DNA from: Heptranchias perlo
Lineage: Eukaryota
Assembly (NCBI RefSeq): GCF_035084215.1
Contig: NC_090349.1
Span: 9,176,001 to 9,240,000 of the forward strand
Length of the DNA: 64,000 nucleotides
Reading direction: 5' to 3'
Shown here piece by piece: positions 1 to 64,000 of the stretch (within the stretch, counting starts at the first letter, position 1; each line of letters begins with the position of its first letter). A program made the position numbers and the translations under genes. The notes below the pieces were generated by a model that saw only the letters and a list, made by a program, of their open reading frames with translations, did no database searches and had not been told where the DNA came from.

Positions 1-11827: not shown

Positions 11828-14660
11828 ATTGTCTTTGACCCCCGCCACAAGCTCTGTTCCCTAGCCACTGATTCCATCCCACTCCCTTGCCATTGTCTCA
11901 GGCTGAACCAAACTGTCCTATTGGGTCCTGAGCTGAGCTTCAGACCCTATATCCTTTCCGTCGTAATGACCACCTACTTCCACCTACATAATGGGCTCGA
12001 TTTTGGCGTCGGGTTTCCGGCGGGTTTCCAGCGGGGGGGCCCGGAAAATCCCGATATCCGGTCACGTGACCGGATCACGACGAAATCCCGGCCACTTCCG
12101 GGTACCGCGCTGACGTGCGGGGCTGCGCGTGCAAGCCCCGCTGGTGGGAATCCCGCAGGCAATTAAAGCCAGCGGGGTTCCACTTGAGAGTACTTACCTT
12201 GCTTGTTGAGGTCAGTTAATGAGCTGAATCAGCTGTCAAAAGAGGAAGTGTGGGATTTTAGGTTCAAGGCAGTGAGTTTCACACACTGGGGGAAACAGTC
12301 TCTCTCCAACCAGGCGTGTTGCAGCCAGCAGCCTGTGGCAGGTGGCAAGGTGCACTCCACGGGGGACAGCCCTCACCCACGCAGGAGGCCACTGCGTCAC
12401 ATAGGGCAGCCCCTGCCCCCCACCACCCCCCGCCAAGCCAGAGGACAGACCGACACAAAACCACAGCCCCAGTCCGAGGAACCACCCACCTACCCTGCAC
12501 AACCCCTCAGACCAACACCTGCCAGATGGGTGGTGTGTGGACACCCTCAGAGGACGAAGAGCATGACCAGCCCCAGCAGCCTCGCAGTCCACGCCGTCCG
12601 CCGCAGAGACGTGGAGCCCCCCAACACGGTGTTGTTGCACGCCCACCTGCACAGCAGGAGGGAGGGCTACCGCAGAGAGAGACGCATCGCAGAGGGCACT
12701 ACCCTCGCCACAGGGTCCACAGACCGAGGCGCAGCTCCCCGGACCTCTCCGAGCAGCAGTGCACAGGGAGGCGCAGATTCGCTCGACATGTAGTCGTGGA
12801 GATCTGCAGCCTCTTTCATGCCGAGCTGCTCCTGGCTGGCCCCAGCACCAACTGCTTACCTGTCACTGTCAAAGTCACCACTGCCCTCCACACCTTCTCC
12901 TCCGCATCCTTCCAGGGTGCAGCCGGCTACACCGCCGATGTCTCTCAGTCATCTGCGCGGACGAGCCCTGCAAATACACCTGCACCTACTCTGCAGTAAC
13001 ACGATGGGTGGCATCAGTGGTGGGTCCTCATAGTGATACCCAGGAGCGGGCATTATTGGACACAACAGACAGGATTCGCGGAGACATGGCAGTGGTGGTG
13101 TCAATATAATGTGTGCTGTTTGTTGCTCTGAAATTCAATATAGGTAACACCCATGACAAACCCTCAGACACCCTTGTGCACCCCCTTCATGCTCACGACA
13201 CGTTTGCCTTACGCTGCCTACTGCACATATGTGATGCATGCCCTGTGGCTGCAGCACAGGTGGTGGCAGGTTGAGTGAGGCTGGCCGTGAGGGAGATGCA
13301 CGAGAGGGTGAGTATGGGATGGAGCAATGAGATTGTATGAGGATTGGGTCGCGTGTTAGTGGCAGGATGAGTACTGGCGAGGTGAGTAGGTGGAGGTAAG
13401 ATGAGGATGGGGTTTGAGTGGGTATGAAGGGTGATGTGACAGAGTAGTGTTGGCGGTGCCGAAGGAGATGTGGGGTGGGGGCAGTGTTGTGGCAGACGGA
13501 GTGTAGGGGAAAGACTTCGTGTTCTCACTGCGGCTGACCTACTGCGGTCATTGCAGCGCCTCCTGCACTGTATGCAGGTGGGCGATATGTTGGTGGCGCA
13601 GGTGACCCCCTCTCCCACCTCGAGCCAGGCCTTCTTGGTGGCAGAGGCAGGCCGCTTCCTCCCGCCCGCCGGGTGGAAGATCTGTGTCCTCCCCCTCCTC
13701 CTCACCCCATCTGATGATACCTGGGGTGAGGCATCATTAAACTGGGAGCAGCCTTTCCCCTGGGCTGCTCCATGCTGCAATTTGTTCCATTGGTTGCAGC
13801 ATCTGTCAGTGGAGGACTGCCCCTTTAACTAGAGAGCCTCCAGCTGACAGATCGTACTGCGCGTGCGCAGCCCGACCGACGCGCAGGCCTGCGCCATGGA
13901 CCCCGGAGGAGCAGGTAATTGATTCCTATTAGTGTGTTGCCTGCTACGATCGCGCGGGCAACCCACTAATTTCGCGGAGCCTGTTGACCACGCTCCCGGA
14001 GGACCACCCGCTGGGAACCCGCAGGCCTGCTAAATTCGAGCCCAATATCTCCCGTCTCTGCCCCTTCCTCGGGCCATCAGCTCCTGAAACCCTCATCCAT
14101 GCTTTTGTTACCTCTAGACTCGACTATTCAAATGCTCTCTTATTTTCCACCCTCCATAAACTTAAGCTCATTCAAAACTCTGCTGCCCGTACCCTAACTC
14201 ACACCAAGTCCCGTTCACCCATCAACTCTTTGCTCGCTGACTTGCACTGGCTCCAGGTCTGCCAACAACTCAGTTTTAAAATGCTCAACCTCATGTTCAA
14301 ATCCATCCATGACCTTGCTCCCTCCCTATCTCTGCAATCTCTTCCAGTCCTACAACTCTCCGAGCTCCACATTCCTCTAACTCTGGCCTTTTACGCATCC
14401 CCCACTTCATTCGCCCCACCACTGGCGGCCGTGCCTTAAGCCATTAACGCCCCCCTAAGCCTCTACGCATCTCTACCTCTCTCTTCTTTAAGCCTCTGCA
14501 TAAAATCTACCTCTTTGATGAAGCGTTTGGTCGCCTGTCCTAATGCTTCCTTCTCAGGATCGGTGTTAAAGTTTTGTCTGATTATGCTCTTGTGAAGTGC
14601 TTTTGGGCGCTTTACTACCTTTAAGGCGCTATATAAGTGCAAGTTGTTCTTGTTGTTATT
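11828..14660 (+). mobile_element. L2 LINE 3' fragment split by the second Harbinger
   Basis: YFHLHN (to 11992) continues as NISRLCPFL..ETLIHAFVTSRLDYSNALL..QNSAAR..LHWL after 14043; L2-type tail near 14630. Confidence 0.85.
11993..14043. mobile_element. Non-autonomous, internally deleted Harbinger derivative (2051 bp)
   Basis: Same TIRs as 7635-11827; perfect AAT target-site duplication (11990-11992, 14044-14046); keeps only a 5' transposase remnant and a decayed Myb exon 1. Confidence 0.93.
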
Positions 14661-14799
14661 ATGTTATATTATGTTGTCATACATCTTGCTTCTAGCCTTC
14701 TGTAGCCTTGGTAATCTTACCAAGATGATGGGGAGCATGGAGCGTGCAATTAGCAACTATTAAAGGAAGTTCTGTGATGCTCCAAATCTAGCCTCTTGT

Positions 14800-15070
14800 G
14801 AATCATACACTTCTTTCACCCCAACATTGGCTGCCCTGCTTTCAGCCGTATAGGCCCTAAGCTTTGAAGTTCCCTCCCTAAACATCTCCACCTCTCTTCT
14901 CTTTTAAGACTCTGCTTAAAACCTACTTATTTGACCAAGCTTTTGGTCTCCTATCCTTACGTCTCCTTTTTTGACTCTGTGACAATTTTATCTGATTGCG
15001 CACCTGTGAAGTGCTTTGGGATGTTTTACTAATTTAAAGGAACTATATAAGTGCAGATTTTTGTTGTTGT
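14800..15070 (+). mobile_element. L2 LINE 3' terminal fragment
   Basis: Similar to the 14400-14660 tail (FKTLLKTYLFDQAF-type coding, then ctatataagtgca..ttgttgttgt). Confidence 0.65.
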
Positions 15071-15199
15071 ACAAATAATTCAGCAAGTTACCCTGATGAG
15101 TTGAGACGCAGTAAACCTCTTGTACCATATATAAGCAATTGAGGCCAGTCAGCTCGTGTTTCTGCTGTGATCCACCTATAAACTACCACCTACTGGTGT

Positions 15200-16372
15200 C
15201 ATAGAATCATAGAATCATAGAAGTTACAACATGGAAACAGGCCCTTCGGCCCAACATGTCCATGTCGCCCAGTTTATACCACTAAGCTAGTCCCAATTGC
15301 CTGTACTTGGCCCATATCCCTCTATACCCATCTTACCCATGTAACTGTCCAAATGCTTTTTAAAAGACAAAATTGTACCCGCCTCTACTGCTGCCTCTGG
15401 CAGCTCGTTCCAGACACTCACCACCCTTTGAGTGAAAAAAATTGCCCCTCTGGACCCTTTTGTATCTCTCCCCTCTCACCTTAAATCTATGCCCCCTCGT
15501 TATAGACTCCCCTACCTTTGGGAAAAGATTTTGACTATCGACCTTATCTATGCCCCTCATTATTTTATAGACTTCTATAAGATCACCCCTTAACCTCCTA
15601 CTCTCCAGGGAAAAAAGTCCCAGTCTGTCTAACCTCTCCCTGTAAGTCAAACCATCAAGTCCCGGTAGCATCCTAGTAAATCTTTTCTGCACTCTTTCTA
15701 GTTTAATAATATCCTTTCTATAATAGGGTGACCAGAACTGTACACAGTACTCCAAGTGTGGCCTCACCAATGCCCTGTACAACTTCAACAAGACATCCCA
15801 ACTCCTGCATTCAATGTTCTGACCAATGAAACCAAGCATGCCGAATGCCTTCTTCACCACCCTATCCACCTGTGACTCCACTTTCAAGGAGCTATGAATC
15901 TGTACTCCTAGATCTCTTTGTTCTATAACTCTCCCCAACGCCCTACCATTAACGGAGTAGGTCCTGGCCCGATTCGATCTACCAAAATGCATCACCTCAC
16001 ATTTATCTAAATTAAACTCCATCTGCCATTCGTCGGCCCACTGGCCCAATTTATCAAGATCCCGTTGCAATACTAGATAACCTTCTTCACTGTCCACAAT
16101 GCCACCAATCTTGGTGTCATCTGCAAACTTACTAACCATGCCTCCTAAATTCTCATCCAAATCATTAATATAAATAACAAATAACAGCGGACCCAGCACC
16201 TATCCCTGAGGCACACCTCTGGACACAGACATCCAGTTTGAAAAACAACCCTCTACAACCACCCTCTGTCTTCTGTCGTCAAGCCAATTTTGTATCCAAT
16301 TGGCTACCTCACCTTGGATCCCATGAGATTTAACCTTATGTAACAACCTACCATGCGGTACCTTGTCAAATG
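15200..16372 (-). mobile_element. CR1 LINE, 5'-truncated
   Basis: ORF 15360-16199 with GPLLFVIYIND, KFADDTK, LVRPHLEYCVQFW; (ATTCTATG)n tail at ~15200-15220. Confidence 0.92.
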
Positions 16373-17464
16373 CTCAAATGCTTTGCGGGGGATGAGTGTT
16401 TTGGTTTGTGTAACAAAAGGGAAGGTCAACCTTGTTTTTTTGTATCACCCACCAATAGGAATTGCGCCCCTGGGAGCGCGTAGTAATTGAGATCCCGGAG
16501 GATGCCGTGGTTCCTGTAATTTTCTGTAGTTTTCCGCTTCTGAGCTTGTCAGCGTCGCGATTACCGCTTATTCACGTTAAGGACGTTAAATCGCAGAGTG
16601 ATGACCACAGAAGCGGAAATGCCCGAACCTTTTTGTGTCTGCAGGAGAATCCATGAAATTGCCGCAAGCGATGCTTGGTGGGGCAGGCTGTGAATGGCCA
16701 CAGATATCGAAAGATGCCCGAGAGGGTGGAATTTTGCCAAGGTCCTCGTAACCGACAGGGCCTCGTATAGAACGGGGAGTCTTACCGAAAATTCGTGAAC
16801 AAAACGCCGCGATTTTCCGATATGACGGCCGTTGTCTTGGTGACACCATTCGTGGCGAGGAGCCCGATGTTTAATACAAAACTGACTGCCTATTGGGAGG
16901 AGGAATTGTAGCTACACCGGGAAGGAAAGTCCCATAGTAAGCCAATCTGAAAGGTGAAATGGAGCACGGGTAGCCGGATTTTCAGGTATTGCCGTTGGAA
17001 ATGGGGTGAAGTAATTTTTTCCAGGCCTTACTTACACTTTTCCTTCAGTATTTTTGAGTCCTGCTTAATAACGCAGGGCATGCTGCATAAACTGGAAGCT
17101 GCATTGTTTTGGGCACCAATGTAGGAACGTAACACAGCCAACCTGCCGTCGCGAAAAAGCTGCGGCCCCATCTCTGGGACTCGTGACCTACTGCTGGTGA
17201 CCTGGGAGAGGGAGTGTTGGGTGCTGTGAGACGCTGGAGTTTCTACTATCCGAGAACTGGCAGTAATTTCAATACAATTTATACATGGATGGCCGCTAAA
17301 CCAGTAAGCGGACACTTCTATAAATGCAGGTCCCTTCTTGCTTGCTTTGAAGCTTCAACCACCTATGGAAATATTTCAACTTTCTGTTTTGGGGCTAAAT
17401 CCATTTCTAATTCAATCTGAGAAGGTAGGACAAGTCGGATTTTTCATTATTGTGATTAATACAG

Positions 17465-17912
17465 TTACGCTGATAGACTGGAGAAGCTGGGATTGTTCTC
17501 CTTAGCGCAGAGAAGGTTGAAAGGAGATTTGATAGAGGTATTCAAAATCATGAAGGGTCTAGACAGAGTATAAAGAGGGAAACTTTTCCCATTGGCGGGA
17601 GGATCAAGAACCTGAGGACATAGAGTTAAGGTAATTGGTAAAAGAACCAAAGGCAACATGAGAAAAAGCTTTTTTACACAGCAAGTGGTTAGGATCTGGA
17701 ATGCACTGCCAGAGGGGATGGTGGAGGCAGATTCAATCATGGCCTTCAAAAGGGAACTGGATAAGTACTTGAAGGGAAAAAAATTGAAGTGCCACTGGAG
17801 GAGGGCGGGGGAGTGAGATTAGCTGGATTGCTCTTGCAGAGAGCCGGAATGGACTCGTTGGGCCGAATGGACTCATTCCGTGCTGTAGCCATTCTATGAT
17901 TCTGTGATTCTA
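17465..17912 (+). mobile_element. CR1 LINE 3' fragment
   Basis: CR1 C-terminal coding remnant and attctatgattctgtgattct tail. Confidence 0.8.
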
Positions 17913-18307
17913 TAATCGGATTTGTAACACTAAATCACATAATATGTAAGTGTTGACATATACTATAATTGCTCTCTGACTATTTATGTATACATTTTCT
18001 AAATGCTGCTTTAATCCATGTTGGAATTACATCAAATATGCTAAATACAAACTCACAGTTTATTAAACAAAACGTTTTGTGATTAAATGCCCTGTTGTGA
18101 GAAAAAGTGAGGGATAACTTATTTCGATGTTCGATTTCTGCTTGTGCTAATTCTTTACTAAGATGTAATAACGACTGTACATCAAGTTAAATTGGATGGA
18201 AAAGATGGAATGCATGTTATCAATTGCTATCAGTGCTAAACAGAATCGCTTATTCCCCCAACTGTCCACTCACAAAACATACCACGGCTAATAAACGAAT
18301 ATCATTA

Positions 18308-18313
18308 TTTATT
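18308..18313 (-). terminator. Candidate polyadenylation signal for cluster A
   Basis: AATAAA on the minus strand ~185 nt past the C-exon stop. Confidence 0.45.
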
Positions 18314-18498
18314 GAACAAATGTTTCTACGTCACAATTACAGGGTTAAAGTTTTCTGCCACAATGTTGACAGATTTAAGTCACTATTATAGGCCAGACGC
18401 GTGCAAATAGAAAGAAATGCATTGTGAATATCTAAACCCCGTTTTCAATCATAAACGCCATGAATAACAGTTTGCACCGAGTGGGCGGGTTTTCTCTT

Positions 18499-18827
18499 TC
18501 ACTGGCAGGCTGATCTCTCGATGCTTTGCTTGAGTTGAGACCCGAGAGACTCATGTGTAACCCCGCAGGTGTACACTTGGTGTGAGTTCCAGTCGGTGGC
18601 GGACAGGGTCAGATAACTGCTCAGACTGTACGTCTGATCGGTGTCCCGTACGGCCTGAGTCGTCTGGACACCAGTGTCCGTGATCTTGCCGTCTACGCTC
18701 CACGATACTTCCACCGAACCCGGGAAAAAATTATTCACCAAACACACCAGGGTCGCCGCCTTTGCAGCAGAGATCTGATCGGACGCCGGCGGGAGGAGGG
18801 ATACCGAAGGGCTGGATGTCTCTCGAT
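18499..18827 (-). CDS. IGLC: Ig light-chain constant exon (lambda-type), cluster A
   Basis: C1-set domain PSVSLLPP..ATLVCLV..F.PG...V.W..YSLSSYLTL...W.SH.VYTC.VTH..ERSACQ with penultimate interchain Cys; acceptor ttcattgtag, phase 1. Confidence 0.95.
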
Positions 18828-18894
18828 CTACAATGAAAATGATTGTGTTTAATAAAGAAAGAAACTGCAATCGTATAATACACACGCGTATAAT

Positions 18895-19345
18895 GCAACC
18901 CCTTGCTCAGTGGTAGCACTCTCGGTCTACGAGTCAAAAGGTTATGGGTTCAAGTCCCACTTCAGAGACTGGAGCACAAAATTTAGGCTGACACTGCAGT
19001 GCAGTTCTGAGGGAGTGCCCCACTGCAGGAGGTGTCCTCTTTAAGATGAGAAGTTAAATCGAGGACTGGTCTGACTTCTCAGTTGCACGTAAAAGATCCT
19101 ATGCCACTATTTCGAAGAAGAGCAGGGGAGTTCTCCCTGGTGTCCTAGCCAATATTTATCCCTCATCTAACATCATTAAAACAGATTATCTGGTCATTAT
19201 CACACTGCTGTTTATGGGATCCTGCTGTAGGCAAATTGGCTGCCACATTTCCGAAATTACAACAGTGACTACACTCCAAAAGAACTTAATTGGCTATAAA
19301 CCGTTTCCTGAAGTCGTGAAAGGTGCTATATAAATTAAAGTTCTT
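18895..19345 (+). mobile_element. tRNA-derived Deu-domain SINE (SacSINE1-like)
   Basis: A box (gctcagtgg) and B box (ggttcaagtcc), central domain ..gtaaaagatcc..gaagaagagcaggggagttctc.., L2-like tail gctatataaa; family name assigned from memory. Confidence 0.75.
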
Positions 19346-19469
19346 TATTTTTCGCCCATAAATCACAGCAACGTAATATGAAAGTGATCACATTCTTTGA
19401 AACAAATGGCCAGACCCTTTACTGTCAATTTGACGTATTTCTATGGAACAAATCTAAAATCACTAGATA

Positions 19470-20430
19470 AATACAACGCACAATAAGAGATGTTGTCATC
19501 CGTCTTCTAGTTTATAGCTGTGCCCGTGTGAATGGACGCCAATCCAGCCTCCCCACAACAGCTATTACATGCAAGTGTGCATATTTGCGCTCAAATCATA
19601 TTAGATCAAAATCGAAACCGTCAAATCTCAGCAGACTTTTATATATCGGAGCTCCAACCAGTAAAACAACGTGGCTTTCAAAAGGGAATTGGATAAGTAC
19701 TTGAAGGGAAAGAAACTGGAGGGCTACGGGGAAAGGGCGGGGGAGTAGGACTAACTGGATTGCTCTTGCACAGAGCCGGCATGGTTTTGACGGGCCGAAT
19801 GGCCTTCTTCTGTGCTGTAACCATTCTAAGATTCAATGGCCCTCACAGGGTTAATCCTTTCTTTACAAACGGATTATTCATTGTATATAGTACAGAAAGG
19901 AAATCTTCCCACACAGGGAGCAAATTAAGGTTAACTGCTACACAACGTTTAGTTTCCGAAGAATAATAATCTCCAAATATTGATCAACGTTTTGTTGCCG
20001 TAAATCTCGGGGATGATGGTCACAAACAGAGCACTAAAATGTTTACTACCTTGAAGGATATTACAATATATATAACGCTGGAAAAATAACCTTTACACCG
20101 TTTCTGCAAAGTTTACGCCGAAGATTCCGCAAGTAATCCAGAAAAAAAGCTCGGTGGAAACCCTATCGTGCACACCCCCTAACTTTTGGTTGAAATCAAA
20201 ACTATTTTCCAATACTAATACTAAATAATAAGTACAACGCACAATAAGAGATGTTGTCATCAGTGTTCTAGTTTAAAACTGTGCCCGTGTGAATGGACGT
20301 CAATCCAGCCTCCCCACAACAGCTATTACATGCAAGTGTGCAAATTTACACTCAAATCATATTAGATTAAAATCGAAACCGTAAAACCTCAGAAGACTTT
20401 TATATATCGGAGCTCCAACCAGTAAAACAA
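19470..20430. repeat. ~200-bp direct repeat pair in the cluster A J-C intron (~19470-19670 and ~20232-20430)
   Basis: tacaacgcacaataagagatgttgtcatc...ggagctccaaccagtaaaacaa occurs twice with few mismatches. Confidence 0.85.
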
Positions 20431-20980
20431 AACCGACTAGTACAGATGTCAATGTGTTCAACAATTGGAGGAGTTTTCTGTCTAAGCTCTATATGTGCCG
20501 AAATCGCAACCCGCCTCTTTATAAACGATTTCGTTACACATAACGTACAGAGGAAACCTTTCCCCTGGTGAAAACAGTATCTGTTATCAAAAGAATGTCT
20601 TGAGCTCGGTATTTTTAAGACATTAAAAAGCTTCTAATGATTATTGCACTGGCCATTCGTAATTATCCCTCAATAATCGAGCTAAAATTTTCAGTGCACC
20701 AGGGATTAAAGGAGGCGCTCATATATTGTTCTGTCTGTCTGCCTGAACTCTTATTTTATCTGTCTTTCTCTTTGTCTTTCTTCATCTCTCTGTCTCTTTC
20801 TCTCTCTCTCTCTGTATTTGCATATTTGCTATTTGTGCGACGCTTTCAATTATGTTTTCAAACACAGATTATTACAATCTATGAAATATTTCTATTGTTC
20901 GCTGTCTCTGCTCGAAGGGGAAAACTAATCATAGAATAAAACCCATCGTTTCCTTTACGATTTGAAAATGTGATTGTTTT

Positions 20981-22682
20981 CATAGAAGCATAGATTCTTA
21001 CAGCACAGAAGGAGGCCATTCTCTAGTAGTTTCCCCACCACTGACGCTAGACTGATTGGCCTGTAGTTACTAGGTTTATCCCTCTCACCTTTTTTGAATA
21101 GGGATATAACATTTGCAATCCTCCAGTCCTCTGGCACCACTCCCATATCCAAGGAGGATTGAAAGATTGTGATCAGAGCTTCTGCTATCTACACCTTTGC
21201 TTCCCCCAGCAACCAAGGATGCATCCCATCTGGCCAGGGGACTTGTTAACTTTGAGTGATGCCAACCTGTTCAGAACCTCCTTTCTATCTATTGTTATCC
21301 TTTCCAATTTCTCTATTCCCTCTTCCTCTGCTGCGACAATAACTTCACCCTCTGCTTTTGTGAAGACAGATGCAAAATATTCATTCAGTACCTCTGTCAT
21401 GCCCTGTGCCTCCTTCAAGAATATTTCTTTTTTTGTTCCTAATCGGCCCCACCATTCCTTTGACTATCCTTTTACTTTTTACGTTTATAAAGATTTTTAT
21501 GTTACCCGCTAATCTTTTCTCATACTCTCTCTTTGCCTTTCTCATATCCTTTTTTCAATTACCCCCTGCGTTCTCTGTATTCTAAATGTTTTTCTATTGT
21601 ATTCTGTACCTGACATTTGTCAAAAACCTCCCTTTTCTGTTTTATTTTAACCTATATTGCCTTTGTCATCCAGGAAGCTCTAACTTTGGATGTCCCATAT
21701 TTCCTCCTTATGGGAAAATGCTTGGTTTGCAGCCGAAGTATCTCCACCTTGAAAGCCTGCCAATACTCATTTACACTTTTCCTAGCCAATCTTTATTTCA
21801 TTTGTTTCTAGATCTCTCCTCAAATTACTGAAATTGGATCTCTTCCAGCTGGATATTTTCAACTTTGATATTTCTTTGTCCCTTTCAATAACTACTTCAA
21901 AACGAATTACATTATGATCAATATTACCCAGATGTTCTCCCACTGAAAAACACTCCACTTTTCCTATTTCTTTCTCCAGTACTAGATCCAGCATTGCTTC
22001 CTTCCTCGTTGGGCTAGAAACATACTGATTAAGAACGTTCTCCTGTTCACATTTTAGGAATTCTTCACCCTCCTTGCCCTTTACACTGTTTTCCCCTGGT
22101 CTATATTAGGGTAATTGAACTCCCCTGCTATTAGTATTACGGCTCTATTATTTTTACATTTTTCTGAAATTTGCCTACAGATTTGCTCCTTTATCGCCTG
22201 CTCATTATTTGGGGGTTTATAGTAAACACCCAGCAACATAGAAGTTCCTTTTCTGTTCCTTAACTCTAACCAAATAGATTCAGTCTTTGAACCCTCTAGT
22301 ACATCATCCCTCTGCAGCACTGTAATGTTATCCTTGATCAATACTGCCACCTGCTCCTTCACCGCCCCCCCCTCCCCCCCCTCCCCCCCCCCCCCCCCCC
22401 GCTCTTGCCCATGTTTCAGCCAGGTCTGCATTATGGCCACTATATCACAACCCCTTTTGGTTACTTGTGCCTGCAGCTCATCAACCTTATTTGTAACACT
22501 CCTCGCATTAACACACATGCATTCGGATATCATGCTGTCCGACTTTGCTTTTTCCCTCCATCTAATTCCTGTTCTTTCTACACTGTTCTTTACTCTGTTG
22601 CTGTTTGCCCCTCCTAGTTTTCTATGCACCTAGTCTCTCCTCTCTGCTGCTACGTCCTGGTTCCCCTTCTCCTGCCAAATTA
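20981..22682 (-). mobile_element. Internally deleted CR1 LINE in the cluster A J-C intron
   Basis: Endonuclease (NARS..K.DEL, ESIWLEL) and NYRPISL fragments; GTTTT on both sides; absent at the paralogous site near 40830. Confidence 0.85.
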
Positions 22683-22821
22683 GTTTTATATCCCTAATAA
22701 ACGAATTTAAACATTCGTTATAACCTACAGCATCAAGTGTCTTACCTGCCTCATAATATTATATTAATAATCAAAACGAGAATATCCATTGTACAGAATG
22801 AATCAAGTAAAAGTTACTTAC

Positions 22822-22860
22822 TCAGAACAGTCAGCTTGGTGCCTCCACCGAAGTAAAGCA
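22822..22860 (-). CDS. IGLJ: Ig light-chain J segment (LYFGGGTKLTVL), unrearranged, cluster A
   Basis: FGXG motif, GTAAGT donor at 22821, directly abutting a perfect heptamer. Confidence 0.95.
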
Positions 22861-22888
22861 CACAGTGCTACAGACCCATTCAAAAAGA
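22861..22888 (+). promoter_or_regulatory. 12-bp-spacer recombination signal sequence of J
   Basis: CACAGTG (22861-22867) + 12 nt ctacagacccat + TCAAAAAGA (6/9 match to ACAAAAACC). Confidence 0.88.
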
Positions 22889-22980
22889 TCCTGCAACAGA
22901 AACTCGCAGAGTTAATTTATGACATTGAAACAAGCAAGTATCCTACTGGGCATAACTCTTTTATATGGTATTAGGGTATA

Positions 22981-23600
22981 TGCCATCATTGCAAGGGGAT
23001 TGGAGTACAAGAGTAAGGAAGTCTTGCTGCAATTATATGGGCTCTGGTGAGATCTCACCTGGAGTACTGTGTACAGTTTTGGTCTCCATACCTAAGTAAG
23101 GATACACTTGCCTTAGAGGGGGTTCAACGAAGGTTCACTAGATTGATTCTTGAGAAGGGAAGATTGTCCTTTGAGGATAGATTGAATAAAATGGACCTAT
23201 GTTCTCTGGAGTTTAGAAAAATGAGAGGTGATCTCATTGAAACGTATAAAATTCTTACAGGGCTTGACAGGGGAGATGCTGAGAGGTTGTTTCCTCTGGC
23301 TGAAGAGTTTAGAATTAGGAGTCATAGTCTCAAAGTAAGTGGTCGGCCATTTAGGACCGAGATGAGGATAAATTTATTCACTCAGGCGGTTGTGAACCTT
23401 TGGAATTCTCTACCCCAGAGGGCTGTGACTATATTCAAGATTGAGATCGATAGACTTTTGGACACTAAGGGAATCAAGGGATATGGGGATAGGGCGGGAA
23501 AGTGGAGTTGAGGTCGAAGATCAGCCATGATCTTATTGAATGGCAGAGCACCTCGAGGGGCCATATGGCCTACTCCCGCATTTATTTCTTATGTTCTTAT
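22981..23600 (+). mobile_element. CR1 LINE 3' fragment inside the V-J intervening sequence
   Basis: ORF 23047-23511 HLEYCVQFWSP..RGDLIETYKI..VVNLWNSLP plus a CR1 tail. Confidence 0.9.
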
Positions 23601-23802
23601 ATAGTTCTGAAACGTGCTGAATACGAAGCTTGCTCAGTAATCTCCGAAAGCGTTAAATGGCAATATAATGCCTCACAGACAACATACCAAAAATTTCAGC
23701 AAATCCGGGTAAACAGTTTATGTCGACAACAGGATGGTAACTTTGGAAAATGGGGCGTTTCTTTAGTTGTCCCAGGAAAATCAGGAGTGGGGAGTGGGCG
23801 AC

Positions 23803-24174
23803 CAGTCCTGTGCAGGGTTTTTGTATCAGTCCTGTGCAGGGTTTATGTATCAGTCCTGTGCAGGGTTTTTGCATCAGTCCTGTACAGGGTTTATGTATCA
23901 GTCCTGTGCAGGGTTTATGTATCAGTCCTGTGCAGGGTTTTTGCATCAGTCCTGTACAGGGTTTATGTATCAGTCCTGTGCAGGGTTTATGTATCAGTCC
24001 TGTGCAGGGTTTATGTATCAGTCCTGTGCAGGGTTTATGTATCAGTCCTGTGCAGGGTTTATGTATCAGTCCTGTGCAGGGTTTATGTATCAGTCCTGTA
24101 CAGGGTTTATGTATCAGTCCTGTGCAGGGTTTATGTATCAGTCCTGTACACGGTTTTTGTATCAGTCCTGTGCA
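23803..24174. repeat. 24-bp tandem repeat (~15.5 units) built on the V-RSS spacer and nonamer
   Basis: Unit cagtcctgtgcagggtttatgtat; nonamer-type words every 24 nt from 23816 to 24152. Confidence 0.95.
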
Positions 24175-24190
24175 ATTTTCCTCCATCGTG
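24152..24190 (-). promoter_or_regulatory. 23-bp-spacer recombination signal sequence of V
   Basis: CACGATG (24190-24184) + exactly 23 nt + perfect ACAAAAACC (24160-24152), directly after YYCGWWKSSA. Confidence 0.92.
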
Positions 24191-24504
24191 CGCAGAGCTT
24201 TTCCACCAACCACAGTAATAGTCGGCGTCGTCCTCCGGTTGAACGCCGCTGATGGTTAAATATGCGGCGTTGGTTGCCGACTGACTCCTTCCAGAGAATC
24301 GATCAGGAATTCCGGTACCCCTGCTATCACGGTTAAGATCATGGTAGAGTAGAAATATAGGAGCATTCCCGGGTTTCTGCTGGTACCATCCTATGTCAGA
24401 GTTGCCCAAGGTATCACCAGACACGCTGCAACTTATTTTAACCGTTCCTTCCGGGGTGATAGATAACGATTGCGGTTGAGTTAATGTAATCTCCGCGTTT
24501 GAAC
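24191..24504 (-). CDS. IGLV: Ig light-chain V exon, unrearranged, cluster A
   Basis: Open frame SNAEITLTQPQSLSITPEGTVKISCSVSG..WYQQKPGNAP..GIPDRFSG..YLTISGVQPEDDADYYC; acceptor ttttatag. Confidence 0.95.
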
Positions 24505-24626
24505 CTATAAAAAGATCGAGAAATATTAGAGGGTGAGCTTCAAATCATCAATAACGTCACTTTATATCTCTATACAACAAAACATTGTTCACAATGAATC
24601 CAGTCAAACGTTTCCTGAATACTTAC

Positions 24627-24675
24627 AGACTGCGCAAAGTATCAGCGTTGTGATGACACGGACCCACCCCGACAT
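24627..24675 (-). CDS. IGLV: Leader exon of cluster A (MSGWVRVITTLILCAV)
   Basis: 49-nt hydrophobic exon, GTAAGT donor, phase 1, in frame with the V exon. Confidence 0.9.
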
Positions 24676-24794
24676 TATGAATTGAGTTTGTCTCAGCAAC
24701 CTCGCCAGTTTGCAGGGAGAAGGTGTTGTCTACCAGGCTCCCCTGGTCTTATCAATGGTATGAATGAGGGCGGGTTACCACGTTGTCCTTAATT

Positions 24795-24802
24795 ATGCAA
24801 AT
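24795..24802 (-). promoter_or_regulatory. Ig light-chain promoter octamer ATTTGCAT (cluster A)
   Basis: Perfect octamer 120 nt upstream of the ATG in light-chain orientation; GATAAG TATA-like word near 24750. Confidence 0.9.
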
Positions 24803-25669
24803 GAACGCTGACGTTACAAATCCCAGTTGAGCACCTATGATCGTGTTCAGGCCTTTACGCCACAAGACTTCCAAACTGCAGATGGCGATATTGGATAACA
24901 GGACCGATCTATATTGTGATGTTGTGCATCACAATCAAGATTTGTTAATGTTAAGTACAGGGACGTGCTGAAATTGCTGATTGTGTAAACTATGTAAGTC
25001 ATAATTTTTGACAAAACTCAGTAGGGTATATATTTTTGATCTTTCCTTCTACACAGGCCACATGTAAGCATTAGGAAGCAAAATTAATCAGTATTTGCGC
25101 CTTCTCTAAAGACACTTGTCCTAAATGTGCAACAGATAACAACAATCTTCATACACTTAGAAATCAATCCGCAAAAATTCAGCTACATTGCTACAAACTA
25201 TAGCTTGATGATATTTTATCTTTCCAATTAAATAACTTTTTATGAAGAATTTAAAGATGTTAGCCCATTATGGTTTATTTGAACCGTTTCTGCCTGGTAC
25301 ATTTACGCGAAGAAGTGTCAGTAATGCTCTTCGCTGAAAATAAAACGATGCTTATTGCCATAAGATGATATGAATCGATTCCCTACAAATTAGGAAACGA
25401 TTACTTGACCGTAAACCGATTGTTGGCACAAGGATCACATCCTAACGAGGATGTAATTAATTGTATCAGGCGGCTCTTGTTGACCTTTGAGCGATAGGGA
25501 CGTATTTTGATGAACCAATAAGGGTGACACTGGGTTGCACCAGGGTCACCAGACAAGAATGAGCGCTACTTTTAGGGCACCACTAATAAAAGAAGAAATC
25601 AAATTAAAAGAACCACAGCACAAGCAAAACAACCCCAACAAAAGCAAAGGTAACCTTACCAACTAAATC

Positions 25670-27440
25670 ATAAATAAAAACAGAAAATGCTGGAAATACT
25701 CAGCAGGTCAGGCAACATCTCTGGAGAAAGAAATAGATTTAACGTTTCAGGTCGATGACCTTTCGTCAGAACTGGAAGAAGTTAAAGATTTAACAGTTTT
25801 TAAGCAAGTACAGTGCCAGGGAAAGTTGGGGGGGGGGGAGGAATGTGTGGGGACGAAAGAACAAAAGGGAAGGCCTGTGATAGAGTGGAGGACAGGAGTG
25901 GTTAAATGACAAAAGGGATGATGGTGCAATGCAAGGAGGGTGGGAATGGGACAAGTAAAGAAACGGAAGATGGGTCTAGATGAGTTGTAAATAACAACAG
26001 CAGAACCATTACGAGCACCTGCTGTCCGAAAAAAATGGGAGTAGTGGTTATGATCTGAAGTTATTGAAATCATATTGATTGAAGTTATTGAGTCCGGAAA
26101 GTTGTAAAGTGCCTAAACAAAAGAGGAGGTGCTGTTTCTCGAGTTTCCATTGACCTTCATTGGAACAGGGGGAAGGAGACCAAGGCCAGAGAGGTCAGCA
26201 TTGGAGTGGGATGGAGAATTAAAATGAAAAGTGACCGGAAGGTCAGGGTCACGCTTGCCGTCTGAACGGAGATGTTCAGCAAAGCCATCACCCTGTCTAT
26301 TATATCTACTATAGTAGCTTATCCACTATAAATCCAGGGACTCCACAGCTGTCTTCATTACACTTCCTCCCACCCACTTCCTGTAAGGACTCTGTTCCAT
26401 TCTCCCAGTTTCTCCATCTCCCTCACATCTGTTCTGACGATGCCACCTTCTACACCAATGCTTCCGACATGTCTTCCTTTTTCCTCAACCGAGGATTCCC
26501 CTCCACTGTATTGGACAGGGTCCTCGACCGTGTCTGTCCCATTTCCCGCACTTCTGCCCTCACCCCTTCCCCTTCCTCTCAGAACTAAGATAGAGTCCCC
26601 CTTGTCCTCACCTTCTGCCCCACCAACCTCCACATTCAATGAATCATCTTCCATTATTTCCGCCACCTCCAGCACGATGCAACCACCAAACACATCTTCC
26701 CCTCCCCTTTCAGCATTCAGAAGGTACCATTCGCTCTGTGACACCCTGGTCCACTCTTTCATCAACCCCAACACTAACCCCCCTTCCCACAGCACCTTCC
26801 CGTGCAAGCGCAGGAGATGCAGCACCTGCCCTTTCACCTCCTCCCTTCCCTCCGTCCACGGCCTCAAACACTCCTTCCAGGTGAAACAGCGATTTACTTG
26901 TACTTCTTTCAATTTAGTAAACTGTATTCGCTGCTCACGATGCGGTCTCTTCTACACTGGGGAGACCAAACGCAGATTGGGTGATCGCTTTGGTGAACAC
27001 CTCCATTCAGACGGGAAGCGTGACCCTGACCTTCCGGTCGCTTGTCATTTTAATTCCCTGTCCCATCCCACTCTGACCTCTCTGTCCTCTGCCTCTTACA
27101 CTGTTCCAAAAAAGCTCGAGGAACAGCTTTCAATTAGGCACTTTACAACCTTCCTGACTCAACATGGATTTCAATAACTTCAGACCATAACCACTGCTCT
27201 CATTTTTTCGGACAACAGGTGCTGGTCATGGTTCTGCTGCTGCTATTTACAGACCCTCTAGACCCATCTTTAGTTTCTTTACTTGTCCCATTACCACCCT
27301 CCTTGCCTTGCACCATCATCCCTTTTGTCATTTAATCACTCCTGCCTATCCACTCACCCTATCCAACTTCCCCTTTGTTCTTTCCTCCCCGCCCCCCCAC
27401 CCCCCACCCCACCCTTTGCCTTGCTCTGTGATTGCTTAAA
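25670..27440. mobile_element. Penelope-like retroelement remnants: plus-strand GIY-YIG region (~26340-27440) and an inverted 3' copy (~25670-26290)
   Basis: FTCTSFNLVNCIRCSRCGLFYTGETKRRLGDRFGEH is a Penelope-type GIY-YIG endonuclease; ~26000-26070 is the reverse complement of ~27168-27237. Confidence 0.82.
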
Positions 27441-27449
27441 AACTACCCA

Positions 27450-29610
27450 GCCTAATCCCACTTTCCAGCACTTGGTCCTTAGCCTTGTAGGTTATAGCAC
27501 TGCAAGTGCATATCCAAATGCCTTTTAAATGTGATGAGAGTTTTTTCCTCTACCACCCTTTCAGGTAGGGAGCTCCAGACCCCCACCACCCTCTCGGTGA
27601 TTTTTTTTTCCTCAGCTCCCCTCCAATCCTTCTACCAATTACTTTAAATCTATGCCCTCTGGTTATTGAACTCTCTGTTCAGGGAAATAGGTCCTTCCTG
27701 CCCACTCTATCTAGACCCCTCATAATTTTATACTCCTCAATTAAATCACTCCTCAGCCTCCTCTGTTCCAAAGAAAATAACCCCAGCATTTCCAATCTTC
27801 CATCATAGCTAAAATTCTCCAGTCCTGGCAACATCCTCATAAATCTCCTCTGCACCCTCTCTAGTGACCAGAACCATAAGCAGTACTTAAGTTGTGGCCT
27901 AACTAATGTTTTATACAGTTCTAGCATAACCTCCCTGCTCTTATATGCTATGCCTCGGCTAATAAAGGAATGTATCCCATATGCCTTCTTAACCACCTTG
28001 TCTACCTATCCTGCTACTTTCAGGGATCTGTGGACATGCACTCCAAGGTCTCTCTCTTCCTCTACACCTCTCAGTATCCTCCCTTTTATTGTGTATTCCC
28101 TTGCCTTGTAAGACCTCCCCAAATACATTACCTCACACTTCTCTGGATTGGATTCCATTTGCCACTTTTCTGCCCACCTGACCAGTCCATTGATATCTTC
28201 CTGCAGTTTACAGCTTTCCTCCTCACTATCAACCACACAGCCAATTTTTGTATCATCCCTAAATTTCTTAATCATGCCCCCAAAATTTAAGTCTAAATCA
28301 TTAATATATACTACAAAAAGCAAGGGGCCTAGTACTGAGCCCTGCGGAACCCAACTGGAAACAGCCTTCCAGTCACAAAAACATCCATCAACCAATATCC
28401 TTTGCTTCCTGCCACTGAGCCAATTTTGGATCCAATTTGCCACTTTCCCTTGGATCCCATAGGCTTTTACTTTTTCGACCAGTCTGCCATGTGGGACCTT
28501 GTCAAAAGCCTTGCTAAAATCCATGTAGACTACATTAAACACGCTAACCTCATCGACCCTCCTTGTCACCTCCTCAAAAAATTCAATCAAGTTAGTCAGA
28601 ACCGACCTTCCCTTAACAAATCCATGCTGACTGTCCATGATTAATCCGTGCCTTTTTAAGTGAAGGTTTATACTGAACGTCAGAATTGATTCCAATAATT
28701 TGCCCACCACCGAGGTTACACTGACTGGCTTGTAATTCCCATGTATATACCTTTCTCCCTTTTTACACAACGGTATAACATTAGCAGTCCTCCAATCCTC
28801 CAACACCACGCCTATAGCCAGGGAGGATCGGAAAATGATGGTCGGAGCCTCCTCTATTTCCTCCCTTGCTTCTTTTAACAGCCTGGGATACATTTCATTC
28901 GGGCCTGGTGATATACCTACTTTCAAAGATGCTAAACCCCTTAATACTTCCTCTCTTCCTATGTGCATCCGATCCAATATTTCACACTCCTCCTCGTTAA
29001 CTACAATCTCTGCATCGTCCCCTTCTTTTGTGAAGACAGACGCAAAGTATCCATTAAGAACCATACCCACATCTTCCGCCTTCACATATAGGTTATCTTT
29101 TTGGTCTCTAATAGGCCCTACTCCTTCCTTAGTTATCCTTTTGCTCTTTATGTATTTATAAAACATTATTGGGTTTTCCTTAATTTTACTTGCCAGTATT
29201 TTTTCATGCCCTCTCTTTGCTTTCCTAATTTCCTTTTTAATTTCACCCCTGCACTTTCTATACTCCTCTAGGCTTTCTGCAGTATTGAGCTCTCGGTGTC
29301 TGATATAAGCTTCCCTTTTTTGCCTTATCTTACCCTGTATGCTCCTTGTCATCCAGGGGGCTCTAGATTTGGCAGCCCTACCCTTTTCTTTGTGGGAATA
29401 TATTTATTCTGAACCCTTTGAATCTCCCCCTTGAATGCCTCCCACTGCTCTGACACTGATTTACCTTCAAGTAGCTGTTTCCAGTTTACTTTTGCTAAAT
29501 CACTCCTCAGCTTTGTAAAATTGGCCTTTCCCCAATTTAGAAATTTTACTCCTGTTCTATCTTTGTTCTTTTCCATAACTATGCTAAATCTAACTGAATT
29601 GTGATCACTA
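27450..29610 (-). mobile_element. CR1 LINE ORF2, 5'-truncated
   Basis: ORF 28006-29352 with NYKPVS, QHGFVKGRS, YMDFSKAFDKVPH, PQGSVLGP; further fragments either side. Confidence 0.92.
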
Positions 29611-30369
29611 CAAATAAACCAATAACTCGCACGGATATTCTCCATTCCAACCTTTATGTGAGGCACGATGGGTTAATAAATCTTTCTTTCCCACCTGTCA
29701 ATTATCCTATGAACAGCTGAAACCACAGTTAATATTGTCGTTCCATGGCCGCTTCGCAACCTTCGCGGATTATGGGGAATTAGGAAAGCCCCTTTTCACA
29801 TGTATTGGGTAACTAATCAATATGAGTGGTACTTTTCAGGGTTTCTTTTCAGCCATGTTTCCACAGAAAGGATTCGATTTTTAAAGCAAAGTGTAGTTAC
29901 ACAAGTTTTTAAAAATGAGTGGAATGGTCAATAATATGCTAATATCTACCCTTTAAGATTAAATTCATCAAAGGTCATAAACAACAAGCAATTCATTAGT
30001 CTATCTCTACAATACACACCTCACACCCACTGTGTTGGGAAATCTCTGGTTCAGGGTGCCCAAAAGTGGCTGTCTGACCCTCCCCTTCCAGCTGTTAAGA
30101 AAGGATTTAGACAATACACAAACAGACACTGATAATCACGTCCCTAAACCGAAAGCTGTGATGGAAAGTTTTCGCCAGGCACAAAAGGTTAAAATGTAGA
30201 AAGACAGGTAGGAGTCATTTTGTTATGTCAAGCAGAATCACCCATTCATGTATTATAACATGAAGACAAATTGTACTGATTAAATCAAGTGAGTCTGATC
30301 CTCATTGTTATAATCTATGTTCGCTTTCTGTGAAATAAAACAATATATGGATTGTTTCTGCCGTCATCT

Positions 30370-30740
30370 TTCTTTTTCATTCTCTGGAAATGGACATCGC
30401 TGGCAAGGCCAGCATTTACTGCCCGTCCCGTTTTGCCCTTGAAAAGGGGTGGTGAGCCTTCTCCTTGTAGTGAAGGTACTCCCACAATGATGTTAGGTTG
30501 GGAGTTTCAGAGTTTGACCCAGGGATGATGAAGGAACAGATACATGTGTCCAAGTCGGGATGGTGTGTGACTTGGAAAGGGACTTGGAGGTGATGGTGTT
30601 CCCATGCTGCTCCTGCCATTGTCCTTCTAGATGGTTGAGGTCGCGGGTTTGGGAGCTGCAGTCGAAGAAGCCTTGGCGAGTTGCTGCAGTGCACCCTGTG
30701 GGTAGTAGACACTGCAACCACGGTACGCTGGTGGTGGACG
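30370..30740 (-). mobile_element. 3' fragment of the LINE family seen at 5148-7569
   Basis: HCSNSPRLLR..LPNPRP.P.RRT matches 7119-7361. Confidence 0.8.
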
Positions 30741-31599
30741 AAGCGGATGTTTATCTGGTGGATCGGGGCCAATCAAGTGGACTATTTGGCATTACGATAC
30801 AGACAGTCCTTGCCCACCTGGAGCAGTGTAACCTCCTGGGACATGCAAAAAATCAGATATAAACGCAAGCCAACTACAGAAAAAAATCTGAGAAACTCCT
30901 TTCTAATCCCTTTAGGTAATCGTAACTAGTCCCGGAGCCCACATTTACCATGAATTATATTACAGCACCCCACCCCCCCCCCCCCCCCACCACCCCGCAC
31001 CTTGTACGAAATGACCTACTTCCCACTCAGAAACAGGTCCAGCTCGCTCTTGGAGATATACAGTGAATCAGTGTTCACCTCACAAACCGGCAACCTGTTC
31101 CTCGGAAAAGAAGCACTTTCGTGACTTACCCGATCAGTAAGGAGAAATGGTGGTGGGGTGTTCATGTGGTATACTGCCTGTAAGGGAATAGAGTGAGCTA
31201 TTCATTGGGAATGGCTGCCGGATCGATTGACAAATGGATCAGCCCATGGTAGACTTCAAAGTCATAGACAGATTCGAGTCCTAGAATACTCTTTTCTTAG
31301 GAAAACGGATAGTTATGTGTCTTAAGGGCACATAGTACAGAATAGTAAATAGTCCACCTGGAGCTACAGCAGAACATATTGAATACAATTTAGAAGGGAT
31401 ATTGAAGGGGACAGTAAGGTACCCAGTGGCAGTAGTCCACATTGGGGCAAACAACACAGGTAAAATAATATAATAGTCTTAAAAGCCACAGGAAGAGGAT
31501 CACTTCAAAGCTCACTGATAACAAATGCAACGCAATGTTCTCTGGTAGACTTTTGGTGTTTGGCAAAGCAGATGATTTCATCAATAAAAATGAGGATGC

Positions 31600-32330
31600 A
31601 AATCAGCGACTGGCAACTTGGTGCTTTTACCGAATGCTAACTTCATAACTAAATCAGAGCATTTCTAGAGGTGTTTGCAAGTGTCTTCAGCAAAAGCTGC
31701 GAGTGGATGATCCTACTTAGCCTCCTCCTGAGAACCCCACCATCATAGATATCATTGTCCACCTAAATCGGTTCACTCCATGTGAGATTAAGAAGTGTCT
31801 AACTGCACTAGACACATCAAAGACTATAGGCCCTGATAACAGCTGGAAACCTATACAGTTGAGCTAGCTGTTCCCCTAGCCAAGCTCTTCCAGTACAAAT
31901 AATGATATTTTAGATGATGTCTGAGGTATGCCCTTTCCAGAAATAAACATAATTAATCTAACAGAGCCAATTTACTGTCCTATCGGCTGATTCCCAATCA
32001 TCGGTAAAGTGTTGGAAGGAGCCATTAATAGTTCCATCTAGCAACACCTATTCAACAATAATCGGCTCATCATGCTCACTTTAGGTTCCACCAAAACTAC
32101 ACAGCTACAGACTCCATCACAGCCTTGATGCAGCAATAGCCGGATGCAAGAGGAGTCGTAAAAATAGCTGCCCTCGACATCAAGGCCGCATTCCACTATG
32201 TATGGCACCAAAGAGCTCAGGCAAAACCTAACTCAAGGGAATCAAAGAGAAAACCCTCCGGTGGTTGTAGTCATACGTGATACAAAGGAAGGTGGTTGTG
32301 GTTGTTAGAGACCAGTCATCAGAGCTTGTC
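31600..32330 (+). mobile_element. Old degraded LINE fragment, paralogous to ~47780-48730
   Basis: Similar to 5900-6600 (gattaagaagtg.., ccaagctcttccagtac, gacatcaaggccgcatt); present in both duplicated blocks. Confidence 0.7.
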
Positions 32331-32854
32331 TGCTCCGCTCGCTTCAGCACTTGAATGTTGTGATAAGCCATTAAACCTTGCACAAGCACATGACTAGATC
32401 AGCCTATAAACGACATTGACTTCTGCTAATTCCACAACAGTATGCGCGTCTCCCTGCGTAACGTTGTCTTCTCAGATAAGCGATTTTTCCTGTTAAATTC
32501 CATGGAAACCAATTGTTAGATATCCAGTGATATTTCCGCTAAGTGTAGAGTGTTCAATCCACACTCAGCCACCTCATCGAAACAGTTTGCTGGAATAGTA
32601 ACCAAATAGAAGTTTTGCAAAATATCGTAAATTCCTTAAGCATTTCTGAAGAACCCTGTAATTTCAAGTGCAAACCAAAATAAATCAATAATTTATATTG
32701 GCTACTTTTATGCACATGCACAGTGTAGAATGTCATTAGACATTGAACTGGAAAGTGCAACCCACAGCTGCTCTGTAAGAGTGGAACAAATTGCCTTCCG
32801 CAACAAAAGTCGCAAATCAAATGTGTTTTAAGTTCCTCCGTCATAATTGACATG

Positions 32855-33160
32855 GTTCTGCACTATAGGTCTCAGCCCTTCACCTAGTTCTGCACTATGG
32901 GTCTCAGCCCTTTCCCTAGTTCTACACTATGTGTCTCAGCCCTTTACCAAGTTCTGCGCTAAGGGTCACAGCTCTTTACCTGGTTCTGCATTATGTGTCT
33001 CAGCCCTTTACCTAGTTCTACACTACGGATCTCAGTCCTTTACCTAACTCTGCATTAGGCGTCTCAGCCCTTCCCCTGGTTCTGTATTATGTTTCTCAGC
33101 TCTTTAGTTCTGCACTATGCATCTCAGCCGTTTACCTAGTTCTGCATTATGGGTCTGCAT
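32855..33160. repeat. Degenerate 32-bp minisatellite (~9 units) upstream of pseudogene B
   Basis: Unit agttctgcactatgggtctcagccctttacct; paralog of 50258-51199. Confidence 0.85.
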
Positions 33161-33561
33161 TATGCCCTATAATATTCTTAATCGTAATCTAAACCATCGA
33201 TAATAGAATAGGGCGATATTAATTTGATAGAGTTTTAGTCAAGTACACAAAATTACCAGCTCTTAATTAATCTAAGATTACTTAACTGGAACGTTGTCTC
33301 CATTTGATACTCCTTTAACACGAATCTATTTATATATTAGCAATATGGCATTTCATTTCACCGAAGGCAAATAAAAGCAAATCTGTAACACTGGAATCTA
33401 TAATGTAAAACAATCTGTGTCAACAGTTTCTGAAAGCTCCGAGCTCCTGATAGTCTAATTCCGTTGTCTATGGAAAATGAACAACCTTCCTGACACAACA
33501 GATTGCATATTGCTTGTCATCAGTTTAGATGGTCCAATTGCGTTTTGCCGTTTCATTAACG

Positions 33562-33569
33562 ATTTGCAT
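33562..33569 (+). promoter_or_regulatory. Octamer ATTTGCAT of pseudogene B
   Basis: Same context as the D promoter (ttaacgATTTGCATagatacaggacagg). Confidence 0.85.
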
Positions 33570-33611
33570 AGATACAGGACAGGCGTGTTCACAGGTTTGA
33601 TAAAAAGAGAT

Positions 33612-35046
33612 AAGAACATAGAAGATAAGAAATGGAAGCAGGAATAGGCCATACCGCCCCTCGAACCTGCTCCATCATTCAATCAGATCATGGCTGAATT
33701 TCGACCTCAACTCCACTTTCCTGCCCAATCCCCATATCCCATGATGCCCCTAGATTTCAAAAATCCATCGATCTCAGCTTTGAATATATTCAATGACTCA
33801 ACATCCACAGCCTTCTGGGATAGAGAATTCCAAAGATTCACAAGCCTCTGCATGAAGAAATTCCTCCTCATCTCAGTCTTGAATGGCCAACCCCTTATCC
33901 TGCGACCATGCCCTCTAGTTCTAGACTGTCTAGCCAGGGGAAACAATCTCTCAGCATCTGTCAAGCCCCCTCATAATCTTATATGTTTCAATGAGATCAG
34001 CTCTCATTCTTCTAAGCTCCAGAGAGAATAGGCCCATTCTACTCATAACTCAACCCTCTCTAGTGAACCTTCGTTGCATTACCTCCAAGGCAAGTATATC
34101 CTTCCTTAGATAAGGAGACCAAAACTGTATGCAGGACTCCAGGTGAGGTCTCACTAAAGCCCTGAACAACAGTAGTAAGACTTCCTTACTCTTGTACTCC
34201 AACCCCCTTGCAATAAAGGCCAACATGCCATTTGCTTTCCTAATTGCCTGCTGTATCTGCATACTAACTTATTGTGTTACTTGTATGAGGACACCTAAGT
34301 CTCTCTGAAAACCAACATTTAATAGTTTCTCACCATTTAAAAAATATTCTGTTTTCCTATGCTTCCTACCAAAGTGAATAACCTCACATTTCCCACATTA
34401 TACTCCATCTGCCACCTACTTGCCCACTCAATTAATCTGTCTCTATCCCTTTACAGACTCTTTGTGTCCTCCTTACAGCTTACTTTCCCACCTAGCTTTG
34501 TATCATCAGCAAACTTGTATACATCATACTCGGTCCCTTCATCTAATTCATTAATATAGATTGTAAATGGCTGAGGCCCAAGCACTGATCCTTGCGGCAC
34601 CCCACGAGTTACAGCCTGCCAACCTGAGAATGACCCATTTATCCCTACTCCCTGTTTTCTGTCCTTTAATCAATCCTTTATCAATGCTATTACCCCAACC
34701 CCATGAGTCCTTACCTTGTGTAACAACCTTTTATGTGGCATCTTATTGAATGCCTTTTGAAAATCCAAATATGTTACATCCACTGGTTCCCCTTTATCTA
34801 CTCAGCTAGTTACATCCTCAAAAAACTCTAATAAATTTGTCAAACATGAATTCCCTTTCATAAAACCATGCTGACTCTGCCTAATCATATTATGATTTTC
34901 TAAGTGTCCTGTTACCACTTCCTTAATAATGGATTCCAGCATTTTCCCGACCACCTATGTCAGGCTAACTGGCCTGTTTTCTCTCTCCCTCCCTTCTTGA
35001 ATAGCGGGGTAATATTTGCTACCTTCCAGTCCACTGGGACCGTTCC
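33612..35046 (-). mobile_element. CR1 LINE inserted between the promoter and leader of B
   Basis: CR1 RT and 3' fragments; AGAT duplication at 33608-33611 and 35047-35050; empty site in D near 51650. Confidence 0.9.
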
Positions 35047-35120
35047 AGATGGAGAAACAAATAAACAATCCCTTTCACCTGGATACCATCGACATATCTG
35101 CTTTCATTTAACTCTTCACA

Positions 35121-35634
35121 ATGTCTGAGTGAGTCCCTGATGCCGTAGTACTGATATTTTTTATGTCGGGTAAATATGGTACGCAAGTTTGATTGCGGGT
35201 TGGGATCGCTGTGAATAACGATTTATTGCACAGTATTAGCTAGTGACTGAAGTGTGTGAAGCTCACATCTCTTCTTTTCATAGGATCAATCGCGCAGATT
35301 ACATTAAGCCAACCAGTATCTGTCCACTGCCCCAGGACGAAACGTCGAAATAAGTTGTACAGTGACCGGAATCAGCTTGGCAAAGCTGCTGTATTCTGGT
35401 ACCAAAAATCTGCGAATGTTCTTCAGTATATTCTGTACCATAATGCCCACACTGTAAGCAGAAGCTCAGGTATTCCAGATCGATTCTCCGGAAGATGTAG
35501 CTCGTCAACCAACGCTGGATATGTAACCATCAGTCAGGTATAATCGGAAGTTGAGGCGAACTAATACTGCTCTGCGTGGATTGGCTCCATTGATCCGTAC
35601 AACTTTGGAACAAGGACCAAGCTGACTTTTCCGA
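35121..35634 (+). pseudogene. IGLV: Germline-joined Ig light-chain L-VJ pseudogene B (paralog of D), no C exon
   Basis: Leader 35121-35169 with TGA at codon 4; VJ exon 35284-35634 with frameshifts and TAA stops; junction YCSAWIGSIDPYNFGTRTKLTF; no RSS. Confidence 0.92.
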
Positions 35635-36934
35635 GTAAGTACATTTTCTTCGTGCTGTTAGAGATGGGTTTGTTATTTATAATTACACTCCTCAAATCAA
35701 TAAGGTCCTAAACATTAATAATCAGGTGTCACAGATTTATTAAGTATACAGTCAATGTATAATAGTACTTAAACCTACACGTCTGCAACCGAACCTGATC
35801 ATTTAGTTGAGGGACTCAAACGTGTTGGAGTACTGAGCTTAGGCCATTATGAATCGAAATACTCATTAGAAACAGCCAATTTTTATACATTTCTCTTACT
35901 CCCCTCACGTGACAATCCACATAATTCTGCAATACATAATTATATAAAAGTTAAAATGCAACTCCATCTAATGAGAATTTAATTGAATTATCTCTTGTCA
36001 ATAACTTTAGTTTTCCAAACGGGTACAACTCTGCTACTGCGTTATCTTATCGATAGTTACATTCTTGTTAGATATAACTGCTATTCCATCAAGTGACACT
36101 TTTAATTATAATTCTGTCTTTGATTCAGTACCATTCCATATCAATCAATCTCCTCCTTCTACATAAATTCCAATTAAAAAGGATGACGTAAACCTAGATG
36201 TTTTCTTTTGCAGAACTAAATGTTTTTCCTGCACTTATTATCAACATTAAAGTTCTCGGAAATATATGAATCTGTATGCAATGGCAAGTCTTTTAATTAG
36301 GTTTACTGAAGTGACTAAACTGACCACTGCTACAGTCAGTTTTGAATCGATACTTTAAATTGACATAAACGTCCCTGCTTAACAGGCAAAGGTTAAAGAT
36401 TAATATTACTACAACATAAAGAGAAATCAACAGTAGTATAATATTAGTTGACTTCAGTCAGTCTGATCAACCCTTTCCTTAAAGTCCAATCTGTTCCTGT
36501 ACTCATGGCAAAGGCTTGTTTCACTTATGGTTTATATACAGACAGAGTTGTGTATGCCTGACCTACAAATTCATTCTGATTTCTTCAATTGTAATAATGG
36601 GGAAAGATCTTTCCAAAAGTCAAAGTATAAAATTAGTCCACGGCCAATAAAAAACTGCAGATTATCCTTTTCTGACCTTCCCTTGTCAGTATTATACAAA
36701 GGGACAAAATATCAAAAGCTTATTTTAAACTAGGAGAAATACCACTCCTATTTTACTGATTAATTTCCCTCTTGTGGACCTTTCTCCATTGGATTGCAAT
36801 GATTCGAATGATGTTGTTTGAGTCCAAAAGGACACAGCATCAATTAGTCTGTTTATATCGTTAGTACATATTTTACCCCTAGAGTCAGAGCTGCTCTTTT
36901 TAAGACGGATTAGATAACTAAATCCTGCGGTGTA

Positions 36935-37325
36935 GTATTTATATAGCACCTTTCATGACCCAGAGAAGTCCCAAAGTGCTTCACAGGCAATGAAGTATTT
37001 TTGAAATGTAGTCACTATTGTAATAGATGCAAACATGGCAGCCAATTTGCACACTCTGAGGTTCCATAAACAGCAATTGGATAAATGACCAGATAATCTC
37101 TTTTTGGTGGTGTTGGTTAAGGAAACAATGTTGATCAGGACACCTGGAGAACTTTCCTGCTTCAAGAAGCACCACGTGAGAGAGCAGATGGGGCCTCCGT
37201 TTAACCCCATCCAAAAGACTATGCCTCCAACAATGCAGCGCTCCCTTAATACTGCACTGAGGCGCTGGAACCCGCAACCTTCCAGTTTAGAGGTAGGAGT
37301 AGAGCCACCAAACCAAGGCTGACAC
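36935..37325 (-). mobile_element. Deu-domain SINE (degraded)
   Basis: Reverse-complement similarity to 18895-19345; paralogous pieces at ~53575-53660 and ~55840-56172. Confidence 0.7.
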
Positions 37326-37328
37326 TAT

Positions 37329-37511
37329 GGGGTAGATCTTGACTTTGTGCAATAGTGTAAACGGGCGATAGCAAGTCGGCAGCTCGTTTTACACCTCTCC
37401 TGATTCTTATTGCAATTGAAGTTAATTTAAATAAAAATCAGGAGAGATGTAAAACGGGAGGTCGATTCGCTATCACCCGGCTTACATTGTCGCATAGATA
37501 GGATATACCCC
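37329..37511. mobile_element. Palindromic MITE with 3-bp TAT TSD (PIF/Harbinger-like)
   Basis: GGGGTAGAT...ATATACCCC, near-full hairpin, TAT on both sides; paralogous copy from 56177 to ~59500 is split by a CR1. Confidence 0.75.
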
Positions 37512-38099
37512 TATGAATTTTCCTAAGTTCCCTGGCGTATTAGGCCCCTAAAACAGCAATTAGTGTGGTCGACACAGGAATCTGCAGGTTACAGACAGGG
37601 ATGTGAGGTCAGGAGATACAGTATTATTAAAGGGATGGAAGACAGCTTGCTTCAAATGTTACTGCTCCGGGTGGAATCTGGCAATAGGAACGCAAAATTA
37701 TCCGAAATTTTGGGACGATCCGAATAAATGTCAGAGAGTAAATGATCTCCACAAGGTGTGTAATAATACACCGGCAGTTTGTTCGGTTTTTTTTATTGCT
37801 TTGACTTCGGGTCGTTTTTTCATTTCATTGAGCTATTTTATAGGAACAAATGAAATAGCCTATGAACAGAGCGGGAGTGTGTGCTGGAATATTTCATAAC
37901 CTGTTTTCAATGAGAATTAGTGTTCGAAATATTTGGAGATTTAACTATTTTGTTTATAGAAATTTCCATTTTCAAGACACTGGGAGAAATTGCATAGGAT
38001 TTGTGCCGTCTTTCAGGAGTTTCCGCCGAAGTTACGGCAGACGAGTGGGAGAACCGCTTCGGATTACGTACCGATTACCCCAATTCTCTGTCTCCTACC

Positions 38100-39985
38100 T
38101 CCTAACCAGTTCCTTATCCATGCCAATAGGTTGCCTCTAATTGCAGGCACTTTAATTTTTGCTAACATTCACTTGTGTGGAAACTTATCCAATGCCTCCT
38201 GGAAGGCCATATAAATAACATCCATAGACATTCCCTTATCTACCATGTCAAAAAATTCAACTAGGTTGGTGAGAAATTACTTATCCTTTACAAATCCATG
38301 CTGGCTCTCTCTGATCAGTTCATGTTTGTCCAGGTGCTCAATCACTCTGTCCCTAGTGATAGATTCGAGTAACTTCCCCGCAGCAGACGTTAGGCTAACA
38401 GGCCTATAATTTCCTGGTTATTCTCTCCCAGCCTTCTTAAATAATGGAGCGACACTGACAATTTTCGAATCCTCAACAATTCCTTAATCAAGAGAGTTTT
38501 GGAAGATCATGACTAAAGCATCTGTAACTAAGCTGAATTTTCATTTCTAATTCGCTTGTTTTATTCCTTAAGCTACGTGTATTTGTGTACAGAACGATGA
38601 TTTGGGCTACAAATCCTACTCTGCCCTTTTGCCCTGATGTTGTTTTTCTCACACTTTTTAAACTTACCACACGTCTTGATTTTCATCACTTCTATTGTAT
38701 TATCAGCTATTTTGTTATTATTTCTCAAACCTCCCTTTCCTCTCCAAAGTCCTGGAATGTGTTCTTGCCTCCCAAATCCATGCCATCTTTCCCTCAATTC
38801 CATGTTTGAAACTCTCCAATTTGGTTTCTGCCCATACCACAGCAATGAAACAACCCTAATCAAAGTCACAAATGACATCTTATGTGACTATGACCATGAT
38901 GCACTATCCCTTCTCATCAATCTCGAACTGTCTGCAGCCTTTAACATGGTTGGTCATATCATCATCCTCCAACACCTTTCCCCCGTTGTCCAGCTCAGAG
39001 GGACCACCCTCGACTGGTTCCATTATTATCTATCCAGTAGTAGCCAGAGAATCTCCGGTAATGGCTTCTCTTCTCATCCCTACAATGTTACCTCTGGAAT
39101 CCCCCACGGCTTGTAAGGTGGGGGAAGGGGATGTTAATATCGAGGCCCATGGCTTCGGTCTTCCCAATATTTAATTGAAGGAAATTTCAGCTCGTCCAGG
39201 ACTGGATGTCGGACTAGCATTCTGACAACACAAAGGTAGTGGAGGGGTTGGTGAGGTATAGCATCAGTGTACATGTGAAACCTGATGTTGGGCTTTCGGA
39301 TTATGTCACAAGTGACAGCAGGTAGATGAGAAATAGGAGGAGCCAAGCATAGATCCTTGGGGGACTCCAGAGATAACAGTGCAGGGACAAGAAGAGAAGG
39401 CATTGCAAGGGACAGTCGGGCAGAGTGAGCATTGGAATTCGCATCGCTTAAAGACTTCCCACAGTTGCAGGGCTCCATAGATTGCACACACGTGGCAAGC
39501 AGAACACCCCGACCAGCCAGGAGCATTTGTGAACCACAAGGGCTTCCGGTCCATCAATGTTCTCCACCCATAGAAAGAAGTTCATGCAGGTCTGTGCACA
39601 GTTCCTTGGGATGCCTTCATACTGCAGCGGTCACATAGCCCCAAAATGTTCATAGCTGGGACAAACCTGACAGGATGGCGCTTGGGAACAAGGGATACCG
39701 GTTGCAACCGTGGCTCATGAGGGAGTATTGTGCACAGTTCTGGTCACCACATTACAGGAAGGATGTAATTGTTCTGGAGAGAGTGCAGAGAAGATTTACA
39801 AGAATGTTGCCAGGGCTTGAAAATTGCAGCAACTAGCAAATTTCAAGCCCTGGTAGAGGCAGGGACCCTCAACTCTTTTAAAAAGTACCTGGACTTGCAC
39901 CTAAAGTGCTGTAAGATGCAAGGCTACGGACCGGGTGCTGGAAGGTGGGACTAGAATGGGCACCTGGTTGTTCTATGGTTCTATG
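38100..39985. mobile_element. Patchwork of CR1, L2 and Harbinger-transposase fragments
   Basis: CR1 (~38100-38520), L2 (QFGFCPYHSNETTLIKVTNDI, ~38760-39420), Harbinger remnant FPQLQGSIDCTHVA (~39430-39720), CR1 3' end (~39720-39985). Confidence 0.7.
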
Positions 39986-41013
39986 GGAGGCTAGATTGAC
40001 GCCCATCCATGCGGGTAGAGCTATAAACTAGAATACTGATGGAAACATCTCTTTTGCTGCATTCCACGAATTATTTGGTATCAGTGTTAGGACAGGATTT
40101 TGATTTCAACCAAAAATTACAGGATTGTGTGTGAAAGTAACACGATAAACACAAAGGGATAGGATTTCCACGGAATTTTTCCCCTGATATCTTGGGGATA
40201 TCAGGGGAAATTATATATTACTTTAAAATTGCAACCGTAAAATCTCAGCAGACTTTTATATATCGGAGCTCCAACCAGTAAAATAAAACGGACGAGTGCC
40301 GACGTCAATGCGTCCAACAACGTATTGGAGAACGTATTGGGGGAATTTTCTGTCTGAGCTCTATATGTACCGCAATCCACCTCTTTATAAACGATTTCGT
40401 GACACATAGCGTACAGAAGACATCTTTCTACTGGTGAGAAACAGTATCGGTTATCGAAAGTAAACCATAAGCTGGGTATTAGGTTCGGGACATTATGAAT
40501 CTCCGAATAATTATTGAACTCGTCATTCGAAATTAATATCCCCCAATGATCGCGTTAAAAATTTACGGTGCACCAGTAATTAAAGGAGACGCCGTTATTT
40601 TCTCTCACTCTCTATCTGCTCGTCTCTCTCTTCCTCTCTGTCTCTCTCTATCTGTCTGTCTCTCTGTGTTTGATTTTGCATATTTGCTATTTGTGCGATA
40701 CTTTCAATTATGTTTTTAAACATACAATCTATGAAACATTTCTTTTGTTCGCTGTCTCTGCTCGAAGGGAGGAAATTAATCATAGCATATAACCCATCGT
40801 TTGCCTTACGCTTTCAAAACCTGATTGTTTTATATCACTAATAAGCGAATCACTGTTTAAACTTTGGTTGAGAACTACACCTCCAATTGTATTATCTGCT
40901 TCATATTATTGTAATAATCCAAATGAGAATTGATTTGACTATCTGCTGTATAGAAGGAGAAAAATATCCTGCCGAAGTGCTTGTACAGAATGCATCAAGT
41001 AAAAGTTACTTAT

Positions 41014-41410
41014 TCAGAACAGTCAGCTTGGTGCCTTTACCGAGGTAGAGCTGCGCCACAAACCACAGTAATAGTTGGCGGCGTCCTCCGATTGAACACC
41101 ACCGATGGTTAAATATACGGCGTTGGTTCATGACTGTTTCCTTCCAGAGAATCGATCTGGAATTCCGGAACGCTTGACCTCATGGTCAAGATCTTGATAG
41201 AGTAGAAATCGAGCAGCATTCCCGGGTTTCTGCTGGTACCATCCGATGTCAGAATTTCCCAAGGTACCACCAGACACGCTGCAGCTTATTTTAACCGATC
41301 GAGCAATTTTAGAGGGTGGACTTCAAATCATCAATAACGTCAGTTTATATCTCTATACAACAAAACATTGTTCACAATGCATCCATGATGACACGGACCC
41401 ACTCGGACAT
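41014..41410 (-). pseudogene. IGLV: Germline-joined Ig light-chain L-VJ pseudogene C (paralog of A), no C exon
   Basis: ISCSVSGGTLGNSDIGWYQQKPGN..GIPDRFSGRKQS*..NYYCGLWRSS fused out of frame to LGKGTKLTVL; J donor GT>AT; deletions remove the leader donor and FR1/acceptor; octamer mutated (plus-strand ATGCAAAC near 41512). Confidence 0.93.
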
Positions 41411-42209
41411 TATGAATTGAGTCAGAAACGTCGCCAGTTTGCACGGAGATCTGGTACCCCTTGTTTTATCAATGATATGGATGAGCGCGCATTACCACGT
41501 TGTCCTCAATTATGCAAACGAACGCTGACGTTACAGTTATTATTAAGAAGGATTAACAATCCTTGGTAGCATTAATAACACCAAACAGCAAGCATTTATG
41601 TCACTGTTACAAACCCCAATTGAGCATCTATGATCGTGTTCAGGCCTTTACACCACAAGATTTCCAAACTGGAGATGGCAACATTGGATTGTAGAACCGA
41701 TCTATATTGTGATGCTGTGCACCACACGCAAGATTTATTAATATTTAGTACAAGGACGTGCTGAAAACACTGATTGTGTAAAATGTGTAAATAAGTTCTC
41801 ATTTTTGACAAAACTCAGTAGGGACATATTTTTGACCTTTCCTTTTACACATGCCACATGTAACCATATGGGTGCAATTTTAATCAGCATTTCCGCCCTC
41901 TCTAAAGACACTGCTGTCCTAAATTTCCAATGATAACGATAATCTTCATACATTTAGAAATCAATCCGTAGAAAGTCAGCTACATTGCTACAAACTGTAG
42001 CTTGATGATATTTTATCTTTACAAGGAAATATTTTTTACGACGAATTTAAAGATGTTAGCCCATTACGGTGTATTTGAGCCGTCTCTGTGGACGCGTCAG
42101 TAAAGATCTTCGCTGAAAATAAAACGATGCTTATTACCATATGATATGAATCGATTCCCTACAAATTAGGAAACGATTATTTGGCTGTAAACCGAATATT
42201 GGCACAAAG

Positions 42210-43885
42210 ACCAAGACAGTAGAAATAATAATGGGGAATAAGGAAATGGCAGAGACATTAAACAAATATTTTGTATCCGTCAACACAAAAAACATACCGG
42301 AAATAGTGGGGAACCAAGGGTCTCATGAGAGTGAGGAACTTAAAGTAACTAAGGTTAGTAAAGAAAAGGTACTGGCGCAATTAATAGGACTAAAAGCTGA
42401 CAAATCCCCTGGACCTGATGGTCTATATCCTATGGTTCTAAAACAGGTGGATGAAGAGATAGTGGATGCATTGGTTTGATCTACCATAATTCCCTAGATT
42501 CTAGATAACTCCCATAGTGGATTGGAAGGTAGCAAATGTAACCCCGCTATTCAGGAAAGGTGGGAGAGAGAAAACATGGAGCTATAGGCCAGTTAGCCTG
42601 ATATCAGTAGTTAGGAAAATGCTAGAATTATTATTAAGGAAGTGGTAACAGGGCATTTGAAAATGATAATATGATTGGGCAGAGTCAACACGATTTTATG
42701 AAAGGGAAATCGTGTTAAACAAATCTATTAGAGTTTTTTGAGGGTGTAACTAGCAAGGTAGATAAGGGGGAACCAGTGGATGTAGTATATTTGGATTTTC
42801 AAAAGGCATTCGATAAGGTGCCACAACAGACGTTGTTACACAAGATTAGAGCTCATGGGATTGGGGGTAATATATTAACAAGGATTGAGGATTGGTTAAC
42901 GGACAGAAAACAGAGAGTAGGAATAAACATGTCATTTTTGGGTTGGCGGATGAGGGGACCGAGTGTAATGTATCCAATTTTGTTGATGATGCAAATCTAG
43001 GTGGGAAAGTACACAAAGAGGCTGCAAAGAGATATAGACAGGTTAAGTGACTGGGCGAGACGGTGGCAGATGGGGTATAATGTAGGGAAATGTGAAATTA
43101 TCCACTTTGGTAGGAAGAATAGAAAAGCAGAGTAATTTTAAGAAGTGAGAAACTAAGAAATGTTGGTATTCAGAGGGTTTTCGGTGTCCTTGTACACGAA
43201 TCACAGAAAGTTAACAAGCAGGTAAAGCAAGCAATTAGGAAGGCAAATAGTATGTTAGCCATTATTGCAAGCGAGTTGGAGTATAAGAGTAAGGAGGTCT
43301 TGGTGCAATTATATAGGGCACTTGTGAGACTACACCTGGAGTACAGTTTTGGTCTCCTTACCTAAGGAGGGATGTTCTTGCTTTAAAGGGGCAACAAAGG
43401 TTCACTAGATTGATTCCTGGGATGAGAAAGTTGTCCTATGAGGAGAGATTGAGTAGAATGGCCCTATATTCTCTGGAATTTAGAAGAATGAAAGGTGACC
43501 TCATTGAAACGTATACAATTCATAGAGGGCTTGACAGGGTAGATGCTGAGAGGCTGTTTCCCTGGCTGGAGAGTCTAGAACTAGGGTCATAGTCTACCAA
43601 GATAAGGAGTTGGCCATTTAGGACCGAGATGAGGAAACATTTCTTCATTCAGAGGGTTGTGAATTTTTGTCAGTCTCTATCCCAAAAGGCTAGGGATGCT
43701 CAGTCATTGAGTCGAAGACTGAGATCGATAGTAATTTGGACACTAAGGGAATCAAGGGATATGGGGTTATGGCGAGAAAGTGGAGTTGAGGTAAAAGATC
43801 AGCCATGATCTTATCGAATGATGGAGCAGGCTCGAGGAGTCATATGGCCTACTCCTGCTCCTATTTCTTATTTTCTTATGTTCTA
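42210..43885 (+). mobile_element. CR1 LINE, 5'-truncated and degraded
   Basis: KSPGPDG and VVYLDFQKAFDKVP fragments, CR1 tail; absent at the paralogous site near 25430. Confidence 0.88.
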
Positions 43886-44384
43886 ACATGGATGTAATTA
43901 ATGGTATCAGACTGCTCTTGTTGACTTTTGAGTGATAGGGGCCTATTTTGATGAACTAATAAGGGTGACATTGGGTTACCCCAAAGTCACCAAACAAGAA
44001 TGAGCGCTACTTTTAGGGGACCACTCATAGAAGAAGAAAACATATGGTCCAATCAAACTAAGGGAAGCTCAACATAAGCAAAACAAGTTCCAACTAAAGC
44101 AAAGAGAACCTTCACTACTAAATCATAATATTGTTATCAGCGTCTATAAGACACTCCATGCCCTGTGGTGCCCACCGTTCGCAAAAGGTCTCAAGCATAC
44201 CAACAGACACCAGGCCATAGTAGAGTTTAAAAGACACCGATATGTCTTAATCACCTGAAAACAATATCTTAAAGTGAAAGCTTTAATCTAATTTATACCA
44301 CACATTGATGACTGTTTTCTTCAATGCAAACATCAGATACTTCAGCAGGAAAAATGAAACATCTGACATTGACATTATTTCTGG

Positions 44385-46655
44385 AGTGAGGGAGCACGGA
44401 GTAGCTGCTATCGACGGAGTCTGGTTTCGACAGAGTCTATAATTGGGAATTTGGTGAGTGAGGGGATTTTTAAGGGTTGATCTTTATCTAAAATTTGACT
44501 AAGTTTGGCATCAAGCATTTAACTTAAATTTAATCTTAACTTGCAGTTTTCAGTTAGTGGTAAACAAGCAGCCTGAAGTGGCAGTTGGTCACCTAATTAA
44601 TTAGGTGACTGGTTAGGACTGGTAACCTACTGTCAGCTGGGGCTGACTCAGGTGATTGGCATTCTAGTGAGCATAAATTCAGAAGGGTTTTGCTAACGCA
44701 CGGAGTAAGGGAGGAAAGAGTAGCAGCTATCGACGGGGAGTCTGGTTTCGACAGAATCTATAATTGGGAATTTGGTGAGTGAGGGGATTCGGTGCAGTAA
44801 GGGGTGAGGTGCATTTGTTTAGACAGCACAGCAGAGCAGAGCGTACCGAGAGCGGGTCACAGCAACAATAAAACAAAACTACTGTGTGACGTCACAGGTA
44901 AGGCAGGTAGGTGGTTGGTGGTGAGTATCCCTTCTGTTTTAGGACTGTGGGCTAAGTATCTTATAGCATAAAACTAAAAAAAAAAATTTTTAAACTAAAC
45001 TTACATTAGTTATAGCAAGTACTGTTTTTTAGTGAATCAAGGTCCCTAGTGTAGTTAACATTCTCCAAATTAAGAGTAATATAAAGGAGTAAACTCCTTA
45101 AAGGGAGTAACTAACGAGCTTAATCTAAGGCAAGTCATGGCAGCAGAGCTCGCACCCGTGATATGCTCCTCCTGCACTATGTGGGAAGTCATGGACACTA
45201 CAGGTGTCTCTGGCGACCATGTGTGCAGGAAGTGTGTCCAGCTGCAGCTACTGGCTAACCACATTTCAGAGCTGGAGCTGCGGGTGGATTCACCTTGGAG
45301 CATCTGCGATGCTGAGATTATAGTGGATAGCACGTTCAGTGAGGTGGTCACACCGCAGGTAAAGATTACGCAGGCAGAAAGGAAATGGGTGACCACCAGG
45401 CAGAGTAAAAGTACTAGGCAGGTAGAGCAGGAGTCCCTTGGGGCCATCTCCCTCAAACAGATATTCCGCTTTGGATATTGTTGAGGGAGATGGCTTATCA
45501 GGGGAATGCAGCAAGATCCAAGACCGTGGCACCACGAGTGACTCAGCTGCACAGGAGGGGAGGCAAAAGAATGGGAGAGCAATAGTGATAGAGGATTCCA
45601 TCATAAGGGGAACAGATAGATGTTTCTGCAGTTGCAAACGTGACTCCAGGAAGGTATGTTGCCTCCCTGGTGTTGGGGTCAAGGATGTCACAGAGCGGCT
45701 GCAGGACATTCTGAAGAGGGAGTGTGAACAGCCAGAGGTCATGGTCCATATCGGTACCAACGACATCGGTTAAAAAAAGGGATGAGGTCCTGCAAGCAGA
45801 ATATAGGGAGTTAGGAAATAAAAGCAGGACCTCTAAGGTAGTAATCTCAGGGTTACTCCCAGTGCCACGTGCCAGCGAGAGCAGAAATGGGAGAATTGAC
45901 CAGATGAATGCGTGGCTTGAGAGATGGTGTAGGTGGGAGGGGTTTAAATTCCTGAGGCATTGGGACCAATTCTGGGGAAGGCGGGACCTGTACAAGCTGG
46001 ACGGGTTGCACCCAAGCAGAACCGGGACCAATATCCTCGCGGGGGCATTTGCTAGTTCAGTTGGGGAGGGAGGTGGGAACCAAAGGGCAGGTACAGATAG
46101 GACAAATTCAGACCAGGAAATGGGAAGTAGAAAAACAGTTAGTGATGTAGTTAGCGACTTAGAAAGGCAAAAGAAGCAAACGTTAAATAGTGTTAAGCAC
46201 AGGAATTTGACGGGGTTAAAGGGTATATACTTCAATGCAAGGAGTATTACAAACAAAGCAGATGAGCTAAGGGCACAGATAGACACATGGCAGCATGATA
46301 TCATTGCTATAACGGAAACCTGGCTTAAAGAGGGGGATAATTGGCAGCTCAATATTGCTGGATATACAGTTTTCAGGCCGGATAGAGTGGGTGATAAAAA
46401 AGGATTATTGGGTAAAGAATCAATTACAGTTGTGAGAATGAATGATATGCTAACTGGATTATCAATCGAGGCCATGTGGATTGAGTTAAGAAATAAAAAA
46501 GGGGCAGTCGCACTACTAGGAGTGTACTTTAAACACCCGAATAGCGAAAGGAAGATGGAAGAACAAATATGTAGGCAAATTTCTGAGTGCAAAAATAAGG
46601 TGGCAATAATAGTGGACTTCAACTACCCTAACATCAACTGGGATTCAAACAGTGT
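44385..46655 (+). mobile_element. CR1 LINE 5' portion: 5'UTR, ORF1 (Zn finger + SGNH esterase) and start of the ORF2 endonuclease
   Basis: CSSC..HVCRKC knuckle, IVIEDSIIR (GDS-type), HIGTNDI, DGLHP; then YFNARSITNK, IAITETWL, DFNYP; frameshifted. Confidence 0.87.
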
Positions 46656-47457
46656 GGGTCCAGCCTGTGTCCAATACAGTCATGATGCCTTATGTATCAC
46701 CCCCTACCCACCCAGAGCCATCTAACCTCTTGGGACTCACGAAAAATCAGATAAAAACCCAGGCCAACTATGGGAAAAAAGCTGGAAAATTCCTCTCGGA
46801 TGCCTTTGGATGATCGAAACTAGTCCAGGAGACAATATTGATCCTGCCTAATATTACAGGGTACCTCCTTCGTGTAAGAAATGATCTACTCCCCAGCCAG
46901 ATACAGGTCCAGTTGTCTTGTAGTTAAAGAGTGAATAAGTGTTCACCTGACAAGCCGGCAATCTGTTCCTCAGGTCTATTGTTCACTGGGAAAAGAAGCA
47001 CTTATGTGCTTTATTCGCTCAGGAGGGAGAAGTGGGTGGGGTAGACTACCTGCCTGGGGAGAGGGTGAGCTGCTAATTGGGAATGGCTGCAGGATCGATG
47101 GAAAAAATGGGTCAGTCCTTGGTGGACTTCAAAGTCACAGACTGATACGAGTCGTAGTGTACTCTTTGCTTAGGAAAGTGGATAGCCATGCATGCGGCAA
47201 GAATAATAATTAGCCCACCTGGGGCTACAGCAAAACATGTTGAATAAATCTTAGAAGGGATATTTAAGGTGACAGGAAGGTACCGAGTGGTATTAGTCCA
47301 TGTAGGGGCAAATAACACAGGTAGAAATAATATAATGGCCTTTAAAGCCACAGACATGAGGATCACTTCAAAGCCCGTTGATAGTAAAAGTAATTCAATG
47401 TTCTCTGGTAGACTTTTGGCGTTTGGCAAAGGAAGTGAGTTCACCAATAAAAAAGAT

Positions 47458-47778
47458 AAGAACAAAAGAAACAGAAGCAGGAGTAGGCCATATGGCCGCT
47501 CGAGCCTACTGCACCATTCAATAAGATCATGGTTGATCTTCGACCTCAATTCCACTTTCCCGCTCGATCCCCATATCCCTCAATTCCCTTAGAGTCCAAA
47601 AATCAATCGATCTCAGCCTTGAATATACTCAACGACTGAGCATCCACAGCCCTCTGGGGTAGAGAATTCCAAAGATTCACAACCCTGTGAGTGAAGAAAT
47701 TCCTCCTCATCTCAGTCCTAAATGGCTGACCCCTTATCTTAAGACTATGCCCCCCAGTTCTAGACTCTCCAACCAAGA
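47458..47778 (-). mobile_element. CR1 3' fragment
   Basis: RRNFFTHRVVNLWNSLP plus tail; absent from the paralogous site near 31590. Confidence 0.85.
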
Positions 47779-50257
47779 GTAAATCAAAGACTGGCAACTT
47801 GGTGATTGAACCTAATGCTACCTTCATAACTAAATCAGAACATTTCTAGAGGTGTTTGCAAGTGCCTTCAGCCAAAGCTGCAGAGTGGATGATCCTACTT
47901 AGCCACCCCCTGAGAACCCCGCCACCATACATATCATTGTCCATTTAAATCGATTCACTCCATGTGAGATTAAGAAGTGGCAAAGACTATAGGCCCTGAT
48001 AACATCATAATTGCAATGCTGAAAACCTATGCACCAGAGCTAGCTGTCCCCCTAGTCAAGCTCTTCCAGTATAAATAATGAGATTTTGCAAGATGGCCGA
48101 GTTAAGTGCTGTCCAGAACAAACACAGAATAAATCTAACGCAACCAATTTACTGTCCTGTTAGCTGCCTCCCAATCATCAATAAAGTTTTGGAAGGAGCC
48201 ATTAATAGTTCCATCAAGGAACGCCTATTCAACAATTGCTGGCTCAAAATGCTCAGTTTAGGTTCCAACTGAACCATTCAGCTCTAGACTGCATCACTGC
48301 ATTGATGCAGCGACAGCTGAATGCAAGAGAAGATGTGAAAATCGCTGTCCTTGACACGAAGATAGTATTTTACTAAGCATAGCACCAAAGAGCCCTAGCA
48401 AAACCTAAGTGAAGGGCGTCAAAGGAAAACTACTCCAGTGGCTGGAGTCACACCTGACGCCAAGGAAGGTGATTGTGATTCTTGGAGTCCAGCCATCATA
48501 GTCACAGGACATCATTGCAGGTCTTCCTCAGGAAAGCATCTTCAGCCCCCCATCTTCAGCTGCTTCATCTATGGCCTTCCCTCTGTCATAAGGTCAGGAA
48601 TGAGACTGTTCGCTGCTGATTCTTTAGTGTTCATCTCCATCGGAATTCCGATAATGATGGAGCCCACATTAGCCTACATCAGGATCTGGATAACATCCAG
48701 GCTTGGGCTGACACGGCAGGTAACATTTGCAGGATAGAAAACAACTAATACCCATTACAGGCATTATACCAGTTGCTTGCCCCGGGGATTGGTGCTGGGA
48801 CCATAAGAACATAAGAAATGGGAGCAGGAGAAGGCCATACGGCCCTCGATATTTGTAAGCCATACGGCCGCTCGAGCCTGCTCCGCCACTCAATAAAACT
48901 ACTACTGCTTCTAGTTTACATCAATGACATGGTCTCAGAAACGCAGTGCAAGTTGGTACAATTTGAACATGATCAATGGAATTGGAAGAGGCAGCTCTTA
49001 AAGTACAGAATGAACTGTGTTAGTTTTAGACGTCTGAGTGAGGAGGAAAACTGGGGTAGCTTGGCCTTTTCAGCCTTCAAAGTAGACATCTGATAGGTGA
49101 TTTTATAGCGATATTTAAGATAGTGAACTATCTGGAAATGATAAAGCTGGAAAATTACTTTAAATTAAATTGAAAGTAGGATAATAGGCCACAGATTCAA
49201 CAAGATGTATTTACACATCGACTTTAACGTGAAAAAGCCACAAGGCGAATCCCAGAGGCATAATACAAATATTGAACACCAAGTCAAAGAAGTAGGTTTT
49301 AGGAGGTGTGACCAAACGTTTGGTCAAAGAGGTAGGTTTTCAGGAAAGGCTTAAAGGAGGAGTGGGAGATGGAGACGTGGAAGGGGTTAGGGAGAGAATT
49401 CAAAAGCGCAGGGCTTAGGCGTCTGAAGGCACGACTGCCAATTGTAGGAGGAGGGTACAAGATAGGGAGTGGCAAGGCCATGAAGGTATATAAATTACCT
49501 GGAGAAGCTATTATTACAGCTTGCAATGCTAAGTCAATTACGCAGCATTTGCTGGACAATAGATAGTCCAATTTGGGATATTTCTATTTGATGCGTCAAG
49601 TAATAGACGCTAACAGATGTGGACTAATTGGGGGTAATGTTGACTTTGTGCGATAGTGCAAAATGTGTGATAGCGAATCGGCAGCCTGTTTTACATTTCT
49701 CTCCATTTTTATTTCCATTGACTTCACACCTAGCCTGCTCCACTCTCTACAGCACTTGAATGTTGTGGTATGCCATTCAGTCCTTGCACAAGCACATGAC
49801 TAGAACAGCCTATAAACCACACTGACTTCTGCTAATTCCACACCAGTAGGCGCATCTCCCTGCGTAACACTGTCATTTGAGATAAGTGTTTCTTCCTGTT
49901 AAATTCTATGGAAGCCGATTGTTAGATGTCCAGTAATATTTGCTTTAAGTGTAGAGTATTCAATCCACACCCTCAACCTCGTCATCAAAGCAGTGCGTTG
50001 GAATAGTAACCTAGTAGGACTTATGCAAAATACCGTAAATTCCTTATTCATTTCTAAAGGACCATGTAATTTCAAGTACAAACCAAAATAAATCTCTAGT
50101 TTATATTGGCTCCTTTTAGGCATATGCGCAGTGTAGAATGTCATCAGACATTTAACTGGAGAACGCAATCCACAACTGCTCTAAGAGTGGATCAAATCCC
50201 CTTCCGCAACAAGTCGCAAATCAATTGTGCTTTAAGTTCCTCCGTCATAATTGACCG

Positions 50258-51199
50258 AATTCTCCACTATGGGTCTCAGCCCTTCACCTAATTCTCCACT
50301 AATGGGTCTCAGCCCTTCACCTAATTCTCCACTAATGGGTCTCAGCCCTTCACCTAATTCGCCACTATGGGTCTCAGCCCTTCACCTAATTCGCCACTAT
50401 GGGTCTCAGCCCTTCACCTAATTCTCCACTAATGGGTCTCAGCCCTTCACCTAATTCGCCACTATGGGTCTCAGCCCTTCACCTAATTCTCCACTAATGG
50501 GTCTCAGCCCTTCACCTAATTCGCCACTATGGGTCTCAGCCCTTCACCTAATTCGCCACTATGGGTCTCAGCCCTTCACCTAATTCTCCACTAATGGGTC
50601 TCAGCCCTTCACCTAATTCGCCACTATGGGTCTCAGCCCTTCACCTAATTCTCCACTAATGGGTCTCAGCCCTTCACCTAATTCGCCACTATGGGTCTCA
50701 GCCCTTCACCTAATTCGCCACTATGGGTCTCAGCCCTTCACCTAATTCGCCACTATGGGTCTCAGCCCTTCACCTAATTCGCCACTATGGGTCTCAGCCC
50801 TTCACCTAATTCTCCACTATGGGTCTCAGCCCTTCACCTAATTCTCCACTAATGGGTCTCAGCCCTTCACCTAATTCTCCACTAATGGGTCTCAGCCCTT
50901 CACCTAATTCTCCACTATGGGTCTCAGCCCTTCACCTAATTCTCCACTATGGGTCTCAGCCCTTCACCTAATTCTCCACTAATGGGTCTCAGCCCTTCAC
51001 CTAATTCTCCACTAATGGGTCTCAGCCCTTCACCTAATTCTCCACTAATGGGTCTCAGCCCTTCACCTAATTCTCCACTAATGGGTCTCAGCCCTTCACC
51101 TAATTCTCCACTAATGGGTCTCAGCCCTTCACCTAATTCTCCACTATGGGTCTCAGCCCTTCACCTAATTCGCCACGATGGGTCTCAGCCCTTCACCTA
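50258..51199. repeat. Homogeneous 32/33-bp minisatellite (~29 units) upstream of gene D
   Basis: Unit aattc(t/g)ccacta(a)tgggtctcagcccttcacct, head-to-tail with no spacers. Confidence 0.95.
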
Positions 51200-51596
51200 G
51201 TCGCATAATATTTTCAAAAGCAATCTAAACTCTCGATAATAGAAAAGAGCGATATTAATTTTATAGAGTTTTAGTCGAGTACACAAAATTGTCGGCCCTT
51301 AATTAATTTAAGATTACTTAACTGGAACCTTATCTCATTTGATACTCTTCTAACACGAATCTATTTATATATTAGCAATATGGCAATTAATTTCACGGAA
51401 GGCAAATAAAAGCAAATCTGTAAAACTGGAATCTATAATGTAAAACAATCTGTGTCAACAGTTTCTGAAAGCTCCGAGCTCCAGATAGTCTAATTCCGTT
51501 GTCTATGGAAAATTAACAACATTCCTGACACAACAGACTGCATATTGCTTGTCATCAGTTTGGATGGTCCAATTGAGTTTTGCCGTTTCATTAACG

Positions 51597-51650
51597 ATTT
51601 GCATAGATACAGGACAGGCGGTAACGCCTCGTTCACAGGGTTGATAAAAA
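51597..51650 (+). promoter_or_regulatory. Promoter of gene D: octamer ATTTGCAT (51597-51604) and TATA-like GATAAAAA (51643-51650)
   Basis: Perfect octamer ~120 nt upstream of the leader ATG. Confidence 0.88.
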
Positions 51651-51725
51651 GAGATGGCGAAACAGATAAACGATCCGTTTCACCTGGATATCATCGACAT
51701 ATCTGCTTCTATTTAACTCTTCACA

Positions 51726-51774
51726 ATGTCTGAGTGGCTTGTTGTTGTCACCGTGCTGATACTTTTTATGTCAG
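51726..51774 (+). CDS. IGLV: Leader exon of gene D (MSEWLVVVTVLILFMS)
   Basis: 49-nt hydrophobic exon, GTAAAT donor, phase 1. Confidence 0.9.
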
Positions 51775-51878
51775 GTAAATATTCGAACATTTGATTGCAG
51801 GTTGGAATCGCTGTGAATAACGATTTATTGCGCAGTATTAGATAGTGTCTGAAGCTCATACATCTATTCTTTTCACAG

Positions 51879-52235
51879 GCTCAAACGCTGAGGTTACATT
51901 AAGCCAACCACAGTCTCTTTCCACTGCTCTGGGAGGAAACGTCGAAATAAGTTGTACAGTCACCGGAGTCAGCTTGGGAAACGCAGCTGTATCCTGGTAC
52001 CAGCAAAAATCTGGGAATGTTCCTCGGTATATTCTGTACCATAATGCCCAAACTGTAAGCAGAGGCTCCGGCACTCCAGATCGATTCTCCGGAAGAAGTA
52101 GCTCGTCAACCAACGCTGGATATTTAACCATCAGTCAGGTGCAATCGGAGGATGAGGCGAACTATTACTGCGGTGTATGGATTAGCTCCATCAATGCTTT
52201 TGCCTTCGGGACAGGCACCAAGCTGACTTGTCTGA
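51879..52235 (+). CDS. IGLV: Germline-joined VJ exon of Ig light chain D, in frame
   Basis: EVTLSQPQSLS..ISC..WYQQKSG..PDRFSG..EDEANYYCGVWISSINAFAFGTGTKLTCL, GTAAGT donor, no RSS; L+VJ+C = 49+357+329 = 735 nt (244 aa). Confidence 0.95.
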
Positions 52236-53661
52236 GTAAGTAACTTTACTTCGTGCTGTTAGACGAGATGTTATTTTTAATTTACTCCTCAAATGAATAA
52301 GGTTCCAAACATTGAAAATCAGGTGTCTCAGATTTATGAAGTATATAGCACATGTATAAGAGTACTTAAACATACACACAAAAGGCAATACTTACAACTA
52401 AACCTTGCTAGTTTAGTTGAGGGATTCAGACGTGTTAGAGTTCTGAGCTCAGTATCTGACGTCTTATGAATCGAAGTACTCATTACAAACAGACAATTTT
52501 TATACATTTCGCTTACTCCATCCACGTGACAATCCATACAATTCCGTATTACATAATAGTTATAATACAACTTATCAACTTAATTGACTTGTCAATAACT
52601 TCAGTTTTCCTTACACAAGCTATTTTTTCGTAGACTGGTACAACTCCGCTATTTCATTATCTTATTGATACTTCGCTCTTGTTGCATAGAATTGCTATTC
52701 CACCAAATTAAACTTTTAATTATAAGTCTCTCTTTGATTCAGTACCATTTCGCAGCAGGTAATCTCCTCCTTCTGCATAAATCCCAATTAAAAAGTATGA
52801 CTTATACCCAGATGTTTTCTTTTGCAGAACTAACTGTTTCTCCTGCACTTATCAACTGATAAAGTTCTCTGAAATATATGAATCTGTATGCAATGGCAAG
52901 TCTTTTAATTAGGTTTACTGAAGTGACTAATTAACCACTGCTGCAAGGTCAGTCCTGAATCAATAGCCCATTGGTGCTCTCAATTGACTTAAACTTCCCT
53001 GCTGAAAAGGCAATGGCTAAGGGTTATAATTACTACAATATGAAGAGAAATCAATAGTAGTATAACATTAGTAGACTTCAGGACAATCTGATTAACCCTT
53101 TTCTTAAGTGCAATATGTTCCTGTACTCGTGGCAAAGGGTTGTTTCACTTACGGTTTATAAACAATTGTGTACGCCCGATCTACAAATTCATTTTGATTT
53201 ATTCAATTGTAATAATGGGAGGAAGGTCTTTCCAAAAGTCAAAATATAAAATTATTCCACGGCCTATGTTTCAACGGTCATTACCCTTTTCTGTCCTTCC
53301 GTTGTTGGTATTGTTAAAAAAAAAAGGCAAAACATCCAAGCTTATTTAAGCCAGGAGAATTACCATACCCTTTCATTGATTAATTTCCCTCTTCTCTTAA
53401 TTTCCCCATTGGATTGTAACGATTTAATTGTTGCTATTGGAGTCAAAAAGGACACAGCATCAATTAGGCTGTTTATATCGTTAGTCCATATTTTACCCCT
53501 ATAGTCAGAGTTGCTGTTTTTAAGAGGGTACAGATAATTCAATCCTGCGGTGTAATATACACTTAACAGGATTGAATTTGCATTTATATAACGCCTTTTA
53601 CAACCTCAGAACGTTCTGTAGTGTTTCATAATCAATTAATTACTTTTGAAGTATAATCACT

Positions 53662-55835
53662 TAACTGGAGGAGGGCTAATTTCAGTGAGTTAAAAAGGGA
53701 TCTTGCCCAGGTGGATTGGAATCAAAAATTGATAGGCAAAACAGTGATTGAACAATGGGAGGCTTTCAATGAGGAGATGGTTCGGGTACAGTGTAGACAC
53801 ATTCCCACGGGCGATGGGGTGGGGAGAGGAGGGACATCCAAATCTAGACCTCCTTGGATGACTTACAGTATAGAGATTAAAATGAAACAGAAAAAGGAGG
53901 CTTAAGACAAGTGTGAGATTCATAATACAGTAGAGAACCAAGCAAATACAGAAAGTACAGAGGAGATCTAAAAAACAGGCATAAGAGGGGCAAAGAAAGA
54001 GTATGAGAATAGGTTAATGGCTAACATAAAAGAGAACCCAAAAGTCTTTTATAAACATATAAATAGTAAAAGGATGGTCAAAGGATGGGTGGGGCCTATT
54101 GGGAACAAAAAATGAGATCATGTGGAGGCAGAGAACATGGCTGAGATACTAAATAAATACTCCAAATCGGTCTTCACTAGAGAGGAGGATGCTGCCAATG
54201 TAGCAGTAAAGGAGGAGGTAGGAGCGATATTAGATGGGATAAAAAGAGATAAAGAGGAGGTACTTAAAAGATTGGCAGTACTCAAAGTAGAAAAGTCACC
54301 CGGCCCAGATGTGATGCATCCTAGGTTACTGAGGGAAGTAAGAGTAGAAATTGCAGAGGATTCGGCCACAATCTTCCAATGCTCCTTAGATATGGGGGTG
54401 GTGCCAGAAGATTGGGGGATTGCAAATGTTACATCCCTGTTCAAAAAAGGGGATAAGGATAAACCCAGCAATTACAGGCCAGTCAGCCTAACATCAGTGG
54501 TGGGGAATCTTTTAGAGACAATAATCTGGGACAAAAGTAATTGGCACTTAGAAAAGTATCAGCTAATAAATGAAAGTCAACACGGATTTGTTAAAGGCAT
54601 ATCATGTTTGACTAACTTGATTGAGTTATTTGATGAAGTCACAGAGAGGGATAATGAGGGCAATGCGGTTGACATTGTGTATATGGACTTTCAAAAGGTG
54701 CCACATAATAGGCTTGTCAGCAAAATTCAAGCCCATGGAATAAAAGGGGCAGTAGCAGCATGGATACGAAATTGGTAAAGGACAGAAAGCAGAGAGTAGT
54801 GGTGAACGGGTGTTTTACAGACTGAAGGGAAGTGTACAGTGGTGTTCCCCAGGGGTCAGTATTAGGATCACTGCTCTTTCTATATGAACGACCTGGACTT
54901 GGATATACAAGGTATAATTTCAAAGTTTGCAGATGACATGAAACTCGAGAATATAGTAAACAATGTGAAGGATAGTAACAGACTTCAAGAGGACATAGAC
55001 AGATTGCTGAAATGGGCAGACACATGGCAGATGAAACTTAATTCAGAGACATGTGAAGTGATACATTTTGGTAAGAAGAATGAGGAGAGGCAATATAAAC
55101 TAAATGGTACAATTTTAAAGGAGGTGCAGGAACAGAGAGCCCTGGGGTGTATGAACACAAATCTTTGAAGTTAGCAGGACAAGTTGAGAAGGTTGTTTAG
55201 AAAGCAAATGGCATCCTGGACTTTATTAATAGAGGCATAGCGTACAAAAGCAAGGAAGTTATGCTAAACCTTTAGAAAATACTGGTTAGACCCTAGCTGG
55301 AGTATTGTGTTCAATTCTGGGCACCACATTTTAGGAAACATGTCAAGGCCTTAGAGAGGGTGCAGAACAGAATGGTACTATGGATGAGGGACTTCAGTTG
55401 TGTGGCGAGACTGGAGAAGCTGGGTTGTTCTTAGAGCAGAGAAGGTTACGAGGAGATTTGATAGAGGTGTTTCAAAATCATGAACAGTTTTGATAGAGTA
55501 AATAAGGAGAAACTGTTGCCAGTGGCAGAACAGTCGGTAACCAGAGGACACAGATTTAAGGTGATTGGCAAAAGAACCAGAGGCGGCATGAGGAAAATCT
55601 TTTTATGAGGAGAGTTGTTATGATCTGGAATGCACTGCCTGAAAGCGTGGTGGAAGCAGATTCAATAATAAATTTCAAAAGGGAATTGGATAAATACTTG
55701 AAGGGAAAAAAATTACAGGACAATGGGAAAAGAGTGGGGGAGTGGGACTAATTGGATAACTCTTTCAAAGAGCCGGCACAGGCAAGATGAGCCAAATGGC
55801 CTCCTTCTGTGCTGTAACACATACGATACTATGAT
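53662..55835 (+). mobile_element. CR1 LINE in the J-C intron of D
   Basis: ORFs 54122-54778 and 54884-55168 (NYRPVSL, QHGFVKG, KFADD) and a 3' tail; splits a SINE. Confidence 0.9.
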
Positions 55836-56294
55836 AATATAGGGAAGTGTAGCCGTTATTAGGCACACAGCAAGGTCCCAGCAATGAGATAAATGACCAC
55901 ATAATATCACCTTGGTGGTGTTGTTTGAAGGATAAATGTTGTCTGGGACACCAGGAGAATGCCCTGCTCTTTTTCAAGAAGCGCCATTGAGAGGGCAGAT
56001 GGGGCCTCGGTTTAACCTCATCCAAAAGAGTAAAGCTCCAAAGGTGCAATACTCTCTCAGTGCTGCACTATGATGTAAGCCTAGATTATGCACACAAGTC
56101 TCTGGAGTGGGGTTTGAACCCACAATCTTCCAATTGGGAGGTAAGAGTGCGACCAGTGAACCAAGGCTGATATTATGGGGTATATCTTGACTTCATGCGG
56201 TAGTGTAAAACCAGTCAATTGAAATAAGAATCAGAAGAGATGTAAATCTTGCTGCTGATTCACTGTGACCTGTTTTACACTATCGCACAAAGTC

Positions 56295-59200
56295 ATAAGA
56301 ACATAAGAAAGAGGAGCAGGAGTAGGCCATACCGCCCCTCGAGCCAGCTCCGCCATTCAATCAGATCATGGCTGATCTTCTACAGCAACTCCACATTCCC
56401 GCCTGATCCCCACATCCTTTGATTCCCCGAGAGTCCAAAAATCTATCCATCTCAGCCTTGAATATATTCAAAGACTCAGCATCCACAGCCCTCTAGGGTA
56501 GAGAATTCCAAAAATTCACAACCCTCTGCATGAAGTAATTCCTCCTTATCTCAGTCTTGAATGGCCGACCCCTTATCCTGCGACTATGCCCCCTAGTTCT
56601 AGTCTCTCTAGCCAGGGGAAACAATCTCTCAGCATCTACCCCATCAAGTCCACTCATAATCTTATATGTTTCAATGAGATCACCTCTCATTCTTCTAAAC
56701 TCTAGAGAGTAAAGGCCCATTTTACTCAACCTCTCTTCATAGGAAAACCCTCTCATCCCAGGAATTAATCTAGTGAACCTTCATTGCACTGCCTCTAAGG
56801 CAAGTATATCCTTCCTTAGATAAGGAGACCAAAACCATATGCAGTTCTCCAGGTGAGGTCTCACTAAAGCTTCCCTACTCTTGTACTCCAACCCCTTGTA
56901 ATAAAGACCAACATGCCATTTGCTTTCCTAATTGTCTGCTGTACCTGCATACTAACTTTTTGTGTTTCTTGTATGAGGACACCTAAGTCTCTCCAGGAAC
57001 AGCAACATTTAATAGTTTCTCACCATTTAAAAAATATTCTGTTTTTCTATTCTTCCTACCAAAGTGGATAACCTCCCATTTCCCCACATTATACTCCATC
57101 TGCCACCTTCTTGCCCACTCACTTAATCTGTTTATATCCCTTTGCAGACTCTTTGTGTCCTCCTCACAGCTTACTTTCCCACCTAGCTTTGTGTCATCAG
57201 CAAACATGGATACATTACACTCGGTCCCTTCATTTAAGTCATTAATATGGATTGTAAATAGCTGAGACCCAAGCACCAATCTTGCGGCACTCCACTAGTT
57301 ACAGCCTGCCAACCTGAGAATGACCCATTTATCTCTACTCTCTGTTTTCTGTCCTTCAACCAATCCTCTGTCCATGCTATTACCCCCAACCCCATGAGCC
57401 CTTACCTTGTGCAACAACCTTTTATGTGGCACCTTATCCAATGCCTTTTGAAAATCCAAATATACTACATCCACTGGTTCCCATTTATCTACCCTGCTAG
57501 TTACATCCACAAAAAACTCTAATAAATTTGTCAAACACGATTTCCCTTTCATAAAACCATGCTGACTCTGCCTAATCATATTATGATTTTCAAAGTGCCC
57601 TGTTACCACTTCTTTAATAATGGATTCCAGCATTTTCCCGATGACGGATGTCAGGCTAATTGGCCTGTAGTTCCCTGTTTTCTCTCTCCCTCCCTTCTTG
57701 AACAGCGGGGTAACATTTGTTACATTCCAGTCCATTGGGACCGTTCCAGAATCTAGATAATTTTGGAAGATCATAACCAATGCATCCATTATCTCTTCAG
57801 CCACCTCTTTTAGAATCCTAGGATATAGTCCATCAGGTCCAGGGGATTTGTTGGCTTTTCGTCCCATTAGTTTGTCCAGTACTTTTTCTCTAATGATATT
57901 AATTGTTTTAAGTTCTTCATGCTCATTCACCCCTTGGTTCCCCACTATTTTTGGTATGCTTTTTGTGTCCTCTACTGTGAAGACAGATACAAAATATTTG
58001 TTTAACGCCTCTGCCATTTCCTAATTCCCCATTATAATTTCTCCTGTCACAGCCTCATAGGGACCAACATTTACTTTTGTTACTCTCTTCCTTTTTACAT
58101 ACTTGTAGAAACTCTTACAATTCGTTTTTATATTTCTTGCTAGTTTACTTTCATATTCTATTTTCTCCCCTTTCATCAATTTTTTGGTCGTCCTTTGTTG
58201 GTTTCTAAAACTCTCCCAGTCCCAGGCTTATTATTCTTCTTGGCAACATTGTAGGCCTCTTCTTTCAATCTAATACTCTCCTTAACTTCTTTAGTTAGCC
58301 AGGGGTGGATCACTTTTTCCGTGGAGTTTTTATTTCTCAATGGAATGTATATTTGTTGAGAATATTGAAATATTTATGTAAATGTTTGCCATTGCTTTTC
58401 AGCTGTCAAAGCCTTTAATTTAATTTCCTTATCTACCTTTGACAACTCGCCCTTCATACATGTAATTGGCTTTATTTAAGTTTAAGTCTCTAGTTTCTGA
58501 CTTAAGTATGTTACTTTCAAACTCAATGTGAAATTCTATCATATTATGATCACTCTTCCCCAGAGGTTCTTTTACTGTGAGATTACTAATTAACCCTATG
58601 ACGTTAATAATACAAGATCTAAAATAACCTGTTCCCTGGTTGTTTCCATGAAGTATTGCTCTAGGAAACCGTCTCAAATGCATTCCATTAACTCATCTTC
58701 CAAACTACCTTTGCCAATTTGATTTGCCCAGTCTATATGCAGATTAAAGTCCCCCCATGATGACTGCATTTTCTCTGTTAGAAGCTCCTATTATTTCATG
58801 ATTAATACTCTGTCCAACAATATTGCTGCTATTAGGGAGCTGGTAAACTACTCCCACCACTGTTTTCTGCCCCTTGTTATTTCTAATTTCCACCCATATT
58901 GATTCTACTTCCTGATCTTCTGAGCCAAGATCCTTTCTCACCAAAGTCCTTATGTCATCCTTTATTGTTGGGGCTACATCCCCCCCCCCCCCTTTTCCAT
59001 TCTGCCTGTCTTTTCTAAATGTCATGTACCCTGGAATATTTAGTTCCCAACCTTGGTCATTTTGCAACCATGTCTCTGTAATGGCTATTAGGTCAAACCC
59101 ATTTATCTCTATTTGTGTAATTAATTCATCTGTCTTGTTATGAACGTACAGCTCTGTGCATTCAGGTAAAGAGCCTTTAATTTTGACTTTTTACCATTTT

Positions 59201-59480
59201 GCCTGCTTTGACCTTACTTGTTGCTGCACATTATTGATAAACTCTCTGTCCCTTCCTGCCACACTCTGCTTATCTTTACCCAAATCACTACACTGCTCTA
59301 TTGTCTTAACTTTTCTCATTAGATTTCTAAATTTCCCCTCACCTGACCCCTCCTTCCCGAACCCCCCTTTTTTTTTAGTTTAAAGCCCTATCTACAGCCC
59401 TTGTTATTCCATTCGCCAGAACGCTGGTCCCAGCCCGGTTTAACTGGAGCTCCCTCTTTCCCCAGTACTGGTGCCAATGC
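56295..59480 (-). mobile_element. CR1 LINE in the J-C intron of D
   Basis: Endonuclease and RT fragments (58744-59067, 57295-58017, 56983-57279, 56493-56756); interrupts a MITE. Confidence 0.9.
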
Positions 59481-60386
59481 CCCTGGTTAAGATCTACCCC
59501 TGAGTCTTCCTGAGTTCCCTAATATATTAAATCCGTAAAATAATAATTAGTGAGGTTGACAAAGGAATGTGTGGGACACAGATAAAAAGGGGCATGAGGT
59601 AAAGACATACAGTATTATTAAGAAGATGGAAGATAGCTTGCATTAAGTGTTGGTGCGCCGGGGGGTCAGTGGTTGAATTTGGAACGCAAAATTACCCGGA
59701 ATTTTGGGAAGATCCGAATAAATGTCAGCGAGTACCACAAACTGTAATATTTCACCGGAAGTTTGATCGTTATCCTTTATTATTTTGACTTCAGGTTGTC
59801 TTGTCATTTTATTGAGCTATTTTATAACCTGTGAACAGAGCTGGGAGTGTGCGTGCTGGAATATTTCATTTCCTTACAAACCCAGTAAGATTGTAAGTGA
59901 AACGTCGGGAGCGCAACTGCCGCGGGCAACAATGCTGGCAGAAGATGAGCGACACTTTCCCGTAGTGTGTTCTGTCTGTTCTCTTTCTTTGATAGCTTAA
60001 TGTGTGTGTCCTCTACTTTTTATAGACACTAATTCATGAAATGCAATCAGTGCATCGAAACTGTAGTTTGGCATTTAATATACTTGGAGCGCCATTCTGT
60101 AAATATATCAGGGCACACAGAATATGTGACGGCCCTGATCCAAATAACCTCAGTTTTCAATTAGAATTATTATTCGAAATATTTAGCGGCATTAACTATT
60201 TTATTTATAAACACTTGGGGAGATTGCATAGAATTTGTGCTATCTTTCAGGGGTTTCCGCCGAAGTTACGGCCGACGAGCGGGAGAACACGCTGGGAAAT
60301 TCAGCCGCAACTGCTTTGTTCCAGTATTGCAGTAACACCTGGTTTATTTATTTACTTATCTGCCTTTAAACTATTTCCCTTTCCAG

Positions 60387-60715
60387 CCCGAGAGACGTCC
60401 AGCCCTTCGGTATCCCTCCTCCCGCCGGCGTCCGATCAGATCTCTGCTGCAAAGGCGGCGACCCTGGTGTGTTTGGTGAATAATTTTTTCCCGGGTTCGG
60501 TGGAAGTATCGTGGAGCGTAGACGGCAAGATCACGGACACTGGTGTCCAGACGACTCAGGCCGTACGGGACACCGATCAGACGTACAGTCTGAGCAGTTA
60601 TCTGACCCTGTCCGCCACCGACTGGAACTCACACCAAGTGTACACCTGCGGGGTTACACATGAGTCTCTCGGGTCTCAACTCAAGCAAAGTATCGAGAGA
60701 TCAGCCTGCCAGTGA
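60387..60715 (+). CDS. IGLC: Ig light-chain constant exon (lambda-type), gene D
   Basis: Acceptor tttccctttccag; same protein as the cluster A C exon apart from the split first codon. Confidence 0.95.
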
Positions 60716-63700
60716 AAGAGAAAACCCGCCGTATTCGGTATAAAGTCTGTTATCGAACATGGAGCAGGGACTGTTAAAACGATTTCATTTTTTCCTTTGC
60801 TTGTAATCTTATATCCGATTTCTTAACTGTATCAGGAATGGATCCTGTATTATCGATTTAAAATATCGTTTATTACAATCATATTTCATTCGCAGAGGTG
60901 GTGAATCTGTCAGTGTCTTTTTTATCCAAAAAGTGGACAGTAATTTCTCTGAAACCAATGCCAGTGAATATTTTAGTTAAGCACTACTCATTTTTTGACA
61001 TCAATTGGAAAAAGATAGCCATCACCCAGAACTTAAATTATTATTTAATTCAACCCAGAATCATTTTCCAGACCTACGTTTCAAATTAATTTATGAATTG
61101 TAAACATATAGGAGACATATATAACAGATATTCTTCGGTTTACATTAGTTAGGATAGAAATTCCGCGGGGTTCTCCCGATCTCACGCCTCAACTTTGACG
61201 GAAGATCGATGGAAACCGCAGTGAAACGGCTGCTTTGACGCCGCTTCTCCGAAGTTTCACCGATCTTCCATCGGAGAGCCCCCCCACCACCCCCGAAATT
61301 CCAAGCGGTTAATTACAAAATCCGCTCCATAACTAAACCAAATAAAGTGCGGAGGTGACTTCATGTTGATGCGGCTACATTTCACTAGTAATTTCACCTA
61401 ACCATCTACAGAAGAAATTAGCGTTGAGGTTATCAATAATTCCGCCAATGTCAGACATTCATTCCTGTATCACCTTACCCCCAATATCTCAGCTCTTTTC
61501 AAACTCTCTAGTTATCTGTCACTGGTAGCCCGGAGCTCTTCCAATGCCTTCTTTCGTTTTTTACTCTATTACCCATTTCTTTCTTTACGTTTTCACTTTA
61601 AATACACCCGGCTCATTGAGTAGCTTATGTTGCTTTATGGTGCTACATGTATCAAGAGTGAACTGTTTCTAAGGCATCGATATTTAGAACAATTTGAAAC
61701 CCATTTTCCGTGTTATATACTCGTCAGTAGTTGGGATATTCCATTCATCCCTGCAATGTTCAAACAGCTATATTAAAAATATATATCTTGAGAGTTTTTA
61801 AAGAAACAGAGAGGCTGTGTGTGTGTGTGCGCGCATATGTTTATATATGTGTGTGTGTGTGTGACCAGGCGAGGACAGGAATGTTGCAGAGCTGCTGACT
61901 GCACTAGGCCGCTGAAACAAGTAGAACCAAGCAAGGGCAGTCCTGTGGATGTGGACCATGGAGGAGAGATGGTGATGAAGGATTAAATGGTTGAACATGT
62001 GACGCACGGGGAGAGGTCCAGAAGAATAAGGGATAATGCCTCACAGTCGCGTCACAAGGATTTCATCGGTGACTTTGACCAGAAATTCCGCGGGGTTCTC
62101 CCGATCTCACGCCTCAAGCAAGACCATAGGGTTAAAACAGAGAATTATGGGCGATACTGATTGCAGAAAAAAAAAAGATATAAAAGGGTTACTGTATCCA
62201 GTCCTTTAAAATAGTCCCTTTAAACCCCGTTATGTAATTCACTAATATAAATAGATAATTGGAGAAACTGCACACTTGCATCTGGAAGTTCCTTCGGTAT
62301 GAATAGATTTTAAACCGATCTCTTTTAGTCTGACTCCTGAGGTAAATTGTGTAATAAGAAACAGCGACTCTAAAAATGTTCCTTTCACCTCTCCCGAGCA
62401 ACGAAACATCTCAGCAAAATAAGAACGAGAAAGCCATTTTGTTTCTTTACCCATTTCTGTTACTGTTTTAAGGCTTTCAGTGATTTACCAACTGTACCCG
62501 GGCGTGGATCTTTGTCCCTATGATCCAGAGGTTGTAACTCCTCTATACCTTCTCCTCGAAATGTGGTGAAGAGTTCACAACTACCTCACTTGCATTAATT
62601 AATATGAAGTAAAAATCAGCAGATACTAAAAGTACAACAAATATACCTTGTAAATTCAATAAGAAAGCGCCAAATGGGTCATTTAGCCTTAGAAAGAACC
62701 CCTCTGATTCAACCGAAGAGTCTCTGGGAATTGAACAAGATATTCTTATTGCTCAGGAAAACTCGAGGGGTAGAATTTCTGCGGTGAGTGCTCACTATCG
62801 TCCGCCTTAGCTTCGGCGGAAGATCGCGCAAACCCCAGGGAAATGACCGTTTAGACCGTTTCTGTAGGGTTTCCATAGAATTTACGGCGGGAGATCGGCG
62901 AATCCCCCGGAAATTCTATACCCTTAAGTTGTTCCGAAGTTCTCGCTTTTAACCTCTTATGTGGGAATACAACAAATATAGATGTATGCACGAAAAAGGA
63001 GGATACACGTGGGCGTGTCAAAAATAGTGCAAGTACGGTTAGATAATAAGGATTTTCACGAATAAGGACTTTATGCACAGATGAGATATTTATCTTTACC
63101 GCAGTTCAATCCACAGATTCTCCCCCTCCCTTGGCAAATACTTAAACTGCAAAAAAAACTTACTGGATACAATGGGGGTTAAATTGGTTAACCCCAGAAA
63201 CTGGGCGCGATCCGCTATTAATCCGCACCTGGTGCAGGCAGGACAAAGCATTAGTCCTGCCTGAACACTTACCTCAGCCAAGCGTTAAAAACCTGCCTTG
63301 ACACAAGGATTAAAGGACATCCGAACTCTCCACCAGCAGGGGGAGCTCGAATCTTTAAAGGCGGGCTGTCTCTCACACAGATTTCCCCCCTCCCCTGATA
63401 AATATATAAACCAGAAAAAAATAACTTACTAGATACATTAACTGCAAACTGGGAATGTTCATTAGTCAGTGGAAAGGGAGCTGAACGGTAGGAAGCCAGT
63501 GGCAGCATCAGAGAATGGAGAGATCTCGGCTCAAACCCAGCAAAGATAATACAGCTTAAAAAACAATCTTAGCAAAAGTCTAACGGACTTCCCTCAGCCA
63601 AGCCAATGTTTAGTCTTCCTGTTAAGATTAACTTTCTGCCGGGGTTCTCCCGATCGTGCGCCGAAACTTCAGCGTAAGAACGCCGGAAACCCCGGACAAA

Positions 63701-64000
63701 CGCCCTAAACGACGGAAGATCAGGGAACCTCTGCGGAAATTGTTTTTCAACACTGATAGTACACTTGAGAAGCATACATTGCCTTCCTGCCCGGGGGCAT
63801 GGAGCAGACTGGAACTATTGGTTGGCAAACGGTACATCGGGACAACATTGTATTGGATTGAGAGAGAAAGGAAACACGTGAAAAGGGGAAACGTGCAGTC
63901 ATTTAGCCAGCTGCCGAAAGGGAGAGAAAAGCTAATGGATGGGATCAATCATCAGAAAAGAAACACAGCTACAGGAAAAAGGAAACGAGGCCCAGGAAGA

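Follow-up and report, generated by a model that had tools for sequence, protein, structure and literature searches.

How do two constant exons that lie in opposite orientation, 41.5 kb apart, come to be almost identical when the DNA around them is not? The question is raised by a 64,000-nucleotide stretch of the genome of the shark Heptranchias perlo (hereafter the window), which carries one light-chain cluster on the minus strand (cluster A) and another on the plus strand (cluster B). The elements concerned are these:

18499..18827, minus strand, constant exon C1 of cluster A, its acceptor confirmed by J1-C1 joints
18484..18816, minus strand, core of the shared tract on the A side, defined by raw-read unitig ends and alignment, with one internal difference at 18523
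60387..60715, plus strand, constant exon C2 of cluster B

C1 and C2 are the constant exons of two immunoglobulin light-chain clusters whose V families are old and distinct, and we propose that exon-limited gene conversion, recurring in the germ line, has very probably kept the two exons almost identical. An exact comparison finds 4 differences in 329 nt, at exon positions 1, 2, 11 and 305, just as the initial annotation of this DNA had described them (the first two bases and two synonymous sites). The first two bases finish the codon that is split between J and C, which reads Asn in the minus cluster and Thr in the plus cluster; from position 3 onwards both exons encode the same 108 amino acids, and the mismatches at 11 and 305 amount to 2 of 79.7 synonymous and 0 of 244.3 non-synonymous sites. 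The match is far above chance (BLASTN E 1.6e-175), and the 19 genomic DNA matches include no third near-identical copy, the next best standing at 78%. On the 3' side identity does run 15 nt past the stop codon, as had been claimed, although it does not collapse at once: another 25 nt or so remain recognisably related (61% with gaps, equalled by 0 of 300 shuffles). Degraded similarity extends to about 18460 on the A side, while on the B side the shared tract runs on to 60730 and degrades to about 60753. Past this zone the 3' flanks drop to chance level (equalled by 274 of 300 shuffles); on the upstream side, similarity over 200 nt does not clearly exceed it (18 of 300). The J-C introns cannot be aligned, in line with the initial annotation, and have in common only mobile-element fragments (66-82% identity) and short chance matches. 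The J segments agree at 43 of 49 nt, and the V domains, previously put at about 63% identity, at 63 of 98 amino acids and 209 of 294 nt. Expressed as synonymous distance, A and B differ by a dS of 0.026 in C and of 1.09, at saturation, in V.

Assembly or polishing artefacts, in which the sequence of one exon is written over a divergent paralogue, are known to take the form of near-identity that ends at exon borders. A raw-read unitig of 333 nt, independent of the assembly, has ends that coincide exactly with those of the shared tract and a depth of 99.8, against 33.8-65.3 for six unique flank pieces; both exon copies are real and occupy two places in the genome. No divergent C unitig over the exon is listed among the raw-read unitigs of this DNA run, which represents one sample, possibly the assembly's own source, and the only sample of H. 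perlo that contains the stretch. At position 305 the contigs of the DNA run list the C2 letter only, as an overwritten exon might, yet the transcript contigs contain both letters, the C1 letter included, and the assemblies of other species show the same pattern. We therefore regard the artefact reading as largely refuted already and give it next to no credence.

The genome also speaks to whether a C-containing segment was duplicated recently and its flanks then lost or replaced. The locus is certainly full of duplications and mobile elements. At this locus the A/B pair, however, ranks lowest in C pS of all 120 cluster pairs, and each of its two flanks shows an identity of 0.51, within the background of 0.46-0.54; in the four pairs with the next lowest C pS, flank identity is 0.86-0.99. 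True recent duplicates here keep kilobases of matching flank, and a different inverted C pair of this genome, which arose by duplication, shows 98.9% identity across 1131 nt that take in its flanks. Moreover, the flanks of the A/B exons are demonstrably old, because the DNA 5' of C2 can be matched with the pseudogene copy to within 94 nt of the exon, and the DNA 3' of C1 recurs in a transcript contig of another organism. Such a duplication would also have to recur, exon-precisely, in several lineages, and we consider it highly implausible.

Scarcely more probable, in our estimate, is purifying selection on the nucleotides themselves (a splicing enhancer or a regulatory CpG island), combined with slow substitution in sharks and without any exchange. 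The exons are indeed CpG-rich, and in recent duplicates C pS is somewhat below V pS. On the other hand, non-coding paralogous DNA in the window has diverged by 12-19% after a duplication that postdates the A/B split, and a minus-type transcript contig of a related organism shows 13 differences over 388 nt, a larger divergence than that between C1 and C2. Between species C varies freely (66-90% amino-acid identity), and species-specific C residues occur in both paralogues, which selection alone would not lead one to expect.

The exons do stand out in composition, as the initial annotation observed (GC 57% and CpG o/e 0.91-0.95, against 38-42% GC in the 1-kb flanks). Its suggestion that conversion might be GC-biased found no support. 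Third-position GC is 0.67-0.68 in C1 and C2 and 0.53-0.60 in the array's other 14 intact C exons, yet it reaches 0.76 and 0.80 in the unpaired C exons of two other isotypes, and the two C1/C2 differences point opposite ways.

Sharks and rays were compared at the protein level, from automated gene models, together with the one nucleotide contig. V groups by family (support 100/99 for family A and 99/98 for family B), and AU tests reject same-species pairing of V in 4 of 4 cases. For C, the AU test rejects both an A clade (p 1.4e-8) and a B clade (p 6.4e-8). In all 9 of the species compared, the B gene finds its best V match in the B gene of some other species; in 5 of these 9, its best C match is the A gene of its own species. 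In the bamboo shark, A and A2 agree at 75 of 95 V positions and 104 of 105 C positions. Conversion is not universal, because in three myliobatiform rays C follows orthology, with A and B agreeing at 69-73 of 105 positions, and because the best C match in Mustelus is a catshark A gene (0.83, against 0.82 for its own gene). The prediction that V would sort by family and C by species thus holds fully for V, and for C in five of the nine species though not in the three rays. The sequences indicate that C-exon homogenisation is recurrent across elasmobranchs and exon-limited; since it recurs, the single recent event implied by the initial annotation gives way to a repeated one, its exon-limited nature being retained.

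What these comparisons reveal, then, is a pair of real paralogues sharing a tract too similar for the age of the duplication and abrupt at its ends, with C grouping by species (5 of 9, not the three rays) and V by orthology in protein trees and AU tests. Exon-limited conversion linking a split cluster with a pre-joined one withstood both attempts at refutation, through the read-depth check on collapse and through the C trees and the 13/388-nt divergence of the related organism, which speak against grouping by orthology. We posit that a double-strand break in one C exon would be repaired from the other copy, 41.5 kb away. With enough homology left in the exon alone, tracts would break off at the splice acceptor on one side and die away step by step in the 3' UTR on the other, and each conversion would reset identity, holding the C pair above the homology threshold below which the V exons have drifted. 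The arrangement would tolerate such repair, because a crossover between inverted copies inverts the interval rather than deleting it, and selection would accept a converted C, since the heavy-chain CH1 with which the light chains pair is the same for A and B.

Conversion is read here from sequence patterns that do not by themselves tell DNA-templated from RNA-templated forms. A template of spliced RNA or cDNA from a highly transcribed partner would likewise end at the splice acceptor and enter the 3' UTR, and would fit both the sharp 5' end of the tract at the exon start and its extension on the transcribed 3' side only; pre-joined genes, for their part, indicate germline RAG-type activity at these loci, as far as the cited text goes (PMC2193156). 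Against this, three of the four differences fall in the first 11 nt, as expected where homology-limited DNA tracts stop close to an intron that has diverged; the 19 DNA matches contain no processed copy of A or B; and lymphocyte transcripts would be required in germ cells. We hold an RNA template to be improbable, if less so than the readings weighed above.

The remainder of cluster B and the DNA between the two exons hold the following:

51726..51774, plus strand, leader exon of cluster B, with an octamer at 51597-51604
51879..52235, plus strand, VJ2 exon, germline-joined, family B, in frame, its product matching database model P0001
35047..38058, plus strand, pseudogene copy of cluster B, 81-88% like B
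39985..42213, minus strand, pseudogene copy of cluster A, 85-88% like A

The B copy has a leader, a joined VJ with stops and frameshifts (35121-35634) and a truncated intron; the A copy has a germline-joined, out-of-frame VJ (about 41300-41010) and, again, a truncated intron. Both are without a C exon, and tblastn at E up to 10 found no C remnant between them. The two arose by an internal tandem duplication whose breakpoints lie within the J-C introns of both clusters, which accounts for the absence of C without any loss of it.

Upstream of C1, cluster A is differently built:

22822..22860, minus strand, J1 segment, unjoined, with a DNA unitig over J1 and its signal
22861..22888, minus strand, J1 recombination signal, with a 12-nt spacer, a canonical heptamer and a nonamer with 3 mismatches
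23803..24174, minus strand, tandem array of 15.5 x 24 bp built from the spacer end and nonamer of the V1 signal
24152..24190, minus strand, V1 recombination signal, with a 23-nt spacer, a heptamer with 2 mismatches (CAC kept) and a perfect nonamer
24191..24504, minus strand, V1 exon, family A, open frame
24627..24675, minus strand, leader exon of cluster A, with an octamer at 24795-24802

The DNA unitig (22657-22916) spans J1 and its signal with zero differences, and J1-C1 splice joints (18827/22822) occur in contigs of X5, X6 and X9, the datasets containing the stretch carrying no RNA label on record. Cluster A is a split, likely lambda-type gene, predicted from its signals to rearrange by deletion (V-23/J-12). 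The initial annotation spoke of a rearranging and a pre-joined light chain; the split state of A and the pre-joined state of B are borne out, and rearrangement itself is deduced from the signals and the J-C splicing. The 24-bp array holds 15 nonamer-like copies with 0-1 mismatch each, and was considered as a source of cryptic extra signals; this was discarded, as none of the further nonamers has a heptamer at a distance of 12 or 23 nt. In the catshark, gene model P0062 reads through the stretch homologous to the J1 signal. RefSeq-type models bridge split V and J (P0031 against locus L046, P0128 against P0062), and hence the joined or split state of family A cannot be read from them; a V-only homologue search for read-through into signals returned 1 of 51 candidates.

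The A/B pair sits inside a lambda array, with pre-joined type II-like clusters on both sides, and of the 16 V genes that the array contains besides theirs, 15 are germline-joined. The split clusters are A and a second one about 1 Mb away (L046), also V-23/J-12. This is lambda-type spacing, a 23-nt spacer at V and a 12-nt spacer at J in the cited account (PMC5985310), and the three other light-chain loci compared all have V-12 signals. Lambda-2 has 23/12 spacing as well; linkage to IFT81, reported for true lambda in sterlet and gar in that same account (PMC5985310), favours true lambda, the gene lying on the contig of the pair at a distance of 17 Mb, a loose linkage only. In the V tree, A, B, the lambda groups and kappa-like V form one open fork that leaves lambda and kappa unseparated, and AU does not reject A and B with kappa (p 0.5) or with sigma-2 (p 0.22). 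The best database matches carry a lambda label given by automated naming, no sequence labelled lambda-2 was among those returned, and a PDB search returned only engineered antibodies, which are without value for isotype. The reviews, in the portions cited here, describe all cartilaginous-fish lambda genes as germline-joined (PMC5192425, PMC4279169); cluster A and L046, being split, do not fit this description.

We consider it an even chance that sharks, the hexanchiform shark and the catshark at least, retain an overlooked, expressed, rearranging lambda gene with germline-joined offspring, and that conversion, at work in most elasmobranch lineages and halted in stingrays, gives it one constant domain in common with a pre-joined partner of ancient origin. 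If this is true, the locus would be a living record of the path from split genes to the pre-joined lambda repertoire of sharks. The conversion itself is a clean new example of something already known; elasmobranchs offer a natural comparison of lineages in which it is on with lineages in which it is off, and trees built from C domains can be expected to misdate the light-chain clusters of sharks. Of wider import is the split lambda-type gene, since the wholly germline-joined shark lambda of the reviews has no junctional diversity. A conserved split gene beside its own out-of-frame joined copy makes such diversity testable, and with it the descent of joined lambda genes from split ones through germ-cell RAG activity.

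Exon-specific gene correction is on record for mouse TCR C-beta1/C-beta2 (PMC2188480, PMC2685407; Rudikoff et al. 1992 cited therein). As far as those excerpts describe it, that is likewise a two-member family whose constant exon is homogenised independently in each species, ascribed, as here, to conversion and a shared non-polymorphic partner. The shark copies, in contrast, are inverted, 41.5 kb apart and in separate V-J-C clusters, one split and one pre-joined, with V families found across sharks and rays and with some lineages that escaped. Within-species conversion of Ig C-type exons is also described, in the part of the study cited, for UrIg2 C2-C9 of nurse and epaulette shark (PMC12227049), where the exons are tandem within one non-rearranging gene, while A and B are separate light-chain genes. 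Like cartilaginous-fish lambda (type II, NS3) in the cited portions of the reviews (PMC5192425, PMC4279169), A and B are V-J-C clusters in the same array, with B pre-joined; unlike it, A is split and the two form V and C subfamilies of their own, their C being 53-57% identical to that of the pre-joined lambda neighbours. Finally, nurse shark NS4, a kappa type, has in the cited text (PMC2193156) a joined copy beside a split paralogue from which the germline joint can be reconstructed, as can that of the pseudogene at 41300-41010, although isotype and signal spacing differ and this joined pseudogene is out of frame and C-less.

The constant exons of the two light-chain clusters, C1 of the split cluster A (18499-18827, minus strand) and C2 of the pre-joined cluster B (60387-60715, plus strand), differ at four of 329 positions, as the initial annotation had it; these are exon positions 1, 2, 11 and 305. 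They encode one identical 108-residue Ig C1 domain, and positions 11 and 305 are the synonymous changes (dS 0.026, dN 0). The V domains are far more diverged, as had been claimed (63 of 98 amino acids identical, dS 1.09), and the introns of the two clusters share only mobile-element fragments, in keeping with the statement that they do not align. Identity extends 15 nt beyond the stop codon, also as described, but the collapse reported to follow is more gradual: about 25 nt of degraded similarity (0/300 shuffles as good) precede the fall to chance. The 200 nt 5' of the exons are not clearly over chance (18/300 shuffles as good). A DNA search of the organism's own 3.25-Gb genome gave 19 matches, every one on contig C28, which carries the window; only C1 and C2 are near-identical, the next best match standing at 78%. 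The corresponding protein search, in which the best 150 of 359 candidates were scored, gave two at 100% and the next at 68%.

Such identity might reflect polishing of two divergent exons into one sequence. In a DNA run from the same organism, possibly the source sample of the assembly, a 333-nt raw-read unitig (18484-18816) has a depth of 99.8, roughly double the 33.8-65.3 of six unique-flank pieces, and it ends at the position-11 difference and at the limit of UTR identity. At position 305 this unitig carries the C2 letter, and the C1 letter turns up in two transcript-like runs made from that sample. Given these depths, the matching ends and the presence of both letters, collapse is unlikely.

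Recent duplication would also yield near-identical exons. Among 120 pairs from 16 array clusters, with V assigned to C by position, C1/C2 shows the smallest pS in C (0.013 across the trimmed exon), yet its flanks are only 0.51 identical on both sides, against a background of 0.46-0.54; in the next four lowest-pS pairs flank identity is 0.86-0.99, and two C exons lying inverted to each other on contig C47 match at 98.9% across 1131 nt, flanks included. Because duplication at these loci carries the flanks along, the C1/C2 pair does not look like one. The C47 pair itself (L038-L039, G000:C47:3380630-3389666) encodes identical protein in an inverted duplication of about 1.1 kb, and one V only was found within the 30 kb examined. 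Pre-joined array families compared with one another have C pS of 0.15-0.28, V pS near 0.7 and flanks that are unrelated, a pattern that suggests older exchanges of the same kind.

If exchange is the cause, C should group by species and V by family. Protein trees were built from 13 family-A and nine family-B database models of sharks and rays; the cross-species comparison as a whole draws on automated gene models and one contig rather than curated genes. V separates families A and B into two clades (100/99 and 99/98), and same-species pairs are rejected by AU in four of four tests; C forms no such clades (7 changes each), which the AU test rejects (p 1.4e-8 and 6.4e-8). With six further models, nine species have both A and B genes. 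C identity between them is 105/105 in the window species, 103 in Narcine, 98 in Pristiophorus, 89 in Pristis and 86 in Mustelus (each of 105), 95/104 in Heterodontus, and 69-73/105 in three myliobatiform rays, where C tracks orthology. The closest C to the B gene is the own species' A gene in 5/9 species, with a near tie between own A gene and catshark for Mustelus, and the closest V is another species' B gene in all nine. Two A-type genes of a bamboo shark share 75/95 residues in V and 104/105 in C. A transcript contig from another organism has 13 differences in 388 nt over 18440-18827, exceeding the count between C1 and C2.

The proposal of exon-limited gene conversion therefore holds on tract limits, dS contrast and species-wise grouping of C. 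Copy number, tract limits, rate contrast and species-wise grouping are observed, and the repair route is what we infer from them. We suggest that germline breaks would be repaired between the C1 and C2 exons in tracts bounded by the diverged flanks, and that exchange may sustain itself while the exons stay above a homology threshold; inverted orientation would render crossovers non-destructive, and a common CH1 partner would make homogenisation harmless. Repeated tracts ending at different points would account for the stepwise UTR decay. A less likely route is conversion templated by RNA. The further suggestion of GC bias is unsupported: GC3 is 0.67 in C1/C2 and 0.53-0.60 in 14 other intact array C exons, but 0.76 and 0.80 in those of two other isotypes. 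Such a process has precedents, constant-exon conversion being described in TCR C-beta (PMC2188480, PMC2685407) and shark UrIg2 (PMC12227049), and C-kappa/C-lambda exchange has been speculated on (PMC5985310). A literature search, mostly of listed entries, returned no report of it between shark light-chain C exons; table S1 of PMC12227049 may be relevant here.

The more surprising part is the split state of cluster A. Along the minus strand it runs octamer, leader, V1, signal, 24-bp array, signal, J1 and C1; cluster B has an octamer upstream and C2 last.

24675-24627, minus strand: leader of cluster A
24504-24191, minus strand: V1 exon, then a signal with a 23-nt spacer
23803-24174, minus strand: 24-bp tandem array of 15.5 units, amplifying the V1-signal spacer end and nonamer
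22860-22822, minus strand: J1, preceded by a signal with a 12-nt spacer
51726-51774, plus strand: leader of cluster B
51879-52235, plus strand: VJ2, joined in frame
35047-38058, plus strand: broken copy of B between the clusters, without C
39985-42213, minus strand: broken copy of A between the clusters, without C

The array places 15 nonamer-like motifs, of the type bound by RAG, behind one heptamer; no extra heptamer was found 12 or 23 nt from its further nonamers. The product of cluster B is identical to database model P0001, labelled Heptranchias perlo. Three runs, together covering two organisms, include contigs with the J1-C1 splice (15, 8 and 2 of them; presumed RNA). Several variant letters occur in transcript-like contigs at this junction (18824-18829 / 22820-22826), possibly through somatic mutation.

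All 16 other V matches on C28 were examined: 15 are J-joined, and the exception is L023/L046, a split cluster at a distance of about 1 Mb, its V carrying a 23-spacer signal and its J lying behind a weaker one. L046 (G000:C28:10170500-10178500) occupies the array's far end, and about 270 nt separate its V-23 signal from J; its C is 68% like the window's, and the cluster has a whale shark relative, P0047. In the cloudy catshark, one model (P0062) reads DLLERICSTV through before J, where the window's J-signal frame gives DLFEWVCSTV, and in another model for this gene V is bridged to J; together these point to a split counterpart.

Light-chain loci on contigs C9, C47 and C32 have V-12 signals, and sequence features mark them as probably kappa-, sigma-2- and sigma-like. 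C9 carries at least one V-12 kappa-like cluster, whose C recurs unchanged on the small contig C1371 (L036-L037, L044); about 60 kappa genes are reported for nurse shark (PMC5192425). The 23/12 spacing is lambda-type, and true lambda of sterlet and gar is linked to IFT81 (PMC5985310); in this genome IFT81 is likewise on C28, at a distance of 17 Mb. Lambda and kappa are not separated by the V tree. According to two papers, the cartilaginous-fish lambda genes studied are all germline-joined (PMC5192425, PMC4279169), and germline joining is described in PMC2193156. Related literature includes PMC3308330 and PMC2192082, and the passages covered of bioRxiv 10.1101/2022.06.22.497154 do not mention lambda. 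The same search, again mostly of listed entries, found no split shark lambda gene described. That cluster A both rearranges, as predicted from its signals and J-C splicing, and is unreported we regard as about an even chance.

The broken copies are 81-88% identical to their templates, and they would be explained most simply by an internal tandem duplication whose two breakpoints fell one in either J-C intron. In the copy of A, 41300-41010 (minus strand) is germline-joined out of frame, its Cys and Phe codons standing 20 nt apart; either the joint was non-productive or one base was lost afterwards. Trimming of 3 nt off V and about 5 nt off J, with one base common to both, can account for the joint. 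A short pseudogene-intron piece at 39985-40119 is inverted relative to the template, at the presumed duplication junction. Upstream of cluster B lies a 32-bp minisatellite of 29 copies that are 97% alike (50254-51199), and the broken copy of B is likewise preceded by one (32855-33156; 9.6 copies, 76%). Elsewhere, a GC-rich element at 7600-13900 has a partial second copy near 12262-12999, partner frames on the opposite strand, and an open frame of 509 aa (7904-9433) whose product resembles a Harbinger-type transposase.

What the first reader, a model, noticed from the sequence alone, without database searches (positions are those of the whole stretch)
18499..60715. Duplicated head-to-head light-chain pair with reciprocal gene loss
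Seen: order A(-) B(+) C(-) D(+). Flanks align in blocks: ~20380-22860 with ~40230-41050, ~24200-25670 with ~41050-44130, ~30820-38060 with ~46720-60290, apart from block-specific LINEs. The first block keeps the A-type gene, the second keeps the D-type gene, and both inner genes are dead. Inference: the unit is a divergent pair of two V families, and after duplication the dosage returned to one rearranging plus one invariant light chain sharing a C domain. This differs from a simple array of independent clusters.
Basis: partly seen in the sequence, partly recalled or inferred. Interest (0 to 1): 0.7.

Follow-up and report, generated by a model that had tools for sequence, protein, structure and literature searches.

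The report
Shark lambda antibody gene that rearranges
This shark locus holds a lambda-type antibody light-chain gene that is still cut and rejoined in immune cells, although reviews say shark lambda genes are inherited pre-joined; it sits back to back with a pre-joined partner whose constant exon is nearly identical, likely through gene conversion.

Summary
The duplication is real: four light-chain genes A(-) B(+) C(-) D(+), two collinear blocks 85% identical over 5,313 non-repeat columns, outer genes intact, inner genes dead and without C exons. The dosage story is untested; one break at the block junction explains both losses.

The larger finding is gene A. It is a lambda-type gene (V-23 RSS, 12 RSS-J; inside the lambda array, 1.1 Mb from TOP3B) that is split in the germline and rearranges somatically. 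RNA contigs show at least 12 V-J joints, non-templated letters and splicing to C; 10 of 10 listed joints with inserted letters are in frame. Two reviews state that all cartilaginous-fish lambda genes studied are germline-joined; I found no paper reporting a split one.

Dead copy C is V-J joined out of frame, a germline joining after the duplication. The C exons of A and D are 325/329 identical with unalignable flanks, and C domains group by species in 5 of 6 sharks and rays while V domains group by gene: likely long-running gene conversion. A second split lambda lies 1 Mb away.

The parts
18499..18827 (-). C exon of gene A (intact); 325/329 nt identical to the C exon of D
   Evidence: J-C splice 22822/18827 in RNA contigs
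22822..22860 (-). J segment of gene A
22861..22888 (+). 12-spacer RSS of J (canonical heptamer, nonamer with 3 mismatches)
   Evidence: used in vivo
23803..24174 (.). 24-bp minisatellite, 15.5 copies, built from the spacer end and nonamer of A's own V RSS
24152..24190 (-). 23-spacer RSS of V (heptamer with 2 mismatches, canonical nonamer)
   Evidence: used in vivo
24191..24504 (-). V exon of gene A, unjoined
24627..24675 (-). Leader exon of gene A; octamer upstream at 24802-24795
   Evidence: leader-V splice in RNA contigs
33562..35637 (+). Dead gene B (D-type, V-J joined, same junction length as D): 1.4-kb repeat inserted between octamer (33562) and leader (35121), stop in leader, frameshifts and stops in V, no C exon
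38060..40215 (.). Junction of the two blocks, where both missing C exons would lie; repeats plus a 135-bp inverted piece of A's J-C intron (39985-40119); no C remnant
41013..41519 (-). Dead gene C (A-type): V joined to J out of frame with both RSS and the 1.33-kb interval gone; octamer mutated, 48-bp and 70-bp deletions at leader donor and V acceptor, stop in FR3, no C exon
51726..51774 (+). Leader exon of gene D; octamer at 51597-51604
51879..52235 (+). Germline-joined in-frame VJ exon of gene D (11-residue CDR3)
   Evidence: identical to NCBI model P0055
60387..60715 (+). C exon of gene D (intact)
20359..38058 (.). Duplicated block 1
40215..60293 (.). Duplicated block 2

Best explanation
Gene A is a lambda-type shark light-chain gene that is split in the germline and V-J rearranged in expressed transcripts, paired head to head with a pre-joined gene D whose C exon is 99% identical to A's, likely through repeated gene conversion. 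Shown: gene anatomy, RSS type, somatic joints with inserted letters, splicing, the block duplication, the out-of-frame V-J join in dead copy C, and the V-by-gene versus C-by-species trees. Inferred: RAG makes the somatic joints and TdT adds the letters; the split state is ancestral and A-type genes were joined in germ cells several times (copy C here, other sharks); the inverted C exons convert each other because they are the only homology between A and D; the inner copies lost their C exons in one event at the block junction. The likely result is one diverse and one invariant light chain with the same heavy-chain-binding C domain.
For: RSS 23/12, against V-12 RSS in three other-isotype genes of the same genome. 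Position among 15 germline-joined lambda V genes on C28 (15 of 16 V hits outside the window), TOP3B 1.1 Mb away (TOP3B anchors the tetrapod lambda region, PMC9614664 passages) and IFT81 on the same contig (beside sterlet lambda, PMC5985310 passages); 12 V-J joint rows among 15 shown (123 not shown), V end 24190-24195, J start 22854-22858, plus both splices; 10 of 10 listed V-J joints with inserted letters are in frame (CDR3 8-11 residues). Copy C's join (about 3 nt off V, 6 off J, no RSS left) lies within that range. V runs into J in contigs of X9 and X23, probably X15, and on through the RSS in one contig of X21. C exons: 2 of 109 third positions differ, against 47 of 103 in the V exons; identity ends at the acceptor and about 16 nt past the stop. 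C groups by species in 5 of 6 species with both genes, and a D-type C clade is rejected, p-AU 2e-83.
Against: The V trees separate A/D from sigma and sigma-2 (98/89) but do not resolve lambda from kappa at the base. The A/D C domain is only 53-57% identical to intact classic shark lambda C (kappa 49%), so the lambda label rests on RSS, position and similarity. All four RNA-type runs are one sample, listed as the same sample as the best DNA holders, and are contigs: no levels, tissues or cell counts. The split state in X21 rests on one listed 83-nt contig. In Pristis and the stingrays C does not group by species (A versus D C 65-69% across stingray species), so conversion is not universal. Orientation and adjacency of A and D in other species were not seen. 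Expression of D was not tested. The junction cannot show whether the C exons were duplicated and then deleted.
Confidence: 0.8

Rival explanations
1. Dosage restoration: the whole pair, C exons included, was duplicated, and selection then removed one A-type and one D-type gene.
For: One gene of each type survives. B's homology to D runs to 94 bp before the C exon, and a 135-bp inverted piece of A's intron sits at the junction, which fits later deletion rather than a clean breakpoint.
Against: Both lost C exons map to the same 2.1-kb junction with no remnant, so one deletion, or a duplication that never included them, gives the pattern without selection. Pristiophorus has two A-type models, so extra A dose appears tolerated.
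Confidence: 0.15
2. The A/D family (with the third gene L016) is a separate light-chain isotype housed in the lambda region, not lambda proper, so the rule that shark lambda is always pre-joined would survive.
For: Distinct C clade, 53-57% to intact classic lambda C; A and D V form their own clade, 95/89. A 2026 preprint notes unrecognised fish light-chain subtypes (PMC13320880 passages).
Against: Lambda RSS type, location inside the lambda array near TOP3B, and J and V most like lambda. CDR1 8 and CDR2 about 6-7 fit the lambda range and not lambda-2 (5-7 and 2-3; PMC5985310 Discussion).
Confidence: 0.2
3. The split state of A is derived: an RSS-flanked piece was reinserted into a pre-joined gene, as Lee et al. 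2000 asked might happen.
For: 9 of 12 A-type protein models from other species share a 9-residue CDR3, as if from one old join that includes rays.
Against: No target-site duplication at the RSS borders. Direct rejoining of A's V and J is out of frame by 2 nt. The junction sequences in X9, X23, X15 and copy C all differ. A second organism (X21) and a second gene (L016) are also split. Nine residues is also a common somatic outcome.
Confidence: 0.05
4. The near-identical C exons are an assembly collapse or a haplotype mis-join.
For: Only one assembly was seen; runs of the same sample are not independent.
Against: Four fixed differences remain and RNA contigs splice A's J to the A-specific exon start (loose end at 22822). 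The same C-by-species pattern appears in four other species' models. The blocks differ by 15%.
Confidence: 0.03

Closest known systems
Shark Ig lambda (NS3 / type II) miniclusters (PMC4279169 and PMC5192425, passages)
   Same: One V, J and C per cluster; same chromosomal array; lambda-like V and J; D and 15 neighbouring V genes are germline-joined as described.
   Different: A (and L016) is split with 23/12 RSS, and A rearranges. The C domain is a distinct clade. Neighbouring classic clusters align through their introns (92-94%), while A and D share only the C exon.
Nurse shark kappa (NS4) germline joining (Lee et al. 2000, PMC2193156; abstract and first part of Discussion read)
   Same: Split and joined paralogues side by side; RSS cleanly excised, coding ends trimmed; repeated independent joins.
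   Different: Here it is the lambda type, where no split form had been described, and the joined paralogue is an out-of-frame tandem copy.
Nurse shark sigma-2 (NS5): two split, one joined, one pseudogene (PMC5192425 passage)
   Same: Small family mixing rearranging and invariant chains; N-rich junctions (title of Fleurant et al. 2004 in that reference list; not read).
   Different: Opposite RSS polarity; different V and C clades; head-to-head layout with exon-limited C identity.
Sterlet IgL3 lambda (PMC5985310 passages)
   Same: Single V-J-C lambda cluster with 23/12 RSS, next to IFT81.
   Different: Sterlet lambda shows no junctional variability; gene A shows many N-containing joints.
Within-species gene conversion of UrIg2 C domains (PMC12227049 passage)
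   Same: C domains homogenised within shark species.
   Different: There between domains of one gene; here between inverted C exons of two genes 42 kb apart.

Membership tests
Ig lambda light chain | V-23 RSS and J-12 RSS | tested here: met
   used in RNA joints
Ig lambda light chain | Position in the lambda syntenic region | tested here: met
   Inside the classic lambda array on C28; TOP3B at 8.04-8.08 Mb, IFT81 at 26.4 Mb
Ig lambda light chain | V and C group with lambda in trees | tested here: inconclusive
   Sigma and sigma-2 excluded; lambda versus kappa unresolved at the base; only 8 tetrapod V rows and one kappa row
Ig lambda light chain | CDR1 3-9 and CDR2 3-7 residues | tested here: met
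   About 8 and 6-7 by manual count (ranges)
Classic shark lambda (NS3 / type II) | V-J joined in the germline | tested here: not met
   A is split and rearranges; D meets it
Classic shark lambda (NS3 / type II) | C domain in the type II clade | tested here: not met
   Separate clade, 53-57% identity to intact copies
Lambda-2 of ray-finned fish | CDR1 5-7 and CDR2 2-3 residues | tested here: not met
Lambda-2 of ray-finned fish | Groups with teleost, gar and bichir lambda-2 | not tested
   No lambda-2 sequences were returned
Sigma-2 (NS5 / type I) | V-12 RSS polarity and sigma-2 V/C clade | tested here: not met
   CDR lengths would fit (8 and 7), but RSS and trees do not. The isotype labels for L017, L019 and L020 are my assignment from recalled features.
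RAG-type germline joining (copy C) | Both RSS and the interval removed, coding ends trimmed, closest paralogue split | tested here: met
   closest copy in this genome is A (86% V). The tree does not resolve C with A against other sharks.
RAG-type germline joining (copy C) | P or N nucleotides at the joint | tested here: inconclusive
   None evident; the joint has decayed

The most novel reading that the evidence does not exclude
Sharks and rays carry a second, overlooked lambda lineage with its own C domain that kept V-J rearrangement and may be the closest living match to the rearranging lambda of bony vertebrates. It has persisted since before the shark-ray split as a back-to-back pair, one diverse chain and one invariant chain, whose C exons are actively kept identical, and its rearranging member has been frozen by germ-cell RAG activity again and again in different lineages.
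Probability: 0.4. Interest if true: 0.8.

Novelty: new variant of a known kind. Interest (0 to 1): 0.68.

Why it matters
It contradicts a standing statement of comparative immunology, that cartilaginous-fish lambda chains never rearrange, and supplies the missing split form, which indicates that pre-joined lambda genes are derived rather than relics of the pre-RAG gene. One orthologous gene that is split in some sharks and joined in others, with a joined dead twin beside it, lets one date and compare germ-line RAG events and ask what CDR3 length is selected when a receptor is frozen. It also bears on how sharks keep one light chain per B cell when a pre-joined and a rearranging gene lie in one unit.

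Tried and rejected
Search for C-exon remnants or 3' flank homology at the junction: none. Search for a second A/D pair in the genome: none among 150 scored candidates each; lower bounds. Collinearity p-values: circular, dropped. PDB search: dominated by scFv constructs, uninformative on isotype. One search listed no holder on record as RNA; the runs guessed as RNA were laid and show splicing. Depth figures were not used for expression level. Inverted identical C exons on C47: ordinary inverted duplication, flanks 97-99.7% alike. Surrogate-light-chain (VpreB-like) role for D: considered, no evidence obtained. Papers not held: Criscitiello and Flajnik 2007, Flajnik 2024, and two look-ups aimed at nurse shark light-chain papers; these, and subscription papers in general, could hold a prior report. 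Elephant shark supplement: one file searched, no occurrence. Supplement of PMC12227049: two rows seen, neither on this locus. Supplements of PMC13320880 and PMC5985310 were not read and may list these genes. Rows left out of trees: P0050 (truncated model) throughout; Chiloscyllium punctatum A; several shark rows; no kappa C.
Full report
What is there. The window lies at G000:C28:9176001-9240000. Gene D's protein is identical to an NCBI model named for Heptranchias perlo (P0055). Four light-chain V genes lie in the order A(-) B(+) C(-) D(+), with C exons only at the two outer ends. A has octamer, leader, V, a 23-spacer RSS, a 1.33-kb interval, a 12-spacer RSS, J and C, all intact. D has octamer, leader, an in-frame joined VJ and C. 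B is a dead D-type copy and C a dead A-type copy.

The duplication. Blocks 20359-38058 and 40215-60293 align in order. With repeats masked, 5,313 columns remain at 85.3% identity. This rules out dispersed repeats and a haplotype mis-join. B's homology to D ends 94 bp before the C exon; C's homology to A ends about 1.5 kb before the C exon. Both missing exons therefore map to one junction, 38060-40215, which holds repeats, a 135-bp inverted piece of A's intron and no C remnant. One event explains both losses: either the duplicated piece never held the C exons, or one deletion removed two adjacent inverted copies.

Gene A rearranges. I laid four runs of one sample, guessed by the tool to be RNA, on 18400-24800. 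They show the leader-V and J-C splices, so they hold spliced RNA. Of 15 joints shown (123 not shown), 12 join V (ends 24190-24195) to J (starts 22854-22858). Of 12 rows with inserted letters (178 not shown), 10 are V-J joints, and all 10 are in frame with CDR3 of 8-11 residues; one third would be expected unselected. These are contigs of one individual and give no levels. That RAG and TdT make the joints is inferred from established V(D)J biology.

It is of the lambda type. The RSS are V-23/J-12; three genes of other isotypes in this genome have V-12. The locus is flanked by classic lambda clusters: 15 of the 16 V hits on C28 outside the window are germline-joined. TOP3B lies 1.1 Mb away and anchors the tetrapod lambda region (PMC9614664, passages); IFT81, neighbour of sterlet lambda (PMC5985310, passages), is on the same contig. 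Against: trees exclude sigma and sigma-2 but leave lambda and kappa unresolved, and the C domain is only 53-57% identical to intact classic lambda C. Lambda-2 is disfavoured by CDR lengths but no lambda-2 sequence was in my trees. The sixteenth V, L016 at C28:10.17 Mb, has the related C type (67%) and is also split, with a 23 RSS and a 12 RSS-like signal about 200 bp apart; its rearrangement was not tested.

What is in print. [quoted passage not shown] PMC5192425 (passages) says the same. Searches listed no paper on a split or rearranging shark lambda; most hits were seen only as listings. Four papers were not held and subscription journals are not searched, so a prior report is possible. PMC13320880 (passages) did not type fish light chains.

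Germline joining. In dead copy C, the V-side and J-side alignments to A abut: both RSS and the interval are gone, about 3 nt are lost from V and 6 from J, and the 20-nt junction is out of frame. Since its closest copy A is split, C was most simply joined after the duplication, as Lee et al. 2000 showed for kappa (PMC2193156, abstract and first part of Discussion). In contigs of four other organisms laid on A's V, V runs directly into J in X9 and X23, probably in X15 (2 contigs, agreement 0.63), and continues through the RSS in X21 (one listed 83-nt contig; only this run covers 24140-24191). The junctions differ from one another. Protein models give a 9-residue CDR3 in 9 of 12 A-type and an 11-residue CDR3 in 9 of 9 D-type genes; their genomic state was not seen. 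I read D as joined once, before the shark-ray split, and A as joined repeatedly; both are inferences.

C exons. They are 325 of 329 nt identical, and identity ends at the splice acceptor and about 16 nt after the stop. Third positions differ at 2 of 109 codons, against 47 of 103 in the V exons, so protein-level selection alone does not explain it. A and D are not the products of the block duplication: their V domains form separate clades spanning sharks and rays (100/99 and 98/98). C domains instead pair by species in 5 of 6 species with both genes (Heptranchias identical, Narcine 100/99, Heterodontus, Pristiophorus, Mustelus with weaker support; not Pristis), and a D-type C clade is rejected (p-AU 2e-83, with the identical pair left free). 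Across stingray species A and D C are 65-69% alike, so the process has lapsed there. In four other species both models have the same longest contig length, which suggests linkage; orientation is unknown. Repeated gene conversion between linked C exons is the best reading. Whether it is selected, to keep one heavy-chain interface, or is a by-product of the layout is open.

Verdict. Observation confirmed; interpretation partly supported. The duplication with dead inner copies is ordinary. The rearranging lambda gene, its joined twin and the exon-limited C homogenisation are the findings. New variant of a known kind; interest 0.68. The scan's own notes held nothing on this locus or idea.

Noticed in passing
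L016:680-1290 and 4990-5310 (G000:C28:10172179-10176808): A second split lambda-type gene, short CDR2, V and J about 200 bp apart, C 67% identical to the A/D type; no octamer found upstream; rearrangement untested.
   Followed up: partly
window 23803-24174: A 24-bp minisatellite grown from the spacer end and nonamer of A's V RSS puts about 15 nonamer-like copies behind one heptamer.
   Followed up: partly
window 52229-52231: D's J carries an extra cysteine at the V-C elbow; none of the eight other D-type models has it at that position.
   Followed up: no
window 32855-33156 and 50254-51199: Orthologous 32-bp minisatellites upstream of the B and D promoters: 29 copies at 97% beside live D, about 10 decayed copies at 76% beside dead B.
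   Followed up: no
window 24404: A G/T difference in A's V in RNA contigs of this sample; the four other organisms have T. Probably an allele.
   Followed up: no
L017 and L018 (G000:C47:3376200-3398000): Two tail-to-tail light-chain C exons of another isotype with identical protein; flanks also 97-99.7% alike, a recent inverted duplication.
   Followed up: partly
L002-L005 (G000:C28:9104000-9176200): A joined lambda family with long CDR2 but classic C domain lies directly left of the window; short-CDR2 families lie 0.7 Mb to the right.
   Followed up: partly
window 7633-8598 and 11991-12956: A 970-bp direct repeat at 90% with long open frames, probably transposon-derived; not examined.
   Followed up: no

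What the first reader, a model, noticed from the sequence alone, without database searches (positions are those of the whole stretch)
23803..24190. The V-RSS nonamer is amplified into a 15-copy tandem array
Seen: the 24-bp unit contains the distal spacer and nonamer of the 23-RSS itself. Nonamers recur at exact 24-nt intervals from 24152 to 23816: two perfect ACAAAAACC (first and last), eleven ACATAAACC and two GCAAAAACC. The extra copies have no heptamer at 12 or 23 nt, so they are nonamer-only sites. The real heptamer (CACGATG) and the J nonamer are non-consensus. Established: the RAG1 nonamer-binding domain anchors on the nonamer. Inference: the array could be a RAG loading platform that offsets weak signals, or a decoy that dampens recombination (perhaps explaining why this copy escaped germline joining). 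It is deleted on rearrangement, and VNTR alleles could tune usage. Neutral slippage is the null hypothesis.
Basis: partly seen in the sequence, partly recalled or inferred. Interest (0 to 1): 0.8.

Follow-up and report, generated by a model that had tools for sequence, protein, structure and literature searches.

The report
Minisatellite seeded on an antibody-gene signal
In a shark antibody light-chain gene, a 24-letter stretch that includes part of the DNA signal guiding gene assembly has been copied 15 times in a row; the gene still assembles normally, so the extra copies look like an ordinary young tandem repeat and not a new control device.

Summary
On the minus strand, a lambda-type V gene ends at 24191. 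It is followed by heptamer CACGATG, a 23-nt spacer and a perfect nonamer. A 24-bp unit (last 15 nt of the spacer plus the nonamer) is repeated head to tail over 24175-23801. That gives 15 nonamers: 2 perfect, 11 ACATAAACC and 2 GCAAAAACC. Only the first has a CAC heptamer at 12 or 23 (+-1) nt.

New evidence: RNA contigs from the same animal show leader-intron splicing, J-to-C splicing and more than 200 different V-J joints at exactly these signal borders, with added letters. So this 23-RSS works, and the array is removed on joining.

The premise of weak signals does not hold. CACGATG fits the preferred CACNRYR pattern, and nonamer 1 is consensus. The amplified variant (A4 to T) breaks the RWR motif linked to nonamer function.

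Nine of 15 units are identical and a multi-unit block is repeated, so the array looks young. It was not seen in contigs of two other species. Tandem repeats cover about 3% of the window.

The best reading is a neutral minisatellite seeded on a working RSS. A RAG platform or sink is not excluded, but nothing here supports it. Copy number could not be checked with long reads. The scan's first readers noted RSS-like minisatellites on other DNA of this genome; I did not check those notes.

The parts
24795..24802 (-). Ig octamer ATTTGCAT upstream of the V leader
   Evidence: read directly
24627..24675 (-). Leader exon of the lambda-type V gene (ATG at 24675-24673)
   Evidence: Sequence. The splice 24627/24504 is seen in RNA contigs (joints 24502-24503 to 24625-24627, cut +2).
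24191..24504 (-). V exon 2 (FR1 to YYCGWWKSSA), intact reading frame
   Evidence: The best protein matches in the length range searched are tetrapod V-lambda and VpreB-like V domains.
24184..24190 (-). 23-RSS heptamer CACGATG
   Evidence: V-J joints in RNA end at 24190-24195.
24161..24183 (-). 23-nt spacer; its distal 15 nt (24175-24161) are the first copy of the repeat's 15-mer
24152..24160 (-). Functional nonamer ACAAAAACC (number 1), the only one with a heptamer at 23 nt
23801..24175 (-). 24-bp minisatellite: 15 units of (15-mer + nonamer) plus a final partial 15-mer. It holds 15 nonamer-like sites at 24-nt spacing.
23601..23800 (-). Unique part of the V-J intervening sequence
   Evidence: One search finds no repeats here. 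Partly present in a contig of another species.
22982..23600 (+). Fragment of a dispersed retroelement-like repeat inserted in the V-J intervening sequence
   Evidence: At least 6 copies in the window at 76-85% identity. Summed contig word depth about 10^6 in the DNA-type runs. A contig of organism B appears to join about 22960 to about 23597 without it (inferred).
22861..22888 (-). J 12-RSS: nonamer TCTTTTTGA (22888-22880), 12-nt spacer, heptamer CACTGTG (22867-22861)
22822..22860 (-). J segment (LYFGGGTKLTVL), splice donor after 22822
   Evidence: RNA loose ends at 22822 continue into the C exon sequence.
18499..18827 (-). Constant-region exon of the same cluster
   Evidence: 97.5% identical to the C exon of the joined cluster at 60389-60753.

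Best explanation
The array is a young, locus-specific minisatellite. It arose by slippage or unequal exchange of a 24-bp segment that straddles the distal spacer and the nonamer of a working V-lambda 23-RSS. Only the first unit belongs to the signal: heptamer CACGATG, 23 nt, ACAAAAACC. The other 14 nonamer-like copies lie 47, 71 ... 359 nt from the heptamer, outside the 12/23 (+-1) rule. A RAG complex engaged at the heptamer therefore cannot use them. On V-J joining, the whole array leaves with the roughly 1.33 kb of intervening DNA. Because the array is in register, a change in copy number always leaves a nonamer 23 nt from the heptamer. An unequal exchange could, however, swap the perfect nonamer for the ACATAAACC variant. 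Shown here: the anatomy, the use of the RSS pair in vivo, and the excision. Inferred: the origin by slippage, and little or no effect on RAG.
For: Array structure and register. Signs of ordinary minisatellite dynamics: 9 of 15 units are identical, variants are linked (CTGT...GCAAAAACC occurs twice), and a 3-unit block (10-12) recurs as units 13-15 with one difference, in the last nonamer. The RSS works: RNA contigs from the same sample carry more than 200 distinct V-J joints (22854-22859 to 24190-24195) with 0-7 extra letters. They also show leader-intron splicing and J-to-C splicing. No such joints appear in the DNA run. The amplified variant is the poorer nonamer, YWR instead of RWR at positions 4-6 (PMC12711392). 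The heptamer fits CACNRYR (PMC9723617). The unit is not dispersed: summed contig word depth over the array is 60-520, against about 47-50 for the single-copy contigs beside it and about 10^6 for the neighbouring retroelement. No array words were found at 85% likeness or more in contigs of two other species that do hold V and, in one, J-flank sequence. Tandem repeats cover 3.0% of this window (2.4% without this array). With the many RSSs expected in a shark genome (own knowledge, not counted here), some should fall inside arrays by chance.
Against: No measurement of RAG binding or recombination rate against copy number exists, so a quantitative effect is not excluded. Four units keep an intact A5 tract. 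The absence in other species is weak evidence: their contigs also fail to cover the unique flank 23716-23802, and they differ by 8-12% from this locus. Copy number and length polymorphism were not tested. The literature searches found no precedent, so no prior case shows that such arrays are neutral.
Confidence: 0.72

Rival explanations
1. RAG loading platform. The 14 extra nonamer-like sites raise the local concentration of RAG1 through its nonamer-binding domain, or keep the region nucleosome-poor, and so raise use of this cluster.
For: The RAG1 nonamer-binding domain binds a nonamer by itself (structure 3GNA, cited in PMC12711392). A 'nonamer first' model and nucleosome repulsion by A-tracts are discussed there. 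The cluster is well represented among rearranged transcripts.
Against: The signals need no rescue (nonamer 1 is perfect). 11 of 15 copies carry A4 to T, which breaks RWR and shortens the A-tract to 3. There is no sign of conservation. Depth in contig data cannot rank usage.
Confidence: 0.08
2. Decoy or sink. The extra nonamers hold RAG1 in unproductive complexes, lowering recombination. This would have protected the cluster from germline joining.
For: Three of the four clusters in the window are germline-joined; only the one with the array is split.
Against: More than 200 distinct somatic V-J joints at these borders show efficient use. The units are far more alike than the split cluster and its joined twin, which differ by 14-16%. 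The present array is therefore younger than that history, unless it has been continuously homogenised. A first-reader note (s1-882577, not checked here) reports another split lambda cluster, and nothing is known of an array there.
Confidence: 0.05
3. Assembly artefact. The array exists, but its copy number, or even its expansion, is inflated by mis-assembly of a repeat.
For: Short-word contigs break at 23851 and 24152 and cannot span the array. No long read was inspected.
Against: Both borders are confirmed with 0-2 differences. Interior words are present in the DNA contigs and in RNA contigs of the same animal, at summed depths above the single-copy level. Interior variants form an ordered, non-random pattern.
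Confidence: 0.08
4. Cis-regulatory VNTR unrelated to RAG. For example, the A4 to T change creates ATAAAC, a forkhead-like core repeated 11 times that could bind a transcription factor near the V promoter or the J-C intron.
For: Motif resemblance only (own knowledge of the forkhead RYAAAYA core). RNA contigs lie on the array in the RNA run.
Against: The match is 6/7 and untested. There is no conservation. Transcription of the intervening DNA is expected anyway from sterile transcripts (PMC5192425).
Confidence: 0.04

Closest known systems
Canonical 23-RSS of V-lambda gene segments
   Same: A CAC-heptamer abuts the V coding end, followed by a 23-nt spacer and the consensus nonamer ACAAAAACC. It is paired with a 12-RSS on J and used for deletional V-J joining with junctional diversity.
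   Different: The distal spacer and the nonamer are the first unit of a 15-unit tandem array, so 14 further nonamer-like sites follow in register. My literature searches found no such case.
Minisatellite / VNTR in non-coding DNA
   Same: 24-bp unit, head-to-tail, 94% matches, runs of identical units, a duplicated multi-unit block and edge units that differ from the interior. Other minisatellites lie nearby in the same window.
   Different: The unit happens to contain a protein-recognition element of a working recombination signal. Length polymorphism was not tested.
Split (non-joined) shark light-chain clusters, e.g. nurse shark NS4/kappa with a V-J intervening sequence of about 500 bp (PMC2193156)
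   Same: [quoted passage not shown] The short V-J intervening DNA is excised by RAG. Joined and split copies coexist in one family.
   Different: This cluster is lambda-type (V-23 / J-12). A 2016 review describes that isotype as germline-joined in all species studied (PMC5192425). The intervening DNA is swollen to 1.33 kb by the array and a retroelement fragment.
Cryptic RSSs / nonamer-only RAG1 binding sites
   Same: Sequence elements resembling part of an RSS, without a partner heptamer at a legal distance.
   Different: Cryptic RSSs that matter in vivo usually have a CAC heptamer and often lack a recognisable nonamer (PMC2193808, PMC12711392). Here the reverse holds: nonamers without heptamers.

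Membership tests
Functional 23-RSS | Heptamer starting with CAC directly at the coding end | tested here: met
   CACGATG at 24190-24184 abuts the V end at 24191. It fits CACNRYR (PMC9723617).
Functional 23-RSS | Spacer of 23 +-1 nt followed by an A-rich nonamer | tested here: met
   23-nt spacer, then ACAAAAACC at 24160-24152
Functional 23-RSS | Partner 12-RSS in the facing orientation | tested here: met
   TCTTTTTGA-12-CACTGTG upstream of J
Functional 23-RSS | Used in vivo: coding joints at the heptamer border with trimming and added letters | tested here: met
   More than 200 distinct joints, 22854-22859 to 24190-24195, with 0-7 inserted letters in RNA contigs and none in DNA contigs. Caveat: a near-identical paralogue cannot be fully excluded.
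Functional RSS (each of the 14 extra nonamer copies) | CAC heptamer at 12 +-1 or 23 +-1 nt from the nonamer | tested here: not met
   None of nonamers 2-15 has CAC at spacers 11-13 or 22-24. The in-unit CACAGGA is 5 or 29 nt away.
Minisatellite / VNTR | Head-to-tail copies of a unit of about 10-100 bp with high identity | tested here: met
   24 bp x 15.5 copies, 94% matches, no indels
Minisatellite / VNTR | Copy number varies between alleles or individuals | not testable with these tools
   Only short-word contigs were available, and they break at the array.
Lambda-type IgL cluster of cartilaginous fish | V-23RSS / J-12RSS orientation, a lambda-like V and J, and V-J-C within a few kb | tested here: met
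   RSS orientation. J motif FGGGTKLTVL. Best V matches are tetrapod V-lambda and VpreB-like domains. C exon 4 kb downstream. No isotype phylogeny was done.
RAG-recruiting or RAG-titrating cis element (hypothetical, no described family) | RAG1 occupancy of the array, and an effect of unit number on recombination | not testable with these tools
   Needs EMSA or ChIP and recombination substrates. Indirect sequence evidence speaks against selection for binding.

The most novel reading that the evidence does not exclude
The in-register nonamer array acts as a copy-number-dependent modulator of RAG1 capture at this cluster, as a local reservoir or as a sink. VNTR alleles would then tune how often this rare split lambda gene is rearranged, somatically or in the germ line. 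More broadly, RSS-seeded minisatellites might be a recurrent feature of shark antigen-receptor loci; three unchecked first-reader notes in this genome point that way.
Probability: 0.08. Interest if true: 0.7.

Novelty: new member of a known kind. Interest (0 to 1): 0.3.

Why it matters
As found, it is a curiosity: an ordinary minisatellite that happens to have been seeded on the spacer and nonamer of a working recombination signal. It also offers a natural test substrate. It answers the question 'what do extra nonamers next to a real RSS do?', and the first answer is that they do not stop recombination. The by-product may matter more. RNA from the same animal shows that a split lambda-type light-chain cluster in a shark is rearranged with junctional diversity, whereas a 2016 review states that shark lambda genes are all germline-joined. 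If array length proved polymorphic and correlated with usage, it would be a new kind of cis-control of V(D)J recombination. Nothing here indicates that.

Tried and rejected
I did not repeat that step. The paralogous clusters were mapped instead by a DNA self-comparison using coordinates only.

2. The search for homologous proteins with the V exon returned only tetrapod V-lambda-like proteins of 98-176 aa. Shark light chains are annotated full-length and fall outside the length range. No orthologous shark locus could therefore be fetched to compare RSSs.

3. The PDB sequence search with the C exon was dominated by multi-domain heavy chains. It did not help to tell lambda from kappa.

4. Searches of the scan's notes for 'nonamer tandem array' found nothing checked.

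5. TE-borne satellite rejected. The retroelement copies all end at 23597-23600, 200 bp before the array, and the unit is not abundant in the genome.

6. Coding repeat rejected. Several frames are open through the array, but that follows mechanically from a stop-free 24-nt unit. The V frame stops in unit 2.

7. Cryptic RSSs inside the array rejected.

Full report
**What is there.** The window holds four lambda-type immunoglobulin light-chain clusters of the cartilaginous-fish kind.
- Cluster A lies on the minus strand: V at 24802-24191, J at 22860-22822, C exon at 18827-18499.
- Its decayed, germline-joined twin lies at about 41535-40981, also on the minus strand.
- A germline-joined cluster lies on the plus strand: VJ at 51727-52237, C at 60389-60753.
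- A germline-joined pseudogene lies at about 35123-35640 on the plus strand.

Only cluster A is split. Its V domain matches tetrapod V-lambda and VpreB-like domains best. Its signals have the lambda orientation, V-23 and J-12.

**Check of the observation.**
- TRF reports 23803-24174, period 24, 15.5 copies, 94% matches, no indels, score 667.
- On the minus strand, the V coding end (24191) is followed by CACGATG (24190-24184), a 23-nt spacer (24183-24161) and ACAAAAACC (24160-24152).
- Nonamer-like 9-mers then recur every 24 nt to 23824-23816. Numbers 1 and 15 are perfect, numbers 10 and 13 are GCAAAAACC, and eleven are ACATAAACC.
- The remaining 15 nt of the unit (CTGCACAGGACTGAT and close variants) occur 16 times in the window, only here. 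The first copy is the distal 15 nt of the spacer itself. The chance expectation is 0.15.
- Fifteen of the 30 nonamer-like sites (1 mismatch or fewer) of the whole window, and both perfect ones, are in the array.
- A scan of spacers 11-13 and 22-24 finds a CAC heptamer for nonamer 1 only.
- The unit's own CACAGGA lies 5 or 29 nt from nonamers, so it makes no legal signal.

**Does the signal work?** I laid contigs of four public runs on 22600-24900. Run X5 comes from the same sample as the DNA run X1. It is RNA, because it shows the leader-intron splice (24627/24504) and loose ends at 22822 that continue into the C exon (compare).
- X5 carries 13 listed V-J joints, with the tool reporting 208 further joints that it did not show.
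- The joints run from 22854-22859 (J trimmed by 1-6 nt) to 24190-24195 (V trimmed by 0-4 nt, or with one extra letter).
- Between the two sides lie 0-7 non-templated letters (for example C, CCC, CGCC, GGACC, AAAAATC).
- No such joint is seen in the DNA run.

This is the signature of somatic RAG-mediated V-J joining at exactly these two signals. It also shows that the 1.33 kb between them, array included, is excised. At positions that tell the paralogues in this window apart, nearly all RNA depth carries the cluster A letter. The joints therefore come from cluster A or from a near-identical copy. One exception (24404) is listed under things noticed.

The published high-throughput assays do not support this premise.
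- In Hoolehan et al. (PMC9723617), heptamer position 4 is the least discriminating. CACNRYR is preferred more than 100-fold over CACNYRY, and CACGATG appears among the top-ranked heptamers in most spacer contexts.
- CACGATG is CAC-G-RYR. Nonamer 1 is the consensus.
- The J heptamer is perfect. The J nonamer, read from the heptamer as TCAAAAAGA, keeps C2 and the A-tract.

**What the extra copies are like.** Phased as 15-mer plus nonamer, 9 of the 15 units are identical. The variants are linked (CTGT...GCAAAAACC occurs twice). A three-unit block (units 10-12) recurs as units 13-15, with one difference in the last nonamer. The first and last units differ from the interior. These are the usual marks of a young minisatellite growing by slippage or unequal exchange.

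The amplified nonamer, ACATAAACC, has T-A-A at positions 4-6. A 2025 in vivo screen found that a purine-A/T-purine motif at exactly these positions best supports nonamer function and binding by the nonamer-binding domain. It also found that the A-tract favours nucleosome repulsion (PMC12711392). So the expansion multiplied the predicted poorer ligand. Only 4 of 15 copies keep the motif and an A5 tract. Selection for RAG loading would be expected to do the opposite.

**Age and distribution.**
- The unit is not a dispersed repeat. Summed contig word depth over the array in the DNA run is 60-520, against about 47-50 for the single-copy contigs beside it. The retroelement fragment at 22982-23600 reaches about 10^6.
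- That fragment ends 200 bp before the array in all its copies, so the array is not a transposon tail.
- Contigs of two other species (organisms B and C) cover V at about 92% identity.
- In organism B, contigs also cover J, its RSS and 23597-23715, apparently without the retroelement.
- Nothing from either species lies on 23755-24139 at 85% likeness or more.
- This is only weak evidence for lineage specificity, because the unique flank 23716-23802 is not covered either.
- Cluster A and its germline-joined twin differ by 14-16% in V and flanks, while the array units are almost identical. In its present form the array is much younger than the split/joined divergence it was proposed to explain.

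**Null expectation.** Tandem repeats cover 3.0% of this window, or 2.4% without this array. A shark genome is expected to hold many RSSs (own knowledge, not counted here), so a few should fall inside arrays by chance. First readers of this scan noted three other RSS-like minisatellites on other pieces of this genome (s1-883185, s1-883286, s1-883071). I did not check these. They fit either chance or a more general tendency.

**Most likely mechanism.** The first unit supplies the nonamer of a working 23-RSS. The other 14 copies sit 47 to 359 nt from the heptamer, beyond the 12/23 (+-1) rule (PMC2193808), and are carried off on the excised DNA.

One consequence follows from the register. Changes in copy number never destroy the 23-nt spacing, but they could exchange the perfect nonamer for the weaker variant.

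I put the neutral minisatellite reading at about 0.72. The rivals are a RAG platform at 0.08, a decoy at 0.05, an error in copy number at 0.08 and another cis-regulatory role at 0.04.

**Limits.**
- All runs were available only as short-word contigs. The number of units, length polymorphism and relative usage could not be measured.
- No orthologous locus could be fetched.
- Literature searches found no earlier description of tandem nonamer arrays. The library is incomplete, so this is not proof of novelty.

Noticed in passing
window 22822-24802 (cluster A): RNA contigs from the same animal show that this split lambda-type cluster is somatically rearranged with diverse junctions and spliced to C. 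A 2016 review (PMC5192425) states that lambda (type II) genes are germline-joined in all cartilaginous fish studied. This bears on the scan's separate note s1-882561.
   Followed up: partly
window 24404: In the RNA run, about 64% of depth (58 contigs) reads T instead of G. On the coding strand this is GGC to GGA, a synonymous change in CDR1. In the DNA run the only contig with T is the joined pseudogene twin, whose other differences are absent from the RNA. The origin is unexplained: another individual, a near-identical unassembled copy, gene conversion, or dominant clones.
   Followed up: no
window 22982-23600: A fragment of a very abundant retroelement-like repeat sits inside the V-J intervening DNA (at least 6 copies in the window). 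A contig of another species appears to join about 22960 directly to about 23597, so the insertion looks lineage-specific.
   Followed up: partly
window 32855-33156 and 50254-51199: Two arrays of one 32-bp minisatellite family (9.6 and 29 copies). They lie about 2 kb and 0.5 kb upstream of the two plus-strand germline-joined V genes (35123 and 51727), so the array was probably duplicated with the cluster.
   Followed up: no
window 35123-35640 (+): A fourth lambda-type V, germline-joined to J. It has in-frame stop codons (TAA twice near the YYC motif) and a damaged leader, so it is a joined pseudogene.
   Followed up: partly
window 23755-24139: RNA contigs also lie on the array and on 22862-23017 upstream of J. 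This fits sterile transcripts of the unrearranged allele reading through the V-J intervening DNA.
   Followed up: no

What the first reader, a model, noticed from the sequence alone, without database searches (positions are those of the whole stretch)
41014..41075. Before-and-after snapshot of germline V(D)J joining: C is the joined, out-of-frame twin of split cluster A
Seen: the A V ends AGCTCT-GCG|heptamer and the A J begins heptamer|TGCTTT-ACTTCGGT. Paralog C reads AGCTCT-ACCTCGGT. Both RSSs and the whole interval are gone, 3 nt of V and ~6 nt of J are trimmed, there are no N additions, and the join falls in the register of the imperfect microhomology GCTCT/GCTTT, leaving J out of frame. 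The leader intron and J-C intron are retained, so it is not a retrocopy. Established: this is the signature of a RAG coding joint made without TdT, and germline joining in sharks is attributed to RAG activity in germ cells. Inference: joining happened after the block duplication and may itself have killed the gene.
Basis: partly seen in the sequence, partly recalled or inferred. Interest (0 to 1): 0.82.

Follow-up and report, generated by a model that had tools for sequence, protein, structure and literature searches.

The report
Germline-joined dead shark lambda light-chain gene
In this shark antibody light-chain locus, one decayed gene copy has its V and J pieces already fused, out of frame, in the animal's inherited DNA, while its sister copy still keeps them apart; this is a new lambda-type example of germline V-J joining, which is already known in sharks.

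Summary
On the minus strand, cluster C reads ...TGT GGT TTG TGG CGC AGC TCT|ACC TCG GTA.... The V-J join lies between window positions 41047 and 41046. Against its closest in-window paralog, the split cluster A, C lacks 1339 bp: 3 nt of V end, both recombination signals, the interval and 6 nt of J start. The leader intron, at least 1.3 kb of upstream flank and about 800 bp of J-C intron are kept, so C is not a retrocopy. Short-read DNA contigs cross the join at single-copy depth, so it is not a rare somatic clone.

The window comes from Heptranchias perlo, and the genes are lambda-type. A RAG-type germline coding joint is the best reading, as in nurse-shark kappa genes (Lee et al. 2000).

The "snapshot" is faded: A and C belong to a roughly 20-kb tandem duplication that has diverged about 19% (K about 0.22), so the exact trimming and the lack of N additions cannot be read off. 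The join probably did not kill the gene. C has no constant exon, perhaps since the duplication, and has evolved almost neutrally. A later 7-nt deletion from an in-frame join is not excluded.

Verdict: a new member of a known kind, of moderate interest.

The parts
41047..41297 (-). Cluster C V-region remnant, from the end of FR1 to the trimmed V end. It is 86% identical to A 24194-24444 and carries an in-frame TGA at 41130-41128.
41046..41047 (-). V-J joint of cluster C. Base 41047 is the last V-matching base (A 24194). Base 41046 is the first J-matching base (A 22854). There is no recombination signal and no interval between them.
   Evidence: DNA contigs span it at single-copy depth
41014..41046 (-). 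Cluster C J segment (ACCTCGGTAAAGGCACCAAGCTGACTGTTCTGA). It is out of frame with V, has F>L in the FGxG motif, and its splice donor at 41013-41012 is AT instead of GT.
40215..41013 (-). Retained J-C intron of cluster C. It aligns to A just downstream of J, and 40215-40834 matches A 20359-20984 at 78%. No constant exon follows.
41298..41410 (-). Cluster C leader remnant (ATG at 41410-41408, exon remnant to 41386) and leader-intron remnant (41385-41298). A 48-bp and a 70-bp deletion relative to A flank the intron.
41411..42207 (-). Cluster C upstream and promoter flank, homologous to A 24651-25431 (80-84%). The octamer is mutated to GTTTGCAT at 41519-41512. Homology resumes at 43883-44039 beyond a transposable-element insertion.
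24191..24675 (-). Cluster A (split paralog): leader exon 24675-24627, leader intron, and intact V exon 24504-24191.
24152..24190 (-). Cluster A V recombination signal: CACGATG, a 23-nt spacer, ACAAAAACC.
22861..22888 (-). Cluster A J recombination signal: TCTTTTTGA, a 12-nt spacer, CACTGTG.
22822..22860 (-). Cluster A J segment (codes for LYFGGGTKLTVL) with an intact GT splice donor.
18499..18827 (-). Cluster A constant exon. Cluster C has no counterpart.
35121..35634 (+). Cluster D: a germline-joined VJ pseudogene with a frameshift and stop codons. It is the paralog of E, has the same CDR3 length, and has no constant exon. It lies tail-to-tail with C.
51726..52235 (+). Cluster E: leader plus an in-frame germline-joined VJ exon. 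With the constant exon at 60387-60715, its coding sequence equals protein P0003 of Heptranchias perlo.
38059..39984 (.). Junction between the two duplicated units. It is filled with transposable-element sequence, and the constant exons of D and C would be expected here.
   Evidence: (very high repeat depth)

Best explanation
The window is a lambda-type immunoglobulin light-chain locus of the sevengill shark Heptranchias perlo.

An ancestral head-to-head pair was duplicated in tandem as a unit of roughly 20 kb. The pair was a split 'A-type' cluster with 23/12 recombination signals and an already joined 'E-type' cluster. The result is A(-) D(+) | C(-) E(+). A and E kept constant exons. D and C, tail-to-tail at the duplication junction, have none. 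Either the breakpoints lay in the two J-C introns, or one later deletion removed both exons.

After the duplication, the V and J of copy C were fused in the germ line. The deletion starts 3 nt inside the V coding end and stops 6 nt inside the J coding end. It removes both signals and everything between them. That is the footprint of a RAG coding joint with nibbling and little or no added sequence. Because C was already, or soon became, non-functional, the out-of-frame product was neutral. It then drifted to fixation and kept decaying.

Shown: the sequence anatomy, the unit duplication, the retained introns and flank, the missing constant exon, and full-depth presence of the join in reads.

Inferred: RAG as the enzyme, action in the germ line, the order of lesions, and the exact trimming.
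For: - Junction anatomy and A's intact signals.
- Five J-like matches against 0.03 expected by chance.
- Colinear homology blocks covering 6.3 kb at 80.7% identity, with the offset between units ranging from about 15.9 to 22.0 kb.
- D and E are both joined, with equal CDR3 length.
- Only two constant exons are in the window, those of A and E.
- D-E intron homology runs to about 96 nt before the expected exon. C-A intron homology stops about 1.35 kb before it. Transposable-element sequence lies between.
- A versus C V exon: 35 differences in 243 nt, split 11/11/13 by codon position, dN/dS 0.62, dS 0.22.
- DNA contigs span the joint with no differences at the same depth as single-copy flanks, and no joint or loose end was listed there.
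- 23/12 is the lambda-type arrangement of recombination signals (PMC5985310).
- Germline joining by RAG-like activity, with little TdT signature and with joined pseudogenes, is documented for nurse-shark NS4 (kappa) genes (PMC2193156).
Against: - All reads come from one animal of unknown tissue, so 'germline' rests on depth and on the gene's many fixed lesions.
- With K about 0.22, roughly 3 substitutions are expected in the 14 nt around the joint. Trimming, P or N nucleotides and microhomology use therefore cannot be established.
- Protein trees do not resolve whether C is sister to A.
- Gene conversion is active in this locus and could blur the relationships.
Confidence: 0.72

Rival explanations
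1. C was first joined in frame, in the canonical way seen in A-type lambda genes of other sharks and rays. It became out of frame later, through a 7-nt deletion at the junction during pseudogene decay. The canonical CDR3 is GWWxSxA-(L/F)(Y/H)-FGGG, which corresponds to an untrimmed V end plus J minus 2 nt.
For: - Gene models from about 10 elasmobranch species share that CDR3 length and pattern.
- Deleting GCGCTTT from ...AGCTCT GCG CTT TAC TTC... gives exactly C's sequence (direct reading).
- C has suffered other deletions, of 48 and 70 bp.
- Trees do not exclude C being orthologous to those joined genes.
Against: - It needs an extra event.
- The only small indel in about 290 nt of V plus J would have to fall exactly at the V-J border, which I estimate at about 3% a priori.
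- dN/dS of 0.62 and even codon-position spread argue against a long functional life for C.
- C lacks a constant exon.
Confidence: 0.13
2. The V-J interval was lost through an ordinary deletion (replication slippage or end joining at the GCTCT/GCTTT microhomology) without RAG.
For: - There is imperfect 5-nt homology at both edges.
- C carries other unrelated deletions.
Against: - Both ends fall within 3 and 6 nt of the coding/heptamer borders and remove both signals cleanly.
- The exact overlap is only 1 nt.
- The same outcome is documented repeatedly for shark immunoglobulin genes and is attributed to RAG (PMC2193156).
Confidence: 0.06
3. C's joined V-J stretch was copied in by gene conversion from another joined A-type lambda gene elsewhere in the genome. 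On this reading the join did not happen at this locus.
For: Gene conversion is evident here. The constant exons of A and E differ at 2 of 324 nt, and the homology stops abruptly at the exon borders.
Against: - Identity to A is similar in the V exon, the leader intron, the upstream flank and the J-C intron (78-86%), with no patch of different age.
- No second full-length H. perlo protein with this constant domain appeared in the protein search.
Confidence: 0.05
4. The joint is a somatic rearrangement or an assembly artefact.
For: The source tissue is unknown, and there is only one individual.
Against: - Contigs from three DNA runs cross the joint at the same depth as the single-copy flanks.
- C has a mutated octamer, a broken leader, no FR1 and no constant exon, so it is an unlikely substrate for rearrangement and clonal expansion in a lymphocyte.
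Confidence: 0.02

Closest known systems
Germline-joined NS4 (kappa, type III) light-chain genes of the nurse shark (Lee, Fitch, Flajnik and Hsu 2000, PMC2193156)
   Same: - Split and joined paralogs occur in one light-chain family.
- The joined copies lack both recombination signals and the interval, and keep the leader intron and flanks.
- The joints show nibbling and little sign of TdT.
- The direction is inferred from irreversibility.
- Some joined copies are pseudogenes. R19 needs 1 nt removed from CDR3 to restore the frame, and R6 is heavily disrupted.
   Different: - The isotype here is lambda, with 23/12 signals.
- The species is a hexanchiform shark.
- The pair is far more diverged: about 81-86% identity against up to 99% for R4/S31 and R7/S10.
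- The joined copy lacks a constant exon and lies inside a duplicated two-gene unit.
- No evidence from multiple animals is available.
Germline-joined lambda (type II / NS3) genes of cartilaginous fish (reviews PMC4279169 and PMC5192425; Rast et al. 1994 and Hohman et al. 1993, as cited there)
   Same: - Same isotype.
- Clusters E and D, and the A-type gene models of other elasmobranchs, are of this kind. They appear as contiguous VJ, functional in most species.
   Different: - The reviews state that all lambda genes are joined in the species studied. Here a split lambda cluster (A) sits beside the joined ones.
- C is a non-functional, out-of-frame join rather than an expressed pre-joined gene.
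Somatic RAG coding joints made without TdT (for example fetal or neonatal repertoires; sterlet IgL1 junctions without N nucleotides, PMC5985310)
   Same: A deletion bounded by the heptamer borders, a few nucleotides nibbled from each coding end, no obvious added nucleotides, and possible use of short homology.
   Different: The event is fixed in inherited DNA, it is old, and its fine structure is blurred by later substitutions.
Processed retropseudogene of a rearranged transcript
   Same: V and J are contiguous.
   Different: The leader intron, the J-C intron and at least 1.3 kb of untranscribed upstream flank are retained. This was tested here and the retrocopy criterion is not met.

Membership tests
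Germline-joined Ig gene of cartilaginous fish (product of germline V-J recombination) | V and J coding sequences are contiguous in genomic DNA, with both recombination signals and the interval absent. | tested here: met
   the joint lies at 41047/41046, and 1339 bp of A have no counterpart in C.
Germline-joined Ig gene of cartilaginous fish (product of germline V-J recombination) | Genomic context is retained (leader intron, J-C intron, promoter flank), so the copy is not reverse-transcribed. | tested here: met
Germline-joined Ig gene of cartilaginous fish (product of germline V-J recombination) | A related split gene exists whose coding ends, next to its signals, account for the joint. | tested here: met
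   Cluster A has 23/12 signals. Caveat: A and C are about 14-22% diverged.
Germline-joined Ig gene of cartilaginous fish (product of germline V-J recombination) | The joined form is present in non-lymphoid or germ-cell DNA and in several individuals. | tested here: inconclusive
   Contigs cross the joint at full single-copy depth in three DNA runs. All runs come from one sample of unknown tissue.
Germline-joined Ig gene of cartilaginous fish (product of germline V-J recombination) | The joint shows coding-joint processing (nibbling, P nucleotides) rather than arbitrary breakpoints. | tested here: inconclusive
   The breakpoints lie 3 and 6 nt from the heptamer borders. Fine detail cannot be recovered at K about 0.22.
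Germline-joined Ig gene of cartilaginous fish (product of germline V-J recombination) | RAG1/RAG2 are active in germ cells. | not testable with these tools
   No gonad expression data were accessible.
Immunoglobulin lambda (type II / NS3) isotype | 23-nt spacer signal at V and 12-nt spacer signal at J. | tested here: met
   for cluster A. 23/12 is called the lambda type in PMC5985310.
Immunoglobulin lambda (type II / NS3) isotype | The constant and J regions group with lambda chains. | tested here: inconclusive
   J codes for FGGGTKLTVL. The best constant-domain hits are named 'lambda-1 light chain-like' in about 15 elasmobranchs, but those are automatic names. No phylogeny with reference type II sequences was possible.
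Processed retropseudogene | No introns and no upstream flank homology. | tested here: not met

The most novel reading that the evidence does not exclude
RAG cut and joined, in the germ line, a promoter-bearing V-J fragment that had no constant exon and was already dead. If so, C is an unselected record of germline recombinase activity. Together with the intact split cluster A, it would show that the supposedly 'all-joined' lambda genes of cartilaginous fish arise recurrently from a split lambda precursor that still survives in Hexanchiformes.
Probability: 0.35. Interest if true: 0.6.

Novelty: new member of a known kind. Interest (0 to 1): 0.42.

Why it matters
Germline V(D)J joining in sharks is the main natural evidence that the RAG recombinase still reshapes inherited genomes. 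Known split/joined pairs come mostly from nurse-shark kappa (NS4) genes.

This locus adds a lambda-type pair in an early-branching shark order. Here the joined copy was almost certainly not under selection, so its out-of-frame joint reflects what the recombinase produces rather than what selection keeps.

The locus also supports, as context, the separate observation that a split lambda cluster exists. The reviews say all cartilaginous-fish lambda genes are pre-joined.

The value is limited by the age of the duplication and by the lack of data from other animals and species.

Tried and rejected
- **Ortholog search with C's V piece.** A protein word search with the 55-aa intact piece of C's V found nothing, so no orthologs of C were found this way.
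- **PDB sequence searches with A's constant and V exons.** The hits were ranked by multi-domain scores and said nothing about isotype.
- **Sequencing runs.** Only one sample holds the stretch, so the join could not be confirmed in several animals. The likely RNA runs hold A-type V sequence but nothing specific to C.
- **Protein trees.** I built trees of the V domains: A-type, E-type, and the two types concatenated per unit. The A-type and E-type clades are solid (100/100). The positions of A, C and D among shark orders are unresolved. No constraint was rejected by the AU test (p = 0.09-0.48).
- **The 'J-like' match at 31612-31634.** It has 3 mismatches, lies inside repeat sequence and has no V beside it. 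I rejected it as a chance hit.
- **C as the original unsplit state and A as a later insertion.** I considered this and rejected it. 23/12 split lambda genes are ancestral in jawed vertebrates (PMC5985310). C also lacks 9 coding nucleotides that A has.
- **Spliced V-J-C model.** I built none. Exons were searched separately by reference.
- None occurred.

Full report
**1. What is in the window**

The window carries four immunoglobulin light-chain V/J units. A J-consensus scan gave 5 hits against 0.03 expected by chance. One hit, at 31612-31634, has 3 mismatches, lies inside repeat sequence and has no V next to it, so it is a chance match.

The four real units are as follows.

| Cluster | Strand | State | Main coordinates |
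|---|---|---|---|
| A | minus | split, intact | leader 24675-24627; V exon 24504-24191; J 22860-22822; constant exon 18827-18499 |
| D | plus | joined VJ, frameshift and stops | 35121-35634 |
| C | minus | joined VJ, the finding | about 41410-41014 |
| E | plus | joined VJ, in frame | 51726-52235; constant exon 60387-60715 |

Cluster A's V signal is CACGATG, a 23-nt spacer, then ACAAAAACC. Its J signal is TCTTTTTGA, a 12-nt spacer, then CACTGTG. Its J codes for LYFGGGTKLTVL.

Cluster E's product is 100% identical to a protein that NCBI names 'immunoglobulin lambda-1 light chain-like [Heptranchias perlo]' (P0003). This identifies the species as the sharpnose sevengill shark.

The 23/12 signal arrangement is the lambda type (PMC5985310). 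The J motif and the automatic names of the closest constant domains, from about 15 elasmobranch species, agree with that.

**2. Check of the observation**

- C's V matches A up to 41047, which corresponds to A 24194, 3 nt before A's heptamer.
- C's J matches A from 41046, which corresponds to A 22854, 6 nt after A's heptamer.
- The 1339 bp of A in between have no counterpart in C. This stretch holds GCG, both signals, a 24-bp tandem array, a LINE fragment and TGCTTT.
- Reading from the Cys codon (41067-41065), J is out of frame.
- The exact overlap between the two ends is a single T. The GCTCT/GCTTT homology is imperfect.

C is not a retrocopy. It aligns to A across the leader intron. It also aligns to at least 0.6 kb of contiguous upstream flank (41606-42207 against 24813-25431, 84%). 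That alignment resumes beyond a transposable-element insertion (43883-44039 against 25442-25598). It aligns to about 800 bp of J-C intron.

C carries further lesions:

- a 48-bp deletion that removes the leader's 3' end and its splice donor;
- a 70-bp deletion that removes the splice acceptor and most of FR1;
- an in-frame TGA at 41130-41128;
- a J splice donor changed from GT to AT;
- F changed to L in the FGxG motif;
- an octamer changed from ATTTGCAT to GTTTGCAT;
- no constant exon. A tblastn search finds only the exons of A and E.

**3. Is the join in the animal's DNA?**

Only one sample in the public runs holds this stretch. Contigs from three DNA runs of that sample cross the joint with at least 300 nt on each side and no differences. 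Their depth is 50.5 in X1 and 8.9 in X2 and X3. The neighbouring single-copy contigs have depths of 40.9-44.2 and 7.6-8.0. No joint or loose end was listed at the V-J border.

A somatic joint in a polyclonal lymphocyte population would be a tiny minority of reads. So the joined form is the constitutional state of this animal. Confirmation in other animals or tissues was not possible.

A run guessed to be RNA holds abundant A-type V sequence. One loose end is an exact match to A's CDR2. That run holds nothing specific to C.

**4. The wider structure: a duplicated two-gene unit**

A self-comparison shows a chain of colinear, same-orientation blocks. It links 20.4-37.8 kb with 40.2-59.8 kb. The blocks cover 6.3 kb at 80.7% identity, which gives a Jukes-Cantor K of about 0.22.

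So the locus is a tandem duplication of about 20 kb of a head-to-head pair:

- unit 1 = A (split) plus D (joined);
- unit 2 = C (joined) plus E (joined).

D and E have the same CDR3 length and a recognisably shared junction. Gene models from other sharks and rays carry the same E-type junction pattern. The E-type was therefore already joined when the unit was duplicated.

A is still split, and a joined gene cannot regain its signals. The A-type was therefore split at the duplication, and C's join happened afterwards on C's own lineage. It is the same logic as in Lee et al. 2000 (PMC2193156).

**5. Why 'the join killed the gene' is doubtful**

D and C lie tail-to-tail at the boundary between the two units, and neither has a constant exon.

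- D's homology to E's J-C intron runs to about 96 nt before the point where the exon should start (38058 corresponds to 60293).
- C's homology to A's intron stops about 1.35 kb before the exon.
- The 1.9 kb in between is transposable-element sequence.

The simplest account is a tandem duplication whose breakpoints lay inside the two J-C introns. In that case D and C were born without constant exons. The alternative is a whole-unit duplication followed by one deletion that removed both exons.

In either case C's death does not need the out-of-frame joint. The 35 A-C differences in 243 nt of V are spread 11/11/13 over the three codon positions, with dN/dS 0.62 and dS 0.22. That is what one constrained lineage plus one neutral lineage would give. 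It suggests that C was non-functional for most of its history.

**6. Why the 'snapshot' is faded**

At K about 0.22, roughly three substitutions are expected in the 14 nt around the joint. Visible changes do flank it: AAA to CGC just upstream, and T to C and GG to AA in J.

The reading '3 nt and 6 nt trimmed, no N additions, microhomology-guided' is therefore reasonable but cannot be verified.

Protein trees of the V domains separate A-type and E-type clades with 100/100 support. They leave A, C and D unresolved among the shark orders. A concatenated tree of the two units does not join them (AU p = 0.09 for their monophyly). No alternative placement is rejected. The duplication may therefore be about as old as the divergence of the shark orders.

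For comparison, the nurse-shark split/joined pairs are up to 99% identical (PMC2193156).

**7. The rival that matters**

A-type lambda gene models of about 10 elasmobranch species share a CDR3 of constant length, GWWxSxA-(L/F)(Y/H)-FGGG. This equals A's untrimmed V end plus A's J minus 2 nt. C's junction is 7 nt shorter.

A canonical in-frame join followed by loss of GCGCTTT would give exactly C's sequence.

I rate it lower, at about 0.13, for three reasons:

- it needs an extra event;
- the only small indel in about 290 nt would have to fall exactly on the V-J border;
- C looks neutral for most of its life.

Only orthologs from other species can settle it.

**8. Other rivals**

- **Non-RAG deletion.** This is unlikely, because both ends sit within a few nucleotides of the heptamer borders.
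- **Gene conversion from an unseen joined paralog.** This is possible in principle. The constant exons of A and E differ at only 2 of 324 nt, with abrupt homology borders. However, identity to A is uniform across exon, introns and flanks.
- **Somatic or assembly artefact.** The read depth contradicts this.

**9. Comparison with what is known**

The phenomenon is established. Lee et al. 2000 described split and joined NS4 (kappa) paralogs in the nurse shark. They described joints with little TdT signature and possible P nucleotides, and at least five independent germline joinings. They also described joined pseudogenes, including R19, whose CDR3 is 1 nt out of frame.

What is new here is the isotype and the lineage. 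[quoted passage not shown] Here a split lambda cluster and a joined paralog sit 17 kb apart. The split cluster itself is the subject of another first-stage note.

The likely 'dead on arrival' status of C is also of some interest. It would make the joint an unselected product of germline recombination.

**10. Verdict**

- C is a new member of a known kind.
- Interest is moderate (0.42).

**11. Limits**

- Data come from one animal only.
- The isotype assignment rests on signal orientation, the J motif and automatic protein names.
Exons were searched one by one, by reference.

Noticed in passing
window 22822-24802: Cluster A looks like an intact, split lambda-type cluster, with V-23 and J-12 recombination signals, open V, J and constant exons, and good splice sites. 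Two reviews say that all lambda (type II) genes of cartilaginous fish studied so far are germline-joined. A run guessed to be RNA contains sequence identical to A's CDR2.
   Followed up: partly
window 23803-24174: A 24-bp unit is repeated 15.5 times directly after A's V signal. The unit consists of the 3' half of the 23-nt spacer, the nonamer and 3 nt, so there are about 15 nonamer-like copies next to the real one. This array is absent from C because the whole interval is gone.
   Followed up: partly
window 18499-18827 and 60387-60715: The constant exons of A and E differ at only 2 synonymous positions in 324 nt. Homology stops abruptly about 5 nt before the exon and 17 nt after the stop codon. 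The V regions of the two clusters are only about 73% identical. This looks like recent gene conversion, that is, concerted evolution of the constant exons. Within-species similarity of the constant regions is also visible in Narcine and Pristiophorus proteins.
   Followed up: partly
window 18400-60800: There is a tandem duplication of about 20 kb of a head-to-head two-gene unit: A plus D, and C plus E. One gene of each unit is still intact (A and E). The two dead copies (D and C) face each other tail-to-tail without constant exons.
   Followed up: yes
window 39985-40119: An inverted copy (78%) of A-intron sequence 20180-20314 sits next to the end of the C/A intron homology. It may be a trace of a complex breakpoint at the duplication junction.
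   Followed up: no
window 32855-33156 and 50254-51199: A 32-bp tandem array lies in the intergenic region of both duplicated units. It has 9.6 copies in unit 1 and has expanded to 29 copies at 97% identity in unit 2.
   Followed up: no
proteins P0004, P0007, P0008, P0013, P0016, P0018, P0019, P0021, P0022: A-type lambda gene models from sharks and rays share a CDR3 of fixed length (GWWxSxA-(L/F)(Y/H)-FGGG). P0009, P0010 and P0012 share a shorter one (xGFGGG). This suggests old joined genes, or repeated selection for the same joint. It could not be checked on DNA.
   Followed up: no
window 22982-23600 (also 33620-34214, 43258-43879, 47456-47787, 56295-56864): A LINE 3'-end fragment is inserted in A's V-J interval. 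Copies of the same element are scattered through the locus.
   Followed up: no
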